Assembly (NCBI GenBank): GCA_001587575.1
Contig: LNJC01000003.1
Coordinates: forward strand, 2,937-66,936
Reading direction: 5' to 3'
Length of the DNA stretch: 64,000 nucleotides
From: Candidatus Methanofastidiosum methylothiophilum
Lineage (GTDB): Archaea > Methanobacteriota_B > Thermococci > Methanofastidiosales > Methanofastidiosaceae
The position numbers were made by a program, and so were the translations under genes. Under the pieces are notes generated by a model. The model searched no databases, was not told the origin of the DNA, and saw nothing but the letters and a program-made list of their open reading frames with translations. Shown here one piece after another: positions 1 through 64,000 of this stretch; the stretch's first letter is position 1, and every line of letters starts with the position of its first letter.

Positions 1-580
1 CTAGAATTTCATTTTGCGCTTGTGAAATATTGATCATTGCCCTTGCAATACGTGGGTCTATTGAAGTTGGGGAAAAGAATGGCCTTAGTTGAGGTTTTCT
101 TTTGTTAAAATCTTTCTTGTTTCTCTCAAATATCTTCTTTCCGATGAATATTCTTTTCTTAAAAATAACTCCAATTATTTCATCTGAAGGATTTGTCAAA
201 TCTGCTTTTATTTTGTCTTCAAAATATTTTGAGATGGATTTTGCAATAATAAGCTCAAGATTTCCATATTCTTTATTATCTTTATTTTTGACTCTAACTT
301 TGAAAGTTCTATCAACATTAAGGTACAATCCCCATTCTATCTTCGATAATAATTTATTAAAAGTTTCATCTACCACTAAATCAGAAACAATATCTAAAAC
401 AAAATGAGTTAAGCCCAGCCTAGAAAGAAAAGAAATATCAGGTTTACTTATTTTAACAATTAATAATTGACCTTCGGCATAAACAGTTTCATATTTTTTA
501 CTGGATGAATCTAACAATGAAATAACTTCTTCTTTCGCAAATGAAATGCTACTGCCAGATAAGAAAAATAATAAGTTCAT
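1..580 (-). CDS. THUMP-domain RNA (guanine-N2) methyltransferase, Trm14-like; N-terminal part only, gene runs off the window start
   Basis: Reverse-strand translation from ATG at 580-578 gives MNLLFFLSGSSISFAKEEV... and continues without a stop to position 1. It contains the motif RPFFSPTSIDPRIARAMINIS typical of THUMP/N2-G methyltransferases (Trm14/TrmN-like). Its start is 0 nt from the PCNA stop (TAG 581-583), so the two are translationally coupled. The gene is absent from the ORF track because it is truncated at the window edge. Confidence 0.45.
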   Translation of the reverse strand, partial: MNLLFFLSGSSISFAKEEVISLLDSSSKKYETVYAEGQLLIVKISKPDISFLSRLGLTHFVLDIVSDLVVDETFNKLLSKIEWGLYLNVDRTFKVRVKNKDNKEYGNLELIIAKSISKYFEDKIKADLTNPSDEIIGVIFKKRIFIGKKIFERNKKDFNKRKPQLRPFFSPTSIDPRIARAMINISQAQNEIL

Positions 581-1330
581 CTATATCTCCATCGGAGCAA
601 GGTATAAAGTGAAACGACCATCTTCACCTACAGGGTATTCAAGTTTTAATGGAAGTTTTGTACCTCCAACAGATATTTTAAGATAGTCAGATAGTGTATA
701 AGCATTTAAAAAACTTAAGATATAGTTTAAATTATATTTTGAATGAAGAGTAGTTTTTGATTCAAATTTTTTTATTGATTTTGAATCTGAAGTGATTTCT
801 GCTAGAGCTTTGGAGGTGTAATCCTCAGATAGAATTGATAGATTATTTTTATGAACTGAAAAAAGAATTGTCCCTCCAATGACTGCCATGTCTTTTATAA
901 TATCCCTGAACAATTTGCTGTCAATTTCAATGAAAGTTGAGTATTTTGGATTTAACTTAGGGATATTAAAATTACTAGTTGAAAGTAAAGTAAATTCAAA
1001 ATTTCGTCTAATATCACTTTCTAAAATAAGTTCAATCTTTCCAGCTTTAGAGTTCACATCAATTAACAAAGATTCTGAAGGATGCGCCCTTCTGCATATT
1101 TTTGAGAAAGAGTCGATATTTATTCCAATAGATTCTTCAGAGTCTACTTCATAAGTATCAAAGTTTTTAGAGGGTATTAAAAATTCTACTTTAGAAATAA
1201 GCGAAGGATCTGTTCCTTCAATATATAACCCGTCCTTATTTATTGTAAATAGACACTCTCCAGTAAGTTCAGATATCGATTCAATAACTGACTTAATATC
1301 TGTTATATCTTTAGATATGAAACGGGACAT
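581..1330 (-). CDS. pcn: DNA polymerase sliding clamp PCNA
   Basis: The 249-aa ORF has the length and sequence pattern of archaeal PCNA, with three-fold pseudo-repeats and an acidic C-terminus (MSRFISKDITDIKSVIESISELTGECLFTINKDGLYIEGTDPS...). A TATA-like element lies about 45-60 nt upstream on the minus strand. Confidence 0.85.
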   Translation of the reverse strand: MSRFISKDITDIKSVIESISELTGECLFTINKDGLYIEGTDPSLISKVEFLIPSKNFDTYEVDSEESIGINIDSFSKICRRAHPSESLLIDVNSKAGKIELILESDIRRNFEFTLLSTSNFNIPKLNPKYSTFIEIDSKLFRDIIKDMAVIGGTILFSVHKNNLSILSEDYTSKALAEITSDSKSIKKFESKTTLHSKYNLNYILSFLNAYTLSDYLKISVGGTKLPLKLEYPVGEDGRFTLYLAPMEI

Positions 1331-1370
1331 TAAAACACGTATAAGTTTCTAAAAATAGTTATAAAAGAGT

Positions 1371-1393
1371 TTCGTATTATATATAAATAAATC
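1371..1393 (-). promoter_or_regulatory. putative archaeal TATA/BRE promoter for the PCNA-Trm14 operon
   Basis: The minus strand reads GATTTATTTATATATAATACGAA about 45-60 nt upstream of the PCNA ATG, in the 64-nt gap after the upstream gene's stop codon. Confidence 0.35.
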
Positions 1394-4300
1394 TTAAATT
1401 GAATCCTTCTTCTTTCCTTTTATTATTTCTTTTGGATCCGGAGTTGAAGGAGAATTTCTAGAAAAGAAGTGAGAATTAATTTCTTTTTTTCCTTTAATTA
1501 CTTCTTTTACATCAGGTATTGGAGTATAGGTATCGCTTGAACTAGAAGGTCTTTTCTCTAATAGTTCTCTAATAGAAGCAGGTATTTCTGGAGAGGTATT
1601 GTTATGCCTAAAGTTATTTGTCCAGGAACTAGTCTTTTTAGTAGAACCGTTGTCTCGTTCATTAAATGGATTTTCTGGAGCCCCTTTATTTTTGTTTTGT
1701 CTGAACTCTTTGTAGGCTCTTTCTACGGACGGAGGCAAATCCAAATCAACATTTTTAGGAACTACCCTACCTTTAATCTCCTTCAATTGTTCTTCTTCGA
1801 AGTCAATCCGCTTCTTTGTTTCAAGCTCATTAATTTCATTTAAAATTTTAGATTGGAATTCCTCAAGTTCTTTTCTATCCATTAACTCTAACTTAGAAAT
1901 ATTTTCTTGTTCGATACTTTGTTCTGCTATTTCGATATTTCCTTTCCTTTTTTCAATATCTTCTAATGTTTTAGATATTTCTGACCTTAGGGATTCAATT
2001 TCAAAAGAATCGAGAGAGTCTAGTTTATTCTGATCTTGTAAAGTTGATTTCAGTTCTTCTAACTCTTTTCTTATTTCTTCAGGGGGCCTAAATTCTACCA
2101 TAGGTGGCCTTATAATAACTTCTTCCTTTGCAATTGGTCTTATTGGACGAGAATATTTCAATTCAGGCTTTGAATTATTAGTAGATATCTCTTTTATTGG
2201 TGGTACGCCTTCACCCATACCATTTACAGATTCAAGTTCTTTTCTCAAAATGTCCTTTTTGATATCTTTATCTTCCTGTGATTCATAAAGATGGGATAAT
2301 GAAAAAGATTTTCTCTCTGGAGGTATCCCTTCTTTTTTCTTTGAAAATAATGAAAATTTATTTTTTTGTTTTTGCTTTATTGCAGGAGGTGCAACTTTTT
2401 TGCCAAGTAGTTCTTGATCAATTTGGTCTTTAGTTAATATTTTACTATCTTCTTCACGCTTTACAAAATCTTTAAATTTATTCTCTGCTTCAAGGCTTGG
2501 AGAGGGCGGTGTTGGAATTTTTTCTTTTGAAGGTAGTTTTTCCTTTTTAGAAAATAGCCCGAAACTATTCTTTTCTTTTTTTGACTCGCTAGATAATGAT
2601 TTAGCTTGACTCTCAAATGAAGCAATTGGTATTTTTTGCTCAGATTTAACAACTTTTTCTTTTTGTTTAGAGAAAAATCCAAATCTCTTTTTCGATTTTA
2701 GTTTTTCTTTTTTGTCAGTATTAATCTCTGGGGGTCTCTTATCATCTTTTGTTGCCAACGATCTATTTGAAGAAGGCCCCTTTGACCTTACTGACCTAAA
2801 GGTTGAGTAACCTACTATAGATAATATTAATACAATTAATGCAATTACGATATATGGGGCATATGGAGAGGCTTTGAGGTCTTCTATTGTTTTGGTAACA
2901 GATTGTGGAACATTTGGCAAAGTAGTTTGAGGCACTGCTTTTGCTTTCACACTGATTGTAGTCCTTTCAATATCAAAAGATTTTATTTCTTCAAAAACAT
3001 TTTTCCAGTAAAATTTAGAATCTTCTAAGATAAAAGCTCCTGATTTTGTAGCCTTTATCTGTAATTCTTTTGATACTTCACTTCCGCCCTTTATTTCTCC
3101 TATAATAATTTCCTTATCTCCGGAAACTATCTCAAAGCCAGGGGGAAGAGCTTCAACTAATTTAACTTCGTATATATCATCTTTACCCCAGTTTTTGACT
3201 GTATAAATTATTTTCAATGTTTCTCCTTCTTCAATATCATTAGTAGAAATAGTTCTAGAAATTGAAGGGCCCCAAACAGTGACCAATGTAGGGGATAAAG
3301 ATTTTGTACCTTTGACCCCCCATTCGTCCTCATATGTAGATAAAGTCTGGCCAATCTGATATTCTCCACCTTGAGAAGGCACTAAAGTGTATCTTAAAGT
3401 TACCCTCTCTTCAGGTTTTAATTGTCCACCCCAATAATTAATACCTGTTGTTAATTGAAGATTTGAAGGAATTTTGTCTTCAAGTCGAACATTTTTAGCA
3501 TCGCCATCTCCTGTGTTAGTAATTATTGTTACTACAGGGATGATGTGACCAATTCTGATAACATCAGACTTATACTCAGATTCTTGCCTTAACAATTGTA
3601 TGTTTGGGGTCCTTCCTCCTACTGTGATATTTGTTGAAGATTCAGATTTAGCTTTCTTTCCAGCTATATCTTCAAATTCTGAAGAAGTATTAATCGTGAA
3701 AATTTTATCCTTATTTTCTTGAAGAACTCTGACAGTGAATTTAGTTGTCTTTGAGTCACCTTGTTTTAGAGTATCAACAAAGCCCCCTAGTTCTCCATCA
3801 ACGAGTTCAATGTCTCCGGATATAGAATTAATATAACTTATTTTTTTTGCTAGACCGTCTCCTGTATTAGTTAATGTCAGGACAACGTCTACATATTTGT
3901 AGTCTGCAAATGAATAATCTTCATTGAAATATTGTATATTTGAAATTGATATTTTAGGTTCTCCATTTACTCTTACAGAGGTACCTGCTGCGATATGTTC
4001 AAAGCTATGGCCTTCAAGGTCATAATATAATAATTTTGTATCCCCGATTTTGTATTCTCCGGGATAGGATGCAGTTATTATATATTTAAACATTCTTTCC
4101 TGTTCTGGCTTTAGTTCGGGAATTGTATATTCGATCCTCTTTGTTTTTGGATCATCAATCAATCTGAATCCTTCAGGGACAAAATCAAGAACTTGAACAT
4201 CTCTGGCAATCTTATTTCCAGTATTTCTAACAACTAAGACTACAATTACAGAATCCCCTCTGGATATTGTAACTCTATCCAATTTTTTAAGAATTTCAAG

Positions 4301-6361
4301 TCTTGGAAATTCCTTTCTTACGGTAACAGATTCAATTTTTGAAGATGTTTTGTATTTTTTACCTGCTTCATCTTCAAAAAGTAATTGGGTCTTAAAATCA
4401 AACTCGCCCATTTCGAGTGCTTTGACTTTATAGATTAAAGTGAAGGTTTCATTCTTTGCCATTTTATCAATGTTCATTGTTGCGCTACCATCGATTAGTT
4501 CAAACCCATCTGGTATATAGTCAATTAGTTTTATTTTTGTAGCGGTTATGTCTCCAGTATTCTTTATTCTGACTTCGATATCAGTAGTTTCTCCAACAAA
4601 AAGTTTTTCTTTCACTATATTTCTTGTAATTTGGAATTCCGGTTGTTTTGGGACTATTGTGATTAAAGTTTTATCTGTTTTTGAATAATCTTGAATTACT
4701 TCCTGTCCTTTTTCATTGAAGTAAGCCATTTGATATGACAAATCAATTTGAATTGGTGATACTTTTAGATAATCCGTTGGAGGAGCCTTAAACTTAAATA
4801 CAATGAGTCTTTTTTCACCGGGTTCCATAGATTTTATTTCAAGACATGTCTCTTTGTCAGAACCACAATAGCATTTGTTACCAGTCAAAAATGTGAAGTC
4901 TTTAGCTGTTATATGTATTTTGACATTTTTTGCAGGTATATCTCCAGTATTCTCAATCTCAGTTACATACCAAAAAGTAGTATCTGACTGAGGTTTTTCA
5001 ATTACATTATCAGTTTCAAATTCGAAATCTTCTGGCCTCATAATTGAATGTATTATTGGCGTCCAAATTACTGTAGTGCCACCAAGTTCATAGATTGTGA
5101 GCTCTCTAATGTTTTTACACGTGCTGTCTTTACCAAGAGTAACAATGTCGCCTCGTCGCAATTCACCTAGTTGAACGAATGAACCATTGACTTGCTTAAA
5201 GTTATACACGTATTGAATATTATTATTTATCTTAGAAACATTAAAAGAATAAGTACTACCATCAAATTCTACAGACCCTGAACTAGCATTAATATCAACG
5301 TCACCTAGGAGTACTGTTTTTATTCCTTCTTTACTTCCCCTTAAGAAAGTTCTATCTTTATCATCTATCTCTCCCCGATAGAGAGTTGTCAAATTAATTG
5401 ATAATTCAGGTTCTTTTCTTTTAGTTACTGTTATATGGAGTTTATATCTCCCAAAATAATTAGAATTTTCATGATCGTTAATTTCATTTATCTTTATTTT
5501 TATAATTTCATCTATATAAAGTGTGTCTCCAGGAACTACTACTTGTTGTATCACCATTGTTCCTTTTCTATATACTTCCAGAATACCTCTTTCTGGTGGC
5601 ATTACAGGATGCCTTCTTTGAAGGTCTTTTAGTAGTATAGTATAGTCACCTACAACTGTTAGATCACCAATCTCTATCCACCCCATAAAAACTGCATCAG
5701 GGTCGTAGTAAGGCCCGGGTAAAAGAACAAAATCTTGAGTTAGTACTGAAGGGAAAGGTGGAACTGTTACCCTTAACTTTTTTGGTAACCATCCCACTCC
5801 TGAAGCTTCTAGATCATAAACTCCTTCAACATTTGAAAGAGTATAGTTTCCTTCTGAAGAAGTTGTTGAACTTGCTAATACATTCTCTGTCCCGGGGTAG
5901 TAAGCCCTTACTGTTGCACCTCCAATTGGAGTTATCCCATCAGGTTGGAAAACTTTTCCTATTACGCTACCATTTGTATCTTTAAGTGTAAAATTATAAT
6001 CAGGAGAACAAGAAGTTGAGCAAGTATTGGCAATTAATGAAAAAGGATATTCAGATTTGTATCCGGGTGCATATGCCCTAATTCTGTACATTCCATGTTC
6101 TAATGGATATATGTAATATGCGCCATTAACATCTGTTGTTGCCATGCCTTTAATTGTTGGACAAGCATTGGTATCGCTTGCTTTGTAAGCGTCGACAATA
6201 GCACTTGCTATTCCAGGAGAATTTGAAGGATTTGTTGCATTATAATCTTTAACTTTACCAGATATTACACCTTGCGCCAAGACTGGAGTTGCAACAACGC
6301 CGACAACAAATATCAATAATAAAAATATATTTAGGAAGTATAAATAATTGGATTTGTGCAT
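1394..6361 (-). CDS. giant (1655 aa) cell-surface protein: Sec signal peptide, carboxypeptidase-regulatory-like/transthyretin-like N-terminal domains, multiple CARDB/DUF11-type repeats, one C-terminal TM helix and a ~440-aa K/E-rich cytoplasmic tail
   Basis: The N-terminus MHKSNYLYFLNIFLLLIFVVGVVATPVLAQG is a classical Sec signal peptide, not a class III one. Repeated NTGD-type motifs (ENTGDIPAKNV, IKNTGDITATKI, VRNTGNKIARDV, LTNTGDGLAKKI, ITNTGDGDAKNV, VKNWGKDDIYEV) are each followed by (I/V)P.GFE(L/I)(I/V).G, typical of archaeal CARDB/DUF11 surface repeats. The TM segment is APYIVIALIVLILSIVGYSTF. The tail carries three copies of K..F(G/S)(L/F)FSKK.E and a coiled-coil-like E/K-rich region. 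Confidence 0.7.
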   Translation of the reverse strand: MHKSNYLYFLNIFLLLIFVVGVVATPVLAQGVISGKVKDYNATNPSNSPGIASAIVDAYKASDTNACPTIKGMATTDVNGAYYIYPLEHGMYRIRAYAPGYKSEYPFSLIANTCSTSCSPDYNFTLKDTNGSVIGKVFQPDGITPIGGATVRAYYPGTENVLASSTTSSEGNYTLSNVEGVYDLEASGVGWLPKKLRVTVPPFPSVLTQDFVLLPGPYYDPDAVFMGWIEIGDLTVVGDYTILLKDLQRRHPVMPPERGILEVYRKGTMVIQQVVVPGDTLYIDEIIKIKINEINDHENSNYFGRYKLHITVTKRKEPELSINLTTLYRGEIDDKDRTFLRGSKEGIKTVLLGDVDINASSGSVEFDGSTYSFNVSKINNNIQYVYNFKQVNGSFVQLGELRRGDIVTLGKDSTCKNIRELTIYELGGTTVIWTPIIHSIMRPEDFEFETDNVIEKPQSDTTFWYVTEIENTGDIPAKNVKIHITAKDFTFLTGNKCYCGSDKETCLEIKSMEPGEKRLIVFKFKAPPTDYLKVSPIQIDLSYQMAYFNEKGQEVIQDYSKTDKTLITIVPKQPEFQITRNIVKEKLFVGETTDIEVRIKNTGDITATKIKLIDYIPDGFELIDGSATMNIDKMAKNETFTLIYKVKALEMGEFDFKTQLLFEDEAGKKYKTSSKIESVTVRKEFPRLEILKKLDRVTISRGDSVIVVLVVRNTGNKIARDVQVLDFVPEGFRLIDDPKTKRIEYTIPELKPEQERMFKYIITASYPGEYKIGDTKLLYYDLEGHSFEHIAAGTSVRVNGEPKISISNIQYFNEDYSFADYKYVDVVLTLTNTGDGLAKKISYINSISGDIELVDGELGGFVDTLKQGDSKTTKFTVRVLQENKDKIFTINTSSEFEDIAGKKAKSESSTNITVGGRTPNIQLLRQESEYKSDVIRIGHIIPVVTIITNTGDGDAKNVRLEDKIPSNLQLTTGINYWGGQLKPEERVTLRYTLVPSQGGEYQIGQTLSTYEDEWGVKGTKSLSPTLVTVWGPSISRTISTNDIEEGETLKIIYTVKNWGKDDIYEVKLVEALPPGFEIVSGDKEIIIGEIKGGSEVSKELQIKATKSGAFILEDSKFYWKNVFEEIKSFDIERTTISVKAKAVPQTTLPNVPQSVTKTIEDLKASPYAPYIVIALIVLILSIVGYSTFRSVRSKGPSSNRSLATKDDKRPPEINTDKKEKLKSKKRFGFFSKQKEKVVKSEQKIPIASFESQAKSLSSESKKEKNSFGLFSKKEKLPSKEKIPTPPSPSLEAENKFKDFVKREEDSKILTKDQIDQELLGKKVAPPAIKQKQKNKFSLFSKKKEGIPPERKSFSLSHLYESQEDKDIKKDILRKELESVNGMGEGVPPIKEISTNNSKPELKYSRPIRPIAKEEVIIRPPMVEFRPPEEIRKELEELKSTLQDQNKLDSLDSFEIESLRSEISKTLEDIEKRKGNIEIAEQSIEQENISKLELMDRKELEEFQSKILNEINELETKKRIDFEEEQLKEIKGRVVPKNVDLDLPPSVERAYKEFRQNKNKGAPENPFNERDNGSTKKTSSWTNNFRHNNTSPEIPASIRELLEKRPSSSSDTYTPIPDVKEVIKGKKEINSHFFSRNSPSTPDPKEIIKGKKKDSI

Positions 6362-6523
6362 TGTTCCACCTAGTTGTGAATATCCACTACCAATTATGAT
6401 TTAATACCTATATAAAGCTTTTGGTATTATTGACTAACAATAGATATTTTTAATTTTTAGAATTAGTAACTAATTCTTTTAAAAAAAATAGGAAATTATA
6501 GGTTTTAGATATTAATTTAGGCG

Positions 6524-6742
6524 CTATTTAGAAAGTCTTTTAATTCTCGCTAGACGTGCCCTTAATATTTCAAGCTCTTCTCTGGACAATCTGCCACCCC
6601 GTAATCGTTCAAGTTCTTCTCTTTGTAAGTACACTCTTACGCCCAAGACAATATTAATTATAATACTAATTATGGCTATAATAAAGATTATAATCCAACC
6701 ATTAATCATTATATCTAATAACGCCATAATATCATCTCCCAA
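6524..6742 (-). CDS. small membrane protein (one TM helix plus a C-terminal R/E/L-rich helix, SHOCT-like); overlaps the minD stop by 11 nt
   Basis: The 72-aa ORF lies directly downstream of and overlapping minD. It has a hydrophobic stretch WIIIFIIAIISIIINIVLGV followed by LQREELERLRGGRLSREELEILRARLARIKRL. Confidence 0.4.
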   Translation of the reverse strand: MGDDIMALLDIMINGWIIIFIIAIISIIINIVLGVRVYLQREELERLRGGRLSREELEILRARLARIKRLSK

Positions 6743-7502
6743 AAAGTCCTCCCATTAGCTTATTCATGGATTTTGTAGAAGGTTCAAATTCTGATTTTTT
6801 TCCTGCAATTTTTCTCGCAATCCCTCTAACAGCGATTGAAGCCGGAGATTTTGGGTCTAATAAAACAAAAGGTTTACCTAGTGTTGTTGATTTCTTTACT
6901 ATAGGATCTTCCGGGATATTTCCAATTATCCTAAGTTCTAGTATTGCTTCTATTTCAGGACCTGAAACTTCTGTTGGATCCCCTCTAACTCTGTTTACTA
7001 TAACTCCAAGTATTCTTGTGCCCAATTTTTCTGCTACAAGTTTAATCTTTAATGCGTCTGACAGTGAAGTAATTTCAGGATTTACTATCAAAAGCATGTT
7101 TTGGGAAGCTGCGATAGAAGTAACTGCATCTACTTCAAGTCCGGGAGGTCCATCAATTATTAATAAATCTACTTTTTCAACAAATAATTTGAATATTTGA
7201 TTAATTTTATCAGGATCTGATTTCTTTAGTCTTCTTAAAGAAAGTCCCGCAGGAACAACTTTAACACCGCCAGGGCCGTCATATATTATATCTTCAGGCC
7301 TTGCCTTATCTTCTAATACATCTTGTATTGTCTTAGGTAGTCCTTCCATACCAAATATTAACTCAAGATTTGCCATGGTTATATCTGCATCGAAAATTAG
7401 AACGCTGAGCCCAACTTCGGAAAGAGCTATTCCCAGATTAGCAGAAATAGTAGTCTTACCTACACCGCCCTTTCCTGAGGATATGACTAGTGACTCTCCC
7501 AA
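6732..7502 (-). CDS. minD: MinD/ParA-family P-loop ATPase
   Basis: The deviant Walker A motif is SSGKGGVGKTTISANLG. The 256-aa length and conservation throughout match archaeal MinD. Confidence 0.8.
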   Translation of the reverse strand: MGESLVISSGKGGVGKTTISANLGIALSEVGLSVLIFDADITMANLELIFGMEGLPKTIQDVLEDKARPEDIIYDGPGGVKVVPAGLSLRRLKKSDPDKINQIFKLFVEKVDLLIIDGPPGLEVDAVTSIAASQNMLLIVNPEITSLSDALKIKLVAEKLGTRILGVIVNRVRGDPTEVSGPEIEAILELRIIGNIPEDPIVKKSTTLGKPFVLLDPKSPASIAVRGIARKIAGKKSEFEPSTKSMNKLMGGLFGR

Positions 7503-7625
7503 TAAAATTCCTCCGTTATTTATAAAGTAAAAAGTATATTAATATATAAAATTATCCCTGATTATTAAGAAATCTGCAAAAAGAATAAGCAAAAACTTAA
7601 AACAGATTTTATTATTAAAAAAATA

Positions 7626-8123
7626 ATGATAAAAAATATTATAATAAGCAAATATGGAGAAAGTAATTATACTAAGATTATTTTTTTTATCAAGGGGACA
7701 TTAATTTCCATATTTCTTTATATTATAAGTGACTATACACCCATAAGAATTTTTACAGCTGAAGCTGTTAAGGGCGGAATAAATATTTTTGGAATAGAAA
7801 AATCACTTATCGTTGATAACAAATTTGTAGCAGTGGGTAATTATGAAATATCTAAGAGGTGTATTGGATTGGCGTCAGGTGCCATATTTACTGCACTATT
7901 CGTATTGTCTTCATTATCGTTATTAAAGAAAATAATTTACCTTTCATTATTCCTTATTATTTTATTGTTTTTAAATATATTAAGATTAATTGTAACAATA
8001 TATCTTTTTGAAGAGGGTTATAGCTGGCTTATAGCCCATGATATACTTGCATATACACTTGGGATTGGTTTTTCTTTTCTTGTTTTAATAAAGATAAATC
8101 CTTATATCCCTCTATTTAAATGA
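7626..8123 (+). CDS. small polytopic membrane protein, possible exosortase/archaeosortase-family (ArtE-like) protein
   Basis: The 165-aa protein has about 5 TM segments. A Cys sits in the motif KRCIGLASG, resembling the exosortase C.G..S active-site motif, and an Arg sits in NILRLIV, resembling the exosortase N..R motif. It is convergent with and overlaps a GT4 glycosyltransferase gene. Confidence 0.3.
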   Translation: MIKNIIISKYGESNYTKIIFFIKGTLISIFLYIISDYTPIRIFTAEAVKGGINIFGIEKSLIVDNKFVAVGNYEISKRCIGLASGAIFTALFVLSSLSLLKKIIYLSLFLIILLFLNILRLIVTIYLFEEGYSWLIAHDILAYTLGIGFSFLVLIKINPYIPLFK

Positions 8124-9143
8124 GATTTTTTTGTATACTTCCAAAGTTTTTATTGCAGTATTTTCCCAAGAAAATAGATTTGATCTTTCTAGAACTTTAT
8201 TGGAAAGATTGTTTCTGAATTCAGGATTTATTAGTATGTTTTCTACTAATTTCTCCAATTCATTAGTGTCTTGGGCCGTTAATCCCAAATCACTTAATAA
8301 ATAATCAGACCCAGGACTTGATAAAGATGCTACAGGTGTCCCAGATGCCATTGACTCTAAAATAGAAATGCCAAAGCCTTCTGTTTTCGAAGTTGATACT
8401 ACGCAAAGAAATTTATTTAGATATCTTTCTGTTTCGACTACCTCTCCTAAAAAAATAATATCCAGTCCTTGGGAAGATTCCAGAAGTTCTTTTTTTAGAT
8501 ATCCGTCCCCGATGATAAAAGCAGGCTCAACTATTCCTTTTGCTCTAAGTAGACTTACTAATTTAAGGAAATCTTTGGGATTTTTTTCATTTACTAAAGC
8601 TCCTATAAATCCTACGCCTTTTTTTTCATGTTTTTCAGGATAGAAACGAATGTGATCTACGCCATTTGGAACAAAAACAACTTCTCCTTTTATTAAATTC
8701 CTGATTTTTTCTACCAAGTCAGGAGAAACTGCTATTATAACTTGATATTTAGATAATACAAATTTGACAAATTTTCCTAGGATTTTCTTTTTTAGATGTA
8801 CATTAATATCGCTTCCATGAACTGTTAGAATTCTTTTTTTTCTAGTAAAGATAGACAATAAATAACCAAGCAATCCGGAAGTTGTAGCAAAATGAGCATG
8901 TATTAAATCAATATTATTAGTTCTAATAATATTAATACCTTTAAAAAAACCAAATATGATAAAAAATATTCCTCTAAACTTCTTAGGCAATTTTGTAGAA
9001 TAAACTTTTTCTTCTAATGAGTCGGAATAACTTAAAACAAAAACGTCTTGATCAAGATTATTTAATTCTTTTTTGAGTTGGGAGATATGAGTAGAAATGC
9101 CTCCAATTTTTGGAGGATATTCCCCAATCATTAGAATATTCAT
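8112..9143 (-). CDS. glycosyltransferase family 4 (GT1-fold, Glycos_transf_1)
   Basis: The 343-aa ORF starts MNILMIGEYPPKIGGISTHISQL..., typical of a GT4 N-terminus. The C-terminal region has the E..G.P(V/I)(A/I) GT-B signature (ESMASGTPVAS). Confidence 0.75.
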   Translation of the reverse strand: MNILMIGEYPPKIGGISTHISQLKKELNNLDQDVFVLSYSDSLEEKVYSTKLPKKFRGIFFIIFGFFKGINIIRTNNIDLIHAHFATTSGLLGYLLSIFTRKKRILTVHGSDINVHLKKKILGKFVKFVLSKYQVIIAVSPDLVEKIRNLIKGEVVFVPNGVDHIRFYPEKHEKKGVGFIGALVNEKNPKDFLKLVSLLRAKGIVEPAFIIGDGYLKKELLESSQGLDIIFLGEVVETERYLNKFLCVVSTSKTEGFGISILESMASGTPVASLSSPGSDYLLSDLGLTAQDTNELEKLVENILINPEFRNNLSNKVLERSNLFSWENTAIKTLEVYKKISFK

Positions 9144-9180
9144 AATAAAACTTATATCTTAAACGTTTTTAAGGTATTGT

Positions 9181-9485
9181 GTGGGCGGAATATTGGCTTC
9201 CCTTAGGGGAGGAAGCTCCATCCACCCGACCAGGATGTGGCATCGAAAGATGCTTGGTTAAACCCAAGGTAAAGGAACAGAAAAAAACGGCCTTTGTCTG
9301 ATGAAAATGATGTAGATAGAATTTGGCAACAAATTCAAAAACTACTGAGAAGACCAAGGATACGGTGGAATACCTTCCCACATGGTGCAAGACCAAACTA
9401 AAACCTGTGAAACCTGGTCTGAGGTTTGTGGTAGGTCGCTTAGTTCAATGCCAATATTACAAAAGATGGGCTATAGTCCGCCCAC
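9181..9485 (+). ncRNA. rnpB: RNase P RNA (archaeal type A-like), about 305 nt
   Basis: This is a GC-rich island in AT-rich DNA. A 9-bp terminal helix joins GUGGGCGGA (9181-9189) to UCCGCCCAC (9477-9485), giving P1. An adjacent helix joins AUAUUGGC to GCCAAUAU, giving P2. A short hairpin UCCC-UUA-GGGG gives P3. A CR-I-like GAGGAAGCUCCAU has a bulged U and can pair with the 3' GGGCU (P4). The element ACAAAAGAUGGGCUAUAG lies between P2-3' and P1-3' in the CR-V position, resembling ACAGAA.CCGGCUUA. GGUAGGUCGCUUAG matches the conserved GGGUAGGCUGCUUGAG (P15/16 region). A GAAA-capped hairpin GCAUC-GAAA-GAUGC is also present. The two overlapping 75-aa and 81-aa ORFs in the track are therefore probably spurious. 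Confidence 0.65.
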
Positions 9486-9486
9486 T

Positions 9487-10221
9487 TTAACTTTTTATAG
9501 CTTTTATGATATCAAAAAGCTTTTCTTTGTCTTTCTCGATTATTGTTCCTGTTACGAATATATCTGCTCCTGCCATTGCAAGTTTTTTAGCAGATTCAGG
9601 AGTTCTTATTCCCCCTCCCACAATTAAAGGTATATCAATAACTTTTTTTACAAGTCCAACCATTTCTGGAGTTACTGTTTCTGGTGAACCTGATCCAGCT
9701 TCAAGATATACGAGTCTCATTCCCAAATACTGTGCAGCTAAAGAATATGCTGCTGCAATTTGTGGTTTTTTTCTAGGTATAAGATCTGCTTCGCCCATCC
9801 ATCCAACTGTTTCACCTGGTTCAACTACTAAATAACCTGTGGGTATTGGTTCAATTTGTGTTTTTTTAACTAAGAAACTTCCGAGAGCCTGAGATTTTGT
9901 GATAAAATAGGGATTTCTTGAATTCATGTAAGACATGAATAAAATTGCGTCAGCCTTAGGAGATACTTGAGCTACGCCCCCAGGAAAGATGATAACCGGA
10001 AGTTTGGTATTAGATTTGATAGATTCTATTAAAATATCAAGATAATTTCCCAAAGTATGAGTAGAACCACCTATCAATATAGCATCGCTTCCAGCTTCTT
10101 CAGAAACTGAAGCGGCACTCTTTGCTTCTTCTATAGAAAAACTGTCTGGGTCAACTAAAGAAAAATGAAGTTTTTCCATCTGCAATTTATCCAAAAGATA
10201 TTTTTCGACTTTACCTGCCAT
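9487..10221 (-). CDS. geranylgeranylglyceryl phosphate synthase (GGGPS, PcrB family)
   Basis: The 244-aa protein has TIM-barrel GGGPS motifs (DAILIGGS, GYLVVEPG, VYLEAGSG, IVGGGIRTPE). It is the archaeal ether-lipid pathway enzyme. Confidence 0.8.
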   Translation of the reverse strand: MAGKVEKYLLDKLQMEKLHFSLVDPDSFSIEEAKSAASVSEEAGSDAILIGGSTHTLGNYLDILIESIKSNTKLPVIIFPGGVAQVSPKADAILFMSYMNSRNPYFITKSQALGSFLVKKTQIEPIPTGYLVVEPGETVGWMGEADLIPRKKPQIAAAYSLAAQYLGMRLVYLEAGSGSPETVTPEMVGLVKKVIDIPLIVGGGIRTPESAKKLAMAGADIFVTGTIIEKDKEKLFDIIKAIKS

Positions 10222-10233
10222 TTTAAGTACACC

Positions 10234-10464
10234 TTACATTCCAAGTTTTACTGAGTCTTCTTTCTTAGCTCTTACAATAACGATGTCTCCAATAGCAGAA
10301 ACATCCTTGAATGGAACTGCAATATTGTCTATGCCTTTTTCTTGTCCAACTGCTAGTCCAAATACAACTCCTTCTTTTACTTCAAGAATAATATCATTAA
10401 TTATACCTATGTACTCGCCTTTAGTATTATATAATTCGAGCCCATATAATTTAGAAATTCTCAT
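10234..10464 (-). CDS. PRC-barrel domain protein
   Basis: The 76-aa protein MRISKLYGLELYNTKGEYIGIINDIILEVKEGVVFGLAV... has a typical PRC-barrel G(E/D)(Y/K)(I/L)G.(I/V).D(I/V) pattern. Confidence 0.5.
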   Translation of the reverse strand: MRISKLYGLELYNTKGEYIGIINDIILEVKEGVVFGLAVGQEKGIDNIAVPFKDVSAIGDIVIVRAKKEDSVKLGM

Positions 10465-10588
10465 GAATATCCCTTTTATGGATTTTATTACTAGAGTTTA
10501 TATATTTTTCTAGATATTTAATGTTATTTATTCGGGATGTATAAAAGTATTACTAAAAAAAAGTATATAAAAAATATATAAAAGTATA

Positions 10589-11506
10589 TTACATTAATAG
10601 TGCCATTAGTGCTTTCTGTGCATGATTTCTGTTTTCAGCTTGGTCAAGTACTACAGAATGTGGCCCATCGACAACCTCATCAGTTATCTCTTCTCCCCTA
10701 TGTGCTGGTAAACAGTGCATAACTATACAATCATCTTGAGCCTGTGAAACTAATTTTTCATTGACCTGGTAAGGTTTGAATATTTTTACCCTGTCGTCAT
10801 GTTCTTTGTCTTTTCCCATGCTTGCCCATACGTCAGTATATATTACATCGGCACCCTTAACACCTTTTGGATCGTTTGTAATCTCTAATTTAAGTCCATC
10901 TTCCAATGCCAATTTTTCTATTTGTTTGTCAGGTTCATAGCCTTTTGGGCATACAACTGTCATTTCCATTCCTACCTTTGCGGATCCAAACATAAGAGAA
11001 TGACAAACATTGTTTCCATCCCCGACAAATGCCAATTTAAGTCCTTTGAATTCCTGTTTCTTTTCAAGAATTGTTTCTAAATCAGCTAAACACTGACAGG
11101 GATGCAAAAGATCTGAAAGTGCATTAATTACTGGAACTGTGGAATGTTTACATAATTCTAGAATGTTGTCATGTGAGAATACTCTGGCTACTATACCATC
11201 ACAGTAACGAGAAAGAACTGCACCGGTGTCACCTACTGTTTCGCCCCTGCCCAACTGCAGGTCGGTGGCGGATAAGTATAAGGCATGCCCACCTAACTGT
11301 TTCATTCCCACCTCAAACGACACTCTTGTCCTTGTAGATGGTTTTTGGAATATCATTGCTAAAGTTTTGCCATACAACAATTCATGCTTTTCCCCAGTTT
11401 TCTGTTTAATTTTTAACATTTCGGCAGTTTTCAAAATTTGCCATATTTCTTCTTTCGTAAGGTCATGTAAAGAAGCAAGATGCTTACCTTTCATATTAAC
11501 TACCAT
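10589..11506 (-). CDS. argF: ornithine carbamoyltransferase
   Basis: It has the STRTRVSFE carbamoyl-phosphate binding motif, DVWASMG, and HCLPAHRGEE. HCLP is diagnostic of OTC rather than ATCase. Length is 305 aa. Confidence 0.8.
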   Translation of the reverse strand: MVVNMKGKHLASLHDLTKEEIWQILKTAEMLKIKQKTGEKHELLYGKTLAMIFQKPSTRTRVSFEVGMKQLGGHALYLSATDLQLGRGETVGDTGAVLSRYCDGIVARVFSHDNILELCKHSTVPVINALSDLLHPCQCLADLETILEKKQEFKGLKLAFVGDGNNVCHSLMFGSAKVGMEMTVVCPKGYEPDKQIEKLALEDGLKLEITNDPKGVKGADVIYTDVWASMGKDKEHDDRVKIFKPYQVNEKLVSQAQDDCIVMHCLPAHRGEEITDEVVDGPHSVVLDQAENRNHAQKALMALLM

Positions 11507-11597
11507 TAATTATCACCGAATCAAGAAAATAAAAATGCCTTTTAAATCTGATGACCTTGGTGTAACAAATTTAATATTCAATGTTCTAAATTAAACA

Positions 11598-12062
11598 TTA
11601 TTCTAAAATTCTAAGATATGATCCTCTATCTATTACATTACTAAGCATTTTACCATCAAATTTTCCCAAGCCTATTACTTCATTTCTTGCATTAGACACC
11701 AATACATAACCTTTTTTTGGTGAATTTATAATATTTTTAATGAAAACGTCACGCCCATATAAAAACAAAGAAGTGCCTTTTTCATTCAATTTTGATTTTT
11801 TTGAATTATGGCCCATTATTAAATAACTTTCTAGGCCTAACAAGAAATTACCTTTTTGAAATTTTCCAATTTGCGTTCCACTTGAAATCAAATTTTCCTT
11901 TATGTTTTCTGTTTCTAGTTTCTCATAAAGAGATTTATTAACAATAAATAATTCATCAACAATTATCAATAGCACAGAATTATCGGGTAATTCAAAAATG
12001 CCTCCATAACTTTCTATTGTTTTTTTAATAATATCTAATTTTTTTCCATCTGCTATTTTCAT
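11598..12062 (-). CDS. conserved archaeal protein with C-terminal PUA-like domain (NIP7/UPF0113-like)
   Basis: The 154-aa protein has a C-terminal GYVLVSNARNEVIGLGKFDG resembling the PUA domain of archaeal Nip7 homologues. Assignment is tentative. Confidence 0.35.
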   Translation of the reverse strand: MKIADGKKLDIIKKTIESYGGIFELPDNSVLLIIVDELFIVNKSLYEKLETENIKENLISSGTQIGKFQKGNFLLGLESYLIMGHNSKKSKLNEKGTSLFLYGRDVFIKNIINSPKKGYVLVSNARNEVIGLGKFDGKMLSNVIDRGSYLRILE

Positions 12063-12069
12063 AGAATCC

Positions 12070-12525
12070 CTATAAGTTTAAAGTATACGCCATCTCAATT
12101 TTTATTTTTTGACATAATTCTAAGATTTTATCAATATCAAAAGGCTCTCCTTCGTTTCCTATTCCAGGGCAGGATAAGTCTACATATATGTAAATCTTTT
12201 CACCATTTTTAAGTACATGCGGACTATCTGAATCAGAGATAGGATTATAAAAAACTCCCAACGGAAAAAGTCTGCAAATCAATGGTTTGTATTCATGTAT
12301 GGTACAATTTTTATCATCCAAAAATACGCATCCGTTGTCCCAAATTCTTTTTTCAATTACAAATTTTTCCCTAGTAAGATCATACAAAGCAAACTCTTTG
12401 TCAGTATTTTTTTCTATTCTTTCAATATCAAATAAAGTAAGTGGAACTCCTCTTACCCTACAACATTCTCCACATTGTTTACATTTATATTTTTGACCAT
12501 TATATAATACTAATACCTCTTTCAT
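12070..12525 (-). CDS. CxxCxxCC (YkgJ/UPF0153-type) putative Fe-S/zinc-binding protein
   Basis: The CKQCGECC motif is followed by additional conserved Cys (NGCVFLDDKNCTIH, ICRLFPL). The track ORF begins 23 codons upstream (12594), but MKEVLVLYNG at 12525 is the more plausible start. Confidence 0.5.
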   Translation of the reverse strand: MKEVLVLYNGQKYKCKQCGECCRVRGVPLTLFDIERIEKNTDKEFALYDLTREKFVIEKRIWDNGCVFLDDKNCTIHEYKPLICRLFPLGVFYNPISDSDSPHVLKNGEKIYIYVDLSCPGIGNEGEPFDIDKILELCQKIKIEMAYTLNL

Positions 12526-12593
12526 TATAACCCCTTCAGTTCCTATGGAGACTATTAAAAATAATATATAGATATTAAATTTGAATATAGCCA

Positions 12594-13478
12594 TTAAGAA
12601 CTAATCAGTTTTAATACTGCCGCTCTTGTTTTTTCTCTGTCTGCTCCTGCAACAATAATCACGTCACGACCATATAATCCATTAGGGATATATTCAATAT
12701 CTCCTGGGGAGGTATACCAGTCAACTCTTGATTGTCCCCTCTGAACTAATCCTGCGACGAGTCTATTTGCAACAGGCCCCCCTACCAATATAAGATTATT
12801 GTTCCTAGCAACATTTTCCGTTAATGCTTGGTCTGTTGTTATTAGCTTTTGAGGTTCCCATATATTGACTTTAACTTGTTGAAATGATCCAGGTTGCTCT
12901 TTTCTAAATATAGTATTAAATCTTACATTCCCTCCAGGATTGTACAATCCCGGTAAGTTACCATTATTATCCAAGAGTTCGATAGAGAAATCTGGAGTAA
13001 TTGTAACATTTCTATTAAGTTCAGGATTTAAGATATTTATTGGATTTTGACTTTGGGCTATGTATATCTTTAGATTATTTGTATCGGTAGTAATGAATCT
13101 TAGATTTGTTACTAGAATAGATTGACCATACGTAAATGTACCAGTATTCCCTGCGTTGTCAGACCAAGTTAAATTAATAGTAGAGGGATCTAAAGCAATT
13201 AATTGATCATTTGAAGCCTCCATTATTCTAGATCCAGTTATTGTAACGAAAACGAATCTTTCGAAATAAGCTTCACTCTGAATTTTTGTTATTATTAAAT
13301 TTCCAGATATAAAATCCATTGATGCTGCATTTCTTCCTACAACTATTAGTGATTGGGGTTGGCCATTAGTAGTATTAACAAAAAAAGACCTTGGTACATT
13401 AACAGATAGTACGGGATATATAAAAAAGAACTGGAATACCAATATAGAAATTATTATTACACTCAATTTACGTTTCAT
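12594..13478 (-). CDS. secreted protein with N-terminal signal peptide; C-terminal region resembles a CWB2-type cell-wall-binding repeat
   Basis: The N-terminus MKRKLSVIIISILVFQFFFIYPVLS is followed by a cleavage-site-like region. The C-terminus LILVGGPVANRL...GRDVIIVAGADREKTRAAV follows the pattern ilGG..A....G.dR..Ta seen in CWB2-like domains. Assignment is tentative. Confidence 0.45.
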   Translation of the reverse strand: MKRKLSVIIISILVFQFFFIYPVLSVNVPRSFFVNTTNGQPQSLIVVGRNAASMDFISGNLIITKIQSEAYFERFVFVTITGSRIMEASNDQLIALDPSTINLTWSDNAGNTGTFTYGQSILVTNLRFITTDTNNLKIYIAQSQNPINILNPELNRNVTITPDFSIELLDNNGNLPGLYNPGGNVRFNTIFRKEQPGSFQQVKVNIWEPQKLITTDQALTENVARNNNLILVGGPVANRLVAGLVQRGQSRVDWYTSPGDIEYIPNGLYGRDVIIVAGADREKTRAAVLKLISS

Positions 13479-13540
13479 ATATCTAATTTAATTAAGTAAT
13501 TTTTATATCTTGCTATTACTTAATATTAAAATAAAGGAAG

Positions 13541-15001
13541 CTAGTAGTAATTTTTTAATTCTTCATATGCCTCATTTATTTCTTTTAGAATGTTTTCTTT
13601 TATTTTCTTTTCTTGTTCATCCTGAGTTTTATCGGGGTGATAATACTTTGAAAGTTCTTTCCATCTACGTTTTATTTCCTCGGCGGTAGCATCCATATCT
13701 AATCTTAAAACTTTTAAATAAGAAATCAAAGATACGGAATCTTCATCAGGAAAATAAGGTATCTCCAAAGGATACTTCATACTCGATTCATAAAACTCAT
13801 TACCCTTATAATTGCAAAATGCTTTAATTTCAAATAAGCCTTCGTTTTTAGGCCTAACTTGGATTTTATATGGACGATACTCCATGGGTTTGAGAAATTC
13901 TATTTTATCTTCAATCCTTGGAATGTTCAAATCTTTGTTCTTTTCTATTAGGACAGATATATCAAAAGCATCCATGTCCCCATTATTGATTAAATATACT
14001 TGGACATCTGATTCTTTTTTTCTCTCCAAAGAATCTAAGATATAAAAAATATATCTAATACTCGGCCTTCCAATGTCTTCTTCTATTTTAATCTTTAATG
14101 TTTCGATACTCTCTCTTAGATTATTAGTTCGAACAAGTAGTTCTTTAATATATACATTAGAGGACGATATTGACCTTTTTCCATAATTTTCTAAGAAGTT
14201 AGAATAATCTTCATCAATTAATAATATATCATGAAAAAGGCCTTCAAAAATATCCTTATAAAAATTATAATTTTTTCCGCAGTCTTTTTTTTCCGTTAAA
14301 CTTTGGCCTATTTTTTCATAGTTAGATAAACATTCCGCCAAAAGGTCTTTTAGATTTTTAATTTTCTCTTCAACTTTTCTTCTTTCGGAGTAAAGATGTC
14401 TTACATTTTCTAAGTATCTTAATGATTCTCCGTCCATATCTAACATTTTATAAGCATATGCGATATTTTCAAGAGAAGGGATACTCTCGGAGTTCTCGTT
14501 GAGACATATTTGTAATAAATTTATTGAATTTTCAATTTGTTTTTTTGCATTTTCTAACATAAGATGGGCTCTTGTGTATGTGTAGTCAAATTCTCCCCAT
14601 TCTTTTAATATTTGAATAGCCTCGTCTAATCTATCCATTTTCTGAAGTGCAATAGCAAGATTAATGATTGCGTTTTTGTTATTTTTTTCTTCTTCTAATA
14701 CTTTTTTAAAACAGTATACAGCTTCAGAATACTTACCTAATTTTGAAAGTGAAATTCCTTTATTATATATGGTCTTTGTATCTTCTTGTTTTTGTAGTGC
14801 CATGTCATAAAACTTCAAAGCTTCTTCCGGTTTTCCTAGTTTGTCGAAGGATATCCCGATATTGGTTATAACATCTATATCTTTTGGATCTATAGACCTT
14901 GCTTTTTCAAAACATTCTAGTGCATCTTTATGTTTGCCCATTCTGTCAAGAAGTATTCCTTTTGAATTCCAATAAGATGAAGATTCAAGTAGATTTGACA
15001 C
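13541..15001 (-). CDS. TPR-repeat protein with C-terminal J domain (DnaJ-like co-chaperone domain)
   Basis: The N-terminal half has several 34-aa TPR-like repeats (ALECFEKARSIDPKD, EEALKFYDMALQ, AVYCFKKVLEEE). The C-terminus is LDMDATAEEIKRRWKELSKYYHPDKTQDE, with the invariant HPD tripeptide of J domains. Confidence 0.65.
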   Translation of the reverse strand: MSNLLESSSYWNSKGILLDRMGKHKDALECFEKARSIDPKDIDVITNIGISFDKLGKPEEALKFYDMALQKQEDTKTIYNKGISLSKLGKYSEAVYCFKKVLEEEKNNKNAIINLAIALQKMDRLDEAIQILKEWGEFDYTYTRAHLMLENAKKQIENSINLLQICLNENSESIPSLENIAYAYKMLDMDGESLRYLENVRHLYSERRKVEEKIKNLKDLLAECLSNYEKIGQSLTEKKDCGKNYNFYKDIFEGLFHDILLIDEDYSNFLENYGKRSISSSNVYIKELLVRTNNLRESIETLKIKIEEDIGRPSIRYIFYILDSLERKKESDVQVYLINNGDMDAFDISVLIEKNKDLNIPRIEDKIEFLKPMEYRPYKIQVRPKNEGLFEIKAFCNYKGNEFYESSMKYPLEIPYFPDEDSVSLISYLKVLRLDMDATAEEIKRRWKELSKYYHPDKTQDEQEKKIKENILKEINEAYEELKNYY

Positions 15002-15051
15002 ATGTTTAGGGAAAAATATACATTTAAAAGAGTTTTTATGTATTATTTATT

Positions 15052-15681
15052 ATGTATCAGCAAAAAGACGGTTACCATAAAATGGCCAAGAAAGAAGGAT
15101 ATAAATCTAGGGCCTCTTTTAAATTAATCCAACTAAACAAAAAATTCAATATTATCAAGAAAGGTTATAGTGTTCTCGATTTAGGGGCTGCTCCGGGTGG
15201 TTGGATGCAAATAGCATCAACTTTAGTTGGTGATAGTGGAGTGGTAGTAGGTATTGATTTAAAAATGGTAAAAGATAAATTTCCAAATTCATATTTTATT
15301 CAAGGAGATATTTTTGAAGAGGAAACTATTCAGAAAGTTAAAGAGATCAAAGAAGAATTTAATACGATAATTTCAGACCTTGCACCCAATACTTCTGGGA
15401 TTAGATCACTTGATCATCAAAAGTCAATTGATCTTTGTTACAGGGCTTTAGAATTATCTTTAAATTTATTACAGTTCAAAGGTAATCTTTTGATAAAAAT
15501 ATTTCAGGGAGAAGATACAAAAGAATTGGTAGATGATTTAAAAGTGGAATTCCATTATGTTAAAATATCAAAACCTGAGTCGTCTAGATCCGCAAGCAGA
15601 GAGACATATGTTGTATGTAAAGGTTTTAAAAAGAGAAAATTAAAAATAGAAGATAAAGAATTAACCGAAGAGAGCGCCTAA
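15052..15681 (+). CDS. rlmE: 23S rRNA (uridine-2'-O)-methyltransferase RlmE/FtsJ
   Basis: The SAM-binding motif [11 protein letters not shown], the catalytic K...D...K...E pattern ([15 protein letters not shown]) and a length of about 200 aa all match FtsJ/RlmE. The true start may be the internal MAKKEGY. Confidence 0.8.
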
Positions 15682-15975
15682 ACCTTCAAGTGCTGATTCA
15701 TCTGTTTCTTCTTTCTTTTCTTCCTTCTTTGATTCTCCAGAAGCTTTGTGGTCTGAAGCGCTTGCTGCTGGTGCAGCTGCAGGTGCCTGGGCAACTGGCA
15801 TTGAAGCAGAACTTATAGCTTCTTCTATATCTACACCTTCCAATGAAGATACAAGAGCTTTAATTCTAGCCTCATCGACTGTTACTCCGGCAGCTTTTAA
15901 AACATTTTTTAAATTTGCTTCATTTATTTCCTTCTTAGCCTCGTGAAGGATCATCGCAGCATATACATATTCCAT
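15661..15975 (-). CDS. rpl12: 50S ribosomal stalk protein P1 (L12)
   Basis: The sequence [19 protein letters not shown]..., an Ala/Pro-rich hinge, an acidic tail and the terminal EGLGALFG are all canonical. The track ORF starts 2 codons earlier. Confidence 0.85.
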
Positions 15976-15992
15976 AATCACACCTCCATTAA

Positions 15993-17003
15993 TTAACCAA
16001 ATAGGGCCCCTAGACCTTCTAATCCGGCGTCCCCATCTTTATCTTTATTATCTTTAGATTCTTCAACTTTTTTTTCAGCTACCTTTTTTTCAGCAGGTGC
16101 TACTGATTGAACTACGTTCAACTTACTTTTAAGTTCATCATCCAATGCAGCGCTATTTAACAATCTAGATAGACTAAGAGCTTGAGAAACACTCTTTGAC
16201 ATTATTTGTCCAATTGTTTCTGGAGAAACTATGTTTGCACCAATCGCCAAGGATTTTGATTTAATTGTGGCTTGCTGTATAAATAGTTTAACGCTTTGTT
16301 TAGTAAATATTTTTCTTTCAAATGATAGTGTCAAAGCATTAGTGAATGCCTTTATTATGTTGCTTGTAGTTTCAACATCGTCTATTCTTAGAACATCTTT
16401 CTTAAATATTAATCCTTCTTCATAAGCAGCTTCTAAATCCGCACCTACTTCCATTGGTTCAATCTTGAGTTGGGAAAGAATTTCGCTAACTTTCTTAGAT
16501 ATTGTTTCCCCTTGTTTAACAAAAACTGTTTCTCTTTCGATTGAGATTGAACCCTTATCGATTTTAGCAGGAACTCCTAGAGTTTGAAGTTCACTTACAA
16601 GTGGACCTGGTGGCAACCCGGTACTTCCTTGTGGAATTACTATATCTGTTTTTGCAATATCGCCTGGTTTTGCAGGTGCAGGAGCTTTTGATTTTTGTAA
16701 AAGCTTATAAATTCTAAAAGGATTTTCTTTTGAAAAAATGAAAGCTGCCCCAGCACTAATGTGATCTTTAAGTGACTCCTTTTCAGTTTCTTCTAGAGCT
16801 ATCTTCATTAAATTATTTTTAGACATTCTAAAAGTAACTTTGCCTCTCAAGTCTTCCCTTATGTTTTGTAGCTGTTTTGCAGGAATATTTTGAAGATCAA
16901 CTACCCCCACAACAGGAGAAGAATTTATCATGCTCCTAAGGGATTTTACCTCTTCTGATTTCCATTCAGCTACTTCCCCTTTTACTGCTACTCTTCCCTT
17001 CAT
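15993..17003 (-). CDS. rpl10: 50S ribosomal protein P0 (L10)
   Basis: The 336-aa protein has the L10 N-domain, and its C-terminal acidic tail ends in [10 protein letters not shown], shared with P1. Confidence 0.85.
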
Positions 17004-17644
17004 TTAAAATCCTCCAGTTTTACTGCGGGCCCCATAGAAGTTTTGATATAAATTGACTTTATATTGTCAAATCCTTTTTCAAACTTCTTTTCAAAAAACT
17101 TAATAATTTCTGAAATGTTCTCGGCTAAAAGTTCGTCTTCCATTTTTTCAGAGCCAACTAACATATGGATTACCGGATGGTTTGTGCTTTTTATTTTAAC
17201 TGTTTTTTTCAATTTATTTAATATAGGTTCGAGCGAAGCAGTTGGAGGCAAAGGTGAGGGCGTTTTTCCTCTCGGCGCAAATATTGGACCTAAAGATTTT
17301 CCAACTAAGGTCATGAAATCAGTTTGCGCTATGAAAAAATCGTGTGTATTTGCAATTTTTTTTGCAAGTTTTTTGTCCTTTGCGAATTTTTCTATGTCCT
17401 CTTGATCAAATACTGACAAATTTTCCTTCTTGGCCCTTAATGCCAAGTCGCCTGAAGCAAAGACTCCTATTTTAACATCTTTGCCCCTACCATTAGGTAA
17501 AACAAAGTCCTCTTTGATACGATTTTGAGTTTTTTTCATATCTAGTCCTTGAAGATTTATGCTCATCTCCATGGACTGTGTGAAGTTTCTCGGCTTTGAA
17601 GTTTCCTTGGCCTTCTTCACTGCTCGTAATACGGCATCTTTCAA
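17000..17644 (-). CDS. rpl1: 50S ribosomal protein L1
   Basis: The 214-aa protein begins MKDAVLRAVKKAKETSKPRNFTQSMEMSINL..., typical of L1. A 4-nt ATGA overlap with rpl10 follows the conserved L11-L1-L10-L12 order. Confidence 0.85.
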   Translation of the reverse strand: MKDAVLRAVKKAKETSKPRNFTQSMEMSINLQGLDMKKTQNRIKEDFVLPNGRGKDVKIGVFASGDLALRAKKENLSVFDQEDIEKFAKDKKLAKKIANTHDFFIAQTDFMTLVGKSLGPIFAPRGKTPSPLPPTASLEPILNKLKKTVKIKSTNHPVIHMLVGSEKMEDELLAENISEIIKFFEKKFEKGFDNIKSIYIKTSMGPAVKLEDFK

Positions 17645-17656
17645 AACGATTCCTCC

Positions 17657-18136
17657 TTATTTAATTAAATTATCATACTTTCCTTCGCTTATCTCATTTT
17701 GTACTACCCTTGGATCTTTTCCTTCACAGGTTACGCCCATCGAAACACATGTTCCCAATATTTCTTTGACTACGCCTGCAATAGTAGGAGATAATGATGA
17801 AGGTTCTTTCATTTTAGCTATTTTAACAAGTGCTTCTATACTTATATCCCCGACTTTACTTGAAGATGGCGTAGAAGACCCTTTTTCTAATTTAAGATCT
17901 TTAAGAATTAATGCGGATGCGGGAGGAACTCCAACTTCAACTCTAAAGTTCTTTTTGTCGTCAACAAATATTTTGACAGGAACTTTCATGCCCTGAAAAT
18001 CTTTCGTTTTTTCATTTATTTCTGCGACAACCTTTCCCACATTAATACCAAGTGGTCCTAAAGCAGGCCCTAAAGGCGGACCAGCAGTAGCTTTTCCTCC
18101 ATCGACAAGTGAGGTAACAGATCTCTCTTTTCCCAT
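17657..18136 (-). CDS. rpl11: 50S ribosomal protein L11
   Basis: The protein has [21 protein letters not shown], the L11 signature. Confidence 0.85.
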
Positions 18137-18146
18137 TATATCACCA

Positions 18147-18647
18147 CTAGCTCTTTTTCTCTATGATTCTAACATAATCTCCTTTGACAGTAACTGGTAT
18201 AGGTACCATTGCTTCAAGAAGTTCTACTGTAAGTTCTTCTTTTCCTTTGTCCACTCTTATAATCTTAGCTTTCTCACCTTTAAATGGTCCAGCTATTAAC
18301 TCTACAATGTCACCTTTTGCAAGGCCAGACACCGATGGCTTTGCCTCTAAGAAATGACTAATTTCATCAAAGGCGATTTTACCTTCAAGAATTCCCCTTA
18401 CATTTCGAAGTCCTTGAATGGCTTCTTCTACAGCCCCTTTATCACTCGCCTCAATGAAAACATACCCTTTTAAGGTTTCTGGTGCTAAGACTGCATAAAC
18501 TTTAAGGTTGTTAGTTTTTACTTTTCCCTCAATCATCTTTGCTACATTCTTTTCCTGATTAACAGCTACCTTTAATGCAAAGATTGGATTATCGTCATCA
18601 TCCATTACATTCTCTCCCACAATAACAACAAAATCAAAGCTACTCAA
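18147..18647 (-). CDS. spt5: transcription elongation factor Spt5 (NusG homologue)
   Basis: It has an NGN domain ([18 protein letters not shown]) and a C-terminal KOW motif ([18 protein letters not shown]). It sits in the conserved secE-nusG-L11 position. The true start may be the internal M15. Confidence 0.8.
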
Positions 18648-18680
18648 AGATTTAAAAAGTTTAGCCTTTGTAAAAGGAAT

Positions 18681-18884
18681 TTATGCTCCAAAGTTTTGGA
18701 TTATTACTGAAACATATTTTAATATGTACCCAATCGTTCCAATCAAAACTATTCCTATAGCTGTAACTTTAGAAGTAAGAGAATATTCCTTTCTTCCAGG
18801 CTTTTTAGCAAGCTTAAGTACTCTTGTGTACTCTGAAATCAAGCTTCTTGCCCTTTCCTTTTTCTTTAAATTAGCCTCTGCCAT
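18681..18884 (-). CDS. secE: preprotein translocase subunit SecE (Sec61 gamma)
   Basis: The 67-aa protein has a basic amphipathic N-terminus and a single C-terminal TM helix (VTAIGIVLIGTIGYILKYV). It is in the conserved position between ftsZ and spt5. Confidence 0.7.
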   Translation of the reverse strand: MAEANLKKKERARSLISEYTRVLKLAKKPGRKEYSLTSKVTAIGIVLIGTIGYILKYVSVIIQNFGA

Positions 18885-18908
18885 GAGGCTAATTATTTAG
18901 AATCCTTT

Positions 18909-20030
18909 TTAAATGTATTCTATTCCAAGATCGATACCCCTAACGGGCGTTTCGCTTTCAATCAGCATTTCAGTTTCTTTTCTACCGAATATGTAAGGCG
19001 ATTTGACTCCTGAAAGGACAACCATGACTCTAAGCCCATTTTTAATATCTTCGTTTATCATTGCACCCCATATAATCTGGGCATCGGGTTCAAGTTCATT
19101 TGTTACATGTTCAACAATCTTTTCGGCTTCTTCAAGTTTCATGTTTGAGCTGCCAGTAATATTGATTAAAGCTCCTTTAGCACCTGTTACATCTACATCT
19201 ATTAGAGGGCTACTCAAAGCTTCAGTTATAGCTTCTTTAGCTCTGTTTTCGGTGTCGGATTCACCCATTCCAATCATTGCAACGTCTCCTTCTCTCATTA
19301 CAGATCTAACATCTGCAAAGTCAACGTTTACTAGCCCTGGTTTTGTAATCAATTCGGCAATTCCCCCTACAGCCCTTATTAAAATATCATCAGAAACTTT
19401 AAAGGCTGCATTTATAGGTAATCCTGGGGCAATATCTAGTAATTTATCATTTGGTATTACAATAACGGTATCGGTAACTTTTCTTAATCTTTCAAGTCCT
19501 TTTTCTGCATTCCTTTGCCTTCTAAGACCTTCTACAGTAAAAGGCAAGGTTACAACAGCCACAGTAAGTGCTCCGAGTTTCTTAGAAATTTCTGCTATTA
19601 CTGGTGCAGAACCTGTTCCTGTGCCTCCACCTAGGCCACATGTAACAAAAACCATGTCGCTGCCTTCAAGTACATCTCTTATTGTTCTCTCGTCTTCTCT
19701 TGCGGATTCCTCCCCCACCTTGGGGTCATTTCCAGCGCCTAATCCCCTAGTTACTTCTTTTCCAATTAAAATCTTTTTATCAGCTCTTGTATCTAATAAA
19801 TCCTGAGCATCAGTATTAACTGCTACTGCCTCAACACCAATTACTCCAATTTCCATTAATCGGTCGATTGCGTTGGAGCCTGCTCCTCCAGTACCAATTA
19901 CTTTGATTTTGGCCCTTGATTCTCTGAGAACTCTTTCTAGTTCTTCATCTACAGAAGTATAGCGATGATCTTTAACTATTTCTTTTTCTGTTACCGCCCT
20001 CTCAATGGCATCTTCAATAACAGATCTCAT
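18909..20030 (-). CDS. ftsZ: cell division GTPase FtsZ
   Basis: The tubulin signature [29 protein letters not shown] and a T7 loop are present. Length is 373 aa. Confidence 0.9.
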
Positions 20031-20167
20031 TTAAATCCCCCTTATTATTAATGTAGTTACTTATTATTGGTAACATAAAACTCCTATTTGTAATCTATAT
20101 AGGTTAATAGTATATAAAGCTTTTGCTTAATAATGCTAATTATAATGCTAGTCTTTAGTGGTAATCC

Positions 20168-21007
20168 TTATTCTTTTACAATATCACCTGTTTTAACAAA
20201 TGATATACCTCTATTTAGGAGTTTATCTTTTAAATCTGACCGTTCTTTTATACCTTTCCAGTCTAAAATGACGAAATCCAAACGTCCACTTTTTCTTATT
20301 AATTCAGACAATATTGAATCTGTGACAGGGGTATTATACTTTGCAATTACATGTCCTAATGCAATGTCTGTATGTAAAATTATTTCAGTGAATTTTGGAC
20401 AATAATGTCCTCCCCCAATACCTGCTGCAATCTTAAAGGAATATTCATTGTCTTTATATGAAAGGGAATTATAAATTGCGGATGCTATTACTCCACCTGC
20501 TTCTTTTATGCTCCAATATGGTTCATCACTCCCAATTTCAATAAACGTTGTAGGAAGCCCAGTAAGGGGGCCATGATGAGTTGCTTCAAGAGATACTTCA
20601 AAGGGAATATCAAGTTTTTTTGATAAATTATTTATTTGATTTAATACTAATTTCTGAAATATAGGATTAGAAGGAGACACTTTTCCATCTTTTCCCCCAT
20701 AATCAGCCTTTCCGAAGTTCCCAGGAGTATGACACGTCAAAGTAGGTATTTTGGCGACAGATTTATGCCTAGTTGCAAAATAAATTGAATCAATTTCAGT
20801 TAAATTATACTCCTTAATTTCTTCTTGAATAATATTCTCCGGGAAATCTGTATAAATTGTTTCATTTTTAATTCTAACAAGTAATGAGTCCTTATCTTTA
20901 TCGTAAAAATAATTATTATCAAGTTTTTCAAAAGGATATGTTTCTAGCAAATTTTCTCTAATATTTTCTCCGGCTTTATCTAATTCTGAGCTTATTATCA
21001 ATTTCAT
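20168..21007 (-). CDS. putative D-aminoacyl-tRNA deacylase, archaeal DTD2/DtdA type
   Basis: The 279-aa protein has SLEATHHGP and GIGGGHYCPKF segments consistent with the archaeal DTD2 family. Assignment is from recalled family features only. Confidence 0.4.
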   Translation of the reverse strand: MKLIISSELDKAGENIRENLLETYPFEKLDNNYFYDKDKDSLLVRIKNETIYTDFPENIIQEEIKEYNLTEIDSIYFATRHKSVAKIPTLTCHTPGNFGKADYGGKDGKVSPSNPIFQKLVLNQINNLSKKLDIPFEVSLEATHHGPLTGLPTTFIEIGSDEPYWSIKEAGGVIASAIYNSLSYKDNEYSFKIAAGIGGGHYCPKFTEIILHTDIALGHVIAKYNTPVTDSILSELIRKSGRLDFVILDWKGIKERSDLKDKLLNRGISFVKTGDIVKE

Positions 21008-21058
21008 CTCTTTACCCCAAACGTTAAAATACCCCAGTCTATAGTATTTATATATTTA

Positions 21059-21637
21059 ATGAGGATTTGCATGGATTCTGAGCTGAGAAGAAAAATATTC
21101 CATGAGATTGGATTATTAATTCCAATAAGCTATTTATTTTTTGATAAGAAGGACGCAATATTTGGAATGTCAATTTTAGTAATAATTTTTGTATTTGTGG
21201 AATTTCTAAGATTAAGATATAATTTTGGAACGGAGTTTATTCCAAAAGTAGTTGGAAAAACCGTTAGAGATTATGAAGAAGTTGATTTATCCGCTGCGAC
21301 TTATTTTATTATTTCTTCATTTTTTACAGTTCTACTATTTGAAAAATTTATTGCTATAGCCGCCATAAGTTATAATTCTATAGGAGATTTTTTTTCAGCT
21401 ATTATAGGAAAGAGATTTGGAAAAATAAAATATATGGGTGGAAAAAAATCCTTAGAGGGTAGTATTGCATGTTTTGTATCATGTTTTATTGTTGGGCTAT
21501 TTGTATTAAATCCTCTAATGGCTATAGCTGGTGCTCTTGCTGCCACTTTTGCAGAGGGCTATCTGATCAAAGTAAATGATAATTTGTCTATTCCAATACT
21601 ATCTGGTATTGTTCTTACAGCTATATCTTTTCTTTGA
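21059..21637 (+). CDS. CTP-dependent polyprenol/dolichol kinase-like membrane protein (CdsA/Sec59/CarS superfamily)
   Basis: It is polytopic. The C-terminal motif is IGDFFSAIIGKRFGKIKYMGGKKSLEGSIACFVS, i.e. the GD..S..GKR.G...........KS.EG..a.F signature of the cytidylyltransferase/polyprenol kinase family. Confidence 0.45.
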   Translation: MRICMDSELRRKIFHEIGLLIPISYLFFDKKDAIFGMSILVIIFVFVEFLRLRYNFGTEFIPKVVGKTVRDYEEVDLSAATYFIISSFFTVLLFEKFIAIAAISYNSIGDFFSAIIGKRFGKIKYMGGKKSLEGSIACFVSCFIVGLFVLNPLMAIAGALAATFAEGYLIKVNDNLSIPILSGIVLTAISFL

Positions 21638-23273
21638 AAAGTTCAAATATTATTGAAAGGTCTATTTCAAATGCAGAAACTGGCATTTCTAAATTAAAAT
21701 TATACAATACTTCGGGATTTAATTCTCCCATTTTACCAATATAAACACCATCGATCTCCAAAGAACATGACCTCCCTTGAATAAAGTAAGGATACTCCTC
21801 TTCTTTTACCGAATACATAAGGCCAAAAGAAGAAAGAAGACCGTTAAATATTCCTTTTATCTCAGAAAAGTTTGCCTTTGGGTGGCATATTGCACAAGAA
21901 AGATGCTGTTTTTCGAGTAGATTCTGGTCTGGAACAACTACCCCTAGCTCAAATAAATTCTGAGGATATTCATAGTGAGAATTAGAAGCCAAAGTTTTAA
22001 TTAATAAAGGCAATAAGCTACAACGTACAGTATCAAATTCCGTATTTACTGCATTTCTTGTCTTTACAAGTTTCCTTTTATTGTCAAGCATTTTAGTGAT
22101 CAAAACATCTTCATTCGAAAGAATATAATTCTTAACCTCAAAAAAGTTAAATCCTATCATTACTTCTTCAATCTTTCTTAGGAATATTTCAATCGGATTT
22201 TCTTGCCCAATAGTTGCTATATCTGGTATTTCGGGGGTAAAGTTTTCAAATCCGTATGAAATTGAAATATCTTCAACTAGATCTATTGGATGTAAAATAT
22301 CTGCCCTATACGGAGGAATTTCTACAATTAATTTATCTTTTGATTTTGAGGATATTCCATATCTCATTTTCATTAGTAATTCTGCAGTTTCGTTTTCAGA
22401 TAAATTTAGTCCAAGTATTTTATTAGAATATGGGATATCCAGCTCAATCTTTTCACTATTAAAATCAGGATAGTTCCAATCTTTTCCCTCATCAGTTAAT
22501 CTAAATGAATAAATTTCTCCCCCTCTAATGAAAAGACCCATTAAAATAATATTCAATGCGTATTCAATGCTTTTCCTATGTGTGCCTGTGATATCAATAA
22601 AGAGATTTTTTGTTTTTCCAGTTACTTTTGTGATATCCCCATTGATAATCGGAGGCATTGATAATACATTGTCATTACTATCTATCCATATTGGACATTC
22701 TTTAAAATCATCTAATAAATGTGCGTAAGCAATGCCTTTAGGGTGGACCTTTAATATTTCATTTATAGTAAGGTTTTTATCAAATTCCAAGGGTATAAAA
22801 GAGAAATTTCTAGGCATTGTTGTATATCTAATTGGGAATTTTATCGTGTCTAGATCATGAACTCCAATTGCAACTTTCTTTCTATTTCTACCATGGGTTA
22901 TATGAAGTTTTTCTTGAATCTGCATCAATGATCTAATAGTATTATCATCAAAATTAATTCCTTTGACAATTGCTCCAACTGCAAAAGGCCTGACAGACTT
23001 GACTTTTGGATCAACTGTTCCTTCGTAATTTGATTTATGTACTTTAAACTCGATGGGCCCTTTTTCAATGCCCATAAAACCTTTTAATGCATTTGTGAAA
23101 CCTTCAATCGATAACATATCAGGCCTATCAGGAAAAACCTCAACTACTATCTCTGGATTTACTTTTTCAAGATCAGTTCCAATCATGGAAATTCTATCAC
23201 TTAAGGTCTTGTCATCAACAGTTTTTCCTAGTAAAGAAATGAACTCAGTTTTATCAAAGTTAACAGTTGGCAT
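21621..23273 (-). CDS. pheT: phenylalanine--tRNA ligase beta subunit (archaeal type)
   Basis: The 550-aa protein has B3/4 and B5 domain patterns and lies immediately downstream of pheS, separated by 4 nt. Confidence 0.85.
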   Translation of the reverse strand: MPTVNFDKTEFISLLGKTVDDKTLSDRISMIGTDLEKVNPEIVVEVFPDRPDMLSIEGFTNALKGFMGIEKGPIEFKVHKSNYEGTVDPKVKSVRPFAVGAIVKGINFDDNTIRSLMQIQEKLHITHGRNRKKVAIGVHDLDTIKFPIRYTTMPRNFSFIPLEFDKNLTINEILKVHPKGIAYAHLLDDFKECPIWIDSNDNVLSMPPIINGDITKVTGKTKNLFIDITGTHRKSIEYALNIILMGLFIRGGEIYSFRLTDEGKDWNYPDFNSEKIELDIPYSNKILGLNLSENETAELLMKMRYGISSKSKDKLIVEIPPYRADILHPIDLVEDISISYGFENFTPEIPDIATIGQENPIEIFLRKIEEVMIGFNFFEVKNYILSNEDVLITKMLDNKRKLVKTRNAVNTEFDTVRCSLLPLLIKTLASNSHYEYPQNLFELGVVVPDQNLLEKQHLSCAICHPKANFSEIKGIFNGLLSSFGLMYSVKEEEYPYFIQGRSCSLEIDGVYIGKMGELNPEVLYNFNLEMPVSAFEIDLSIIFELFKEKI

Positions 23274-23277
23274 TTTA

Positions 23278-24777
23278 TCATCCCTTTATCCAAATTGGTA
23301 GTTTTTTCATCATGTCAAGGTCATTCATATATTTCTGTCTTATATCTGTCAATCCATAATATTCCATTATTAATCTTCCAAATCCCGGGCCCCAAGCAAG
23401 TACGGGTACGTCCTTGCCCAAAAGAGGAACAACTACTTCAGGCCTAAAAATTCCAGCTCCTAAAAGTTCTACCCATTCTCCTTTATTTTTATTATATATA
23501 TCTACCTCAATGCTTGGTTCTGTGTAGGGGAAATATGCAGGTCTAAATCTTATTTTAGAATGGCCCATCTTATTTAAGAAGCGTTTAAGATACCCTAGTA
23601 AGTGTTTGAAGTTAGCATCTTCATCAACTACTATTCCATCAGTTTGGTAGAATTCAAAAAGATGTTTCCAGTCAAGTTTCTCGTTTCTAAATACTTTGCC
23701 CACGGAGAAAAATTTTGCAGGTAGATCCTCGGGCTTTAGTGTACTGAGTGTTCTTACGGATAAAGAAGTTGTATGTGTTCTTAGGACGTATTCTTCACTA
23801 ATTTTTTTATCCCAATTATACCCCCAGCCTTTTGAATTTATATCTCCTCCATGTTCATGCATAGCACAAATTTTGTCAGATAGTTTTGGGTCTATTTGTC
23901 CAAATCTAGGGGACTCTACAAAGAATGTGTCCTGCATATCTCTTGCAGGATGATCTTGAGGTTGAAAGAGTGCATCAAAAACCCAAAAAGACGTGTCTAT
24001 CATTGGCCCTGACATTTCTCTAAATCCCATCTCAAGCCATATCTTACGAATATATTCTATTGCTTGATTTACAAAATGCTTTCGTGAAGGATAAACTACT
24101 TTTACATCAGAGGAAACATCAAATCTCTTTAAAGTAACATTTCTCCAGTTTTGATTTTTTAAAATTTCCGGCGTTAATTCCGATATTTCTTCTGTTATCT
24201 CTATACCTTTAGATATTTCAGTTTTTCCTAATTCAGTTAGAAATACTTTTCTAACAGTATCTAATTTTTTTTCAACAAGTTTTCTCTTTATAAGAATATT
24301 GAGAATATTATCATTAACAATTTTTTTCTTATGGATATCTTCTAATGCAATTTCTTCAAGAGTTTTTTCTTTCAAAGCAATAATACCTTTATTGGTCAAA
24401 GAAAATGATAAGGCATCATTAATTTTTTCTATTGATATCCACCCATTTCTTCTTGCAATTCCTATTGCAATATTTCTTTCTTCTTCAGTGAGTTCAATTT
24501 TAGATAAGGGAATATTTTCTTTTATTCCTTTGATAAGGATTTTTTCAATAAGGCCTTCATCTAAGCTTTTTTCGCCCTCTTTTGTTAATGCTAAACTAGC
24601 TATAGCTTTCTCATCTACTAATACTAGTTTTTTACTTGATAAGTAAAGTAAAGTTCTCATTACTGCGACTTCAGGAAGTCCAGATAATTTTGCTATTTCT
24701 TCTGGAGTTGAGTTTCCTTCCAAATCACCCAATACTTTTAGAATAATTTTCTCTTGCTTTGAGAGCATTAAATTCAC
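23278..24777 (-). CDS. pheS: phenylalanine--tRNA ligase alpha subunit
   Basis: It has class II aaRS motifs (FRPAYFPYTEPS, GAGIFRPEV) and an N-terminal winged-helix extension. Length is 499 aa. Confidence 0.85.
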   Translation of the reverse strand: MNLMLSKQEKIILKVLGDLEGNSTPEEIAKLSGLPEVAVMRTLLYLSSKKLVLVDEKAIASLALTKEGEKSLDEGLIEKILIKGIKENIPLSKIELTEEERNIAIGIARRNGWISIEKINDALSFSLTNKGIIALKEKTLEEIALEDIHKKKIVNDNILNILIKRKLVEKKLDTVRKVFLTELGKTEISKGIEITEEISELTPEILKNQNWRNVTLKRFDVSSDVKVVYPSRKHFVNQAIEYIRKIWLEMGFREMSGPMIDTSFWVFDALFQPQDHPARDMQDTFFVESPRFGQIDPKLSDKICAMHEHGGDINSKGWGYNWDKKISEEYVLRTHTTSLSVRTLSTLKPEDLPAKFFSVGKVFRNEKLDWKHLFEFYQTDGIVVDEDANFKHLLGYLKRFLNKMGHSKIRFRPAYFPYTEPSIEVDIYNKNKGEWVELLGAGIFRPEVVVPLLGKDVPVLAWGPGFGRLIMEYYGLTDIRQKYMNDLDMMKKLPIWIKG

Positions 24778-25283
24778 TTCTTGATTTTCTTAAATTCAAT
24801 AACGCATGGGCCACCGTTCTTAAAAAGAGGTTTGTATTCCCATTTTTTTGATTCTCCTGGCTTTGAATTTTCTATTGCTCCTATAATGGCCATTGCTCTA
24901 AGACATGCCAATTTTTCTACTTTGTCATCAGTAACTAACATATTACAGTGTTCGTTATATGGGCATTTATTGACTGTATACACAAAGTTTTCACTATCTC
25001 CTTCAATTTCATGATCAGCCCCATTCATGAATCCAGTTTTAGAAACTTCATCAACATACATCTTAGCAGCTTCAAATCCTTCAAGATCATATTTAAATTC
25101 TGCTCCAAGCTCCTTCCATTTAGATATAAAAGGCCTAATAGAAATAATAATCCATTGCCTATAAAATGCTTCAGGTTTTCCAAAGAAATTATTTGCTGTT
25201 TTTTCAATCCCATAAACCCATGCATTCATAACAGTCATTACAGCTTCTATTTTTTTTTCTTGGTCTTTACATTCTTCAGACAA
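24774..25283 (-). CDS. hypothetical Cys-containing protein, translationally coupled (ATGA overlap) to pheS
   Basis: The 169-aa protein has a KCPYNEHC...LACL cysteine cluster and no recognisable family. A TATA-like element lies upstream. Confidence 0.4.
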   Translation of the reverse strand: MSEECKDQEKKIEAVMTVMNAWVYGIEKTANNFFGKPEAFYRQWIIISIRPFISKWKELGAEFKYDLEGFEAAKMYVDEVSKTGFMNGADHEIEGDSENFVYTVNKCPYNEHCNMLVTDDKVEKLACLRAMAIIGAIENSKPGESKKWEYKPLFKNGGPCVIEFKKIKK

Positions 25284-25507
25284 AAAAAATCACCTTCTAA
25301 TCTGCATAAAGGATGAGTAGTCGTTTATAAGTCTTTTCTTATAGAAATTCTAGTCAAGATGTTATTGTCCTCATTAATAAAATATGGTCATAGTCTTAGT
25401 AATACTGGTATTAATTCCTTTTAAACATAAAAATAATAGAATTATAGTTAAGAAATAAATAGGAAACTTTTAAAATATAAAGTTAAACTGAATATATAGT
25501 TGATTCT

Positions 25508-26110
25508 ATGATTGGGAGAAATACCCATATGGTCCAATGCCGAATGGGTGGAGGTATGGGACTTGGGGGAGGGCTTGCTCAAAGGGGTACCTTTGCGGAT
25601 GCCGGTAGAGACATAATAGCAATAGCTATGAGTCCAGGAAGGAGACATATTACAAAACCTATTTGTGAAATAACATATGCAATGAGAGAAGCAGGTATAA
25701 AAACAAGTGTGATGGTACTTAACGCAGGAAATGGTGTGCCGCCAGAGGCTCCTTCTTCAGGGGTAAGTGTACTATTTGGAATAGAAGAAAAAGAAATGGA
25801 AATATTAAATGACTTCAAACTTGCAATTATACACCTGGGAAATATTAGGACCCATGTTGTATATAAGGCCAAATTTATACTAGATCTTACCCCAATAGAT
25901 GCTATAATTGCTTGCCAAGCTCCAGTAACCTTTGAAGATTTTGAAAAGATAGGGGTAAGAACTATTAATAATGATAATGGGACAACTAAAGGAAGAGTTG
26001 TCGACATAATTAGTGGAATAATAAGGGGTCAAAGTTGCCCTCAAGAAAAGCTTGATGAAATTATTTCCAAAGTTAAGAGAAACATTCACCATGATAGCAA
26101 TAGTATTTGA
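25508..26110 (+). CDS. McrC-like protein (methyl-coenzyme M reductase operon protein C / methanogenesis marker 7 family)
   Basis: The segments [28 protein letters not shown]...[25 protein letters not shown]...[10 protein letters not shown]...[15 protein letters not shown]...[16 protein letters not shown] closely follow the conserved McrC/Mmp7 sequence pattern as recalled. A TATA-like tttaaaatataaag lies about 30 nt upstream. Confidence 0.5.
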
Positions 26111-26891
26111 TAAATCAGGAACTCTAGTAGATACAAAAAGAGTATCAAAAGATTTGGAAAAAAATGAATTTATTTATCACAAATCTTCTATTGAGTTAAT
26201 AGAAGATAATCCAAATCTTTTTCTTGTAACGATAGCAACAGACCCAAGATCAACATTTTTACAAGAGGACCCTAAAAAGACTCTTGGCCTTTCGATTAAG
26301 GAGTTAAACATAGGATTTGAAGTTGTCTTTAAAGGTATTAATGCAGTCATAGACAAAGAAAAAATAATAAAATGGTCAGAAAAAATTTTGATTGAAGAAG
26401 TTAATGAAACAATAAAAAAATTAAAAGAAGAATTTGACATTTGTACTTTAGTTGGATGTGGTGTTGTTGTCGACTCTAAAAAAGAAAAAATAACACACAT
26501 TGTTGCTTCTTCAGGAAAAATAAAAGACGGCGTATTTGACTTATTTGACTATCTCCGCTCAGAGGGTATTGAAGTTTATCTTGCTACGGGAGATAATCCT
26601 TGTTCAGTTTATCCTCTAGCAAAAAGACTTGGAATTCAAGATACTTTTGTGTTTCCTCAGGTTGACCCTGAAGGAAAAAGGAAGATTATATCAAATTTAA
26701 AAAAGACCTATGAACAAGTTATAATGGTTGGAGACGATATTAATGATAAAGGTGCGTTTGAAGAGGCTGATTTAAGTTTTTTAATACTAGAAAATGAAGC
26801 TAAAAGGAAGAACGAGTTAAAAACTATAGTTGATTATACTATAACGGAACCATTAGAGATTAAAAACATATTGAAGAGATTCAGAATTTAA
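26094..26891 (+). CDS. soluble P-type-ATPase-like HAD phosphatase (MJ0968-like)
   Basis: It has IVFDKSGTL (DKTGT-like phosphorylation motif) and [19 protein letters not shown] (GDGxNDxxAL motif) but no TM helices. The track ORF starts 14 codons earlier (26052) and would overlap the upstream gene by 59 nt. MIAIVFD at 26094 is the preferred start. Confidence 0.6.
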
Positions 26892-27886
26892 AAATATTTA
26901 TCAAGAGTTTTCTGTTTCAAAGTATTTTCTAAAGAAAAAGCGATTCTCTCGATTCCTTTTTCTACCCTGAGTTCAGAAAATTCATATTTATCGCATAATA
27001 TTTTTATGATTTTATCTTTGTCCGGCTTTTCAAATGAAATAGTATAGTTATCAGAAACTGTAGGATCTAAAAATAAATTAATTATTTGATCAAATTCTCC
27101 ATATTCGCCAAATTTACCTTCTTTAACAATTTCAATAGCTTTTTTTGGTCCAATCCCTTTGATTCCTCCAGGATTATAATCAGTACCGATAAGTATAGCA
27201 ACTTCAATAAGTTGGTTTCTCGATAGATTGAGATAATTTAGAACATTTTCATAATCAATAATTTCAGGAACAACGTCAACAAATAAGTCTTTACCAGGGA
27301 TTTTTCTTTTGCCGGATATTGTCAGATTCCTTACTAAAGAGGGGGCGCCAAAGAGAATTGAGTCGTAGTCTTGGGATGCAGATAAATCAGCATCTCCTTT
27401 TAATACAACATAAGCTGCCTGAGCTTCGCCTTCAGAAGGAGCTTCAATATAGGGTATCCCCATTGAAGTTAATAATTCTTTAGAACTATTGACCATGTCC
27501 CCTTTTAATGAAGATGTCATTTGAGAGTATTTTTTTGCTTCTTTAAAATCTCCTCTTGATTTAGCATCGATGTATTTTTCTCTTGCGTCTTCCTTGATTT
27601 CTTTTCTCTTTTCAATCGTTTGAAATTTTTGTTCGGGTGGTTTGCCATCGAAAACATATATTGGCCGGATTCCCTGTTCAATAAGATTAACGCTTCTATA
27701 AAAAAGACCTGACAAATGAGAGGTTACTTCTCCTTTTGAATTCTTTAATGGAGTCCCATCTCTTTGTCTTATTATAGCTAAAAATTGATAAAGTGCATTA
27801 TATGCATCAATAGCCACGCTTTTACCTTTCAGATCTGAGATATCTACTTTCTTTTTGGGAACTATTTCGCCCAGATTTACGCCCAT
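26888..27886 (-). CDS. fen: flap endonuclease FEN-1
   Basis: It begins MGVNLGEIVPKK and has XPG-N/XPG-I motifs (AIDAYNALYQF, VFDGKPPEQK, GIPYIEAPSEGEAQAA) and an H3TH domain (GIGPKKA). Length is 332 aa. Confidence 0.85.
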   Translation of the reverse strand: MGVNLGEIVPKKKVDISDLKGKSVAIDAYNALYQFLAIIRQRDGTPLKNSKGEVTSHLSGLFYRSVNLIEQGIRPIYVFDGKPPEQKFQTIEKRKEIKEDAREKYIDAKSRGDFKEAKKYSQMTSSLKGDMVNSSKELLTSMGIPYIEAPSEGEAQAAYVVLKGDADLSASQDYDSILFGAPSLVRNLTISGKRKIPGKDLFVDVVPEIIDYENVLNYLNLSRNQLIEVAILIGTDYNPGGIKGIGPKKAIEIVKEGKFGEYGEFDQIINLFLDPTVSDNYTISFEKPDKDKIIKILCDKYEFSELRVEKGIERIAFSLENTLKQKTLDKYF

Positions 27887-27890
27887 AAGG

Positions 27891-28058
27891 CTAATCCCTT
27901 ATAACTGTTATTGGGATTACTTCTTTCTTCATCTCTTCTTGTGCAATTCTAATAGGGTCAAGAGTAGAAGTTTCAATTAATATAGGCGCACCTAAGGATA
28001 TCTGAAGTGCTCTGGCCCCAATAATTCTAACTTTTTCATACTTAGTATAATTCAACAA
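27891..28058 (-). CDS. rpoK: DNA-directed RNA polymerase subunit Rpo6 (RpoK), 55 aa, TTG start; not in ORF track
   Basis: Reverse-strand translation gives (M)[70 protein letters not shown] is the Rpb6/RpoK signature. The stop lies 4 nt before the fen ATG. There is an in-frame stop 8 codons upstream of the TTG. Confidence 0.55.
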
Positions 28059-28142
28059 CTCACCATTTTTGAATGAATATAAAGGGATTATAAATTTTAT
28101 TGTTATAAATAAAATTGGAGCAGATTTCTTGCAAGAAAAAGT

Positions 28143-28553
28143 TTATTCACCTAGCGTATTTTCTCCTTTTTTTATCTTATCAATAATATTATTGAATAGT
28201 TTAATGAACTTTTCCCTATCCTCTGTGTTATAGGTTTGCATTATACTAATATGAATCGCTAGAACTTTTTCCAATACTTGTATATGTTCATCAGCAGTCT
28301 TTATAGATTCGATTAAGTCTCTTGTCTTTCTAAGGAGAACATGCTGTGCATATGAGAGCTTTGTTGCAACAAAATAAACCTTTGCCATACCTATCCTTCT
28401 ATAATCAACTAGCCCTATTGCCCTCATTATTTCAAGATATTTTACGGCGGTGGCCCTAGACATATTTAGATTATCGGCAATCTCTGAAGGGGTGGCGCCT
28501 ATTTTTACACCTTTTAGATACTCTATAATGGCCTCTTCGGCATTTTCTTCCAT
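28143..28553 (-). CDS. winged-helix (HTH) transcriptional regulator
   Basis: The 136-aa protein has an HTH segment ATPSEIADNLNMSRATAVKYLEIMRAIGLVD followed by a wing (RIGMAKVYF). It is preceded by a 470-bp AT-rich upstream region. Confidence 0.55.
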   Translation of the reverse strand: MEENAEEAIIEYLKGVKIGATPSEIADNLNMSRATAVKYLEIMRAIGLVDYRRIGMAKVYFVATKLSYAQHVLLRKTRDLIESIKTADEHIQVLEKVLAIHISIMQTYNTEDREKFIKLFNNIIDKIKKGENTLGE

Positions 28554-29024
28554 TGATGCTCACCATCATTATCTCTAACGTTAATATATATAAATGTTAC
28601 TACTATCAGTATTCAAAAAAATAAATTAAATTTAAAGCAATATTAAAAATATGCCCTTTCATTGAGTTTTATTTCGTATATTAATGATACATATCAATTA
28701 AGTTTAAGATTGGTTTATTATATACTATTACTAATATTATTATCTAATAAGTAATCATTCAATTATATTATTCCAATTAATAGAGTAAGTTAAAGTTCAA
28801 CCATATTGATAATAAATAATAATATTCATCATTAAAGAAATAATATAAATTATTATAAGTCAATAAATAGAAAGATTTATATACTATTGATTTACAATAA
28901 TAATAAGAGTGAAATAAATGAAAAAAAAAGCTAAATCCATTATGCCAATAGCAATAATGATTCCAATAATTGTCCTTGATATACTATTTAGGGGAGAAAA
29001 GTCTAATTCCACTAGAGTAGTATT

Positions 29025-29453
29025 CTAATCCTTTCTCTTAAGTATTACCCTTTGGATATTGTTACCTAGAGGGCATTCTAATTTCTCTTTTATTGAAATA
29101 ATAAGAAATTTATCTCCGTCCTTTATTCCATCCGGAACGCAAAAATCTTGATACTGGCACCTCTCTTTACATGAAAACGAAAATATCCCCGTTGCACCTT
29201 CAATTGCAAACTTCTTAGGTACCGCTGCTTCAATTTGTGCCTCTTTTACCTCAACTATTTTGACGCCTGAGTCGTGAATTTTACATGGATGTTCGATATT
29301 CCTAACTGAACAAACGGTGTATACCCTTCCAGGTTTCAAGTTTTCAACACAAGTCCTATAAAATCTGCATTCTTTGCATTCAACGTCTCCCTTCCCAGCT
29401 ACAAAAGAAAATCCTTGTTTTGCAAGATTTTTGGGAAGAAGAGTAAGAATCAA
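29025..29453 (-). CDS. conserved archaeal Cys-rich protein (UPF0179-like)
   Basis: The 142-aa protein has the cysteine pattern ECKECRFYRTCVEN...CSVRNIEHPCKIHD...CKERCQYQDFC, typical of a small family found in methanogen genomes. A 4-nt overlap with egsA suggests an operon. Confidence 0.35.
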   Translation of the reverse strand: MILTLLPKNLAKQGFSFVAGKGDVECKECRFYRTCVENLKPGRVYTVCSVRNIEHPCKIHDSGVKIVEVKEAQIEAAVPKKFAIEGATGIFSFSCKERCQYQDFCVPDGIKDGDKFLIISIKEKLECPLGNNIQRVILKRKD

Positions 29454-30490
29454 TCTATTACCCCTGTAACTTTAGCAAGTTTTGTAGCTGCCCTCTCAGT
29501 AAGTCCACTCTCTCCAAGTATAGTGTATCTATCTCTAATCTTATGTGCCATTGTTAATGCTTTGATTATTTCTTGATCTGTGACTCCAAGTTCTTCTGCA
29601 TTTGTAGGCGCCTTTATTTTTTCCAATGCTTCTTTTATTGTTTTGTATTTGTCTTCTCTGTGTAAATACATAGTCATTATAGATCCAATTCCGCATTGTT
29701 CTCCATGCATTGCAGGTTTTTCTGCAATCATGTCAAGTGCGTGTGCAAATGCATGTTCTGCCCCCGAGGCAGGTCTAGAGGAACCAGCTATGCTCATAGC
29801 TACTCCAGAAGATATTAGCCCTTTCAAAACTTTTCTTGCCGATTCTTCTAGCCCTTCTTTTATAACATCGGCATTGTCAATTGTAACTTTAGCGCTCATA
29901 GACGACAAGGAGGCTGCATGTTCACTATAATATTCGCCTTTTAATTTATGCGCAAGTTGCCAATCTAAAACGGCGGTATAATTAGATATTAGATCTGCGC
30001 ATCCGGAAGCAATAAATCGATATGGGGCTTTAGAAACTATTTTAGTGTCTGCAATTATGGCAATAGGTGGTTGTGCTTCAATTGATAATTTTTTTTCACC
30101 GTCTCTAATTGAGGCTCTTGAAGAAGCTATCCCATCATGAGAGGCTACTGTTGGATAGCTGATAAAAGGTATACCAATATTAAAGGACGCAAGTTTTCCC
30201 ACATCAATAACGGATCCACCGCCAATTGAAACAACTATATCGTATTTTCCATTTTTCAAAAAATCTGCAACTGAGTGTACTTCAGCCATTGTAGCAGTTT
30301 TCACTTCAAGATGGTCACAATTTAAATCATCAGATACTTTTTTCCCAACAATCCCTCTTGTTATTGGATCGTCAAGAACGGCTGGATTTTTATATCCTAA
30401 TTTTTCAACAGTTGTTTTTACTGAGCTCCAGAGATCTGAGCCCATAACAACCATTCTCGAAAGATTGATGATATGAATAGGATTATCCAT
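29450..30490 (-). CDS. egsA: NAD(P)-dependent glycerol-1-phosphate dehydrogenase
   Basis: It has the GGGSVIDVGK Rossmann motif, the metal-binding D...H...H pattern (HDGIASSRAS, AEHAFAHALD), a length of 346 aa, and is archaea-specific. Confidence 0.8.
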   Translation of the reverse strand: MDNPIHIINLSRMVVMGSDLWSSVKTTVEKLGYKNPAVLDDPITRGIVGKKVSDDLNCDHLEVKTATMAEVHSVADFLKNGKYDIVVSIGGGSVIDVGKLASFNIGIPFISYPTVASHDGIASSRASIRDGEKKLSIEAQPPIAIIADTKIVSKAPYRFIASGCADLISNYTAVLDWQLAHKLKGEYYSEHAASLSSMSAKVTIDNADVIKEGLEESARKVLKGLISSGVAMSIAGSSRPASGAEHAFAHALDMIAEKPAMHGEQCGIGSIMTMYLHREDKYKTIKEALEKIKAPTNAEELGVTDQEIIKALTMAHKIRDRYTILGESGLTERAATKLAKVTGVID

Positions 30491-30528
30491 AAAAATAACT
30501 GTTTGATAGTATTAATAAGTCTTTTGAA

Positions 30529-31362
30529 TCAGAAAAGAGAAGGTAATAAGGTATTTCTGAATCCTGGCCCAAATCCTAGTATAAAAATCAATACTTTTAT
30601 CGACAGGTAGAAGTTATTCATCATCAAAGTTGTGACTTTAAATCTATATCTAAAAATAGTGACTTCCTTTTCCTTGAAGTTTTTTCTTTCTTCTTTGTAT
30701 AAAGTGTCAAGTAAGTAAATAACTACAAGTATCAGTACTAGTTTAAGAGGTATCATAACTAAAGCAGTGCCTGAGAGATTAATAAGAAATAGAGGTAACA
30801 AATGTTCTTCCCCAAAACCATAATAATCAATTGCTATAAAAGTGGCGCAACCATCCAGTAGGTGGCCAAATAGAATTGCAGTATTTTCAAATTCTTTAAG
30901 AGGTTTGTAAAAAATAGAAGATAGAAAATAGACTGCTAAAGTTATTCCAAAAGCCATTAGTAGAGGTACCGCCATCCTCAAAGGATAGTTAAAAAATGGG
31001 ATTAAGTTGGCCAAGAAATAAATCGTGCCAAGTATTCCAACTGCAAAAGGAAGTTTCCAATAAGATAATATATTTCTTTTTTCAAGTTGGTATCCAAGTA
31101 AGATAGTAAAGAATGCAAGAATGAATGTTACTACATAAACTCCGGGGGTTATATTCCAAAATTTTGATCTTTCGTAGTGTCCGACATCTGCTAATACACG
31201 CAAGGCAATTGCCATGATCATATAAGGAGAAATAGCGATTATGAAGGTCTTATCAATTTTTATTTTATTGAAAAGAAATTTTAACGCAAGACCCAATAAA
31301 ACTAAAAGGATCCCTATGTACATAACATAGTCTTGAGGTTGGTATACTCCCATAAAATACAC
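30529..31362 (-). CDS. polytopic membrane protein (DUF63-like)
   Basis: The 277-aa protein has at least 6 TM helices and a conserved-looking HLLDGCATFIAIDYYGFGEEH segment. Confidence 0.35.
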   Translation of the reverse strand: MYFMGVYQPQDYVMYIGILLVLLGLALKFLFNKIKIDKTFIIAISPYMIMAIALRVLADVGHYERSKFWNITPGVYVVTFILAFFTILLGYQLEKRNILSYWKLPFAVGILGTIYFLANLIPFFNYPLRMAVPLLMAFGITLAVYFLSSIFYKPLKEFENTAILFGHLLDGCATFIAIDYYGFGEEHLLPLFLINLSGTALVMIPLKLVLILVVIYLLDTLYKEERKNFKEKEVTIFRYRFKVTTLMMNNFYLSIKVLIFILGFGPGFRNTLLPSLF

Positions 31363-31384
31363 GAGCTACTTAATTTAAAAAGGT

Positions 31385-33475
31385 TTATGGTTTCTGTCTT
31401 AATACGTCAACCATTTTTTGATATATCTCTTTTTCTTTTCCTTCGGTTATTTTGGAAAGCCTTTCAACGATTAATTCAGGAGTACTTTTCCCAGCTTTGT
31501 AAAATACGGGTTGTCTATCTACAATTAAGTCTAATGATTCGTCCAATCCTTTTGCTTCTATTCCATCAACTCTCATATCTTCTGGCAACTTACCTTCTAT
31601 TGATTTAATTGAGGAGATTATATCTTCACCAAGGTGCGTAACAATTACACAAATAGTATTAGAACTTCTTAAGAAATTCAAGAATGTAGCTATGATTCTT
31701 GCAGCAGATCCTGGTTCTGTAATTGCTTCTAGTTCATCAACAAATAGCAATCTCTTCTTCTCTTCAATTGCAAGAGGTACAAGTCTTTTAAGACTAGTTT
31801 CAAAGGCACCCCTAGATTCTCCCCTATGTTTTGATAGGAAGCCTATTTCATCAAATATTGAAGTATATGGATTTTCAGCAGGTACTAAGAATCCCATTTG
31901 AAAAAGAATTTGAATAGTAAGAGCTAATTTCAAAAGAGTGGTTTTACCTCCAGAATTAGCTCCCGTTAATAAAATTACGTTTTCATTTCCACTCATTGAG
32001 TCTTCTGTCGTACCAATTTTATAATTAATAAAAACTGGATTCTGAATTAAAACATTTTTACCATTCCTAAAACTTAATCCTTTATCAGCTATCTTTGGCA
32101 TCAGAAGATTTTTTTCAACTGCAAATCTTCCCATAGCAACAAAAAAATCAATGTCATAACATTCTTCGACCCTCTGGCTTAAGAAATCCCACAACTCAGA
32201 TATGTCCATCATTTCTTTTTTGATTTCAAACTCTCTCTTAGAAATCTCTTTTCTGATAGTTTCTTTAATTTCAAATAACTCGTTTCTATTTGCTTCTATT
32301 GGGAAAGAAACTTCCTCAGGAAATAATTCTGAAACATCCAAGCCTGTCTTTTGATTCAAATTTTCTATTGATTCTTTTATAATTTTTCTATATGATTCCT
32401 CTAGTTGTTTTGGAATATAACTTTGAAATGCTTTAAGAGGATCTGAATGCTTTATGTCAGATAACATTGATAATATGTCTTTGCCAGCGATACCTATATT
32501 CTGCTCTTCAATTATTTTAGAAAATCTCTCATTGATATCTTTCTCAATTGATTTGACCAGCTCTTCCAGATTTAGTCCTACTTTTAACTTGTTAAGTCTC
32601 TCATCTGGGAAATTTCCTTTAGAAAATGATTCAACTTTATCTGATATCATTTGGAGTTTTTGAACATATTCCGATAGTTTTTCTCCATCGTCTGTTGCTA
32701 CTCCTCGACTATTTTTTATCTCAAAAAGAGTTTTATACAACTCGAGGATTAACTTTATTTTTTGAGCATTTTCTATAAATCGTTCAATGAAAATTTCAGG
32801 CACAATATCTCTTAAAGAAAAATCTTCAACATTTATTGAAAAATCAGAAATCTCAGAAAGTGTATCATATACTCCAGAATTTTTTCCATATATATAGAAT
32901 ACCAAAGGATAATCATCTCTAATACCTCTTGTTTCATTAGGGGAAGAGATGTATATAGAATCATAATACTCTGATTTTATCTTAGTTGAGACTTCTTCAT
33001 CGTCTGTAACTAAAACCCTATCTCGAAATTTTTTGAATACGGGAATTTTTAAATCTGATATCCCATCTAGATATTGGATTATCTTCTTAATTTCTTCTTG
33101 AGATAACCCTTCAACGAAATTTTTTGCTTTTTGACAGTAGTTTAATCTCCTTAATATTAGTTCTTTGTCCCTTAAAGGCATGTAAAGATTAAATCTATTC
33201 CTTGATCTCTCAGTTCTGGGGTAAGAAACAAGAATAGATAATATTTCTTCATATATTTCCCAAGCGTCCCCAAAGAGAACATCTTCGTATTTTTTACCTG
33301 TTAATATTTCAAATGTTTCTTTTTGAATTTGCATTACTTTCTTTTTACCAAATCCGGGGATCTTCAATAATTTTTCAAGCTCTAGCTTTTCAATTATATT
33401 TTTTAATTCTTCTTCATTATAGTATTCCAAAGCCTTTTCAAGCCCTTTTTCTCCTAGGATTTGGCAAATGTCCAT
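31385..33475 (-). CDS. MutS2-family protein (MutS ATPase domain, no Smr), with N-terminal helix-hairpin-helix region
   Basis: It has Walker A GANSGGKTTLLK, LFVDELEAITEPGSAARI (the MutS domain V signature region), and a HhH motif IPGFGKKKVMQI near the N-terminus. Length is 696 aa. Confidence 0.6.
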   Translation of the reverse strand: MDICQILGEKGLEKALEYYNEEELKNIIEKLELEKLLKIPGFGKKKVMQIQKETFEILTGKKYEDVLFGDAWEIYEEILSILVSYPRTERSRNRFNLYMPLRDKELILRRLNYCQKAKNFVEGLSQEEIKKIIQYLDGISDLKIPVFKKFRDRVLVTDDEEVSTKIKSEYYDSIYISSPNETRGIRDDYPLVFYIYGKNSGVYDTLSEISDFSINVEDFSLRDIVPEIFIERFIENAQKIKLILELYKTLFEIKNSRGVATDDGEKLSEYVQKLQMISDKVESFSKGNFPDERLNKLKVGLNLEELVKSIEKDINERFSKIIEEQNIGIAGKDILSMLSDIKHSDPLKAFQSYIPKQLEESYRKIIKESIENLNQKTGLDVSELFPEEVSFPIEANRNELFEIKETIRKEISKREFEIKKEMMDISELWDFLSQRVEECYDIDFFVAMGRFAVEKNLLMPKIADKGLSFRNGKNVLIQNPVFINYKIGTTEDSMSGNENVILLTGANSGGKTTLLKLALTIQILFQMGFLVPAENPYTSIFDEIGFLSKHRGESRGAFETSLKRLVPLAIEEKKRLLFVDELEAITEPGSAARIIATFLNFLRSSNTICVIVTHLGEDIISSIKSIEGKLPEDMRVDGIEAKGLDESLDLIVDRQPVFYKAGKSTPELIVERLSKITEGKEKEIYQKMVDVLRQKP

Positions 33476-34023
33476 TAAAGTCTGTACCCCCTAGCAAATT
33501 CACTGTTTACACTTAATACGCCTTCATTAAACTTGAATAAATCGCTAGTTGAATTAGGTAGTTTATCAGCTTTTTCTTGATCAGTTATAACTGCCCCATG
33601 TGGAACTAATTTTTTATCTCCAATTTTTACACCTATAACTATAGCACCGTGACCTATGAAACATTCTTTTCCGATCTCCGAACTGTGGACTACTGCCCTA
33701 AATCCAACAAAAGAGTTGTCACCAATTTTAGTGGGACCATGAATAACCGCACCATGGGCAATTGAAGTTTTTTTACCTATCTCAACTGAAGTGTGTTCCA
33801 ATGCATGCACAATCACTCCATCCTGTAAATTAGTTTCATCCCCAATTATTAAAGGGGTTCCCTCGTCTGCTCTCAATGAAACAAAAGGTGCGACATAAAC
33901 ACCTTTTCCAATTCTAACGTCACCAATTACGGAAGACATTTCGTCACAAAAACTTTCTTTATCAATATTTGGGTATCTACACTCCTTATTAAAGGAACAA
34001 GATGGATTTTCTTTTATTGTCAT
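33475..34023 (-). CDS. gamma-class carbonic anhydrase-like / hexapeptide-repeat (LbH) protein
   Basis: Left-handed beta-helix hexapeptide repeats (IGDVRIGKGVYVAPF, IGDETNLQDGVIVH, IGKKTSIAHGAVIHG) are typical of the gamma-CA/CamH family. The track ORF extends 35 codons into hypD. The start at MTIKENPS is preferred. Confidence 0.6.
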   Translation of the reverse strand: MTIKENPSCSFNKECRYPNIDKESFCDEMSSVIGDVRIGKGVYVAPFVSLRADEGTPLIIGDETNLQDGVIVHALEHTSVEIGKKTSIAHGAVIHGPTKIGDNSFVGFRAVVHSSEIGKECFIGHGAIVIGVKIGDKKLVPHGAVITDQEKADKLPNSTSDLFKFNEGVLSVNSEFARGYRL

Positions 34024-34027
34024 ATTT

Positions 34028-35098
34028 TCACCTGAAAGATTTTTCATATTTAAACGAGATATAACAAGCACCTTCTCTGGAAACCATGCACGGCCCTTTA
34101 GGATTTTGGGGAGTGCATATATTCCCAAATAGGGGGCATTCTCTTGGAATTTTTTCTGCTCTTAAAACTTCTGGGCAGCTACATTCTTTCTCTTCTGGGA
34201 TATCCTCTATTTCTATATTAAATTCCTTGTATGCATCTTTGTTAGAGAACTCTTTTCTTAGAGAGAGTCCAGATCCTGGAATACTTGGAAATCCTCTCCA
34301 TCTGATATCAAAAGGTTCAAATACCTTTTCCATCAATTTTTGGGCTTTGGGATTACCTTCTTTCCTTACGCCACGGACATATTCATTTTCAACTTCTGCT
34401 CTTTTCTCTTTAATCTGCTTTAATAAAAGATAAATTCCCATAAGAATATCGTTGGGTTCAAATCCACATATAACTTGGGGAATTTTAAATTTATTAGAGA
34501 TGGGCTCATATGGCTTTGTTCCAATTATTGTAGAAACATGACCAGGATCTATAAAGCCTGCAATATTAATTTTACCGCTACTTAGTAATAAATCCATTGC
34601 AGGGGGGATTATTCTATGTGCCGATATAACATAAAAATTGTCGGGGGAGTTAAGAACTGCAACTGCAGTTGTTGGAGAAGTTGTTTCAAATCCAATTGCA
34701 AAATGAACTATTTTTTTATCAGAATTTGATAACGCAAGATTAATTGAATCGTTAATGCTATACACTAACCTAATATCAAGCCCTGAAGCTTTTGCATCTG
34801 ATAAGGAATGTTTAGACGGAACTCTTATCATGTCACCATAAGTAGTTACAATAGCACCTTTTTCGGCTATTTTTACTGCAGCTTCTATTTCTCCTTGTGT
34901 GGTAACACAGACTGGACATCCAGGGCCAGAAATAACTTGTATATTTTCGGGCAATAGCGCCCTAATGCCATAATGAGTAATCACATGTTCGTGCGTACCA
35001 CATACGTGACAGAGTTTTACTTCCCCTAAACTTTTAGAGATTTCTGATATTTTTTTCGTTAATACGTCTGAAGCACTTCGATTCTTATATAAATCCAC
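34028..35098 (-). CDS. hypD: [NiFe]-hydrogenase maturation factor HypD
   Basis: It has the motifs CHVCGTHEH, GPGCPVCVT and FAIGFETT. Length is 356 aa. Confidence 0.85.
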   Translation of the reverse strand: MDLYKNRSASDVLTKKISEISKSLGEVKLCHVCGTHEHVITHYGIRALLPENIQVISGPGCPVCVTTQGEIEAAVKIAEKGAIVTTYGDMIRVPSKHSLSDAKASGLDIRLVYSINDSINLALSNSDKKIVHFAIGFETTSPTTAVAVLNSPDNFYVISAHRIIPPAMDLLLSSGKINIAGFIDPGHVSTIIGTKPYEPISNKFKIPQVICGFEPNDILMGIYLLLKQIKEKRAEVENEYVRGVRKEGNPKAQKLMEKVFEPFDIRWRGFPSIPGSGLSLRKEFSNKDAYKEFNIEIEDIPEEKECSCPEVLRAEKIPRECPLFGNICTPQNPKGPCMVSREGACYISFKYEKSFR

Positions 35099-35322
35099 TA
35101 ATAATCCTCCTCAGCTTTTAGAAGTTCTTTCCATATGTCTAATGATTCAAGTGCATCTTTCTCATCCATTTTCTCAATAGCAAATCCTGTATGAACAATA
35201 ACGTAATCCCCAATTTTAACATCCACAAGGTCTAATCTTACTTCTCTTTTAACTCCGTTAAAATCAACTATCCCAACGGTATCCTTTATTTCTATAACTT
35301 TGCCAGGAACTGCAAGACACAT
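35098..35322 (-). CDS. hypC: [NiFe]-hydrogenase maturation factor HypC
   Basis: The N-terminus MCLAVPGKVIEI carries the essential Cys2. Length is 74 aa, and its stop overlaps the hypD start. Confidence 0.8.
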   Translation of the reverse strand: MCLAVPGKVIEIKDTVGIVDFNGVKREVRLDLVDVKIGDYVIVHTGFAIEKMDEKDALESLDIWKELLKAEEDY

Positions 35323-35610
35323 GATTTTTACCTTATTGTATTGATTAAAAAGTCTTTCTTTGGTATAGAAGTATATATTTAATAATTCAATGATGACTAA
35401 GAATTAAATCATGGAGGTTAAGTTAGTATTGTTAATTAAAAATATGATAGACTTAGTAAAAAATTCTTTATTTAATATTAATTATTATGTAAAAATTAAT
35501 ATTCCTTAAAATATAGTTGTATAGAATTATAATTCAAAATGTATAAAGTTATATATATTCAATTAATAAATTATATCGCAACATGAAAAAAATGTTGATT
35601 TGGTGAGTAT

Positions 35611-36294
35611 ATGGAAGAAGAATCTAAACAACAGATGAGTATGCCATTAATAGGAGACGATGCACCTAAATTTAAGGCAAAAACTACAATGGGGGAAATA
35701 AATTTTCCAGAAGATTACAAGGGCAAGTGGGTAATTCTTTTTAGTCACCCTGCAGATTTTACACCTGTATGTACAACTGAGTTTATGACATTTGCATCAA
35801 TGCAGAAAGAATTCAAAGATTTAAATTGTGAATTAATAGGTTTATCGATAGATAGTATTTATGCACACATTGCTTGGCTAAGAACAATAAAAGAGAAGAT
35901 CGAATATAAGGGAATGAAAAATGTAGAAATTATGTTTCCAGTTATAGAAGACTTAAAAATGGATGTTTCAAAGAAATTTGGAATGGTTCAACCAAATGCT
36001 TCTACTACCCAGGCGGTAAGGGCGGTATTTTTAATAGACCCAAAGGCAAAAGTAAGGGCAGTTCTTTACTACCCTCTTTCAAATGGAAGAAACATGCAAG
36101 AAATAAAGAGATTACTTGTTGCTATGCAAAAGTCAGACAAAGAACAGATTGCAACCCCTGCCAACTGGCAGCCAGGGGATGATGTAATAATACCCCCCCC
36201 AGGTTCTTGTGGAATGGCAAAAGAAAGAATGGAGAAAAAAGAAGAAGGTAAATACTGTCTTGACTGGTTCATGTGCTTTAGAAAAGAAAAATAA
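35611..36294 (+). CDS. peroxiredoxin (Prx6-type, AhpC/TSA family)
   Basis: The peroxidatic Cys sits in FTPVCTTEF, with WVILFSHPADF upstream. The C-terminal extension is typical of archaeal Prx. The true start is probably the internal MSMPLIGDDAP. Confidence 0.8.
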   Translation: MEEESKQQMSMPLIGDDAPKFKAKTTMGEINFPEDYKGKWVILFSHPADFTPVCTTEFMTFASMQKEFKDLNCELIGLSIDSIYAHIAWLRTIKEKIEYKGMKNVEIMFPVIEDLKMDVSKKFGMVQPNASTTQAVRAVFLIDPKAKVRAVLYYPLSNGRNMQEIKRLLVAMQKSDKEQIATPANWQPGDDVIIPPPGSCGMAKERMEKKEEGKYCLDWFMCFRKEK

Positions 36295-36426
36295 ATTTAA
36301 GCATAAATTAATTTTATATTTTTTTTAATTGATTATTTTAAAGGATAATTTCTTAGTTAGTATATCATGTTACTAATTTTTTCAAATTGACAATAATATT
36401 ATAAATATAGAAATTATGACTTTATT

Positions 36427-37182
36427 ATGGCAAAATGGTATGAAGAATTATTTGATAATTATTCTAAGACTTACGAAAATGAAGAATTCACTAAGGGTAC
36501 AACGGGCGAAATTGATTTTATTGAAAAAGAAATTAATTATAATAAATCGATGAAAATTTTAGATATCGGATGTGGTACAGGAAGACACTCAATTGAACTC
36601 GCAAAAAGAGGCTATAAAGTAACAGGAATTGACCTATCCGAATGTATGTTAGAAAGAGCAAAAGAAAAGGCCAAAGAATCAAATGTCAAAGTTGATTTTA
36701 TTAAAGCTGATGCAAGAGAATTAAAATTTGAAAATCAATTTGACCTTGCCCTTATGATCTGTGAAGGTGGATTTCCTTTAATGGAAACAGATGAGATGAA
36801 TTTTAAGATACTTCAAAGTGCTGCTAAAGCTCTAAATCACAAGGGAAAATTCATTCTGACTACATTAAACGGGCTTTTTCCATTATTCCATTCAGTTAAA
36901 GATTTTATTAACTCTAAATCCGTCGATGGAAAAACAGATGGGAATACCTTTGATTTAATGACTTTTAGGGATAAATCAATTCTAGAAATAACAGATGACA
37001 CTGGAAATATAAAAAAAATTAAATGTGATGAACGTTACTATGTTCCTTCAGAGATCACCTGGTTGTTGAAAACTCTAAATTTTAAAAAGATAGACATATA
37101 TGGCTGCAAACTAGGCGCATTTAGTAGGAAAAATGCATTGACAACTGAAGATTATGAGATGCTTGTAATTGCAGAGTTTTAA
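36427..37182 (+). CDS. class I SAM-dependent methyltransferase
   Basis: Motif I ILDIGCGTGRHS and an acidic post-I residue (GIDLSE) are present. Length is 251 aa. Confidence 0.65.
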   Translation: MAKWYEELFDNYSKTYENEEFTKGTTGEIDFIEKEINYNKSMKILDIGCGTGRHSIELAKRGYKVTGIDLSECMLERAKEKAKESNVKVDFIKADARELKFENQFDLALMICEGGFPLMETDEMNFKILQSAAKALNHKGKFILTTLNGLFPLFHSVKDFINSKSVDGKTDGNTFDLMTFRDKSILEITDDTGNIKKIKCDERYYVPSEITWLLKTLNFKKIDIYGCKLGAFSRKNALTTEDYEMLVIAEF

Positions 37183-37234
37183 TTGACTATTTCGATTACG
37201 TAAGATTTAAAAATAAGACATATATGATTAAACG

Positions 37235-37290
37235 AGGAGAAGGTAAAATTTCAGCCATATCGCCAGTATGCTTTCTTATTACCTTCTCCT
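37235..37290. repeat. perfect 12-bp inverted repeat (AGGAGAAGGTAA ... TTACCTTCTCCT) with a 32-nt loop, between the methyltransferase stop and the phosphoesterase promoter
   Basis: Read directly from the sequence: 37235-37246 is the exact reverse complement of 37279-37290. Confidence 0.6.
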
Positions 37291-37327
37291 TCAAAATCTT
37301 TAAATAGAAATTTTTATTTCCTATAGT

Positions 37328-37972
37328 ATGGATATTTGTGTAATAACAGATGTACACGGAAAGAAAAGTTGTTTAAAAAAATTACTTGATTCGATTAATA
37401 TTAAACAATTTGATCTTTTACTTTGTTGTGGGGATATTACTTCCTTTGGAGGGGAAAGAGAAGCAAAGGAAGTAATACAACTTGTGCCAAATATGCCATT
37501 TTATACCGTTTTTGGAAACTGTGACAAAAGTGAGGTGAGAGACTATATTGCCTCAGAAGGAATTTCACTTCACGAAAAAGAAATCAAAATAGGAGATTAC
37601 TCGTTAGGAGGGTTTGGAGGCTCTAATAAATCTCCTTTTGGAACTCCTTTAGAGTATGAAGAAGATCAAATAATGGCAGGCCTTTCAAAACTTTCATTTG
37701 AGAAAATGATCTTAGTCACTCACGTTCCCCCCTATGCAACTAAGCTCGATAGAATTGGGAATAATAAGCCCATTGGAAGTATTTCAGTTAAAAACATCAT
37801 TGAAAAAAGACAGCCTTTAGTTGCAATCTCTGGTCATGTTCATGAATCTAGAGCTATTGATCTGATAGGAAAAACTCATTTATTAAATCCTGGGCCATTA
37901 AAAGATGGTTATTATGGAGTAGTTAAAATTAATCAAGAAAAAATAAAAGTTGAATTAAAAGAAATCGATTAA
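37328..37972 (+). CDS. metallophosphoesterase (calcineurin-like, MJ0936/YfcE-type)
   Basis: It has the DVHG, GDITSFG, GNCD and GHVHE motifs in the canonical order. Length is 214 aa. Confidence 0.65.
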   Translation: MDICVITDVHGKKSCLKKLLDSINIKQFDLLLCCGDITSFGGEREAKEVIQLVPNMPFYTVFGNCDKSEVRDYIASEGISLHEKEIKIGDYSLGGFGGSNKSPFGTPLEYEEDQIMAGLSKLSFEKMILVTHVPPYATKLDRIGNNKPIGSISVKNIIEKRQPLVAISGHVHESRAIDLIGKTHLLNPGPLKDGYYGVVKINQEKIKVELKEID

Positions 37973-38006
37973 ATATATTTAAATATATGTAAAATAAATT
38001 AATTGC

Positions 38007-38429
38007 ATGATTTACGAGATTTTAATAGGTGCGGTCGTTTTAATATCTATTCTATTTGTAATTTATTTCTTTTATGCGCCGAAAAAGGAAGGAATACCAA
38101 AAGAGCCCGCTAAAAGACCGATTACTCACGAAGATGTTCCATCAGTTCCATATTATTCTGAAGGGGAAGTAATAGTAGAAGACGAACTATTTGGAATGAA
38201 AATGATCTGGGATGCTTATGAAGATAGGGTCGAGAATTTTATCAAATTTCTTGAGAACTCCAGAGGAGTTCAGGATCCTAAAGTTATAAGTACATTCCAG
38301 GATATAGAAGGAGATTATGTTAAAATGAAAAAAAGACTTCAGCCTTTCCTAAGAGATAATATGGTCAAAAGAATGGATGAAAGAATTTTGTATGCAAGAA
38401 ATCTAATAAATAAAAAATTTAGATATTGA
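38007..38429 (+). CDS. hypothetical protein with N-terminal TM anchor
   Basis: The 140-aa protein has a hydrophobic N-terminus ILIGAVVLISILFVIYFFY followed by a soluble domain. No family was recognised. Confidence 0.3.
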   Translation: MIYEILIGAVVLISILFVIYFFYAPKKEGIPKEPAKRPITHEDVPSVPYYSEGEVIVEDELFGMKMIWDAYEDRVENFIKFLENSRGVQDPKVISTFQDIEGDYVKMKKRLQPFLRDNMVKRMDERILYARNLINKKFRY

Positions 38430-38480
38430 GTAAACTTCTTTTACAATAAACTTTAATATTAATCTTTTTTATATTGACTG

Positions 38481-39383
38481 ATGTTTGGAATTCCTTTATT
38501 GATAATTGTTTTCTCAGTAATATTAGGGCTATATTTTCCTATTTTTGGAAAAGGATTATCTCCAATAGTTCCATTTTTGCAAGGTATATTAATTTTCTTA
38601 TCCACTATTAAGGTAGATTTCAACATTTATAAGAAATATAAAGAACTTCTAAAGCCTTTCTTCTTAGGTTTTTTCACATGCTATTTATTTATCCCATTGC
38701 TCTTTTTTTTTGTCGGATTATTTCTTATTAAAATTAATTTAATCAATTTCCCCTTATTTGTTGGTATTATTATAACTAGTAGCGTGCCCTTGGCAGCAGG
38801 TTCTACTCTTATTTGGTCAAAAGAACTAGGGGGAAAAGTAGAGATTACGCTGCTTTTGATAGTTACAACAATATTGGGTTCTCCTCTGATAACACCTACC
38901 TACATCTATCTTTTCTTGAGAGATGAAATAAATGTTAATGTCCAAAAAATGTTTCTTGAAATGGCACTTATAATTTTTATTCCTGTTTTAATCTCAATTC
39001 TTGCTAAGAAAAAGTTCACAAAAAATTTGAATTCAAATATTTCTTTTTTAGTCATGGGGATAATAATATACATAGCTGTTTCAAAGAGTGTTGAGAGATT
39101 AGATCTAGTAAGAGATTACTTAATCATTTCAATATTATTATCTATAATCTTTATTATAATTATACTAAGTATGGTGTCTATATTATCTAAAGCTTTTAGA
39201 TTAAAAGATGAAGAAAAAGAGTCAATCTTTATTCCTTCATTTTTTAAAAATATTAGTCTTGCAATTATTGTTGTTTCTTTTTTTGAACCAGAAGTGGTAT
39301 TCTTCCCCGTAGTGTATTATATTATGGAGCAACTTGTATCCCCAGTATATTATGAAATAAGAAAACTAAAATTAAATCAATAA
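38481..39383 (+). CDS. polytopic transporter, bile-acid:sodium symporter (BASS/SBF)-like
   Basis: The 300-aa protein has about 9 TM segments, and SSVPLAAGSTLIWSKELGG resembles the BASS crossover motif. Assignment is tentative. Confidence 0.4.
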   Translation: MFGIPLLIIVFSVILGLYFPIFGKGLSPIVPFLQGILIFLSTIKVDFNIYKKYKELLKPFFLGFFTCYLFIPLLFFFVGLFLIKINLINFPLFVGIIITSSVPLAAGSTLIWSKELGGKVEITLLLIVTTILGSPLITPTYIYLFLRDEINVNVQKMFLEMALIIFIPVLISILAKKKFTKNLNSNISFLVMGIIIYIAVSKSVERLDLVRDYLIISILLSIIFIIIILSMVSILSKAFRLKDEEKESIFIPSFFKNISLAIIVVSFFEPEVVFFPVVYYIMEQLVSPVYYEIRKLKLNQ

Positions 39384-39399
39384 ATTTTTATATATAAAA

Positions 39400-39888
39400 G
39401 TGTTAAATATAGAGCGATATAATGGGAAAAAAAATAAAACTTGGAAAGAAAAATTAGAAGATAATAAAGGTTTACCAAAAGTTGAACCTATAACAGATAA
39501 AATGTCTAAAAAATGGGGCGAAGGAACTGTTGTCGTCCCTGCTCCAATTGAAGTCAATGATATAATGAAAACTGTCCCAGAGGGAAAACTAACTACTATT
39601 GATAATATTCGAAAAAAGCTTGCGGAAAGACATCATGCTTCGATAGGATGCCCTTTAACTACAGGCATCTTTGCCTGGGTAAGTGCTCACGCTGCAAATG
39701 AAGCTGCACTGGAAGGAGAGACAGATATAACTCCTTACTGGAGAACCCTAAAAACTGGCGGCATAATCAATGAAAAGTATCCTGGAGGGATTAACTATCA
39801 AAAACAGCTTTTAGAAAGAGAGGGACATAAGATAATCCAAAAAGGAAAAAAATATGTTGTTCAAGACTATGAAAAAAATCTAATTTAA
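39400..39888 (+). CDS. MGMT DNA-binding-domain-like protein lacking the active-site Cys (alkyltransferase-like, Atl-type)
   Basis: GKLTTIDNIRKKLAERHH...ITPYWRTLKTGGIINEKYPGGINYQKQLLEREG follows the MGMT C-terminal domain pattern (G..TYG.iA....; PCHRV....G.l.GY.GG...K..LL..EG), but the Cys is replaced (PYWRT). Confidence 0.4.
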   Translation: MLNIERYNGKKNKTWKEKLEDNKGLPKVEPITDKMSKKWGEGTVVVPAPIEVNDIMKTVPEGKLTTIDNIRKKLAERHHASIGCPLTTGIFAWVSAHAANEAALEGETDITPYWRTLKTGGIINEKYPGGINYQKQLLEREGHKIIQKGKKYVVQDYEKNLI

Positions 39889-39919
39889 TATACTCTCTTT
39901 TTGTTTTGACATTTCTAGT

Positions 39920-39950
39920 AAAAAGCTTTTTAAAAATACAAAAATAGTAT
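39920..39950 (+). promoter_or_regulatory. putative TATA/BRE promoter of the porGDAB operon
   Basis: The elements gctttttaaaaatac and aaaatagtataatc lie about 20-45 nt upstream of the porG TTG start at 39967. Confidence 0.3.
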
Positions 39951-39966
39951 AATCTAGAGTGATTTT

Positions 39967-40509
39967 TTGATTGAGATAAGATTTCATGGAAGAGGTGGAC
40001 AAGGTGCAGTAGTTGCTTCAAATATCCTAGCTGATGCAGCATTTAAAGAAGGTAAATATGTTCAAGCTTTTCCTTATTTTGGAGTTGAGAGAAGAGGTGC
40101 ACCGGTAACTTCCTTTACAAGAATTGATAAAGATCCAATTAAAATAAAAAGTCAAGTTTACAAACCAAATTATATTGTTGTCCTAGATCCTACACTAATG
40201 AACGTGACAGATGTTACTTCTGGTTTAGATAAAGATGGCATAGTTTTAATAAATTCTGATAAATATCCTAAATATTACAATCTTTCTTTTAAGACGGCAA
40301 CTGTTGATGCAACGTCAATTGCAATTGAAAATAAATTAGGCTCAAGAATGGCTCCGATTGTTAATACTTCAATTCTTGGTGCATTTGCCAAGATATCAGG
40401 TGAAGTGATGTTAGAATCCATAGTACTAGCTATAAAAGAAAGTGCGCCTTCCAAAAAAGAAGAGAACATTAAAGCCGCAAAACAGGCTTATGAAAAAACA
40501 ATAATGTAA
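39967..40509 (+). CDS. porG: pyruvate (2-oxoacid):ferredoxin oxidoreductase gamma subunit
   Basis: The N-terminus [22 protein letters not shown] is the canonical PorG start. The start codon is TTG. Length is 180 aa. Confidence 0.8.
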
Positions 40510-40516
40510 TGATCCT

Positions 40517-40804
40517 ATGAAAAGATTAGAAAAACTAGTATCAATTAAAGATTTACCGGAGGCACCGGTGTCAAATGTTCCCTCTCTTAATCAAAAAACT
40601 GGGACTTGGAGGGTCTTTCGACCAATAGTGGATAAAGAAAAATGTATCAAGTGTAGTATCTGTTGGAGATGTTGCCCTGATATTTCTATTGAGATAGATA
40701 ATGAGGGATTTCCGATTATTAATTATGATTACTGCAAAGGTTGCGGTATATGCGCTCATGAATGCCCCAAAACAGCTATTAGCATGGATAGGGAGGGTAA
40801 ATAA
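40517..40804 (+). CDS. porD: 2-oxoacid:ferredoxin oxidoreductase delta subunit (2x[4Fe-4S] ferredoxin)
   Basis: It has two CxxCxxCxxxCP motifs (CIKCSICWRCCP, CKGCGICAHECP). Length is 95 aa. Confidence 0.8.
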   Translation: MKRLEKLVSIKDLPEAPVSNVPSLNQKTGTWRVFRPIVDKEKCIKCSICWRCCPDISIEIDNEGFPIINYDYCKGCGICAHECPKTAISMDREGK

Positions 40805-41979
40805 TGGTTAAGAAGATAATGACAGGCAATATTGCTGCAGCATGGGGGGCACGACTATCTAGGGCAGAAGTAATAGCCGCATATCCAATTACGCCACAGA
40901 CTATTATCGTTGAAAAGCTTGCGCAGTTTGTTTCAGATGGCGAACTTAAAGCAGAATACCTCCATGTAGAATCGGAACATTCAGCAATGGCTGCTTGTAT
41001 TGCAGCTTCTCAGACAGGAGCTAGAACCTTTACTGCAACATCTTCTCAAGGATTGGTCTTAATGCATGAACTTCTTCATTGGGCCTCTGGAGCAAGAGCT
41101 CCAATAGTCATGGCAAATGTCAATAGGGCCTTAGCACCACCTTGGAGCGTATGGGTTGAGCATACTGACATGATGTCTCAAAGAGACACTGGTTGGATTC
41201 AATTTTATGCAGAAAGCAATCAAGAGGTACTAGATACCACGATAATGTGCTATAAATTGTGTGAAGATAAAGATATACAGTTGCCTGCTATGATAGGACT
41301 TGATGCTTTTTATTTGTCACATACTTCCGAAATAGTGGATATTCCTGACCAAGAAAAAGTCGATAAATTTCTTCCAAAATTTGAGCCAGCATATCCCCTA
41401 GATGTTGAAAATCCTCTAAGTATAGGTTCTCTCTCAATGCCTCACCAATGGTATCCTGAATTTAGGTATAAGATTCAAGAAGCAATGGAAAGGGTAATTC
41501 CCAAATTGAATAAAATCGAAGAAGAATTTTATAAAGAATTTGGAAGAAAATATACTGGCCCTCTAGAACTTTATAATACTGAAGATGCGGAAGTTGTTTT
41601 AATTATTTCTGGTGCGGCCACTGGTACTGTTAAAGAAACTGTAGATATACTTAGAAAAAAAGGCATTAAGGTAGGAGTTATAAGACTAAGAATGTTTAGG
41701 CCTTTTCCTTCAGATTACTTGGTTAAAGCTTTATCAAAAATTTCTTTTATTGGAGTAATCGATAGATCTTTCTCATTTGGCCATGAAGGGGCGATTTACT
41801 CTGAGATAAAGGCGTCCCTATATGGTTTAAATGCCCCTCTAATAAAAAATTTTATTGTTGGAATGGGGGGACGAGATATTACAACAGATACAATTACTAA
41901 GATATATGAAAATTGTTTCAGTTGTTTAAAAAATAATAAAATCGATATCCCAGTTGAGTGGATAGACATTAAGGTGTAG
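40804..41979 (+). CDS. porA: 2-oxoacid:ferredoxin oxidoreductase alpha subunit
   Basis: The 391-aa protein begins MVKKIMTGNIAAAWGARLSRAEVIAAYPITPQT, typical of PorA. It is preceded by a GGAGGG Shine-Dalgarno sequence. Confidence 0.85.
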   Translation: MVKKIMTGNIAAAWGARLSRAEVIAAYPITPQTIIVEKLAQFVSDGELKAEYLHVESEHSAMAACIAASQTGARTFTATSSQGLVLMHELLHWASGARAPIVMANVNRALAPPWSVWVEHTDMMSQRDTGWIQFYAESNQEVLDTTIMCYKLCEDKDIQLPAMIGLDAFYLSHTSEIVDIPDQEKVDKFLPKFEPAYPLDVENPLSIGSLSMPHQWYPEFRYKIQEAMERVIPKLNKIEEEFYKEFGRKYTGPLELYNTEDAEVVLIISGAATGTVKETVDILRKKGIKVGVIRLRMFRPFPSDYLVKALSKISFIGVIDRSFSFGHEGAIYSEIKASLYGLNAPLIKNFIVGMGGRDITTDTITKIYENCFSCLKNNKIDIPVEWIDIKV

Positions 41980-41981
41980 TT

Positions 41982-42878
41982 ATGAAAAGAGCTGGCATAC
42001 CTACTGAAGAATTTATATATTCTGGCCATACAGCGTGCCCGGGTTGTGGTGCATTACTAGTCGCAAGATATCTCCTAAAAGTTTTAGGAAAGAACACTAT
42101 AATGAATATACCTGCGTGTTGCTTTGCGGCAATTCCTGGAACTTTCCCAGATACTTGTTTAGGTATACCTCTTTTGTACAATGCTTTTGAAACTACTGCA
42201 GCTACAGCTTCGGGTGTTGAAGCTGCTTTAAAGATAAAAGGTAAGAAGGAAAAAATTAATGTTGTGGGTTTTGCTGGGGATGGAGGTACAGCAGATATAG
42301 GAATCCAGGCTCTTTCTGGGGCCATAGAGAGAGGTCATGAAATTATCTATGTGTGTTATGATAATGAAGCTTACATGAATACTGGAATGCAAACATCAAG
42401 CCTAACTCCAAAAGGAGCTACAACTACTACGAATCCACTTGGTAAGAAAGGAGGATGGAGAACTAGGAATAAAAAAAATATGATGGATATAGTGGCTGCG
42501 CATGATATTCCCTATGCAGCTACAGTTAATCCTTCTTATCCAATGGATTTCGTTAAAAAAATAGAGAAAGCAAAGAATACTAAAGGTACTTCATATATCC
42601 ATGCATATTCTGTGTGCCCCACAGGTTGGAGATATCAGCCTGAGTTAGGTCTAGAACTTGGAAGACTTGCAACAGAAACTGGATTATTTCCTCTATATGA
42701 GTTTGAAAATGGGAGATATATCATCAATTATAAGAAAAAGACAAAAGAAGTTCTTGAATATTATAAATTACAAGGCAGATTCAGACATTTATCCGAAGAT
42801 TTCATTAAAGAAGTGCAAGAGTACATAGATAAAGAATGGCAAAAGCTATTAGTCAAAGAAGAGTGCAGTAATAGATGA
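41982..42878 (+). CDS. porB: 2-oxoacid:ferredoxin oxidoreductase beta subunit (TPP-binding)
   Basis: It has the TPP motif GDGGTADIG...YDNEAYMNTG, and CPGCG Fe-S ligands near the N-terminus. Length is 298 aa. Confidence 0.85.
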   Translation: MKRAGIPTEEFIYSGHTACPGCGALLVARYLLKVLGKNTIMNIPACCFAAIPGTFPDTCLGIPLLYNAFETTAATASGVEAALKIKGKKEKINVVGFAGDGGTADIGIQALSGAIERGHEIIYVCYDNEAYMNTGMQTSSLTPKGATTTTNPLGKKGGWRTRNKKNMMDIVAAHDIPYAATVNPSYPMDFVKKIEKAKNTKGTSYIHAYSVCPTGWRYQPELGLELGRLATETGLFPLYEFENGRYIINYKKKTKEVLEYYKLQGRFRHLSEDFIKEVQEYIDKEWQKLLVKEECSNR

Positions 42879-43230
42879 ATTCTCTTTTTAATAAAAATTA
42901 ATTAATTGGACAAATTTCCAGTAGAAATAAAGGGGTAATGGACATTAAATAACTAAAAATATAAAGATAGTATACATTTGAATAATTAATATTAATAAAC
43001 TATTTTTAAACTATATATTATAAAAAATAAATATAATCCAAAAATGGCTAATAATTTAAGTACTAGACTATTTTCTTGAAATCAGATAATCTCGCCTCTA
43101 TATTTTTAGTTTACTAGGGCATCTTTATCGATAATTTTTGAGTAAAAAAAACAAAATATATATAAGAACATTATTGCTAAGTATATAGGTGGTAATTATT
43201 TGCAGTGTTGGTGGAAGTTTTGATGTAGAT

Positions 43231-43347
43231 ATGGCTGAAGGTCCAGAAGGTTATGTGTGTACTGAATGCGGATCACAATTTAAAGGTATAGGAAAAGACC
43301 TAAAGTGTCCTAAATGCTCTTCAGACAAGGTTATTAAAATTGGATAA
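43231..43347 (+). CDS. 38-aa zinc-ribbon protein (CxxC-x16-CxxC), possibly RNA polymerase subunit Rpo12/RpoP; not in ORF track
   Basis: The ORF is ATG...TAA and encodes MAEGPEGYVCTECGSQFKGIGKDLKCPKCSSDKVIKIG. The pattern Y.C..CG......(x).CP.C.S..(I/V) resembles archaeal RpoP. Confidence 0.35.
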   Translation: MAEGPEGYVCTECGSQFKGIGKDLKCPKCSSDKVIKIG

Positions 43348-43825
43348 TAATAAATTTATTTCTTTAGGTGGTAGAGAGATAGCTTTTATATCTCACAATA
43401 ATTTCTTCTTAGGAGTAGTAAAAACTTTAGGTAAGTCATTCTTGCTAGAAACAGATTATGAAGAAATAGTTCTTGGAACTAGTAATAATGATATACTTGT
43501 AGCATCCTCCCTATTTAGAGATAATCAAATCAAGGCTATAATGATTTCTACTCTTTACTCCCTAAGAGAACTTTCTTTTCCACTAATAATATTAAAAAGG
43601 GGACACCCTGCTTCTAAAAGGCTAAGATTGTTATACGGATGCGGGGATAAAATAGTTCTAGACTCATGTATAGAAGCAGGAACTCACCCAGATCAGCATA
43701 TGCTTTGTTCAATAGAATATTTATCAGGTCTTTGCATATTGGGAAAGAAAGATGGCATAGAGCTAATTGATCCAAAGAATAGAAATCTCACAATTGAAAA
43801 GATGCCCTTTGAGTTAAAATTATAA
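43340..43825 (+). CDS. hypothetical protein
   Basis: The 161-aa ORF has only a TTG/ATA-type start available. No recognised family. Confidence 0.3.
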   Translation: MDNNKFISLGGREIAFISHNNFFLGVVKTLGKSFLLETDYEEIVLGTSNNDILVASSLFRDNQIKAIMISTLYSLRELSFPLIILKRGHPASKRLRLLYGCGDKIVLDSCIEAGTHPDQHMLCSIEYLSGLCILGKKDGIELIDPKNRNLTIEKMPFELKL

Positions 43826-43847
43826 AATAACTTACAATATAGAATAC

Positions 43848-44102
43848 ATGAAGATTCTTTATTTTGGGGATTTGAAAGATATAACTCTAAAAAGGGAAGA
43901 GATAATTGATTTAGAGGCAATTAGAATTAAAGAGTTAAAGAATCTTCTTTCAGATAAATACCCCCAATTAAGGGAATCTTTTTTAAAGAATGAAATAAGG
44001 ATTATCATAAATGGAAAGGACTATTCTTTTACAGGTGGAGATGAAACCTTAGTTGCAAAAGACTTCGAAATAGCTCTTTTTTCTCCAGTTGGAGGTGGAT
44101 GA
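43848..44102 (+). CDS. MoaD/ThiS-like ubiquitin-fold small protein ending in Gly-Gly
   Basis: The 84-aa protein MKILYFGDLKD... has the beta-grasp pattern, and its C-terminus is ...ALFSPVGGG-stop. The stop TGA overlaps the ATG of the downstream arcTGT (GGATGAATG). Confidence 0.5.
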   Translation: MKILYFGDLKDITLKREEIIDLEAIRIKELKNLLSDKYPQLRESFLKNEIRIIINGKDYSFTGGDETLVAKDFEIALFSPVGGG

Positions 44103-45857
44103 ATGTTTGAAATAAAGGCAAAAGATGGGCTAGGTAGGATAGGAAAACTATCGATAGGTAAAAAAAAAGTTGAAACTCCAACTTTAATGCCTGTAATAAA
44201 TCCAAACAAGATAGTTATTGCCCCAAAAGATATGATTGACTATGGGGCAGAAATGATAATTACTAATTCATATATTATTTATAGAACTCAGAAATTAAGA
44301 GAAGCTGCTCTTGAAAAAGGCGTCCATAAACTGCTTGATTTTAAAGGCATTATAGAAACTGACTCAGGTTCTTTTCAGATGGCGGCGTATGGGGATATAG
44401 AAATAGAAAATAAGGAAATACTTCAATTTCAAAAAGATATTGGAGTTGATATTGGAACATTTCTTGATATACCTACTCACCCTGATGAAACACATAACAA
44501 AGCTCTTTCGGATCTAGAAATTACATTAGAGCGAGCAACAGAAGCCATCGAATTTGATCTAAATTTAAATGGAACAATTCAAGGAGGAACTCACTTAGAT
44601 TTAAGAAAAAAATCTGCTGAAGCTATGACAGATTTACCATTTACTGTTAATCCCATAGGAGGTGTTGTTCCATTAATGATGGAGTATAGATTTAGCGAAC
44701 TGGTAGATATTATTCTTACCGTTAAAGGTAGCCTTTCTCCATCAAGGCCTGTTCATCTTTTTGGTGCTGGTCACCCAATGTTATTATCACTGTCAGTTCT
44801 ATTAGGATGTGACCTTTTTGATTCCGCCGCATATGTTCTATACGCCCAAGATTCAAGATATCTTACAGCTCTTGGCACAAAGAAACTAAATGAAATGAAA
44901 TATTTACCATGTAACTGTCCAGTCTGCAGAAAATATACCGCTCAAGAATTGATTAATCAAAATGATCAAAAGAGATTAGAATTACTTTCAAGTCACAATT
45001 TATATGCAACTTTTGAAGAAATCAAAACGATAAAGGAAGCGATTCATGAAGGAACTTTATTTGAACTAGTTGAAAGCCGAATTAGAGGCCACCCCAGATT
45101 ATTACTTGCATACAGAAGAATCAAAGATTACTACAATGTTCTTGAAGAATACGATCCCTTTACAAAAAGGTCATCTATATTCTATACTGGTGAGGAGTCA
45201 AATTTAAGGCCAATTGTCAAAAGAACTAAGGAAAGGATAATGGAAATAAAATCTAAAAAATATGACGACCATCTATTTTTTGGAAAGTTCCCAAAGGAAC
45301 TAGAATTTACTTATCCTTTTGGTCAGTGTGAAATGGAAGAGGAAAGAAAAAACAAAGGCGATCCTGAACTTAATGATGAGGATATCGTAAAATTAATTGC
45401 AGACTATCAATTTGGCCCTGGAGTCGGAGAAAAGTTATTCCATGACGTTGTTGTTAAGAGGTCAAAGACAGGCATGATACGTTATGTCTTTGATAAGAAT
45501 GGAAATATGCTCGCAACGTTAAGAGCAAGAGATGGCTTATTTACACCAAATATTGAGGGGCTAAAAAGACTAAGAGATATAATCCCCTATCCAAGATACA
45601 GGGTGATAGTGGACGATGAAGCTGTACCTTTCATAAAAGAAGGCGCTAATGTTTTCTCAAAATTTGTGTTGGATATTGATAATTCGCTTAGGGCTTACGA
45701 GGAAGTCCTTATTGTTGACTCAAAAGATTCTATTTTAGGAACTGGGACTTTAATGCTTTCTCCAAAAGAAGTTAAAGCTTTTGAAAGAGGAATGGCAGTT
45801 AGAACAAGATGGGGAATAGAAAAAAATACTACCCAAGAACCCCAGATAGAAGATTAG
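44103..45857 (+). CDS. tgtA: archaeosine tRNA-guanine transglycosylase (ArcTGT) with C-terminal PUA domain
   Basis: It has a TGT catalytic domain (DSGSFQ, LFGAGHP, zinc site CNCPVC...H) and C-terminal C1/C2/PUA domains. Length is 584 aa. Confidence 0.85.
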   Translation: MFEIKAKDGLGRIGKLSIGKKKVETPTLMPVINPNKIVIAPKDMIDYGAEMIITNSYIIYRTQKLREAALEKGVHKLLDFKGIIETDSGSFQMAAYGDIEIENKEILQFQKDIGVDIGTFLDIPTHPDETHNKALSDLEITLERATEAIEFDLNLNGTIQGGTHLDLRKKSAEAMTDLPFTVNPIGGVVPLMMEYRFSELVDIILTVKGSLSPSRPVHLFGAGHPMLLSLSVLLGCDLFDSAAYVLYAQDSRYLTALGTKKLNEMKYLPCNCPVCRKYTAQELINQNDQKRLELLSSHNLYATFEEIKTIKEAIHEGTLFELVESRIRGHPRLLLAYRRIKDYYNVLEEYDPFTKRSSIFYTGEESNLRPIVKRTKERIMEIKSKKYDDHLFFGKFPKELEFTYPFGQCEMEEERKNKGDPELNDEDIVKLIADYQFGPGVGEKLFHDVVVKRSKTGMIRYVFDKNGNMLATLRARDGLFTPNIEGLKRLRDIIPYPRYRVIVDDEAVPFIKEGANVFSKFVLDIDNSLRAYEEVLIVDSKDSILGTGTLMLSPKEVKAFERGMAVRTRWGIEKNTTQEPQIED

Positions 45858-46659
45858 AGCCAATAACAAATCTGAATGTCAAGTAGCCTATTGCAGTTAA
45901 GATTATGCTATGTTTAATTCCAGAAAATAAAGAGTTAGTTGTCATTTTCCCAATCATGAGCCCTGATAAAGCTCCGTGAATAATCAACATGTTCTGGAAT
46001 GTTGTCTTAAATGCTTCTTGATTAATACTTTCTTTAGCTGTTGGAAGTGTAATCCCTGAGAACACTTCTACAAATTGAGTCTGAAGTAAGAATACTACAG
46101 ACAAGAAAACTAGATAAGAAATATAGATAATACCGGTATATTGGCCAAGTTTAGAGGCCTGTTCTTTTTTAAGCCCCCTCATCATTCTAGCACTTTCGGC
46201 TGCAGACTCTAATATCTTGATGATATTCCCACCGGCGTGATGGGCTATAACGATAAGAGATACTGTTCCCTGAACATTTTCACTTTTTACTTTGTCTGCA
46301 AATGACGTCAAAACTTCATCAAAAGATACTCCCCAAGAAATCTTTGAGGCCATTATTTTTATTTCGTCTGTTAGTCTTCCGTAATCATCTTCCTGCGCCA
46401 TCTTTATGGCTTGGGGTAAAGTCATTCCAGCAGCCTGTGAATCTGCCAATGCTCTTAAAAACTCTGGAAACTGATCTTCTATTTCGTTAATCCATGTTTG
46501 TTCTCTCATTTTAATAAAAAGATATGGGCCTACTGCAACTGCTATTCCTGCAATGGCCAATTCACTCATATTCAAAACAAAAAATCCAATTAATCCTAAG
46601 ATTAATCCAGAGGCTATACTGCCAATCATTATGTACAAGTTATAATTTTTTTTTCTCAA
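45829..46659 (-). CDS. TadB-like type II secretion system F-domain membrane protein (archaeal pilus platform protein)
   Basis: The 276-aa protein has an N-terminal TM, a cytoplasmic helical domain and two C-terminal TMs, the T2SSF-domain topology. It is the last gene of the pilus-like operon. Confidence 0.55.
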   Translation of the reverse strand: MRKKNYNLYIMIGSIASGLILGLIGFFVLNMSELAIAGIAVAVGPYLFIKMREQTWINEIEDQFPEFLRALADSQAAGMTLPQAIKMAQEDDYGRLTDEIKIMASKISWGVSFDEVLTSFADKVKSENVQGTVSLIVIAHHAGGNIIKILESAAESARMMRGLKKEQASKLGQYTGIIYISYLVFLSVVFLLQTQFVEVFSGITLPTAKESINQEAFKTTFQNMLIIHGALSGLMIGKMTTNSLFSGIKHSIILTAIGYLTFRFVIGSNLLSGVLG

Positions 46660-46671
46660 ACTTACACCTTT

Positions 46672-47646
46672 TTACCTCTTGGGCGCTACCTGATCTACTG
46701 CTATGATGAATACAGCGTAGCCAACTGGCAGTCCGAAATATACAACTATATTATTAATCAAATTTACTTGTGACATTGGGGTTCCCATAATACCCATTAT
46801 TGTTGTCATGATTATAATAAATACTGGTCCAACAACTAAAGCAGTGACATAAGCTTCTGCAATTAAACCAATAGTTTCTATTGCAGCTTCAGTTTTCATT
46901 CTTTCAACTTCCATTAGCCTATTTCCTTCAATATACAAATACTCTTTTAGATTTCCCCCAGTCCTTATTGTAGCTATCATCTTCCATAAAAGTTCACTAA
47001 ATAATGGAGATGGAGATCTATTGGCCGCCCTCTGAAGTGCTTGAACTAAATCTAGGCCAAAGTTCTCAATATCATTTAATATTTTTTCAGACTCTCTTGA
47101 TACTTCACCATATCTCCTAAATTCTACTAGAGACCAAAAAATAACAGCTGGAGGCACTCCTGTTCCTGCTATTGTTGCCATAGTGTTAACGGCATTAGTC
47201 AATCCAAGATTAATTTTTCTAGATCTTTCACTAGCCTTAAAAGAAGGATAAATCCAGAATATCAAAAAAGTAGAAGATGCTGCTAATAATGAAATAATAA
47301 TGATTAACACTAAATCAAAAGTAATGTCTACAGATCTGCCAGGAGAAATAATTTCATTTACAAAATCTCCTAAAAAAAGGGGCACAGTAATTATAGAAAT
47401 AACTAAAGAAATCATCCCTACAATGATTGTAGTAAGAATCATTGCACTCACATAAGCTCCAAGATTTAGGGGGATGTCACCCTTTCTTAAAGGAACATGA
47501 AGTTCTTCAAAATTTTTTAGCCTTTTATCTACCAAAAAGCCAAATCTTTTATGGGCCATCTTCCCATAGTTCACAAAGAAGCCCCTTTTCTCGTATCTTT
47601 CGATTTCTTGGACTTCAAGGTCCTTTTCTTTTTTTCTGCCTAGCAT
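46672..47646 (-). CDS. TadC-like type II secretion system F-domain membrane protein
   Basis: The 324-aa protein has T2SSF topology, a central soluble domain and flanking TM helices. It lies immediately downstream of the secretion ATPase. Confidence 0.55.
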   Translation of the reverse strand: MLGRKKEKDLEVQEIERYEKRGFFVNYGKMAHKRFGFLVDKRLKNFEELHVPLRKGDIPLNLGAYVSAMILTTIIVGMISLVISIITVPLFLGDFVNEIISPGRSVDITFDLVLIIIISLLAASSTFLIFWIYPSFKASERSRKINLGLTNAVNTMATIAGTGVPPAVIFWSLVEFRRYGEVSRESEKILNDIENFGLDLVQALQRAANRSPSPLFSELLWKMIATIRTGGNLKEYLYIEGNRLMEVERMKTEAAIETIGLIAEAYVTALVVGPVFIIIMTTIMGIMGTPMSQVNLINNIVVYFGLPVGYAVFIIAVDQVAPKR

Positions 47647-47650
47647 AGGC

Positions 47651-49528
47651 TCAACTTTTTATCTTTTTTAGTATAGTATCAGGGTCTCTCATATATTCTT
47701 TTATTACATTCCCTACATCTCTATAATTAACTATATTGTTTTCAGCCATCCAGCTTAGAACAAGAGATCTTCTGTTTATTTCTTCCCAGACTTCTTCTTG
47801 TGTCATGCCTCTTGAAACAGATATTCTCTTTACAATACTACTCTCTTTTGCATCATATATGAATTCGTCAGAACCTGGATCCCATCTAAAAACAGTCTGA
47901 TAGATAGGTTCCCCTTTTTTCAAGTCCATTCCTGTTAGTTCAATTACTTCTTTTACTCTTCTTATCGCTTTTCCTTCGATTTTTGCGTGAGTTAATAAGA
48001 AACAAATATTTAATGATTGAAGAAGTGCTGGAGAAAGATTAATCGGCCTTGTGGTAAGTCTATTGATTAAAGCTTCCATTGAATCAGCATGTATTGTTCC
48101 CATTCCTGGGTGACCTGTGGCCATTCCAGTAAACATTACATTTGCTTCAGCCCCTCTAATTTCACCAACTACTAGATAATCTGGTCTTTGTCTTAAAGAT
48201 GCCCTTAGTAAGTCAAACATGTCCACTTCCCCCTGTTTCTTTCCTTCCGTAGTGACAGCTCCAAATCCAGATCTAGTAACAGCAGGTAGCCAATGCTCTT
48301 GGGGGAGATTTAATTCTTGTGTGTCTTCAATAGTAACTATTTTAGCTTCTGGCGGTAAAAATATGGCAAGTGCATTTAACATAGAAGTTTTACCGGTTGC
48401 TGTCCCCCCTGAAATAATGGTGGAAGCAGTGTATGCATGTTCAAGCGCCAACCACATGTAAGCAAATATTCTGGGAGGGCACGATTTGTATTTTATCAAC
48501 TGTATAGGCGTCATTGGGTCTGTTTTAAATCTTCTAACTGTAAAAGTAGGCCCGTGTTGAGTTACTTCTCTCCCAAATGTAGCCTGAACTCTAGAGTTAT
48601 TTGGAAGTCTTCCGTCTAGTAAAGGCTCTGCAACAGATATATGCCTATTACATCTTTGTGCCATCTTTATAATGATACTGTTTGCATCGTCATCTGATTT
48701 AAAAACTATGTTTGAAGGTAGTGATCCGTACTTTGCATGATAAACATAAATTGGTATTCCCGTCCCATCACAGCTTATATCTTCAATTAAGGGGTCATGA
48801 AAGAAAGGTTCGATTGGGCCAAGCCCTATATAATTTCTTCTTAAATAGTACATTATTTTCTCAAATGAATCTGGAGATAATTTGAGATTTAACTCATCAA
48901 CGACTTCCAAGGCCTTGTTTTCTAAATAATCTACCAATTCGCTCTTTTCTTGAAGACTTTTAAAATCTACTTCAAGTTCTTCCTGGATTATGCCTTGTAT
49001 AGTCATGAGTCTAGTTTTTTCTTGTTCAGAAAGATCAGGCTCTTCAATTAGATAAGTTAATTTTGATATTTTTTCGTCCCATTTTATTCTTGCATATGCA
49101 TATGGTTCAATCAAGGGATGTCTTTCGTCAAAACCTGTATAATCTTGAGTTTTCCACTTCTGAGGAATTACGAGTATGTCTTGATCCTTCATTATAACTC
49201 TTCTTTCTTCCTCTAAAGAAGGGAGTCTTCCTCCTTGTATTGTAACAGGGCCAGATATAACAAAAGTCGCAGCACCCACATTAGATGCAATTTCTTTTGA
49301 GAGATTTTCGCTTGTTTCAGCATTTAATTGTTCAGAGGTATTTTTCTTTTTCTGAGTTAATATGTCTTCAGACGAATGAGAGGTACCTAATGACGCCCCT
49401 TCTTTTTTCAAATATTCAACTTCACTCTTTTTTTTGAGCTTCTCATAATTAGATTTGGGCTCATTATCTAGTAAAACTTCAGATTCCTTTAGTTTCTTTA
49501 TTATTTTGAGAGCTCCTCTTTTTCTCAT
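47651..49528 (-). CDS. type IV pilus/Tad-like secretion ATPase (VirB11/FlaI/TadA family) with a ~150-aa K/E/S-rich N-terminal extension
   Basis: Walker A is GGTATGKTSMLNAL. It also has a Walker B/Asp box (IVTIEDTQEL), His box and an N-terminal GspE_N-like region (GLGPIEPFFHDPLIEDISCDG). Length is 625 aa. Confidence 0.8.
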   Translation of the reverse strand: MRKRGALKIIKKLKESEVLLDNEPKSNYEKLKKKSEVEYLKKEGASLGTSHSSEDILTQKKKNTSEQLNAETSENLSKEIASNVGAATFVISGPVTIQGGRLPSLEEERRVIMKDQDILVIPQKWKTQDYTGFDERHPLIEPYAYARIKWDEKISKLTYLIEEPDLSEQEKTRLMTIQGIIQEELEVDFKSLQEKSELVDYLENKALEVVDELNLKLSPDSFEKIMYYLRRNYIGLGPIEPFFHDPLIEDISCDGTGIPIYVYHAKYGSLPSNIVFKSDDDANSIIIKMAQRCNRHISVAEPLLDGRLPNNSRVQATFGREVTQHGPTFTVRRFKTDPMTPIQLIKYKSCPPRIFAYMWLALEHAYTASTIISGGTATGKTSMLNALAIFLPPEAKIVTIEDTQELNLPQEHWLPAVTRSGFGAVTTEGKKQGEVDMFDLLRASLRQRPDYLVVGEIRGAEANVMFTGMATGHPGMGTIHADSMEALINRLTTRPINLSPALLQSLNICFLLTHAKIEGKAIRRVKEVIELTGMDLKKGEPIYQTVFRWDPGSDEFIYDAKESSIVKRISVSRGMTQEEVWEEINRRSLVLSWMAENNIVNYRDVGNVIKEYMRDPDTILKKIKS

Positions 49529-49597
49529 AATCCATTCCTCTATGACTTGTTTCTATTAATGTATATAAATAGTTATCGGTATTGAAAGGAAAAATAA

Positions 49598-51988
49598 CTA
49601 TTGATACACTTTAAAGTTGTAATATTGACTAGTTTCTTTTTTTATGCCGTCAATTTCAAAGGAATAAGTGAATACTAGTAAATAATCGCCCGGTCTTTTT
49701 ACATTGTATTTATATGTAGAAATATAAGTTGTGAATTCCTCTATGTTTATCCTTCCAGACCTTTCTAAAATTGAAGTATATTGATAGTAAGGAACTCTTT
49801 TTAGTAATACTCTTCCGATGCCATCTTTATGGTAAGGGATTATAGAAATTACCTGAAATCCAACTCCCCCACAATAGAAGATATCTTTTTCTAGTAGTTT
49901 ATTAGATCCATTAACATAGATATATCCCTCATTTTCGTCTATAATCCCATTTTTATTTTCGTCTACTCTAATTTTAATATATTTATTAAATGTATTAATC
50001 TCTTCAAATAATGTTCTAGTGTCACTAAGCCAAACTAACTGTCCTTGTTGAGGATAATAAAGATCATATTCGAAGAAGTTTTGGCTATTTATAGAAGAAA
50101 AACATGCAAGTAGCCCATCATCAGTTATTAAAGTACCGTTAGTATCTTTAGAAAAAGAGGGATTAGAGGATTGAATAATCAATTTATCTGTTAAATCGTT
50201 ATATCCATATTTCCATTTATTAACTACTTGATATTCTCCATCTTTCCATCCATAAAAGAGTCTTGTTTTACCAACAGGGGATTGTTTCATTTCTGACTTC
50301 ATATCGAATAATTTGAAATAAACATGCCATTTTTCATCTTTATTTAAAAAATTGACACTTTCTAGAACTAGAACATAGTTATTCAAAACGAATGAATCTC
50401 CTATCTCCAATAATACATCTTCGCCCAATAGGGTTTCAAATATTATTTGGTATGGATCGACATTCCCTAATCCATCTCTAACTAATCTTATTTCATAAGT
50501 ATTACTGCCTAATTTAAATTCTCCAGAGTCAGGATTTTGAGGGATATCTATTATGACTTCTAAATTATCTGTATTTCTCTTAAGGAAACTAACTAATGTA
50601 GTAGATATACTCCTAACAACGTATTCTTCTCCCCTTAGATTAAACTCAAATCCTTCTTCAATTGGATATGCAGAAACACATGCTAAACTTCCGACTGAAT
50701 CTCTACGACATCTTTGAATATCAAGCAGTATTTCTGAAGTTCCACTCAATTCATAGATCCCTTCAATTTTTTTAGTTAAAGTATTTATTTTGACTTTGTA
50801 TCTAGAACCTTCAGATTCAAAAATACCTTCGTCTAATGATAAATAAACATTAACAATTTCCCACATCTTTAATGAGCTTCCTAATCTTTTTGAACCGTTA
50901 ATATCTTTATCAGATATTGCACTTTCAAGATCATTATGAATAGAAGTGGAGATAATTACAGTATCGCCTGTTACTATTTCATTAGTTCTAATGCCATTTT
51001 CCTTAATTGCAAATACATCTATTAGCCCGTATCTTAATCCTGGAGATTCGTTAGGGTCAAAAGATTGTTTTCTTCTTTCTGTTTCTTGTAAAGAGATCTG
51101 GATATTTAATATTGTATATTTAATATAGTCATCTCTTTGTCCATTGGGAATATATTTAATATCCGTTATTTTAATCAAGTAATTATTTAATAAGAAAACG
51201 TCACCTTCATAAAATCTAGATATGCCATCTAGAGTTATTTGATTTCCACTTTGATTTAAAATTGTTATATAATTCCTTCCATCGTTTGCGATATTCAAAT
51301 AATTGTTCTCTACAAAAGGAGCTCTGTTTTCAATATTGTTCATTCCAGCGTAAGTTATTCTATATTCTCCAAAAGTATATGCCCTATTATTATACACAAT
51401 CCTTGAATTTGAAGAATAGTTCCCTTCTTTGAAGATAATTTCTACATCGCCATGAATCACATATGGATTCAAAGAAGAAGGATCGGATAATTTATTCAAA
51501 GGGGCGACTTCAAACTGGCCTATGTCAGAACTCATTAAATATCTTTTTGGGGAGTCAGATATTTTTCTCGTGTCAACTAATAATTTTCTATTAAAATTTC
51601 CAACTTCAAATACAGAAGGGCCAATGAATAATACATCATCATCAAAGGTGATGTTACTTGATTTAGAAACTTCGATACCCACGTCCAGCTTCGATAAATA
51701 ATAGTTTAACTCTTTTTCTTCGATAGCATAGTGGGCAGAATATATCCCTGCAAATGCATTGTGTATTGAATTAAGATTTCCTGTCCGATATATTTCTTCA
51801 AAAGCATTTTTTGAAGTATCTCTAAATGAACTTTCAATATAATTTGATATGAAAGGGATATCAGAATACCTTATGTCCTCTATTGATTGAGATACTTGAC
51901 GGTAAGAAAGTAGAGAATACTGAATAGCCAGAAGAGAAATTATTACAAGGATTGCAGCAAAGATAAAGAATTGAGATTTATTATTCAT
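49598..51988 (-). CDS. secreted 796-aa protein with class III (prepilin-like) signal peptide
   Basis: The N-terminus is MNNKSQFFIFAAILVIISLLAIQY: a short basic region, KSQ, then a hydrophobic helix, matching the archaeal FlaK/PibD substrate pattern [KR][GAS][QAV]. It overlaps the upstream gene stop by 4 nt. Confidence 0.5.
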   Translation of the reverse strand: MNNKSQFFIFAAILVIISLLAIQYSLLSYRQVSQSIEDIRYSDIPFISNYIESSFRDTSKNAFEEIYRTGNLNSIHNAFAGIYSAHYAIEEKELNYYLSKLDVGIEVSKSSNITFDDDVLFIGPSVFEVGNFNRKLLVDTRKISDSPKRYLMSSDIGQFEVAPLNKLSDPSSLNPYVIHGDVEIIFKEGNYSSNSRIVYNNRAYTFGEYRITYAGMNNIENRAPFVENNYLNIANDGRNYITILNQSGNQITLDGISRFYEGDVFLLNNYLIKITDIKYIPNGQRDDYIKYTILNIQISLQETERRKQSFDPNESPGLRYGLIDVFAIKENGIRTNEIVTGDTVIISTSIHNDLESAISDKDINGSKRLGSSLKMWEIVNVYLSLDEGIFESEGSRYKVKINTLTKKIEGIYELSGTSEILLDIQRCRRDSVGSLACVSAYPIEEGFEFNLRGEEYVVRSISTTLVSFLKRNTDNLEVIIDIPQNPDSGEFKLGSNTYEIRLVRDGLGNVDPYQIIFETLLGEDVLLEIGDSFVLNNYVLVLESVNFLNKDEKWHVYFKLFDMKSEMKQSPVGKTRLFYGWKDGEYQVVNKWKYGYNDLTDKLIIQSSNPSFSKDTNGTLITDDGLLACFSSINSQNFFEYDLYYPQQGQLVWLSDTRTLFEEINTFNKYIKIRVDENKNGIIDENEGYIYVNGSNKLLEKDIFYCGGVGFQVISIIPYHKDGIGRVLLKRVPYYQYTSILERSGRINIEEFTTYISTYKYNVKRPGDYLLVFTYSFEIDGIKKETSQYYNFKVYQ

Positions 51989-53139
51989 AATTTTTTCCTC
52001 CCCATTATTAAAGATACATAATAAGCTCTAACATTGCTACTAGTGTCCATAGTAGAAACAATTCTTTTCGCAGAAATTATTGATTCCATTTCTCCTGGCT
52101 TTTCTATACTTAATATACTCTTTTTATAAGGGACAAGATTAATGATTATATGCCCATTTATTCCATCGAAAGATAAAGTTTTAATATTTCCTGAATAATT
52201 CCCAAAAACCGTCCAATCTCCTCTTCTTAAACCTTTGGTGTAAGTTGTAAATTGATTAGGTTCACCAATTTTTTTCTCAATATCTAGTGTAGTTTCACTG
52301 GCAGTATTATTAAGTGTAAATCTAAAAGTATCATTAAAAATATTGATTATTTTTGTATTAGTTCCAATTAAATCGACGTATAATGTTTCATCAAGTAAAG
52401 CAAAAGAAATAGAATTACCATCTCTCGCAATATTTGATATTTGAAATGTATATTCATAAATTGTACCGCTAGAGTAAGATGAAAAAGAAACTATATCCCC
52501 TACCCTAAGAGGAGTACTACTTGAAAGTTTTGTTGTTGAGGTCGAAAAATCTAAAGCCGATAAAGGATTACCCCTCTCAAGTTTCAAATATACTGTGTCG
52601 TATCCTGGAACTTCGTCTATTGAATCAACTAATAACAATCCATATATCTTTACACTTCCTCCGTCAGGAAAATATATTGTATAATCTCCGGGCCACCCAG
52701 TTTGTGTTTCATGAAACTTCCAAATATTAGAATTATTAGACAAAGTACCTATTTTATAGCCATTTGTGAGAACTCCTGGATTATCAGAATCAAGGCTTGC
52801 ATCACCTTGAGTATTTATATATACTATATTTGTAATCTCAAATATATTAAATTTATACGCATAGCCAGGAGGTATAAGAGAATTAAGTTTCGTTTCGAGT
52901 AAACTAAATTGTCTATCATTTATATAGTATCCAAGTTCACTTTGATTATTAACTACACCTTTCTCAAGTATCACAAGAACATCCTCAGCTGAGTTTCTGG
53001 CATTTATTACTTCCCAAGAGGGATTTGAAGAAAATGTCGTTCCATAATCGCTTAATATGAATGAAACTCCCAATATCATTATAACTGCTGCAATAATTGC
53101 TTCGAATGTTCTCATTACTGATTTATTATTCATCAGCAT
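51985..53139 (-). CDS. secreted 384-aa protein with class III-like signal peptide
   Basis: The N-terminus is MLMNNKSVMRTFEAIIAAVIMILGVSFIL. Its start overlaps the upstream gene by 7 nt. Confidence 0.45.
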   Translation of the reverse strand: MLMNNKSVMRTFEAIIAAVIMILGVSFILSDYGTTFSSNPSWEVINARNSAEDVLVILEKGVVNNQSELGYYINDRQFSLLETKLNSLIPPGYAYKFNIFEITNIVYINTQGDASLDSDNPGVLTNGYKIGTLSNNSNIWKFHETQTGWPGDYTIYFPDGGSVKIYGLLLVDSIDEVPGYDTVYLKLERGNPLSALDFSTSTTKLSSSTPLRVGDIVSFSSYSSGTIYEYTFQISNIARDGNSISFALLDETLYVDLIGTNTKIINIFNDTFRFTLNNTASETTLDIEKKIGEPNQFTTYTKGLRRGDWTVFGNYSGNIKTLSFDGINGHIIINLVPYKKSILSIEKPGEMESIISAKRIVSTMDTSSNVRAYYVSLIMGRKKL

Positions 53140-53942
53140 ATTCTATTTCCCTCCCACATGATCAAAGTAAGCCTCTTTTCAGTTAGATTTCCAAACTCTT
53201 CGACCATGACAAGCCTAGATATAACAAGAACAATGTCAGAGTAGCTTCTATCTCTCCCTAAAACAATATCTGCAGCATCGATATTCAAGATTTGGGCCCC
53301 CTGTCCTGATTTGAATATGTCAGTTACAATATAAGTTCTTGAATCAAGTATGAAAGTATCTCCTTTAACAAATCCTAATTTTGGATTATTATCTTCATCA
53401 CGCCCATAAATCTCATTTGTTACTTCATCTTGAAAATTTTTATTCATGTTTATATCAATAAAAAGACGATCGTATTCCCCATTTTGATCAATATCTATAA
53501 TTAAGAATTCATAAGATCTAATTCCTAGATAGACTGTTTCAGTATTGAAGTGAGGTGGATAACTATCAGAAGGAGAGGATCCAGTTGGTAAGGAATAATT
53601 TAGATCACTTATATCTTTTGAGGTCATTATTCCTATAGTATTAACTTCTGTATGTGTGGAAGATATCAAGATCTGAATATCATAAACAGGTTTATTATTT
53701 GAATAGTCTAATAAACCAAGTTTTCTTAATAGTGAAATATAGCTGTTAGTTGACGTTTCTAGAGGACAAAAAGGGTATCTTGAAGTATCCTCATTTGATA
53801 CAAAGTCGACCATTTTATCGTAGGATAGTATATGATTTCTTGAAAGAAGACTATATGTAGGATCGGACATTATTTTTTCTATTGAAGAAATAGCCGTAAG
53901 TTGAACATCAACATATTCAGTTTTTTCTAGATAAGGATTCAA
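53133..53942 (-). CDS. pilin-like protein, 269 aa from the TTG in the ORF track; probably extends about 40 codons upstream to include a class III signal peptide
   Basis: The in-frame upstream sequence, with no intervening stop, reads ...IIKLFVKFNRSRKGQDIIDNIIALGIFTIAFLYVVYIAANS-[TTG]. This is a textbook archaeal prepilin signal (RKGQ plus a hydrophobic helix), but it lacks an in-frame ATG, GTG or TTG. Confidence 0.5.
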   Translation of the reverse strand: MNPYLEKTEYVDVQLTAISSIEKIMSDPTYSLLSRNHILSYDKMVDFVSNEDTSRYPFCPLETSTNSYISLLRKLGLLDYSNNKPVYDIQILISSTHTEVNTIGIMTSKDISDLNYSLPTGSSPSDSYPPHFNTETVYLGIRSYEFLIIDIDQNGEYDRLFIDINMNKNFQDEVTNEIYGRDEDNNPKLGFVKGDTFILDSRTYIVTDIFKSGQGAQILNIDAADIVLGRDRSYSDIVLVISRLVMVEEFGNLTEKRLTLIMWEGNRIC

Positions 53943-54064
53943 TGAATTTGCAGCAATATATACTACATAAAGAAAAGCGATAGTAAATATACCAAGGGCT
54001 ATTATATTATCTATTATATCTTGTCCTTTTCTAGACCGATTAAATTTAACGAATAATTTTATTA

Positions 54065-57000
54065 TTAACCCTCCTGGGGATTGGGTGACAAATAAGCGCC
54101 ATAACTAGTTATAACAACATACTTATTTTTTGAAATACTTGAAATTGTTCCATATATACTCATTCCTCTAAGCTCTTTAATGTACTCAACGTCTGCGTTT
54201 TTAGGATCATATATTAGAATTTTGTCTCCAAGTCCTTGAATAATATACTCCCTTGTGCCGATAGTATTTGGTATATCTAGATTAACCCATATGCCTTCTT
54301 CAATCTGAATGTTCTTAGTTGGTGCTGAGGTGTATGCCATTATATTATTGAACAGTCTTATCATACCCCTGTCTATAAAGGTAATGATAAAATTATTATC
54401 CATTATATCTCCATAAATAGATTCAACGTTTAAGTTAGTTTCAATTGGCCTTCCTTCATAAGTATTTATATTGATTTTTGTGATATCTTTTTCATTGAGA
54501 GTTCTCTCATCAGAAAACAAATTATTCCTATTGGTATCTATTTTAATCCATTTTTCAGATATATAAGCCTGAAAATTATTTGAGGCCCCAAAGGTGAAAT
54601 TGGACACTAATCTAAATTTATCATCATAAGGATCATTTATATCTCCAAGCTCTATAGCTTCTGGTTCAGAAAAAGTATAATTTATGGGGGTAAGATTAGT
54701 CAAAGTATTTGCAGTCCCATAAAGATCGTGTCTTGAAAAATTCCAACGTGTGTAATGGTAACCAACATTTAAGGAGATAACTCGGCCATCGTGAGTCATG
54801 AATATTACTTCTGATTTACCGTCGTTATCTATATCGTCTACAGCTACAGAACCTCTAATTGGGCTTCCTGTTGGATATTCCCATAGTTTATTGAGTTTAT
54901 TGTCGTCACTTGGAGGCAGAGAAGTATCGCCATTATCATCTCCTTGTGTAGTATCCCTATATGCTAACGCATATACTTTTCCGTCTTCCGCGCCAATTAC
55001 ACAATCGAAGAAAAAGGCATCATATTTTTTTTGGTGGGTACTATAGTTATTCACTTCTACTATAGCGGGTGTCGCATAAGAGGAAGTAAGAGAAGAAGAT
55101 TGAGTAATACGGCCCCTTACTTGATGAGTAAGGTCAAGATGTTGTATCATTAGATACTGGCCACCAGGAACTACCATCTGGGGCCCTCTTAAGTGAAATC
55201 CATTTGGAGAGTGTACTACTGGGTGGCCAGATATCAAATCGTTAGTGTTTGATTGAATGTTTAATTGTGTTAATTCACCAGTAGATCCATCTATCTTATA
55301 AGATCTTACTCTATCGTTTACAATAACAGACACCAACACATCTTTATAATTCTTTAAGTAGTCTGTTTGGGCAATAACAGGTGACGATACAATATAACCC
55401 AAGGGCATGTTTGGAGTGATGTTCGGAATTGTAAAATTTCTAAGAACACGATTATTCCAGTTCACTCCGTCAATTATGTATACATTACCATCAACTGAAG
55501 TCCAAATTATATCTAGATACCCATCTCTGTTTATATCTTCAATCGCAGGGGATGTTGAGGGCATCATTATTTGTGGGGTGTATGGAGAATTTGGAAGACG
55601 ATATGCAAATAAATTAGGGGATACGCTAATCTGTGTTCCAGATAATTTGAATAGTCTTTGACGAGTTTTACCACTATATGCATAAATATTATTTTTTATT
55701 GTAATGTTAGTATTTACAAGACTACTTTGGTTTTGTACATACTGAAGATTTGTAAAATATGTATCTACAACTATTATATCGTCATACCCATCATTATCTA
55801 TGTCAGCTATTGCAGGTGCGGAGAGCATTGCGCCGTCGATTGGGAATTTCCATAGAATATTTCCTGTTGCTGCGTCCAATACAGAAACATTAGAAGATGT
55901 TGTGCTAATTATAATTGTTCTTTGATTTAAACGGCGATCAAATTCTGCCATTATGTTTCCACCGCCAACAACTATCTCTAAAACTCCATCTTTATTTAGG
56001 TCGCATACTGCTGGCGACGATATTGCAGTAGGTGCATATAGGTACCGAGTATTACTTGAACTAACTACAGGCAAATTATTAACAACATTTTTTTCCCATA
56101 TCGTTGCACCGTCTGTTCCATTTATTGCCCTTACATTTCCATTTCTCATTCCTATGACTACATCAATTATACTATTATTGTTCACATCTGCTGTAGAAGG
56201 CGAAGAATTATTTAACAGCACCGGAAACTCGTTAGAAAGGATACTATTGTCCCCATCGTTCCAGGGAGGAAAAAATTCTGGATTATCAACTTGAACAGAC
56301 CATTTTTCACTAAGGGAGTTATCTGTAAGTCTATAAGAAGGAATAGATTTTTTTCCATTTTCTTCTATGTCATAATATATATCGTATATTCTTTTTGTTC
56401 CGGGTATTGTTCTTGATTGATTGTTTGAGGGGGTTGCGCCCATTGAAAAATAAACATATATGGGAGGATACTCTCTAAAGAAAAGATTGTTTCCGGATGG
56501 TGTTTTTTCATATAGTCTAAACAATACATTCTGATACCATGTCAAGACTTTGTTGTTGGGAGTTTCCATGGATAATCTAATCTTATTATCTCCTTTAATG
56601 AAATATTTTGCAGGTAAGGTACAACTAAAGCTTTCGGGCCCGTTCGTTTGCCCTCCGTCAAAAGGATTCCAGTATCCTGCTACAGGCGTATTACCGCCTT
56701 CTATGACTTCTGTAACAGGGACTTCATTAATAAAAACACGAAAATCTGTATTAATAGAGGGGCTTTCATCTTTGTATTGTGAACCAAAAGGAACTTCCAT
56801 TTCTAGTAGTATATTAACTGGATTATCTAATTCAAAGAAAATAGTATGCTCATGAAATTCTAGGGGAGAATTCCTATAACCTGCAGCTTGCATATTTGGC
56901 CTATAGGGATATGTTTGACTTGGAATTTCAATGTTCTGAGAGCAGTTACCTCCTATCAACTCGACAACTCTAATTGAGTCGAAATCTAATGTAGCTCTTT

Positions 57001-58414
57001 CGAGATCTAAGAAACCCTGTTTTGCAAGTCTATTAATATCGGCTGTTGGGTCAATAATAATCTCAATGGGTTCATTTACTCTAATTATATTTACTGGATC
57101 GACTTCAAGACGTTTTCTAAAATGCCAATCTGGAGGATTCCCGAGTTGTCCCGGATCCCACCATGCACATACATTAAATTTATTATCTACAATAGAATGG
57201 ATATCCACAGGAATAGACGTTGTAACTATTTTACCTGCCCCCCAAGTTGAAACTATGAGAGAAGGATTATTATTAAGATACGGCCCATATGGTGTCTCCC
57301 TTAGTAAGATTTCATTTGCAGGTCCATCGACAAAAGGCTCAACTATAGTTCCTTGTGCAGAAAAATAGCTTCCAGATATTTCATATGATTCAATATTATT
57401 AGTTATATTATGCTGTTTTGAAACTCCAATAGTATCATATTGTCCAGAATCAAAGGTAACGTTAACTGGAAGGAAGTCATATTTCTTTTTTTGATTGGGG
57501 TTTTGAGTGAACATTATCAAAGAACCCCCACTTTTTATATAGTTGTTTAAGATATCTTTAGTAGGATTTTGGGATAGAGAGTCAATCATATCGGATGTAG
57601 AGGGAATGAAAATATTAGTATAATAATTAATATACCTACTATCAATCCCATCTTTTTTTGAGTTAACAATATAGTAATTTGAAGGATAGACAGAATATTC
57701 TTCAACGTTGTCTACTACTTTATAATATTCAGACCAATAGGATTTTGGGTATTCTAAGAGAAAACATGTTTTTGCTAAGGATTCGGGAGGTTTGCCTGCA
57801 TCTCCGATTACAGCTGATTTAAAAGTTGGCGTCAAATAAACTATGTATTCCTGACCTCTGCCGGCCACCATTGGTTCAATTTTATATAAATAGAAATCCC
57901 CTATTATGTTCTTGTCTTTTAATTCTATAATTTGTGGATTTGAATATAGATTATAATCTCCATCAATGTAAAATCTTGTATTTAATTTTATTTCCTTTGT
58001 ATCTTTGATTGCTCCAGTTTTATCTTTAGTGGATAAGGACAATGACGTTGGAACTTGGTTATTGTTAGAAATAATACAGATTATTTTAAAAAATTCATTT
58101 TCCCCTACAAACTGACGTTCACTTTGGTTTATTAATCCACCGTCTTTAAGGGGTATAGTCATGTTTGTTTGGACAAGAGTTCTTTCAATCCAAGCAATTT
58201 CGTTATGGGCTACAGTATTTTCAATATAAGTAGCTATATTTTGAAAACTTTTCTCATCGATACGCTTAGAATAAGTTTGAGAAAACTCTTCTGACGTCCT
58301 CCAAAAAAATACGGTCGTTGCAAGTAAAATAGCAATTAGCATAATGGCCATAACTACATGCATTTGAGATTTTTTAGAGTGAATAAAATTAATGTTGAAT
58401 ATACTCATTTTCAT
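54065..58414 (-). CDS. giant (1449 aa) secreted protein with class III signal peptide and integrin-like FG-GAP beta-propeller repeats
   Basis: The N-terminus is MKMSIFNINFIHSKKSQMHVVMAIMLIAILLATTVFF (KSQ plus hydrophobic helix). There are multiple Ca-binding-loop-like DxDxDG repeats embedded in FG-GAP-like blades (DLNKDGVLEIVVGG, DIDNDGYDDIIVV, DINRDGYLDIIWTSVDGNVYII, DIDNDGKSEVIFMTHDGRVISL). Confidence 0.6.
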   Translation of the reverse strand: MKMSIFNINFIHSKKSQMHVVMAIMLIAILLATTVFFWRTSEEFSQTYSKRIDEKSFQNIATYIENTVAHNEIAWIERTLVQTNMTIPLKDGGLINQSERQFVGENEFFKIICIISNNNQVPTSLSLSTKDKTGAIKDTKEIKLNTRFYIDGDYNLYSNPQIIELKDKNIIGDFYLYKIEPMVAGRGQEYIVYLTPTFKSAVIGDAGKPPESLAKTCFLLEYPKSYWSEYYKVVDNVEEYSVYPSNYYIVNSKKDGIDSRYINYYTNIFIPSTSDMIDSLSQNPTKDILNNYIKSGGSLIMFTQNPNQKKKYDFLPVNVTFDSGQYDTIGVSKQHNITNNIESYEISGSYFSAQGTIVEPFVDGPANEILLRETPYGPYLNNNPSLIVSTWGAGKIVTTSIPVDIHSIVDNKFNVCAWWDPGQLGNPPDWHFRKRLEVDPVNIIRVNEPIEIIIDPTADINRLAKQGFLDLERATLDFDSIRVVELIGGNCSQNIEIPSQTYPYRPNMQAAGYRNSPLEFHEHTIFFELDNPVNILLEMEVPFGSQYKDESPSINTDFRVFINEVPVTEVIEGGNTPVAGYWNPFDGGQTNGPESFSCTLPAKYFIKGDNKIRLSMETPNNKVLTWYQNVLFRLYEKTPSGNNLFFREYPPIYVYFSMGATPSNNQSRTIPGTKRIYDIYYDIEENGKKSIPSYRLTDNSLSEKWSVQVDNPEFFPPWNDGDNSILSNEFPVLLNNSSPSTADVNNNSIIDVVIGMRNGNVRAINGTDGATIWEKNVVNNLPVVSSSNTRYLYAPTAISSPAVCDLNKDGVLEIVVGGGNIMAEFDRRLNQRTIIISTTSSNVSVLDAATGNILWKFPIDGAMLSAPAIADIDNDGYDDIIVVDTYFTNLQYVQNQSSLVNTNITIKNNIYAYSGKTRQRLFKLSGTQISVSPNLFAYRLPNSPYTPQIMMPSTSPAIEDINRDGYLDIIWTSVDGNVYIIDGVNWNNRVLRNFTIPNITPNMPLGYIVSSPVIAQTDYLKNYKDVLVSVIVNDRVRSYKIDGSTGELTQLNIQSNTNDLISGHPVVHSPNGFHLRGPQMVVPGGQYLMIQHLDLTHQVRGRITQSSSLTSSYATPAIVEVNNYSTHQKKYDAFFFDCVIGAEDGKVYALAYRDTTQGDDNGDTSLPPSDDNKLNKLWEYPTGSPIRGSVAVDDIDNDGKSEVIFMTHDGRVISLNVGYHYTRWNFSRHDLYGTANTLTNLTPINYTFSEPEAIELGDINDPYDDKFRLVSNFTFGASNNFQAYISEKWIKIDTNRNNLFSDERTLNEKDITKININTYEGRPIETNLNVESIYGDIMDNNFIITFIDRGMIRLFNNIMAYTSAPTKNIQIEEGIWVNLDIPNTIGTREYIIQGLGDKILIYDPKNADVEYIKELRGMSIYGTISSISKNKYVVITSYGAYLSPNPQEG

Positions 58415-58423
58415 GTATACATC

Positions 58424-61400
58424 TCAATCTATTAATATTTCATGGCCACAAGCATATACAATGATATTTTGCTGCAATTTCCTTGCATCGGTAACATATA
58501 CCTCATTTGGATGCATATTTGTTCCCATAGAAGTTCTATTATTCTTGTATCTATCCAAATCCAAAGTTGTTACTATAATGGCAGATTCAAGATTATTGAA
58601 TATATTCCTTCTTTCTTTTACCATAAGAACTGGCCCACCCGTTGCTTGGGGCACAAAAATAGTTCCTCCTGTAACCCTAAAAGGTCCGCTTGGAACAGGT
58701 ATCTCATTTGGATCCCCTTTTACTTCATATATTTTATCAAATGTCTTTAAGTTAAAAATAATATTGTTATTTGTCCATCCAGTATCTCTTATGTCAAAAT
58801 ATCCGTGTGTGCACATTGCGAATTCGTTTGGAAGCCTAAAAGTAATTGGATTTTCTAGGGATGATTTTTGTAAATTATACTTATTGCCTATGTTTAAATT
58901 AAGATTAAGATCATTAAGCCAGTCTAATCCCTGGAAAGGCCTTCCACGGGGCCAAGTTGCTGCCTGGCCATCAAGTCCAAAAAAGAATTCTCCTTCAGGC
59001 ATGTCCCCATGATCCCACTCTATTCTATTTCCATATTTATCTATATAAAGAGCTCCTGACCATTGCTGGGTTGTAATCGTATTTGGATTTCCTGGAGGGC
59101 CTCTGCTGTTTTGCCATGCAGTGTATATTACAGGAAGATTTCTATGCACATCATTTAGTTCTCCATAGATTTTATAGCTCTCTCCAATTGGTTCAGTTGA
59201 TACCCTACCTATCGATAGATCTGAGCCTTGGAATGTTGGAAGCCATGAATACTTCCCGTAATAATATGTATTCGGAGGAGAATTATATCTTTGTTTAGAA
59301 GTAATAATATATGAATCATAAGTAGACTCCCAATTATTCTCGTTTATTGCAGTAATAAAAATTTTGTTATTAGTATCGCCTGCATAGTAAGGAATAGTAA
59401 ATGTTATGTTATTGAAGCTATAAACATATTGTGTTCCTTCTGCACAGACACCTGAAGTATTGACATTTATCGTACCGGAACCAGGTAAGTATTCATAACT
59501 TTCATCTCTTATAAGAACTAAGCTACCTGGAGATTGCATAGCATATCTTATTTTTCCAATTTTCCCAATTGATATTTCTACTTCTTTAATTTTGTCTTTG
59601 CATTGATCTATAGTAAAATTCATAGAAACTGTAGCGCCTTCTTGAGCCCTGTGTTCCATAGAGAGGTTCTTAATAGTTGGGGCTAGTGATCTTGTGATAT
59701 AGTACCAATCACTAGTCTGGGATCTATTGCCAAGTTTATCCGATGCTTCTACCCTAACCTCAATCTTATACGTATTTTCCCAAGGCCATATGGGAGTATA
59801 AGATACTCTATAATCATTTAGGCCTAACGGATCTATTTTAATGTTATTAGTTACTTCCATGTTAATAACACTTGCATTTGAAGAAGATTTCCCAATAATA
59901 AACATTCTAATTGAATTTCTATCTACGCCTGCATATGAGTCTGTGATGTCTAGAGTGATTGGAGCTGTAGTAGATACTATATCATTCTGCCCAGGGGATA
60001 GATTACTAAAGATAGGGCCAGTCTTTTTAGCCCTTAATATGTTAGATTGCAAACTTGAACCTTCGTTTCCGGCAAGGTCTCTCATTATTATTTCTATACC
60101 ATATAGATTACCATCAATAACATTAGAAGGTATATCGATTTCATCCATTATTGTATGTGTTCCACCGCCAGTTACATAATTAAGATTGGGAGTAGTAATG
60201 ACTCTTGGAGCTGTTTCTAAAATTGTATTCGAGCCATCACGTAATCTAATTATGTATGATGCCGGATATTTTTCAGTATATGTAAAAGTGATATATGCTT
60301 TACCTCCTGCCCTTACAGTTTGAGGATTAACAGACGTAGGGGCATTAATAGTAATATTTGGATTAGAATTATCATAAATTACCCACCTAGTCGCATAAGT
60401 ATCGTTCTGATCACTACCTGTGGGCTCTCCGTCTACTTTTACCCTGATAATATTTAATCCTACAGTCAAAGGATTTACATTAAAACTAAAACTTGGATTT
60501 GGAGATAAAGAAAAAGCGGGGGCCACTGAATTCACGTCCCATGAAGCTGAACTTGCTGGAGTAGAGCCGATAAAGTTTATAGATGACTGATTAGTAAATG
60601 TCAAGAAGGTTTGAGGTTGACTTATTGTTAAATTAGGCCCAGGATTATTGAAATAAAAACTCCAATTATTTACTAAGAAGTTTCCTAATGTATCTTCAAT
60701 ATATACTGTTGAAGTATGAGTTCCATCGTTTATATCGGCCGCGGGGATATGCGTAATACTGTTAGTATTACTTGAAATTTTATAGTCTCCATCTAAATAA
60801 AGCCTCGATCCTAGGATACCCGCACCTAAATCATCATAATTTACAAATATTACTGGTGTACTGTTAAGGGCTTGTGTCTCTGGAGATTTACTTAAAATCA
60901 AAGGAGGGGCCCTATCTCTTAGAATTTCAATTTTCGTTAAAAGTGTATTTTGGGCTCGATCGTATGTAACAAAAGAATAATTATAATCTCCCTCTGAAAG
61001 CGGCAAATAGTAATAATAATTATGAGGATCTGTCCAGATTGGATTATTTACAAATTGTAAAACCTGAGTCTGATACATTGACTTATCAATTCCACTTAAA
61101 GCATCTGATGCAGAATAATCTATTCTTGTATAGGGGCTAATTGTAGGTGAAGTTATAATAGGAGTTATTACAGAACTAGATGGAAGAACTGCATCCTTTT
61201 TAATTTCAAATCTAAAGATAGAAGCAGGATTATTTGTATAAAAACTAGAGCGTTCTATAAAGTTACCCTGCTCATCAGTTGATTGGAATCTAACTTGATA
61301 AATTCCAGCCAGATACTCTCCTGGAACTGGCCATTCTGTAGAAAAGGTATTGTCTTGTGCCAATCTATCTGGTGTAATACCATTATCAAATAAGAATTTT

Positions 61401-63121
61401 CCCCCCACAAGGACTCCATCGGCTTCCCTATAAATATTTACCCCCGCATGGATAATACTGCTTACATCAGTTATGTTAGAATAAAAGACAATTTTCCCGC
61501 CATCTCCATTTATCCATATGGAAGGAAGTTGGATTCCAGATGAGTTCTGATCATCTGTGATTATGTTAGGATTTAGTATTCTAGGGGGGTCAAGATCTGA
61601 TAGAACTGAAGGATGAGGATAATAGTTATCGTTATCTGGGTCAGGCTCTGCTGAGGCACTATCAATTGAGAATTGCCCGAAGGTTATAAGCCCTCTAGAG
61701 TAGTCCACGCCTTTAAATGATAACCTATTAAGGGCTAAGAAATTTGTCAGATCGCCCCTATAAGAATTAAGTTTTGGTAATAAATTAGGATCATTTGTAG
61801 CTCCTGAACCTACAATTATAAGCGAGAAGTCTCTATAGTTTAATATATCGGGATTGCCATCAATTGCAGCTATTTCTGCGAACCTAGGATCTAAAGTTCC
61901 ATATTCTGAAGGGCTTCTTCTTTCAGTAGGGTCAAGAAGCCACTTAATCGGGTACATCTGAACATTAATAGTTGTTCCAGGATAGTTAATTCCGTTTAAT
62001 CCAACAGGGGAATCAACACTTCCATACAAAACGAAATAATTACAGTGATAATTACTGTCAGAAGTAGCATCAAATGCATCCATAGTATCGAATAAAAGAT
62101 TATCAAAATTCTCTGTATTGTACATAACTAAGGCAATTGGAATAGATTCAAAAATATCTTGTTTTGTTAATTTATACATTGGAATATTGAAAAAATTATT
62201 AGCATCATAATAAGATTCAAAATCATTTTTTGGAGCGGCTATGAATTCGCTCATATTTACAATCCATGGCCCTAAATTTTTAGCAAAGTTTAATTTATAC
62301 AAATCGGTTTTAGTATAAATTTGCCCTTCATTTTCTTTCATCACATATGAGGTAAGGTTAACACGTATGTACAACTTCAAATCATTTACCCAATCAGATT
62401 TAGGAAGTCTAACTGCATATCTTCCTTGAGAATTAGTTCTAGTGATGGCTATTGTTTCAAGTTTATCATTAATAAAAACGATTTCGGCATTTGCAAGAGG
62501 GGGGTCAATTGTATTCCCAGTTGTGTTCATTGTGGGGCTAGTTTCATTTTGTCCTTCAGTGTTATCATAGACATAACCCTGTAGGGTCCATGTATCCCCC
62601 GTAACTGGAATCTCTGGAGAAAGGCTTAGGAGTACATCATTTGCCCCCTCATTTTTTATGTATATTCTATATTGTCCTGCATTTAAAACTTCAAATCTTG
62701 AAATAATGTCAATTTCTCCACCATACTGAAGTTTAACATTAATTGCTCTCCCAGTAAAATAAGTATCCATTCCCATCTGTTGAGGTGCTGATTCTATTCC
62801 TGGTGCGTCCATGAAAAATATAATTGTATCGTTATTTTGGTCAGTTAGTATACTTCCCTTATCAAAATTAATATCAATATAACGTTGTGCTCCTTCTCCC
62901 TCAAATCTAACTTCTCTAATTTTTTTATCAAGTTCTAACAGAGCGTTTTGCATTGAATTAATCCTTGAAACGTCCCTTGACCTCTCAATCTGTGGTCCTG
63001 CAAATCGATACGCGGCAAAAACGGCGGCCACGGTAATAGCTAAAATTAACATTACTGTAATTACTTCTACTTGAGCCTTTTTTGATACTGGCCCTCTTTT
63101 TCTGATTATTTTATACCCCAT
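58424..63121 (-). CDS. giant (1565 aa) secreted protein with class III signal peptide, carboxypeptidase-regulatory-like and multiple Ig-like/beta-sandwich regions
   Basis: The N-terminus is MGYKIIRKRGPVSKKAQVEVITVMLILAITVAAVFAAY (KAQ plus hydrophobic helix). A CarboxypepD_reg-like segment reads AEIVFINDKLETIAITRTNSQGRYAVRLP. The rest is beta-rich, repetitive, and N/T/S-rich, with many N-x-S/T sequons. Confidence 0.6.
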   Translation of the reverse strand: MGYKIIRKRGPVSKKAQVEVITVMLILAITVAAVFAAYRFAGPQIERSRDVSRINSMQNALLELDKKIREVRFEGEGAQRYIDINFDKGSILTDQNNDTIIFFMDAPGIESAPQQMGMDTYFTGRAINVKLQYGGEIDIISRFEVLNAGQYRIYIKNEGANDVLLSLSPEIPVTGDTWTLQGYVYDNTEGQNETSPTMNTTGNTIDPPLANAEIVFINDKLETIAITRTNSQGRYAVRLPKSDWVNDLKLYIRVNLTSYVMKENEGQIYTKTDLYKLNFAKNLGPWIVNMSEFIAAPKNDFESYYDANNFFNIPMYKLTKQDIFESIPIALVMYNTENFDNLLFDTMDAFDATSDSNYHCNYFVLYGSVDSPVGLNGINYPGTTINVQMYPIKWLLDPTERRSPSEYGTLDPRFAEIAAIDGNPDILNYRDFSLIIVGSGATNDPNLLPKLNSYRGDLTNFLALNRLSFKGVDYSRGLITFGQFSIDSASAEPDPDNDNYYPHPSVLSDLDPPRILNPNIITDDQNSSGIQLPSIWINGDGGKIVFYSNITDVSSIIHAGVNIYREADGVLVGGKFLFDNGITPDRLAQDNTFSTEWPVPGEYLAGIYQVRFQSTDEQGNFIERSSFYTNNPASIFRFEIKKDAVLPSSSVITPIITSPTISPYTRIDYSASDALSGIDKSMYQTQVLQFVNNPIWTDPHNYYYYLPLSEGDYNYSFVTYDRAQNTLLTKIEILRDRAPPLILSKSPETQALNSTPVIFVNYDDLGAGILGSRLYLDGDYKISSNTNSITHIPAADINDGTHTSTVYIEDTLGNFLVNNWSFYFNNPGPNLTISQPQTFLTFTNQSSINFIGSTPASSASWDVNSVAPAFSLSPNPSFSFNVNPLTVGLNIIRVKVDGEPTGSDQNDTYATRWVIYDNSNPNITINAPTSVNPQTVRAGGKAYITFTYTEKYPASYIIRLRDGSNTILETAPRVITTPNLNYVTGGGTHTIMDEIDIPSNVIDGNLYGIEIIMRDLAGNEGSSLQSNILRAKKTGPIFSNLSPGQNDIVSTTAPITLDITDSYAGVDRNSIRMFIIGKSSSNASVINMEVTNNIKIDPLGLNDYRVSYTPIWPWENTYKIEVRVEASDKLGNRSQTSDWYYITRSLAPTIKNLSMEHRAQEGATVSMNFTIDQCKDKIKEVEISIGKIGKIRYAMQSPGSLVLIRDESYEYLPGSGTINVNTSGVCAEGTQYVYSFNNITFTIPYYAGDTNNKIFITAINENNWESTYDSYIITSKQRYNSPPNTYYYGKYSWLPTFQGSDLSIGRVSTEPIGESYKIYGELNDVHRNLPVIYTAWQNSRGPPGNPNTITTQQWSGALYIDKYGNRIEWDHGDMPEGEFFFGLDGQAATWPRGRPFQGLDWLNDLNLNLNIGNKYNLQKSSLENPITFRLPNEFAMCTHGYFDIRDTGWTNNNIIFNLKTFDKIYEVKGDPNEIPVPSGPFRVTGGTIFVPQATGGPVLMVKERRNIFNNLESAIIVTTLDLDRYKNNRTSMGTNMHPNEVYVTDARKLQQNIIVYACGHEILID

Positions 63122-63136
63122 TGGAATACCTTTGAG

Positions 63137-63158
63137 TATATAATAAAAAATAATAAAA
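63137..63158 (-). promoter_or_regulatory. possible internal TATA-box promoter upstream of the 1565-aa gene
   Basis: The minus strand reads TTTTATTATTTTTTATTATATA in the 79-nt gap between the membrane-protein gene and the 1565-aa gene, about 15-35 nt upstream of the ATG. Confidence 0.3.
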
Positions 63159-63200
63159 TATTATTTAATCTTTACTCTTTGATTTGCGAATACCTCAAAC

Positions 63201-63971
63201 CTACATTACTATTTTCTTTCTTGAAAACTCTGTCCCCATTACTATAGCAAGAGCTGAAGAGAATATGAGTATCAGTGAAAGCATAAGGTCAAGGAATATG
63301 CCTAGATTTGGTATAGGAAGCCCAGGAAGTCCTTTGAAGACTAGGAAGAGCACACCTGATAGTAACCATAATCCTCCAACAATATAGAGTACACCGTTAT
63401 CACTCCCCTTTGAACCAGAAGGAGTTCTTGCTTTCGTTCCAAAGAGTATCGGCGGTATCCCAGTAATCATCATTACAATGTAAAATGCAATCCCCATGAA
63501 ACTAGATTTTAGAATATTAAATACAGAGGAAATTGGATTATTTTGAGGAAGCATTCCCATATTATTGAACAAAAAGAATATAGCAAACGCAAGCCACACA
63601 AAACCCAATAAGTAAAGTGTTATTGGGGCAAAGATTGATCCTCCTTTTTTAGTTGGCTCTCCTTTCAGGTCTTTCATTAACTCTTTTGTGTCGATTCCGA
63701 GCTCCTGTGCTTCTCTTAAAATTTCTTCCATTGAAGGCTCTTCGCCAATTGGCTCATCTAGACTAAATCCAGAAGACTTTTTTGAGAAGATTGTATCAAT
63801 TCTTTCATCGGGCAATACTTGATTTACTTTTTTTAAGAAATCACTCTCTGAGAATTCATCTAGAGTTTCGTCGATGATTTTTTCATGTTTTTCTATAGTT
63901 GTGCCTTTTGTTTCTTCAATTGATTTTTTTGCATCTTCAGTTATTTTTCTTTCAAAGATCTCTTCAGGCAC
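63201..63971 (-). CDS. membrane protein with ~110-aa acidic cytoplasmic N-domain and 4 TM helices; first gene of the pilus-like operon, probably 5'-truncated by the window end
   Basis: The track ORF starts at GTG 63971, but the reading frame stays open to position 64000. The TM region reads GGSIFAPITLYLLGFVWLAFAIFFLF... Confidence 0.4.
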   Translation of the reverse strand: MPEEIFERKITEDAKKSIEETKGTTIEKHEKIIDETLDEFSESDFLKKVNQVLPDERIDTIFSKKSSGFSLDEPIGEEPSMEEILREAQELGIDTKELMKDLKGEPTKKGGSIFAPITLYLLGFVWLAFAIFFLFNNMGMLPQNNPISSVFNILKSSFMGIAFYIVMMITGIPPILFGTKARTPSGSKGSDNGVLYIVGGLWLLSGVLFLVFKGLPGLPIPNLGIFLDLMLSLILIFSSALAIVMGTEFSRKKIVM

Positions 63972-64000
63972 ATAAGATACTCTTCTTGGCTGTTCCTGTT

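Follow-up and report, generated by a model that had tools for sequence, protein, structure and literature searches.

A compact minus-strand gene cluster in the uncultured methanogen Candidatus Methanofastidiosum methylothiophilum probably encodes an archaeal type IV pilus-like system of the PilB3/GspE2-type lineage, in which five enlarged pilins would form the tip complex. The cluster lies at positions 45829–64000 of the window, the 64,000-nt stretch of contig LNJC01000003.1 that was analyzed, and, based on ORF calls, encodes a membrane protein, five secreted proteins (1565, 1449, ~310, 384, and 796 aa, in order), a PilB/FlaI-family ATPase, and a platform in two halves. Successive genes are separated by 79, 9, ~0, −7, −4, 69, 4, and 12 nt, with overlapping stop and start codons linking genes of the cluster, confirming the nine consecutive, tightly spaced genes described in a first-pass annotation. 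The gene order and sizes given there also hold, except that the first gene is incomplete, with its start outside the window.

That first gene, for the membrane protein, is represented by its 3′ part (63201–64000, minus strand; ORF 63201–63971+). In another assembly of the same contig the full-length protein is 402 aa (L003:8713–9921) and is predicted to have an acidic, coiled-coil-like cytoplasmic N-terminal half and four C-terminal transmembrane segments; it has no Pfam or NCBIfam match, and its membership in the pilus system is uncertain. The adjoining intergenic region (63122–63200, minus strand) is a possible promoter, judged from its sequence motif, as the TATA-like element previously noted before the 1565-aa gene is present in the 79-nt gap (~63144), 23 nt ahead of the ATG, against a background of one such motif per 1255 nt on the minus strand. 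Another TATA-like element occurs 41 nt upstream of the ATPase ATG.

Comparison with related genomes revealed synteny of the cluster in at least eight Ca. Methanofastidiosum genomes or loci. Across these loci the machinery is 80–93% identical and the secreted proteins 42–91% identical, the pattern expected for surface-exposed parts. A locus from the sister lineage (L021) has an ATPase with 64% identity and a matching set of secreted proteins in unchanged order (1363, 1001, 293, and 359+ aa). Each Methanofastidiosum locus keeps the secreted set together with the machinery and in constant order, and in the sister lineage the set is present in rearranged form.

The largest secreted protein (1565 aa; 58424–63121, minus strand), which is 100% identical to the NCBI entry ‘hypothetical protein APG12_00304’ of the same organism, has a predicted class III signal with MGYKIIRKRGPVSKKA before the cleavage site and QVEVITVMLILAITVAAV after it. 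Among 17 orthologues the leader is variable and the sequence invariant from KAQ on. Confident AlphaFold2 models cover aa 1–170 and 510–1290. The first of these regions contains a pilin module (aa 14–166; 62624–63082, minus strand), identified by both the structural model and a profile search, with a ~60-residue α1 helix (aa 14–73) and a β domain (aa 79–166; pLDDT mostly 74–88 over aa 51–170). A profile of aa 1–500 searched against 1.84 billion representatives matched 373 proteins at E ≤ 1e-3, and, among the matches listed, most were proteins of 155–250 aa aligned end to end with query aa 13–165; the N-termini of typical small matches are those of canonical archaeal pilins (MKG.../KKAQVWVET-type). 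The Pfam family DUF7289 is a borderline match to the 1565-aa protein (25.3 bits; cut-off, 27), and several of the small relatives meet or approach its threshold. On this profile similarity, aa 13–165 share homology with a large archaeal family of stand-alone pilin-like proteins. The second modeled region is predicted to hold approximately eight Ig-like/MG-like β-sandwich domains (aa ~510–1290; 59252–61594, minus strand), all-β with pLDDT mostly 80–97 (AlphaFold2, 17 orthologues). Foldseek matched this array to multi-Ig/MG arrays in the PDB, such as α-2-macroglobulins and GhpA, and weak Pfam matches were obtained to Big_13, Big_3_3, and DUF4625.

The second giant protein (1449 aa; 54065–58414, minus strand) has a class III-like N-terminus in which HSKKS precedes QMHVVMAIMLIAILLATTVFF, with S or A at position −1 in orthologues and no significant similarity to the pilin family past the N-terminal helix. 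Pfam places an FG-GAP/integrin-α-like β-propeller at aa ~737–1230 (54725–56206, minus strand; FG-GAP_3 1.6e-13, FG-GAP 2.4e-13, with matches to PQQ_2 and other β-propeller families), which includes four DxDxDG calcium-site-like motifs (aa 805, 871, 960, and 1194). Both giants are multi-domain and β-rich, as had been proposed.

The three remaining secreted proteins are smaller. For the ~308–310-aa pilin-like protein (53133–54065, minus strand; RSRKG preceding QDIIDNIIALGIFTIAFLYVVY), the gene covers ORF 53133–53942 or beyond, and the mechanical call was 269 aa because no ATG, GTG, or TTG occurs upstream of the KGQ motif. The 40 codons upstream of this call are conserved at the protein level across eight orthologous loci, five of which, the more distant ones, have an ATG at the start position; a length of ~308–310 aa with a non-canonical start is therefore correct, which upholds the earlier size claim. 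The start is probably an ATA at 54062 (or 54065), 7 nt after GGAGG. This protein matches Pfam DUF7287 weakly (E 0.0025–0.009), as does the 384-aa protein (51985–53139, minus strand; MLMNNKS preceding VMRTFEAIIAAVIMILGVSF) to DUF7288 (E 0.021). The 796-aa protein (49598–51988, minus strand; MNNKS preceding QFFIFAAILVIISLLAI) has no significant Pfam or NCBIfam match. Orthologues of both the 384- and 796-aa proteins have S, G, or A at position −1. Across the four proteins other than the 1565-aa giant, pilin likeness is confined to the N-terminal helix and weak matches to DUF7266, DUF7287, and DUF7288.

With five of five subunits bulky, and with the module common to small pilins lying within the 1565-aa protein itself, the ATPase and platform might instead build a short stalk, or merely position giant adhesins beyond the S-layer, along the lines of the bindosome of Sulfolobus or the pseudopilus of type II secretion. 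A separate major pilin would then be unneeded, and neither the cluster nor the 64-kb window contains a small major pilin gene; the bindosome also provides a case of class III signals on surface proteins that do not form filaments (10.64898/2026.04.22.720090). However, the genes for major pilins usually lie outside the locus in the characterized systems of clades 1 and 2 (PMC4858521), and their absence here therefore says little. Scores for the BasE (199.7; cut-off, 1000) and BasF (22.6; cut-off, 1300) models fall far short of the thresholds and Pfam detected no substrate-binding-protein domains in the cluster, making such a display system rather unlikely.

As the first-pass annotation had it, all five secreted proteins carry an N-terminal [K/R]-[G/A/S] followed by ~20 hydrophobic residues, with tripeptides KAQ, KSQ, KGQ, KSV, and KSQ in gene order. 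A six-frame scan of the 64 kb for this motif returned 11 matches, comprising these five N-termini, one Sec-like N-terminus belonging to a 1655-aa surface protein (the sole other confident gene with the motif at its N-terminus), and five that fall in internal membrane segments or outside confident genes. In orthologues of the five proteins, position −1 is exclusively G, A, or S and position −2 is K or R, save for one 1449-aa orthologue (L008; M at −2, R at −3), and the hydrophobic stretch is near-invariant while the preceding leader drifts. Of the five window proteins, three have S at position −1 and four have Q at +1, and charged or aromatic residues occur at +2/+3; the strict FlaFind pattern would be expected to reject all five, due to the S at −1 in three and the residues at +2/+3. 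For the 1565-aa protein, TIGR02537 scored 19.4 bits (cut-off, 20) and Pfam Pilin_N 11.4 bits (E 0.64; cut-off, 25.2), and these general pilin-N models did not match the other four. The earlier observation that the window lacks a prepilin peptidase was borne out, as the 64 kb contains no GxGD motif flanked by hydrophobic sequence and no Peptidase_A24 match among its multi-TM ORFs.

The sub-threshold or silent pilin-N models, the S at −1 in place of the more usual G or A, and the possible separate promoter ahead of the ATPase would suit ordinary uncleaved signal anchors, with the five proteins as type II membrane-anchored passengers beside pilus machinery. This reading is improbable given that the five proteins accompany the machinery in a fixed order at every Methanofastidiosum locus and recur, rearranged, in the sister lineage, that positions −1 and −2 are so restricted despite a drifting leader, that the 1565-aa N-terminus is homologous to stand-alone pilin-like proteins over 150 residues, well beyond a transmembrane helix, and that overlapping stop and start codons join the genes.

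The machinery itself is that of a type IV filament assembly operon, as first proposed, with a 625-aa PilB/GspE2-type secretion ATPase (47651–49528, minus strand; Pfam T2SSE 4.5e-32) and two T2SSF proteins. The ATPase has intact catalytic motifs (Walker A GGTATGKT, Walker B LVVGE, and His box), a ~150-aa N-terminal extension, and a PilB3_C-like C-terminus (Pfam PilB3_C 4.4e-4), and among PDB structures scored highest against A. fulgidus GspE (2OAP; 367 bits), followed by FlaI (262 bits) and CpaF (139 bits). The 324-aa platform protein (46672–47646, minus strand; Pfam T2SSF 4e-16) corresponds to the N-terminal half of FlaJ/PilC (TadC-like; ArlJ model positions 15–248 of 555) and the 276-aa protein (45829–46659, minus strand; Pfam T2SSF 2.7e-16) to the C-terminal half (TadB-like; positions 291–542). 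Another assembly gives a length of 266 aa for the latter, and the 3′ end of its gene overlaps the convergent tgtA by 29 nt.

The initial ‘Tad-like’ label, which would imply an Epd/Tad-type pilus (clade 1, ‘system 1’), is very unlikely to apply. It would fit an organism of the class Thermococci, the two T2SSF genes, and the prevalence of Q at +1, which EppA substrates reportedly share. However, CpaF scored far below GspE, the TadA model (TIGR03819) reached 148 of a required 373, relatives with ~50% identity to the ATPase bear PilB3_N and PilB3_C domains, and the locus is without EppA, a ~70-aa Flp/Epd-type pilin, or a DUF2341 protein. System 1 is defined by two platform genes (10.64898/2026.04.22.720090), but many clade 2 loci have two tadC genes (Makarova 2016), and the order of ATPase, N-terminal half, and C-terminal half is that of a plain pilB-pilC fission. 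Nor is the split platform unusual, as had been supposed, with two T2SSF genes in 6/6 relatives with visible downstream genes and splits known for archaeal pilus clades 1 and 2 (PMC4858521 section 11; PMC6668835). By sequence affinity, the bit scores and the PilB3 domains of relatives assign the ATPase to clade 2, a euryarchaeal group in Makarova et al. 2016, rather than to the Epd/Tad clade. An archaellum (motility) locus is highly improbable, although some sources label relatives ‘flagellar protein FlaI’. The FlaI model, the top NCBIfam match, scored 395 bits under a cut-off of 550, ArlJ models fell far below theirs, and Pfam and NCBIfam searches found no archaellin or ArlF/G/H/C/D/E/X genes.

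From this combination of genes, we infer signal cleavage, filament assembly, a tip location, and an adhesive role for the five proteins in a clade 2 pilus. [quoted passage not shown] The hexameric ATPase and two-protein platform would then pull the subunits from the membrane via their hydrophobic N-terminal helices and polymerize them. The five proteins would act as minor (low-abundance) pilins making the priming/tip complex, and the major (shaft) pilin would be expected as a small stand-alone gene elsewhere. All five may have been enlarged in the Methanofastidiosum lineage by modules grafted onto a pilin stem, which in the 1565-aa protein would be a carboxypeptidase-regulatory-like domain, a ~250-aa region, the Ig-like domains, and a C-terminal domain, and in the 1449-aa protein the calcium-type propeller; the adhesive head displayed at the tip would therefore be very large and would probably let the organism attach, in anaerobic digesters, to flocs, to surfaces, or to partner cells. 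By analogy, a 170-kDa subunit is hard to fit other than at the tip, and a large adhesive tip formed by the five enlarged subunits is most likely.

No description of large domains fused to a pilin module at the ~1500-aa size was found in the publications consulted. Large pilus partners as such are better described than first assumed, with large adhesin-like proteins already published from archaeal pilus loci (PMC4858521; bioRxiv 10.64898/2026.04.22.720090), and modular pilins and tip complexes have precedent (PMC8179133). Clade 2 of Makarova corresponds to ‘system 2’ of the more recent classification (10.64898/2026.04.22.720090), and the Methanofastidiosum cluster belongs to a type of system already known, set apart by the unusual size of its modular pilins.

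The nine minus-strand genes of the cluster (45829–64000) were confirmed as described in the first-pass annotation, with successive gaps of 79, 9, ~0, −7, −4, 69, 4, and 12 nt, and all presently carry a ‘hypothetical’ annotation. In order, the cluster encodes a membrane protein, five secreted proteins (1565, 1449, ~310, 384, and 796 aa), an ATPase, and two platform proteins. The first gene runs past the end of the window, but another assembly of the same contig encodes a 402-aa protein at this position, with a divergent GTPase gene upstream. At the opposite end, the TadB-like gene shares a 29-nt 3′ overlap (45829–45857) with the convergent archaeosine tRNA-guanine transglycosylase gene (tgtA, 44103–45857), present in all Methanofastidiosum loci examined, and the cluster is thus bounded on both sides. 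TATA-like matches (background of 1 per ~1255 nt) occur in two intergenic gaps, at 63144 (gap 63122–63200) and at 49569 (gap 49529–49597), suggesting that the cluster may consist of two or three transcription units (membrane protein; five pilin-like genes; machinery). Synteny of the entire cluster extends over at least eight Methanofastidiosum loci, with identities of 80–93% for the machinery and 42–91% for the secreted proteins, the lower values fitting parts that are exposed and evolve quickly.

The 625-aa protein is a T2SSE ATPase (Pfam, 4.5e-32) with intact Walker A, Walker B-like, and His boxes, an N-terminal extension, and a PilB3_C-like C-terminus (weak PilB3_C match), encoded by a gene that a dozen Methanofastidiosum MAGs (class Thermococci in GTDB) share at 88–90% identity. 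Against solved structures, the ATPase scored highest with A. fulgidus GspE (2OAP, 367 bits), followed by FlaI (262 bits) and CpaF (139 bits), and relatives at about 50% identity possess both the PilB3_N and PilB3_C domains. Under published clade definitions, which assign 2OAP and PilB3 to clade 2 (PMC4858521 sections 7 and 11), the ATPase falls, by these structure scores and domains, within euryarchaeal clade 2 (‘system 2’, PilB3/PilB4/GspE2 type) and outside both the Epd/Tad clade 1 and the archaellum clade. The initial label of ‘Tad-like’ found no support, as the TadA model (TIGR03819) reached 148 bits against a cut-off of 373, CpaF only 139 bits, and GspE was nearest. The two downstream proteins (324 and 276 aa) each possess one T2SSF domain, aligned to positions 15–248 and 291–542 of the 555-position ArlJ model, and by these alignments together make up an ordinary archaeal platform split in two. 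The split had been put forward as a special feature of the locus, but two T2SSF genes occurred in all six non-Methanofastidiosum relatives with visible downstream genes, and in this branch of PilB3-type ATPases a platform divided over two genes is the norm. A single-gene platform, given as a feature of ‘system 2’ in a 2026 preprint (10.64898/2026.04.22.720090), was found neither here nor in those six relatives; it is not truly defining, because two tadC genes are found at many clade 2 loci (Makarova 2016, PMC4858521 section 11). Platform splitting has been explained as gene fission (Denise et al. 2019, PMC6668835).

When all six frames of the window were scanned for [K/R]-[G/A/S] preceding a 20-residue hydrophobic stretch, 11 matches were obtained, five of which were the N-termini of the five consecutive secreted proteins; one was the Sec-like N-terminus of a 1655-aa surface protein, and the other five were internal membrane segments or lay outside confident genes. 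Among orthologues, K/R is kept at position −2 of the predicted cleavage site (single exception: the 1449-aa orthologue of the Methanofastidiosum locus L008, where −2 is M and −3 is R), only G, A, and S occur at position −1, and Q occupies position +1 except in the 384-aa protein, which has V/Y there. The hydrophobic stretch hardly varies, while the leader ahead of the motif drifts. This pattern is that expected of a processed class III signal, which is predicted for all five proteins. Family models were matched weakly: TIGR02537 scored 19.4 (threshold, 20) and DUF7289 scored 25.3 against the 1565-aa protein (threshold, 27; some orthologues pass), while DUF7287 and DUF7288 matched the 310- and 384-aa proteins (E around 0.01) and DUF7266 matched the sister-lineage counterpart of the 1449-aa protein. 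N-glycosylation sequon density in the five proteins (10–16 per 1000 aa) is higher than in most cytoplasmic proteins, but equals the value predicted by their N/S/T-rich composition and is therefore compositional support only. No class III peptidase (FlaK/PibD/EppA, GxGD) was detected in a search of the 64-kb window, in agreement with the first-pass annotation.

The 1565-aa protein, 100% identical to an NCBI entry from the same organism (‘hypothetical protein APG12_00304’, Ca. Methanofastidiosum methylothiophilum), is conserved unevenly among 17 orthologues (first 250 residues, 74–85%; remainder, 33–65%). A profile of residues 1–500 searched against 1.84 billion representative proteins yielded 373 matches (E ≤ 1e-3). 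Among the matches listed, beyond orthologues, most were proteins of 155–250 aa aligned end-to-end with residues 13–165, and large proteins (450–1210 aa) were few. The small matches have canonical archaeal pilin N-termini (MKGVDPLIA.., KKAQVWVETVIYTLI.., RKGVSPLVS..), and several reach or approach the DUF7289 threshold. AlphaFold2 predicted a helix (residues 14–73) packed on a beta domain (79–166; pLDDT mostly 74–88) and, within residues 501–1565 (mean pLDDT 75), ~8 Ig-like beta-sandwich domains at ~510–1290 (pLDDT 80–97), a region that matches multi-Ig/MG arrays in the PDB, with GhpA among the Foldseek matches. Foldseek of the N-terminal model against the PDB gave generic Ig-like matches only (TM-scores 0.1–0.15), uninformative on the pilin fold, and phmmer of both giant proteins against PDB sequences gave no match. 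By eye, a stretch at aa ~250–500 (window 59900–62370; ..DFSLIIVGSGATND..; AlphaFold pLDDT below 35) resembles an alpha/beta (ThuA- or vWA-like) domain. Judged from its homologues and models, the 1565-aa protein is a modular pilin, in which a pilin module homologous to stand-alone pilins is followed by unrelated domains.

In the 1449-aa protein, a candidate modular pilin, Pfam places an FG-GAP beta-propeller (1e-13) over a region that has four DxDxDG motifs; by eye, a stretch at aa ~1–440 (window 57100–58400; ..SGGSLIMFTQNP..) also resembles an alpha/beta (ThuA- or vWA-like) domain. With the pilin family this protein shares only the N-terminal helix. Profile-profile comparison of the five N-terminal regions likewise confined similarity to the hydrophobic helix; the five proteins are not recent paralogues. 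One database search with a concatenated query (310-, 384-, and 796-aa proteins plus the N-terminal part of the 1449-aa protein) returned no match. For the ~310-aa gene, the mechanical ORF is only 269 aa because no ATG, GTG, or TTG lies ahead of the KGQ motif. The residues upstream (..K[RK]GQ|DIIDNI[IV]A[LM]GIFT[IV]AFLY) are conserved across eight orthologous loci, which bears out the length first proposed, with a non-canonical start. Five of the eight loci have ATG at the expected start, while the window and three close relatives (L006, L007, and L009) have ATA, 7 nt after GGAGG, where the distant orthologues have ATG. In this region (54060–54074, minus strand) the upstream stop codon abuts the ATA, which may represent rare ATA initiation or coupled re-initiation, keeping the subunit scarce.

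Outside of Methanofastidiosum, the sister-lineage locus L021 (ATPase 64% identical) encodes the ATPase and two T2SSF proteins, then proteins of 1363, 1001, 293, and 359+ aa in the same order, with N-termini KAQ|SEVI, RGQ|SEVI, SKG|I, and NKA|Y; the 1363-aa protein has DUF7289, Big_1, and Invasin_D3 domains. In the sister-lineage loci L021, L025, and L026, the genes immediately ahead of the ATPase encode a ~200-aa membrane protein and a 177-aa zinc-ribbon (DZR) protein, which differ from the 402-aa coiled-coil membrane protein heading the Methanofastidiosum cluster. Four distant relatives (L023, L024, L027, and L028) have small pilin-like genes (110–630 aa) around the same machinery, and a 198-aa protein of L023 matches the N-terminal module of the 1565-aa protein (E 1e-11). 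The L023 contig (1.17 Mb) also encodes a 1634-aa giant after its pilin-like genes (16208–21112), with a Sec-type signal (..LLFITSIAEA|QE) and not a class III signal, such that giant partners of this machinery occur both fused and unfused to pilin modules. Because the distant relatives have small pilin-like genes and the L023 giant is of Sec type, enlargement with pilin fusion is, on this comparison, specific to Methanofastidiosum and its sister lineage. A one-to-one pairing of the five proteins with the five small pilin-like genes of L023 was rejected: only the 1565-aa/198-aa pair was significant, three of the other four followed gene order without significance (in a set of nine sequences, E 6e-4 to 0.05), and the 384-aa protein paired with a partner other than the one its position predicts.

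Elsewhere in the window, a 256-aa MinD/ParA-family ATPase gene is followed by an overlapping 72-aa membrane ORF (6524–7502, minus strand); clade 1 and 2 pili have been proposed to have a stand-alone FleN/MinD ATPase as their partner (Makarova 2016, PMC4858521). The 1655-aa surface protein with the Sec-like signal (DUF11/CARDB/CarboxypepD_reg; 1394–6361, minus strand), a short (165-aa) exosortase/archaeosortase-family ORF (7626–8123, plus strand), and an S_layer_C family protein (12594–13478, minus strand) together look like a cell-envelope neighbourhood.

Overall, the locus is best read as an archaeal type IV filament operon of clade 2 whose conserved set of five minor pilin-like proteins has grown to form what would be a giant tip or priming complex with an adhesive role. 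The peptidase and major pilin would be encoded elsewhere, as is common (PMC4858521). Analogues for such a complex are S. sanguinis PilB and PilC, and PilY1 with its minor pilins (PMC8179133). The likeliest rival, though still improbable, is a display stalk with no filament; here, unlike in the haloarchaeal clade 2 pili, the link to a filament is a prediction. Plain signal anchors would sit with the TIGR02537 score under threshold, but less readily with predicted cleavage-site residues kept across orthologues. An Epd/Tad system shares the two platform genes; membership was nevertheless rejected on the TadA and CpaF scores. An archaellum was rejected (FlaI NCBIfam model, 395 against a cut-off of 550; ArlJ models, 50–79 against 400–570), with no ArlF/G/H, ArlCDE or ArlX, or archaellins present. 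A bindosome (Bas) was also rejected (BasE, 199.7 against 1000; BasF, 22.6 against 1300; no SBP domains).

A bolder reading can be offered only tentatively: the five proteins (about 4500 residues, roughly 500 kDa) might make up one giant adhesive tip organelle, or else a filament-less stalk pushing giant adhesins through the S-layer, and either way might be the largest pilin-fused proteins described. If so, they would be about twice the size of the largest modular pilin (860 aa) in a 2021 bacterial survey (PMC8179133), a whole minor-pilin set could expand together in one lineage, and the role could possibly be to keep a hydrogen- and methyl-dependent methanogen attached to its syntrophic partners. 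Methanofastidiosum is an uncultured methanogen active in anaerobic digesters that needs its neighbours' hydrogen and methylated thiols (PMC7382037), a dependence that would make a dedicated attachment organelle relevant to its ecology.

The large partners had at first been considered poorly described, but publications already cover archaeal pilus loci that have split platforms, multiple minor pilins, and large partners resembling adhesins (PMC4858521; 10.64898/2026.04.22.720090); the new element here is the size of the proteins and the fusion of giant bodies to pilin modules. Literature searches on the DUF numbers and on Methanofastidiosum pili found no earlier description of the locus or of pili in Methanofastidiosum. 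The cluster clearly illustrates archaeal modular pilins at the size extreme, with a 150-residue module that otherwise occurs by itself as a ~160-aa protein bearing another 1400 residues, and it tests how large a cargo the type IV assembly machine lifts from the membrane and presents. Further, it provides a concrete reading of DUF7289, and tentatively of DUF7287, DUF7288, and DUF7266, as pilin-like modules.

Among known systems, clade 2 pili (Haloferax volcanii PilB3-PilC3 and PilB4 loci; A. fulgidus GspE, 2OAP) resemble the cluster in the ATPase, which is nearest this group, and in having pilin-like genes clustered with the machinery; clade 2 loci frequently include large adhesin-like proteins, often leave the major pilins to be encoded elsewhere, and in many cases have two tadC-like genes (PMC4858521 section 11). 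The cluster differs in the enlargement of every one of its five pilin-like proteins, two of them reaching ~1500 aa, in the fusion of a pilin module to an adhesin-like body, and in that the haloarchaeal DUF7266/7287/7288/7289 models are matched weakly. Clade 2 is further marked by a signature minor pilin (arCOG02911) and a PilA-family major pilin, and on this point the cluster gave only those weak DUF matches. The M. maripaludis Epd and bacterial Tad systems (clade 1, ‘system 1’) share a split platform (TadC-like and TadB-like), several minor pilins with large surface proteins, frequent glutamine at +1, and a host related to Thermococci, but the ATPase here is not CpaF/TadA-like and the locus is without a FlaH/TadZ-like second ATPase; no short Flp/EpdE-type pilin, dedicated EppA peptidase, or DUF2341 large protein was found in the cluster or window. 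Crenarchaeal TFF subsystem 4G (arCOG05616) and Aureispira GhpA similarly place long Ig-like chains in type IV filament loci, though the published descriptions treat these as adhesin-like proteins in their own right and not as fusions to pilins, and the ATPase clade and host lineage differ. With the Pseudomonas/Neisseria PilY1/PilC tip adhesin and FimU-PilVWX, the cluster shares a beta-propeller with calcium-type sites and about four to five minor pilins encoded together, for which a priming/tip role is proposed; PilY1, however, is no pilin and has a Sec signal, whereas the propeller protein here has its own class III-like N-terminus, and the likeness is offered as an analogy. Bacterial modular pilins (S. 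sanguinis PilB with a vWA module and PilC with a lectin module; ETEC CofB; GspK) likewise graft functional modules onto a small N-terminal pilin module, modules presumed to be tip-exposed for adhesion (PMC8179133), while the proteins here have an archaeal DUF7289-like pilin module in place of the N-methylation motif, lengths of 1565 and 1449 aa, and bodies built of a multi-Ig array and a beta-propeller.

Follow-up and report, generated by a model that had tools for sequence, protein, structure and literature searches.

We propose that the protein analysed here (giant 2), a 1449-aa surface protein from the uncultured methanogen Candidatus Methanofastidiosum, is, on balance, a modular component of an archaeal type IV pilus-like filament, either a minor pilin or a tip adhesin. 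Its pilin-type N-terminus, its calcium-loop FG-GAP propeller and its place in a conserved type IV pilus operon make a pilus-borne adhesin the most likely explanation. The features of the protein and its operon are given in Table 1. Sixteen full-length orthologs (48-80% identity) were found, all from Methanofastidiosum or related MAGs. Across these orthologs conservation is highest in the N-terminal helix and the C-terminus and, among the modules, lowest in the propeller.

Table 1. Coordinates of giant 2, its modules and the neighbouring operon genes; slashes in sequences mark predicted cleavage sites.
Feature	Position	Strand	Remark
Giant 1, first operon gene, 1565-aa pilin-like protein (…VSKKA/QVEVITVMLILAITVAAVF)	58424..63121	minus	Ig-like repeats
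Giant 2, whole gene, 1449-aa modular pilin-like protein	54065..58414	minus	ORF confirmed, ATG start
Leader peptide, aa 1-16, MKMSIFNINFIHSKKS	58367..58414	minus	sequence; predicted prepilin-peptidase site after Ser16, Gln at +1
Uncharged hydrophobic N-terminal helix, aa 17-39, QMHVVMAIMLIAILLATTVFFWR	58298..58366	minus	mean column identity 0.92
N-terminal scaffold module, aa 40-416	57167..58297	minus	helix remainder, beta-sheet head aa 85-203, alpha/beta region
Beta-sandwich module, aa 417-700	56315..57166	minus	start WWDP…WHFRK, end …YDIYYDIEENGKK.IP.YR
Eight-bladed FG-GAP beta-propeller, aa ~701-1221	54752..56314	minus	Pfam, AF2, Foldseek
Blade 1 loop DVNNNSIID, aa 743-751	56162..56188	minus	degenerate in giant 2; D-x-D-x-D-G in most orthologs
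Blade 2 calcium-type loop DLNKDGVLE, aa 805-813	55976..56002	minus	D805, D809, E813 invariant in 17/17
Blade 3 calcium-type loop DIDNDGYDD, aa 871-879	55778..55804	minus	D871, D875, G876, D879 invariant
Blade 4 calcium-type loop DINRDGYLD, aa 960-968	55511..55537	minus	position 1 D 13/17; position 9 D/E 17/17
Blade 8 calcium-type loop DIDNDGKSE, aa 1194-1202	54809..54835	minus	D1194, D1198, G1199, E1202 invariant
C-terminal module, aa 1222-1449	54068..54751	minus	final ~100 aa (…DRGMIRLFNNIMAYTSAPTKNIQIEEGIWVNLD…KYVVITSYGAYLSPNP) almost invariant
Third gene, ~310-aa pilin-like protein (…NRSRKG/QDIIDNIIALGIFTIAFLYVVY)	53133..54065	minus	
Fourth gene, 384-aa pilin-like protein (MLMNNKS/VMRTFEAIIAAVIMILG)	51985..53139	minus	weak DUF7288 matches
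Fifth gene, 796-aa pilin-like protein (MNNKS/QFFIFAAILVIISLL)	49598..51988	minus	
Type IV pilus/archaellum-type assembly ATPase, 625 aa	47651..49528	minus	Pfam T2SSE 4.5e-32, weak PilB3_C match
Two TadC/FlaJ-like platform genes	45829..47646	minus	324 aa 46672-47646; 276 aa 45829-46659; Pfam T2SSF each

N-terminus and operon context

The prepilin-type N-terminus quoted in the earlier note is present in giant 2 (MKMSIFNINFIHSKKS/QMHVVMAIMLIAILLATTVFFW). The leader is short and charged and ends in SKKS/Q, and a hydrophobic helix of 23 residues comes next; position -1 holds Ser where Gly or Ala is usual, and position +5 is not acidic. Orthologs keep the K-[SA]-Q junction and vary in the leader itself (identity 0.52), and distant homologs have typical leaders of 4-6 residues (MLNRKS/Q and MNGKS/Q). 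Gln at +1 is also found in the M. maripaludis pilins processed by EppA (PMC3875500). The conserved helix would be a filament-core or membrane segment; in the AF2 model it spans aa 14-78, with low pLDDT past aa 32. Pilin N-terminal HMMs (TIGR02537, Pilin_N and the bacterial prepilin motif) matched neither giant 2 nor its distant homologs, and the N-terminal half-model of giant 2 had no significant fold match. The pilin nature of the protein, and with it the earlier term 'pilin-like', is therefore inferred from motif and context (the leader and helix, and the type IV pilus-like operon), not from an HMM or N-terminal fold match.

Giant 2 lies in a type IV pilus-like operon of tightly packed genes. 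Five consecutive genes with class-III-type leaders, of which giant 2 is the second, lie immediately upstream of genes for a FlaI-like ATPase and two TadC proteins. The TadC genes represent two parts of FlaJ (555 positions), one the N-terminal half (positions 15-248) and the other the C-terminal half (positions 291-542). All five genes share the form [KR]-[GAS]/Q with at least 20 uncharged hydrophobic residues after it. When scanned alone, the N-terminus of giant 1 matched TIGR02537 (archaellin/type IV pilin N-terminal domain) with 25.1 bits (cutoff 20), and giant 1 also gave weak DUF7289, Pilin_N and Big_13 matches; hhalign of the heads of giant 1 and giant 2 detected no homology outside the hydrophobic helix. 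The third gene has no canonical start codon 5' of its signal peptide. The fourth has a homolog in a distant locus (27% identity) and the fifth has homologs in distant loci (27-28%). The eight-gene set is also present at the locus of the 48%-identity ortholog of giant 2 and, in rearranged order, in a 'Methanomicrobia archaeon' MAG from a distant archaeal lineage, with identities of 69% for the ATPase, 53-57% for the TadC genes and 26-31% for the pilin-like genes.

The same ATPase/TadC machine might instead assemble the five large class-III proteins into a surface complex that is short and envelope-embedded and displays the propeller with no long filament, as in the Sulfolobus bindosome or the type II secretion pseudopilus. 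All five proteins are large (310-1565 aa), and neither a major pilin nor a prepilin peptidase was found within the 64-kb window, that is, the whole stretch of DNA analysed; a small major pilin was found in the operon or window of neither lineage. Archaeal class III signals also occur on non-pilus surface proteins, and the substrate-binding proteins of the bindosome are processed by PibD (PMC4858521). However, the major pilins of archaeal T4P are often stand-alone genes elsewhere (PMC4858521), so that their absence at this locus is uninformative. The ATPase does match that of the bindosome, BasE, with 200 bits, far under the cutoff of the BasE model, but it reaches 395 bits against the FlaI model, itself under the 550-bit equivalog cutoff. 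We consider a bindosome-like or pseudopilus complex rather unlikely.

Giant 2 could also be an uncleaved signal-anchor (type II) membrane protein, its pilus-gene neighbours reflecting envelope co-regulation with no co-assembly. The missing pilin HMM match, the Ser at -1 and a 16-aa leader that exceeds those of the distant homologs would fit such an anchor. Yet K-[GAS]-Q and the hydrophobic helix recur in five adjacent genes, and the eight-gene ATPase/TadC association outlasts rearrangement between lineages whose pilin-like genes have diverged so far. The helix is moreover the best conserved part of giant 2 among the 17 sequences, which is unusual in a passive anchor, and we regard this explanation as improbable.

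The FG-GAP propeller

At least four DxDxDG-type loops in blade contexts had been claimed for the protein, and this count held. Giant 2 contains four strict D-x-[DN]-x-D-G motifs (aa 805, 871, 960 and 1194) and a degenerate fifth loop (DVNNNS, aa 743), against a chance expectation of 0.059 strict motifs (mean of residue shuffles of giant 2; maximum 2). The loops are preceded by a [ST]-[SA]-P-[AS]-[VI] inner strand and followed by an acidic residue and an [IV][IV][IV] strand, and their calcium-ligand positions 1, 3, 5 and 9 are kept as D/N/E in five blades across the 17 sequences. Blades 1-4 have one motif each, at spacings of 62, 66 and 89 aa, and blade 8 has another; the motif is lost in blades 5-7. 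The periodicity thus tracks the blades and not a constant distance, and the periodic spacing expected by the earlier note stands only in that form.

Pfam searches supported the FG-GAP assignment: FG-GAP_3 (1.6e-13, 51.5 bits, cutoff 26.9) and FG-GAP (2.4e-13, 50.1 bits, cutoff 22.1) exceed their thresholds in giant 2, and both families do so in all 17 family members (giant 2 and its 16 orthologs). The postulated beta-propeller was predicted with high confidence (AF2 pLDDT mostly 85-95, aa ~700-1221). We counted eight inner strands in the model, indicating eight blades, which start at about aa 737, 799, 865, 954, 1010, 1062, 1113 and 1187.

The N-terminal propeller of integrin alpha has seven blades and FG-GAP calcium hairpins and is adhesive. 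It resembles that of giant 2 in its FG-GAP repeats, in having a D-x-D-x-D-G-x-x-D calcium hairpin that connects strands one and two of a blade, and in the adhesive role proposed here, but differs in having seven blades instead of eight. Eight-bladed propellers lead the top 50 Foldseek matches in the PDB (BamB, tetrathionate hydrolase, YxaL and PQQ alcohol dehydrogenases; best match E about 1e-11, TM-score about 0.7 on the target), and no integrin is among these 50. A PDB sequence profile search matched only designed 8-blade 'Bagel' propellers. The description 'integrin-alpha-like' is not supported by these results. Propellers of the BamB, YxaL and PQQ type gave the best structural superpositions, and PQQ_2 lies above its Pfam cutoff in giant 2 (32.4 against 27.6 bits), but unlike giant 2 they have neither FG-GAP calcium loops nor a pilin-like context.

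These matches raise the question of a surface-displayed enzyme with a catalytic propeller and an N-terminus that merely anchors or exports it, such as a polysaccharide lyase/hydrolase like PL11 or lambda-carrageenase, or a PQQ-type enzyme. Beta-prop_CGLA (the lambda-carrageenase propeller) exceeds its cutoff (30.9 against 26.8 bits) and is found in 17/17 members, three orthologs have a 'CBM-like PL4 domain III' match (E 0.0011), tetrathionate hydrolase and PQQ alcohol dehydrogenases are structural neighbours, and NCBI names the orthologs 'PQQ-like beta-propeller repeat protein'. However, the CGLA match is confined to profile positions 21-73 of 316, roughly a single blade, and so indicates a generic repeat and not the enzyme; the NCBIfam PQQ-dehydrogenase model gave 11.7 bits (cutoff 480) and the BamB model 33 bits (cutoff 285), and the closest folds are those of non-catalytic BamB. 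An enzyme is highly improbable: a propeller that is the least conserved module and is missing in a distant homolog is more in keeping with binding cargo than with a conserved active site.

Carrier scaffold and exchangeable middle

The homolog in question, P0025, belongs to the distant lineage with the rearranged operon. It keeps the N-terminal ~430-aa and C-terminal ~100-aa modules and lacks the propeller, which marks the propeller as a swappable cargo module. The N-terminal scaffold of giant 2 is homologous to aa 33-436 of P0025 (26% identity, E 1e-31) and also to P0029, and aa 1346-1449 (mean column identity 0.82 in the 17 sequences) are homologous to the C-terminus of P0025 (36% identity, E 5e-11) and likewise to that of P0029. 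The two conserved ends, ~430 aa at the N-terminus and ~100 aa at the C-terminus, constitute a carrier scaffold around a middle part that is exchangeable from lineage to lineage. The N-terminal scaffold (aa 40-416) had no Pfam, PDB or fold match; the pLDDT of its beta-sheet head is 80-90. The strands of the beta-sandwich were assigned by AF2 (pLDDT 55-92). This module is not present in P0025 or P0029, and it has weak relatives that share its WW..W.YR…YYxIYFD pattern in the large surface proteins P0033 and P0034. The C-terminal module was modelled with low AF2 confidence (half-protein model).

Comparable pilus proteins and proposed assembly

Large class-III 'adhesin' proteins (arCOG03508, DUF2341) are encoded in archaeal Clade 1 T4P loci, and their analogy with PilY1 has led to the proposal that they are tip adhesins (Makarova, Koonin & Albers 2016, PMC4858521). 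The giant 2 locus resembles these loci in encoding two large pilin-like proteins, a number of additional ones, a single ATPase and a pair of TadC proteins, and the position of Methanofastidiosum is in or near the Thermococci. The locus differs in that DUF2341 has no match in giant 2, its orthologs or distant relatives, and in that no EppA gene was found in the locus. Clade 2 loci, too, can have two TadC genes (PMC4858521), and the weak DUF7288, DUF7289 and PilB3_C matches point towards the euryarchaeal Clade 2 type, so that the locus may belong to either clade.

Bacterial modular pilins are likely tip-exposed, and architectures with IPR012902 and IPR013517 (FG-GAP) are listed among them (Raynaud et al. 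2021, PMC8179133); in S. sanguinis, PilB has a vWA module and PilC a lectin module (PMC8179133). Giant 2 shares with them a pilin-type N-terminus joined to a bulky, presumably tip-displayed ligand-binding module, as well as FG-GAP cargo and metal-dependent binding modules. It is, however, archaeal, has no match to the IPR012902/TIGR02532 motif, is about three times larger and is one of five large pilin-like proteins encoded together in a cassette; conserved scaffold modules at the N- and C-terminal ends apparently flank its cargo, which is thus not simply appended. In PilY1/PilC, the tip adhesins of bacterial type IVa pili, Orans et al. reportedly described in 2010 a beta-propeller with an EF-hand-like calcium site, that of PilY1 being a modified seven-bladed one. 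PF05567, the Pfam family of the PilY1 propeller, matched weakly in one of the 17 giant 2 family members (E 0.0026). Giant 2 is similar to PilY1/PilC in the calcium-site propeller, in its proposed presentation at the pilus tip with minor pilins and in the modular N-terminal part (PMC8179133), but PilY1 is seven-bladed and not a pilin, whereas in giant 2 the propeller protein itself has the pilin-type N-terminus.

As a pilus-borne adhesin, giant 2 would be inserted into the membrane, and a prepilin peptidase would then cut its short basic leader after Ser16. Judging from operon conservation, the adjacent ATPase and the split TadC platform would pull the hydrophobic helix from the membrane and incorporate it, along with the other four pilin-like cassette proteins, into a filament resembling a type IV pilus. 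Giant 2 would probably sit at the tip, since its ~160-kDa body appears too bulky for the shaft; such a position would mirror that of bacterial modular pilins, of GspK, and of PilY1 with its minor pilins. Sequence, conservation and predicted fold identify the cargo to be exposed as the beta-sandwich and the eight-bladed FG-GAP propeller. The D-x-D-x-D-G-x-x-D/E loops may bind Ca2+, and the cargo may act as a ligand-binding adhesive head, making a tip adhesin role for giant 2 a reasonable hypothesis. Catalogues already include both large adhesin-like pilins from archaeal loci and fusions of pilins with FG-GAP in bacteria, and to these giant 2 adds an archaeal variant.

The N-terminus of the 1449-aa protein and its gene cassette

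The reading frame of the 1449-aa protein is as the earlier note gave it, on the minus strand from an ATG, and is the second of eight minus-strand genes that run from 63121 down to 45829 with gaps of at most 69 bases and several overlapping pairs. The protein begins MKMSIFNINFIHSKKSQMHVVMAIMLIAILLATTVFFWRTSEE. The proposal of a prepilin-type N-terminus was borne out in part: a short basic leader (…SKKS/QMHVVMAIMLIAILLATTVFFW, the slash marking the predicted prepilin-peptidase site) precedes about 20 uncharged hydrophobic residues, but no pilin HMM matched. Isolated N-termini of this protein and of its distant homologs P0025 and P0029 gave no match to TIGR02537 or PF07790, and an NCBIfam scan of the target N-terminus did not find the bacterial prepilin motif IPR012902/TIGR02532. 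The small-residue/hydrophobic pattern of the leader is kept in the orthologs, and the distant homologs have the leaders MLNRKS/Q and MNGKS/Q. The residue at position -1 of the target is Ser; Gly or Ala is more common there. The EppA signature consists of Gln at +1 and Glu at +5, and the EppA-processed pilins of M. maripaludis carry Gln at +1 (PMC3875500); the target has a nearly invariant Gln at +1 (Q17) and Val, not an acidic residue, at +5, and the product of the third cassette gene has Asp at +5. Giant 1, the 1565-aa pilin-like product of the first gene, matched the archaellin/type IV pilin N-terminal model TIGR02537 when its N-terminus was scanned alone (25.1 bits, cutoff 20). The heads of giant 1 and of the target (giant 2) aligned in hhalign over 17 hydrophobic-helix columns alone (E 0.018), and removal of the helix left no alignment.

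A class-III-like N-terminus is common to the five adjacent genes that precede the ATPase and TadC genes. Giant 1 also gave weak Ig-like matches (Big_13, Big_3_3, DUF4625, CarboxypepD_reg). Around the ortholog with 48% identity the gene set and order are identical, and each of the five pilin-like genes has a homolog in the loci of P0025 and P0029, in unchanged order and at 26-31% identity. Leaders in the distant loci are of the short classical type (MDKKA/Q, MLNRKS/Q, MVNRRG/V, MNKKG/F, and MKNKKS/Q). The eight-gene system is rearranged in loci L015, L016, and L017/L018, the last from a 'Methanomicrobia archaeon' MAG (GCA_023133315.1), with the ATPase and two TadC genes first. In the 'Methanomicrobia archaeon' locus these three genes thus lie upstream of the pilin-like genes, whereas they lie downstream in the window; its ATPase is 69% identical to ours and its TadC genes 53-57%. 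Because the linkage has outlasted both rearrangement and divergence, it provides strong evidence that the ATPase/TadC machine has the five pilin-like proteins as its substrates or partners. A motif scan, a TM scan, and Pfam searches of membrane ORFs found neither a prepilin peptidase nor a small major pilin in the 64-kb window.

The third gene has an unusual start. Its N-terminus reads …NRSRKG/QDIIDNIIALGIFTIAFLYVVY, and the frame from the in-frame stop at 54107-54105 to the signal peptide holds no ATG, GTG, or TTG, only ATA, ATT, and TTA codons. More distant orthologs have an ATG that overlaps the target stop or comes shortly after it (TAATG or TAATTATG); the corresponding site reads TAATA or TAAAAATA in the window and in the compared loci L003, L007, and L008. 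This suggests that translation may use a non-canonical start or termination-reinitiation. Database entries give the gene product as 265-291 aa lacking the signal peptide, for example APG12_00302 (269 aa) of Ca. Methanofastidiosum methylothiophilum, to which the product of the gene neighboring the target is 100% identical. Directly upstream of the operon (63201-63971, minus strand) lies a gene whose membrane-protein product has about four hydrophobic segments and no family match; the equivalent position in locus L001 is occupied by a 407-aa gene with no Pfam match.

Elsewhere the window has a G+C content of about 33% and archaeal gene content, including an archaeosine tRNA-guanine transglycosylase with a PUA domain, pyruvate:ferredoxin oxidoreductase, and HypD. 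GC and AT skew are positive only at ~35000-46000, where genes lie on the plus strand, and negative in the rest of the window, a pattern more suggestive of gene strand than of replication. A 1655-aa secreted protein (1394-6361, minus strand) has a Sec-type signal, repeats of DUF11, CARDB, TRAP_beta, and CarboxypepD_reg, and a lysine-rich C-terminal tail in which no PGF-CTERM-like hydrophobic anchor was seen. Near it lies a 165-aa membrane ORF (7626-8123, plus strand) with a weak exosortase/archaeosortase-type match (Exosortase_EpsH, 4.9e-7). A 294-aa protein (12594-13478, minus strand) gave a match to the S-layer-like family outer domain (S_layer_C, 1.3e-27). In archaea, FleN/MinD ATPases are reported to accompany type IV pilus systems as stand-alone partners (PMC4858521). 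At 6732-7502 (minus strand) lies a gene for a MinD/ParA-type ATPase that has the motif GKGGVGKTT; it is ~38 kb from the operon, and we therefore claim no link between the two.

Features of the pilin-like gene cassette and of the 1449-aa target protein
Feature	Position	Strand	Observation
Gene 1, giant 1	58424-63121	-	1565 aa; junction …KKA/QVEVITVMLILAITVAAVF
Gene 2, target	54065-58414	-	1449 aa; junction …KKS/Q…
Gene 3, pilin-like	53133-54065	-	~310 aa; junction …RKG/QDIIDNIIALGIF
Gene 4			384 aa; junction …NKS/VMRTFEAII
Gene 5			796 aa; junction MNNKS/QFFIFAAIL
Gene 6, ATPase			625 aa; T2SSE 4.5e-32; FlaI-like at 395 bits
Genes 7 and 8, T2SSF/TadC			match the N- and C-terminal halves of FlaJ
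Target, beta domain	aa 85-203		confident in N-terminal half model
Target, alpha/beta region	aa 211-302		N-terminal half model
Target, unmodelled stretch	aa 303-430		N-terminal half model
Target, beta-sandwich	aa 431-690		N-terminal half model
Target, starts of blades 1-8	about aa 737, 799, 865, 954, 1010, 1062, 1113, 1187		model secondary structure
Target, hydrophobic helix			column identity 0.92, Methanofastidiosum orthologs
Target, rest of helix			column identity 0.85, Methanofastidiosum orthologs
Target, last 100 residues			column identity 0.82, Methanofastidiosum orthologs
Target, propeller			column identity 0.60, Methanofastidiosum orthologs

FG-GAP loops and the predicted propeller fold

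The earlier note had claimed at least four DxDxDG-type loops and an integrin-alpha-like FG-GAP propeller. A regular-expression scan located the strict motif D-x-[DN]-x-D-G at aa 805, 871, 960, and 1194, and a degenerate loop, DVNNNS, at aa 743; in 2000 shuffles of the protein the strict motif occurred 0.059 times on average and twice at most. In each case the surroundings read [ST][SA]P[AS][VI]-x-loop-x-x-[DE]-[IV][IV][IV]. Pfam supported the FG-GAP assignment, with FG-GAP (PF01839) at 50.1 bits against a cutoff of 22.1 (2.4e-13) and FG-GAP_3 (PF13517) at 51.5 bits against 26.9 (1.6e-13), and both families matched in 17/17 family members (the target and its 16 full-length orthologs). IPR013517 is, in our reading, the InterPro entry for the FG-GAP repeat. 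PQQ_2 and Beta-prop_CGLA scored slightly over their gathering scores in the target. The predicted ligand positions 1, 3, 5, and 9 of the loops are D, N, or E in essentially all 17 orthologs, and D743, D751, D805, D809, E813, D871, D875, G876, D879, D1194, D1198, G1199, and E1202 are invariant among the 17 sequences.

All structural statements rest on models, for which the target was predicted as two separate halves from the 17-sequence alignment (AlphaFold/AF2). The model of the C-terminal half (aa 696-1449) contains a beta-propeller at aa ~700-1221 with pLDDT mostly 85-95, and the final 228 residues are poorly modelled. Eight inner 'x-P-A-V/I' strands can be read from its secondary-structure (DSSP) string, with three further strands after each, which gives eight blades; this number comes from predicted secondary structure and the identity of fold matches rather than from coordinates or a solved structure. 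Calcium-type loops fall in blades 1, 2, 3, 4, and 8, and the D-x-[DN]-x-D-G-x-x-[DE] hairpin, of putative calcium type, lies between the inner and second strand of the blade.

Foldseek likewise assigned the domain to propellers with probability 1.0 and returned 495 PDB matches at E <= 0.001. The best of these (E down to 1e-11) covered about 530 aligned columns with a TM-score of about 0.7 normalized on BamB, and the leading ones among the best 50 of the 495 were BamB, tetrathionate hydrolase, YxaL, and PQQ alcohol dehydrogenases, all of which we take to be eight-bladed. A whole-family sequence profile searched against the PDB matched designed eight-blade 'Bagel' propellers only. The integrin-alpha kinship had to be given up: the model shows eight inner strands instead of the seven blades of the integrin-alpha type, the best fold matches are eight-bladed, and no integrin appeared among the best 50 of the 495 Foldseek matches or in the PDB profile search. 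The eight-blade model, the BamB/PQQ matches, and the calcium hairpin together argue that the predicted propeller joins FG-GAP calcium-type loops to a PQQ/BamB-like eight-blade geometry and is not an integrin-alpha-type seven-blade domain. We also rejected a BamB ortholog (33 bits against an equivalog cutoff of 285) and a PQQ enzyme (PQQ alcohol dehydrogenase, 11.7 bits against 480).

Remaining modules, relatives, and modular design

The model of the N-terminal half (aa 1-720) begins with a long helix (aa 14-78, of low confidence past aa 32). This half gave no significant fold match, no PDB sequence relative, and no Pfam family. The alpha/beta region at aa ~255-400 bears a possible likeness to class-I glutamine-amidotransferase-like 'ThuA/DUF4159' domains, on which we base no claim. 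The beta-sandwich shares a WW..W.YR…YYxIYFD pattern with P0033 and P0034, two other large surface proteins and weak relatives of this domain. We rejected its identification as DUF2341: PF10102 did not match in the target or the 16 orthologs (E <= 1) or in the distant relatives P0033 and P0034 (E <= 0.01). The low confidence of aa 303-430 and aa 1222-1449 could be explained if the C-terminal module were folded back on the N-terminal domain.

The 16 full-length orthologs (48-80% identity) all come from Candidatus Methanofastidiosum MAGs and carry the database names 'PQQ-like beta-propeller repeat protein' or 'hypothetical'. When a single genome of every GTDB species was scanned, relatives were limited to Methanofastidiosum, 'uncultured Thermococci', and 'Methanobacteriota' MAGs. 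A word-indexed search with aa 40-700 for distant homologs returned fragments only, and an exhaustive HMMER search of 1.84 billion representatives with a profile of this region found just two true distant relatives, P0025 (1158 aa) and P0029 (1143 aa). The archaeal family of the target is therefore small, and it is unannotated.

P0025, the giant 2 homolog of the rearranged eight-gene system, aligns with the target at both ends (aa 14-439, 26% identity, E 1e-31; aa 1352-1442, 36% identity, E 5e-11), and between them has unrelated sequence with neither beta-sandwich nor propeller and no Pfam match. Giant 1 and its distant homologs (974-1005 aa) are similarly conserved only over the first ~500-560 aa and the last ~120 aa. 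From these comparisons we infer that the N- and C-terminal modules form a carrier and the middle an exchangeable cargo. The combination of propeller and beta-sandwich is specific to the Methanofastidiosum lineage.

A candidate tip adhesin and its alternatives

The explanation we lean towards, with modest confidence, is that the target is a modular minor pilin or tip adhesin of an archaeal type IV pilus-like filament with a calcium-dependent propeller head. A prepilin peptidase would cleave the precursor after Ser16, and the platform and ATPase would extract the helix for incorporation into the filament. The protein would be placed at the tip because a body of ~160 kDa cannot pack along the shaft, and the propeller would confer calcium-dependent adhesion.

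The large size of all five cassette proteins and the lack of a major pilin nearby would also fit an envelope complex of bindosome or pseudopilus type that makes no long filament, a reading that we consider unlikely; archaeal major pilins, however, are often encoded elsewhere. Ser at -1 and the failure of pilin HMMs to match would suit an uncleaved signal anchor, but the N-terminal pattern across five genes, the conserved linkage to the ATPase/TadC genes, and the extreme conservation of the helix make this improbable. Finally, a surface enzyme, as the carrageenase-propeller (Beta-prop_CGLA) and PQQ_2 matches might indicate, is very improbable, since these matches take in roughly a single blade and the equivalog scores fall far short of their cutoffs.

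The tip adhesin that we favor has precedents in known systems. For Clade 1 loci of archaea, the pair of large class-III proteins has been proposed to act as PilY1-like tip adhesins (Makarova et al., PMC4858521), and the two giants of our operon resemble this model. In gene content, too, the operon is Clade 1-like: it encodes a pair of large class-III proteins along with several minor pilins, a single ATPase, and two TadC proteins. However, the large adhesins of Clade 1 type IV pili (arCOG03508) have DUF2341, which the target lacks; two TadC genes are also found in Clade 2 loci and so are common to both clades (Makarova 2016); and weak DUF7288, DUF7289, and PilB3_C matches point towards Clade 2. 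Raynaud et al. (PMC8179133) showed bacterial modular pilins to be adhesins, probably located at the tip, and their Dataset S1 includes pilin–IPR013517 architectures. These pilins carry the IPR012902/TIGR02532 motif (Raynaud 2021), whereas the target has none, and PilY1/PilC have a PF05567/IPR008707 propeller that has no match in the target; one of the 17 family members gave a single weak PF05567 match (E 0.0026). The target is predicted to work like a modular pilin or a PilY1-type tip adhesin while lacking the defining families of either.

Our literature search found no link between FG-GAP and archaeal class III signals, or between Methanofastidiosum and type IV pili. Archaea had already been predicted to use this concept, and bacterial cases of it are catalogued; the new elements are an FG-GAP cargo with eight blades, the design with N- and C-terminal carrier modules, the conserved five-pilin cassette, and a natural cargo-less homolog. 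A bolder and rather doubtful extension is that the eight-gene system might be an archaeal equivalent, so far undescribed, of the 'minor pilins + PilY1' tip/priming complex known from bacteria. The five co-evolving pilin-like proteins would then form a tip machine, the giants being 'insertion-type' modular pilins with N and C modules co-folded as a carrier around a swappable middle, and the Ca2+-dependent eight-bladed FG-GAP head might attach the obligately partner-dependent Methanofastidiosum to syntrophic partners.

These results correct the annotation both of the orthologs, now called 'PQQ-like beta-propeller repeat protein' or 'hypothetical', and of the downstream pilin-like gene, which is recorded without its signal peptide. 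They carry the bacterial 'modular pilin' principle over to archaea and suggest a design in which cargo lies between N- and C-terminal carrier modules, for which the cargo-less homolog of another lineage offers a natural comparison. Methanofastidiosa are uncultured methyl-reducing methanogens that are common in digesters and sediments, and to our knowledge nothing is known of their cell surface. The locus provides a concrete, conserved candidate for attachment, comprising a complete pilus-type assembly module and five pilin-like proteins, one of them with a calcium-loop propeller.
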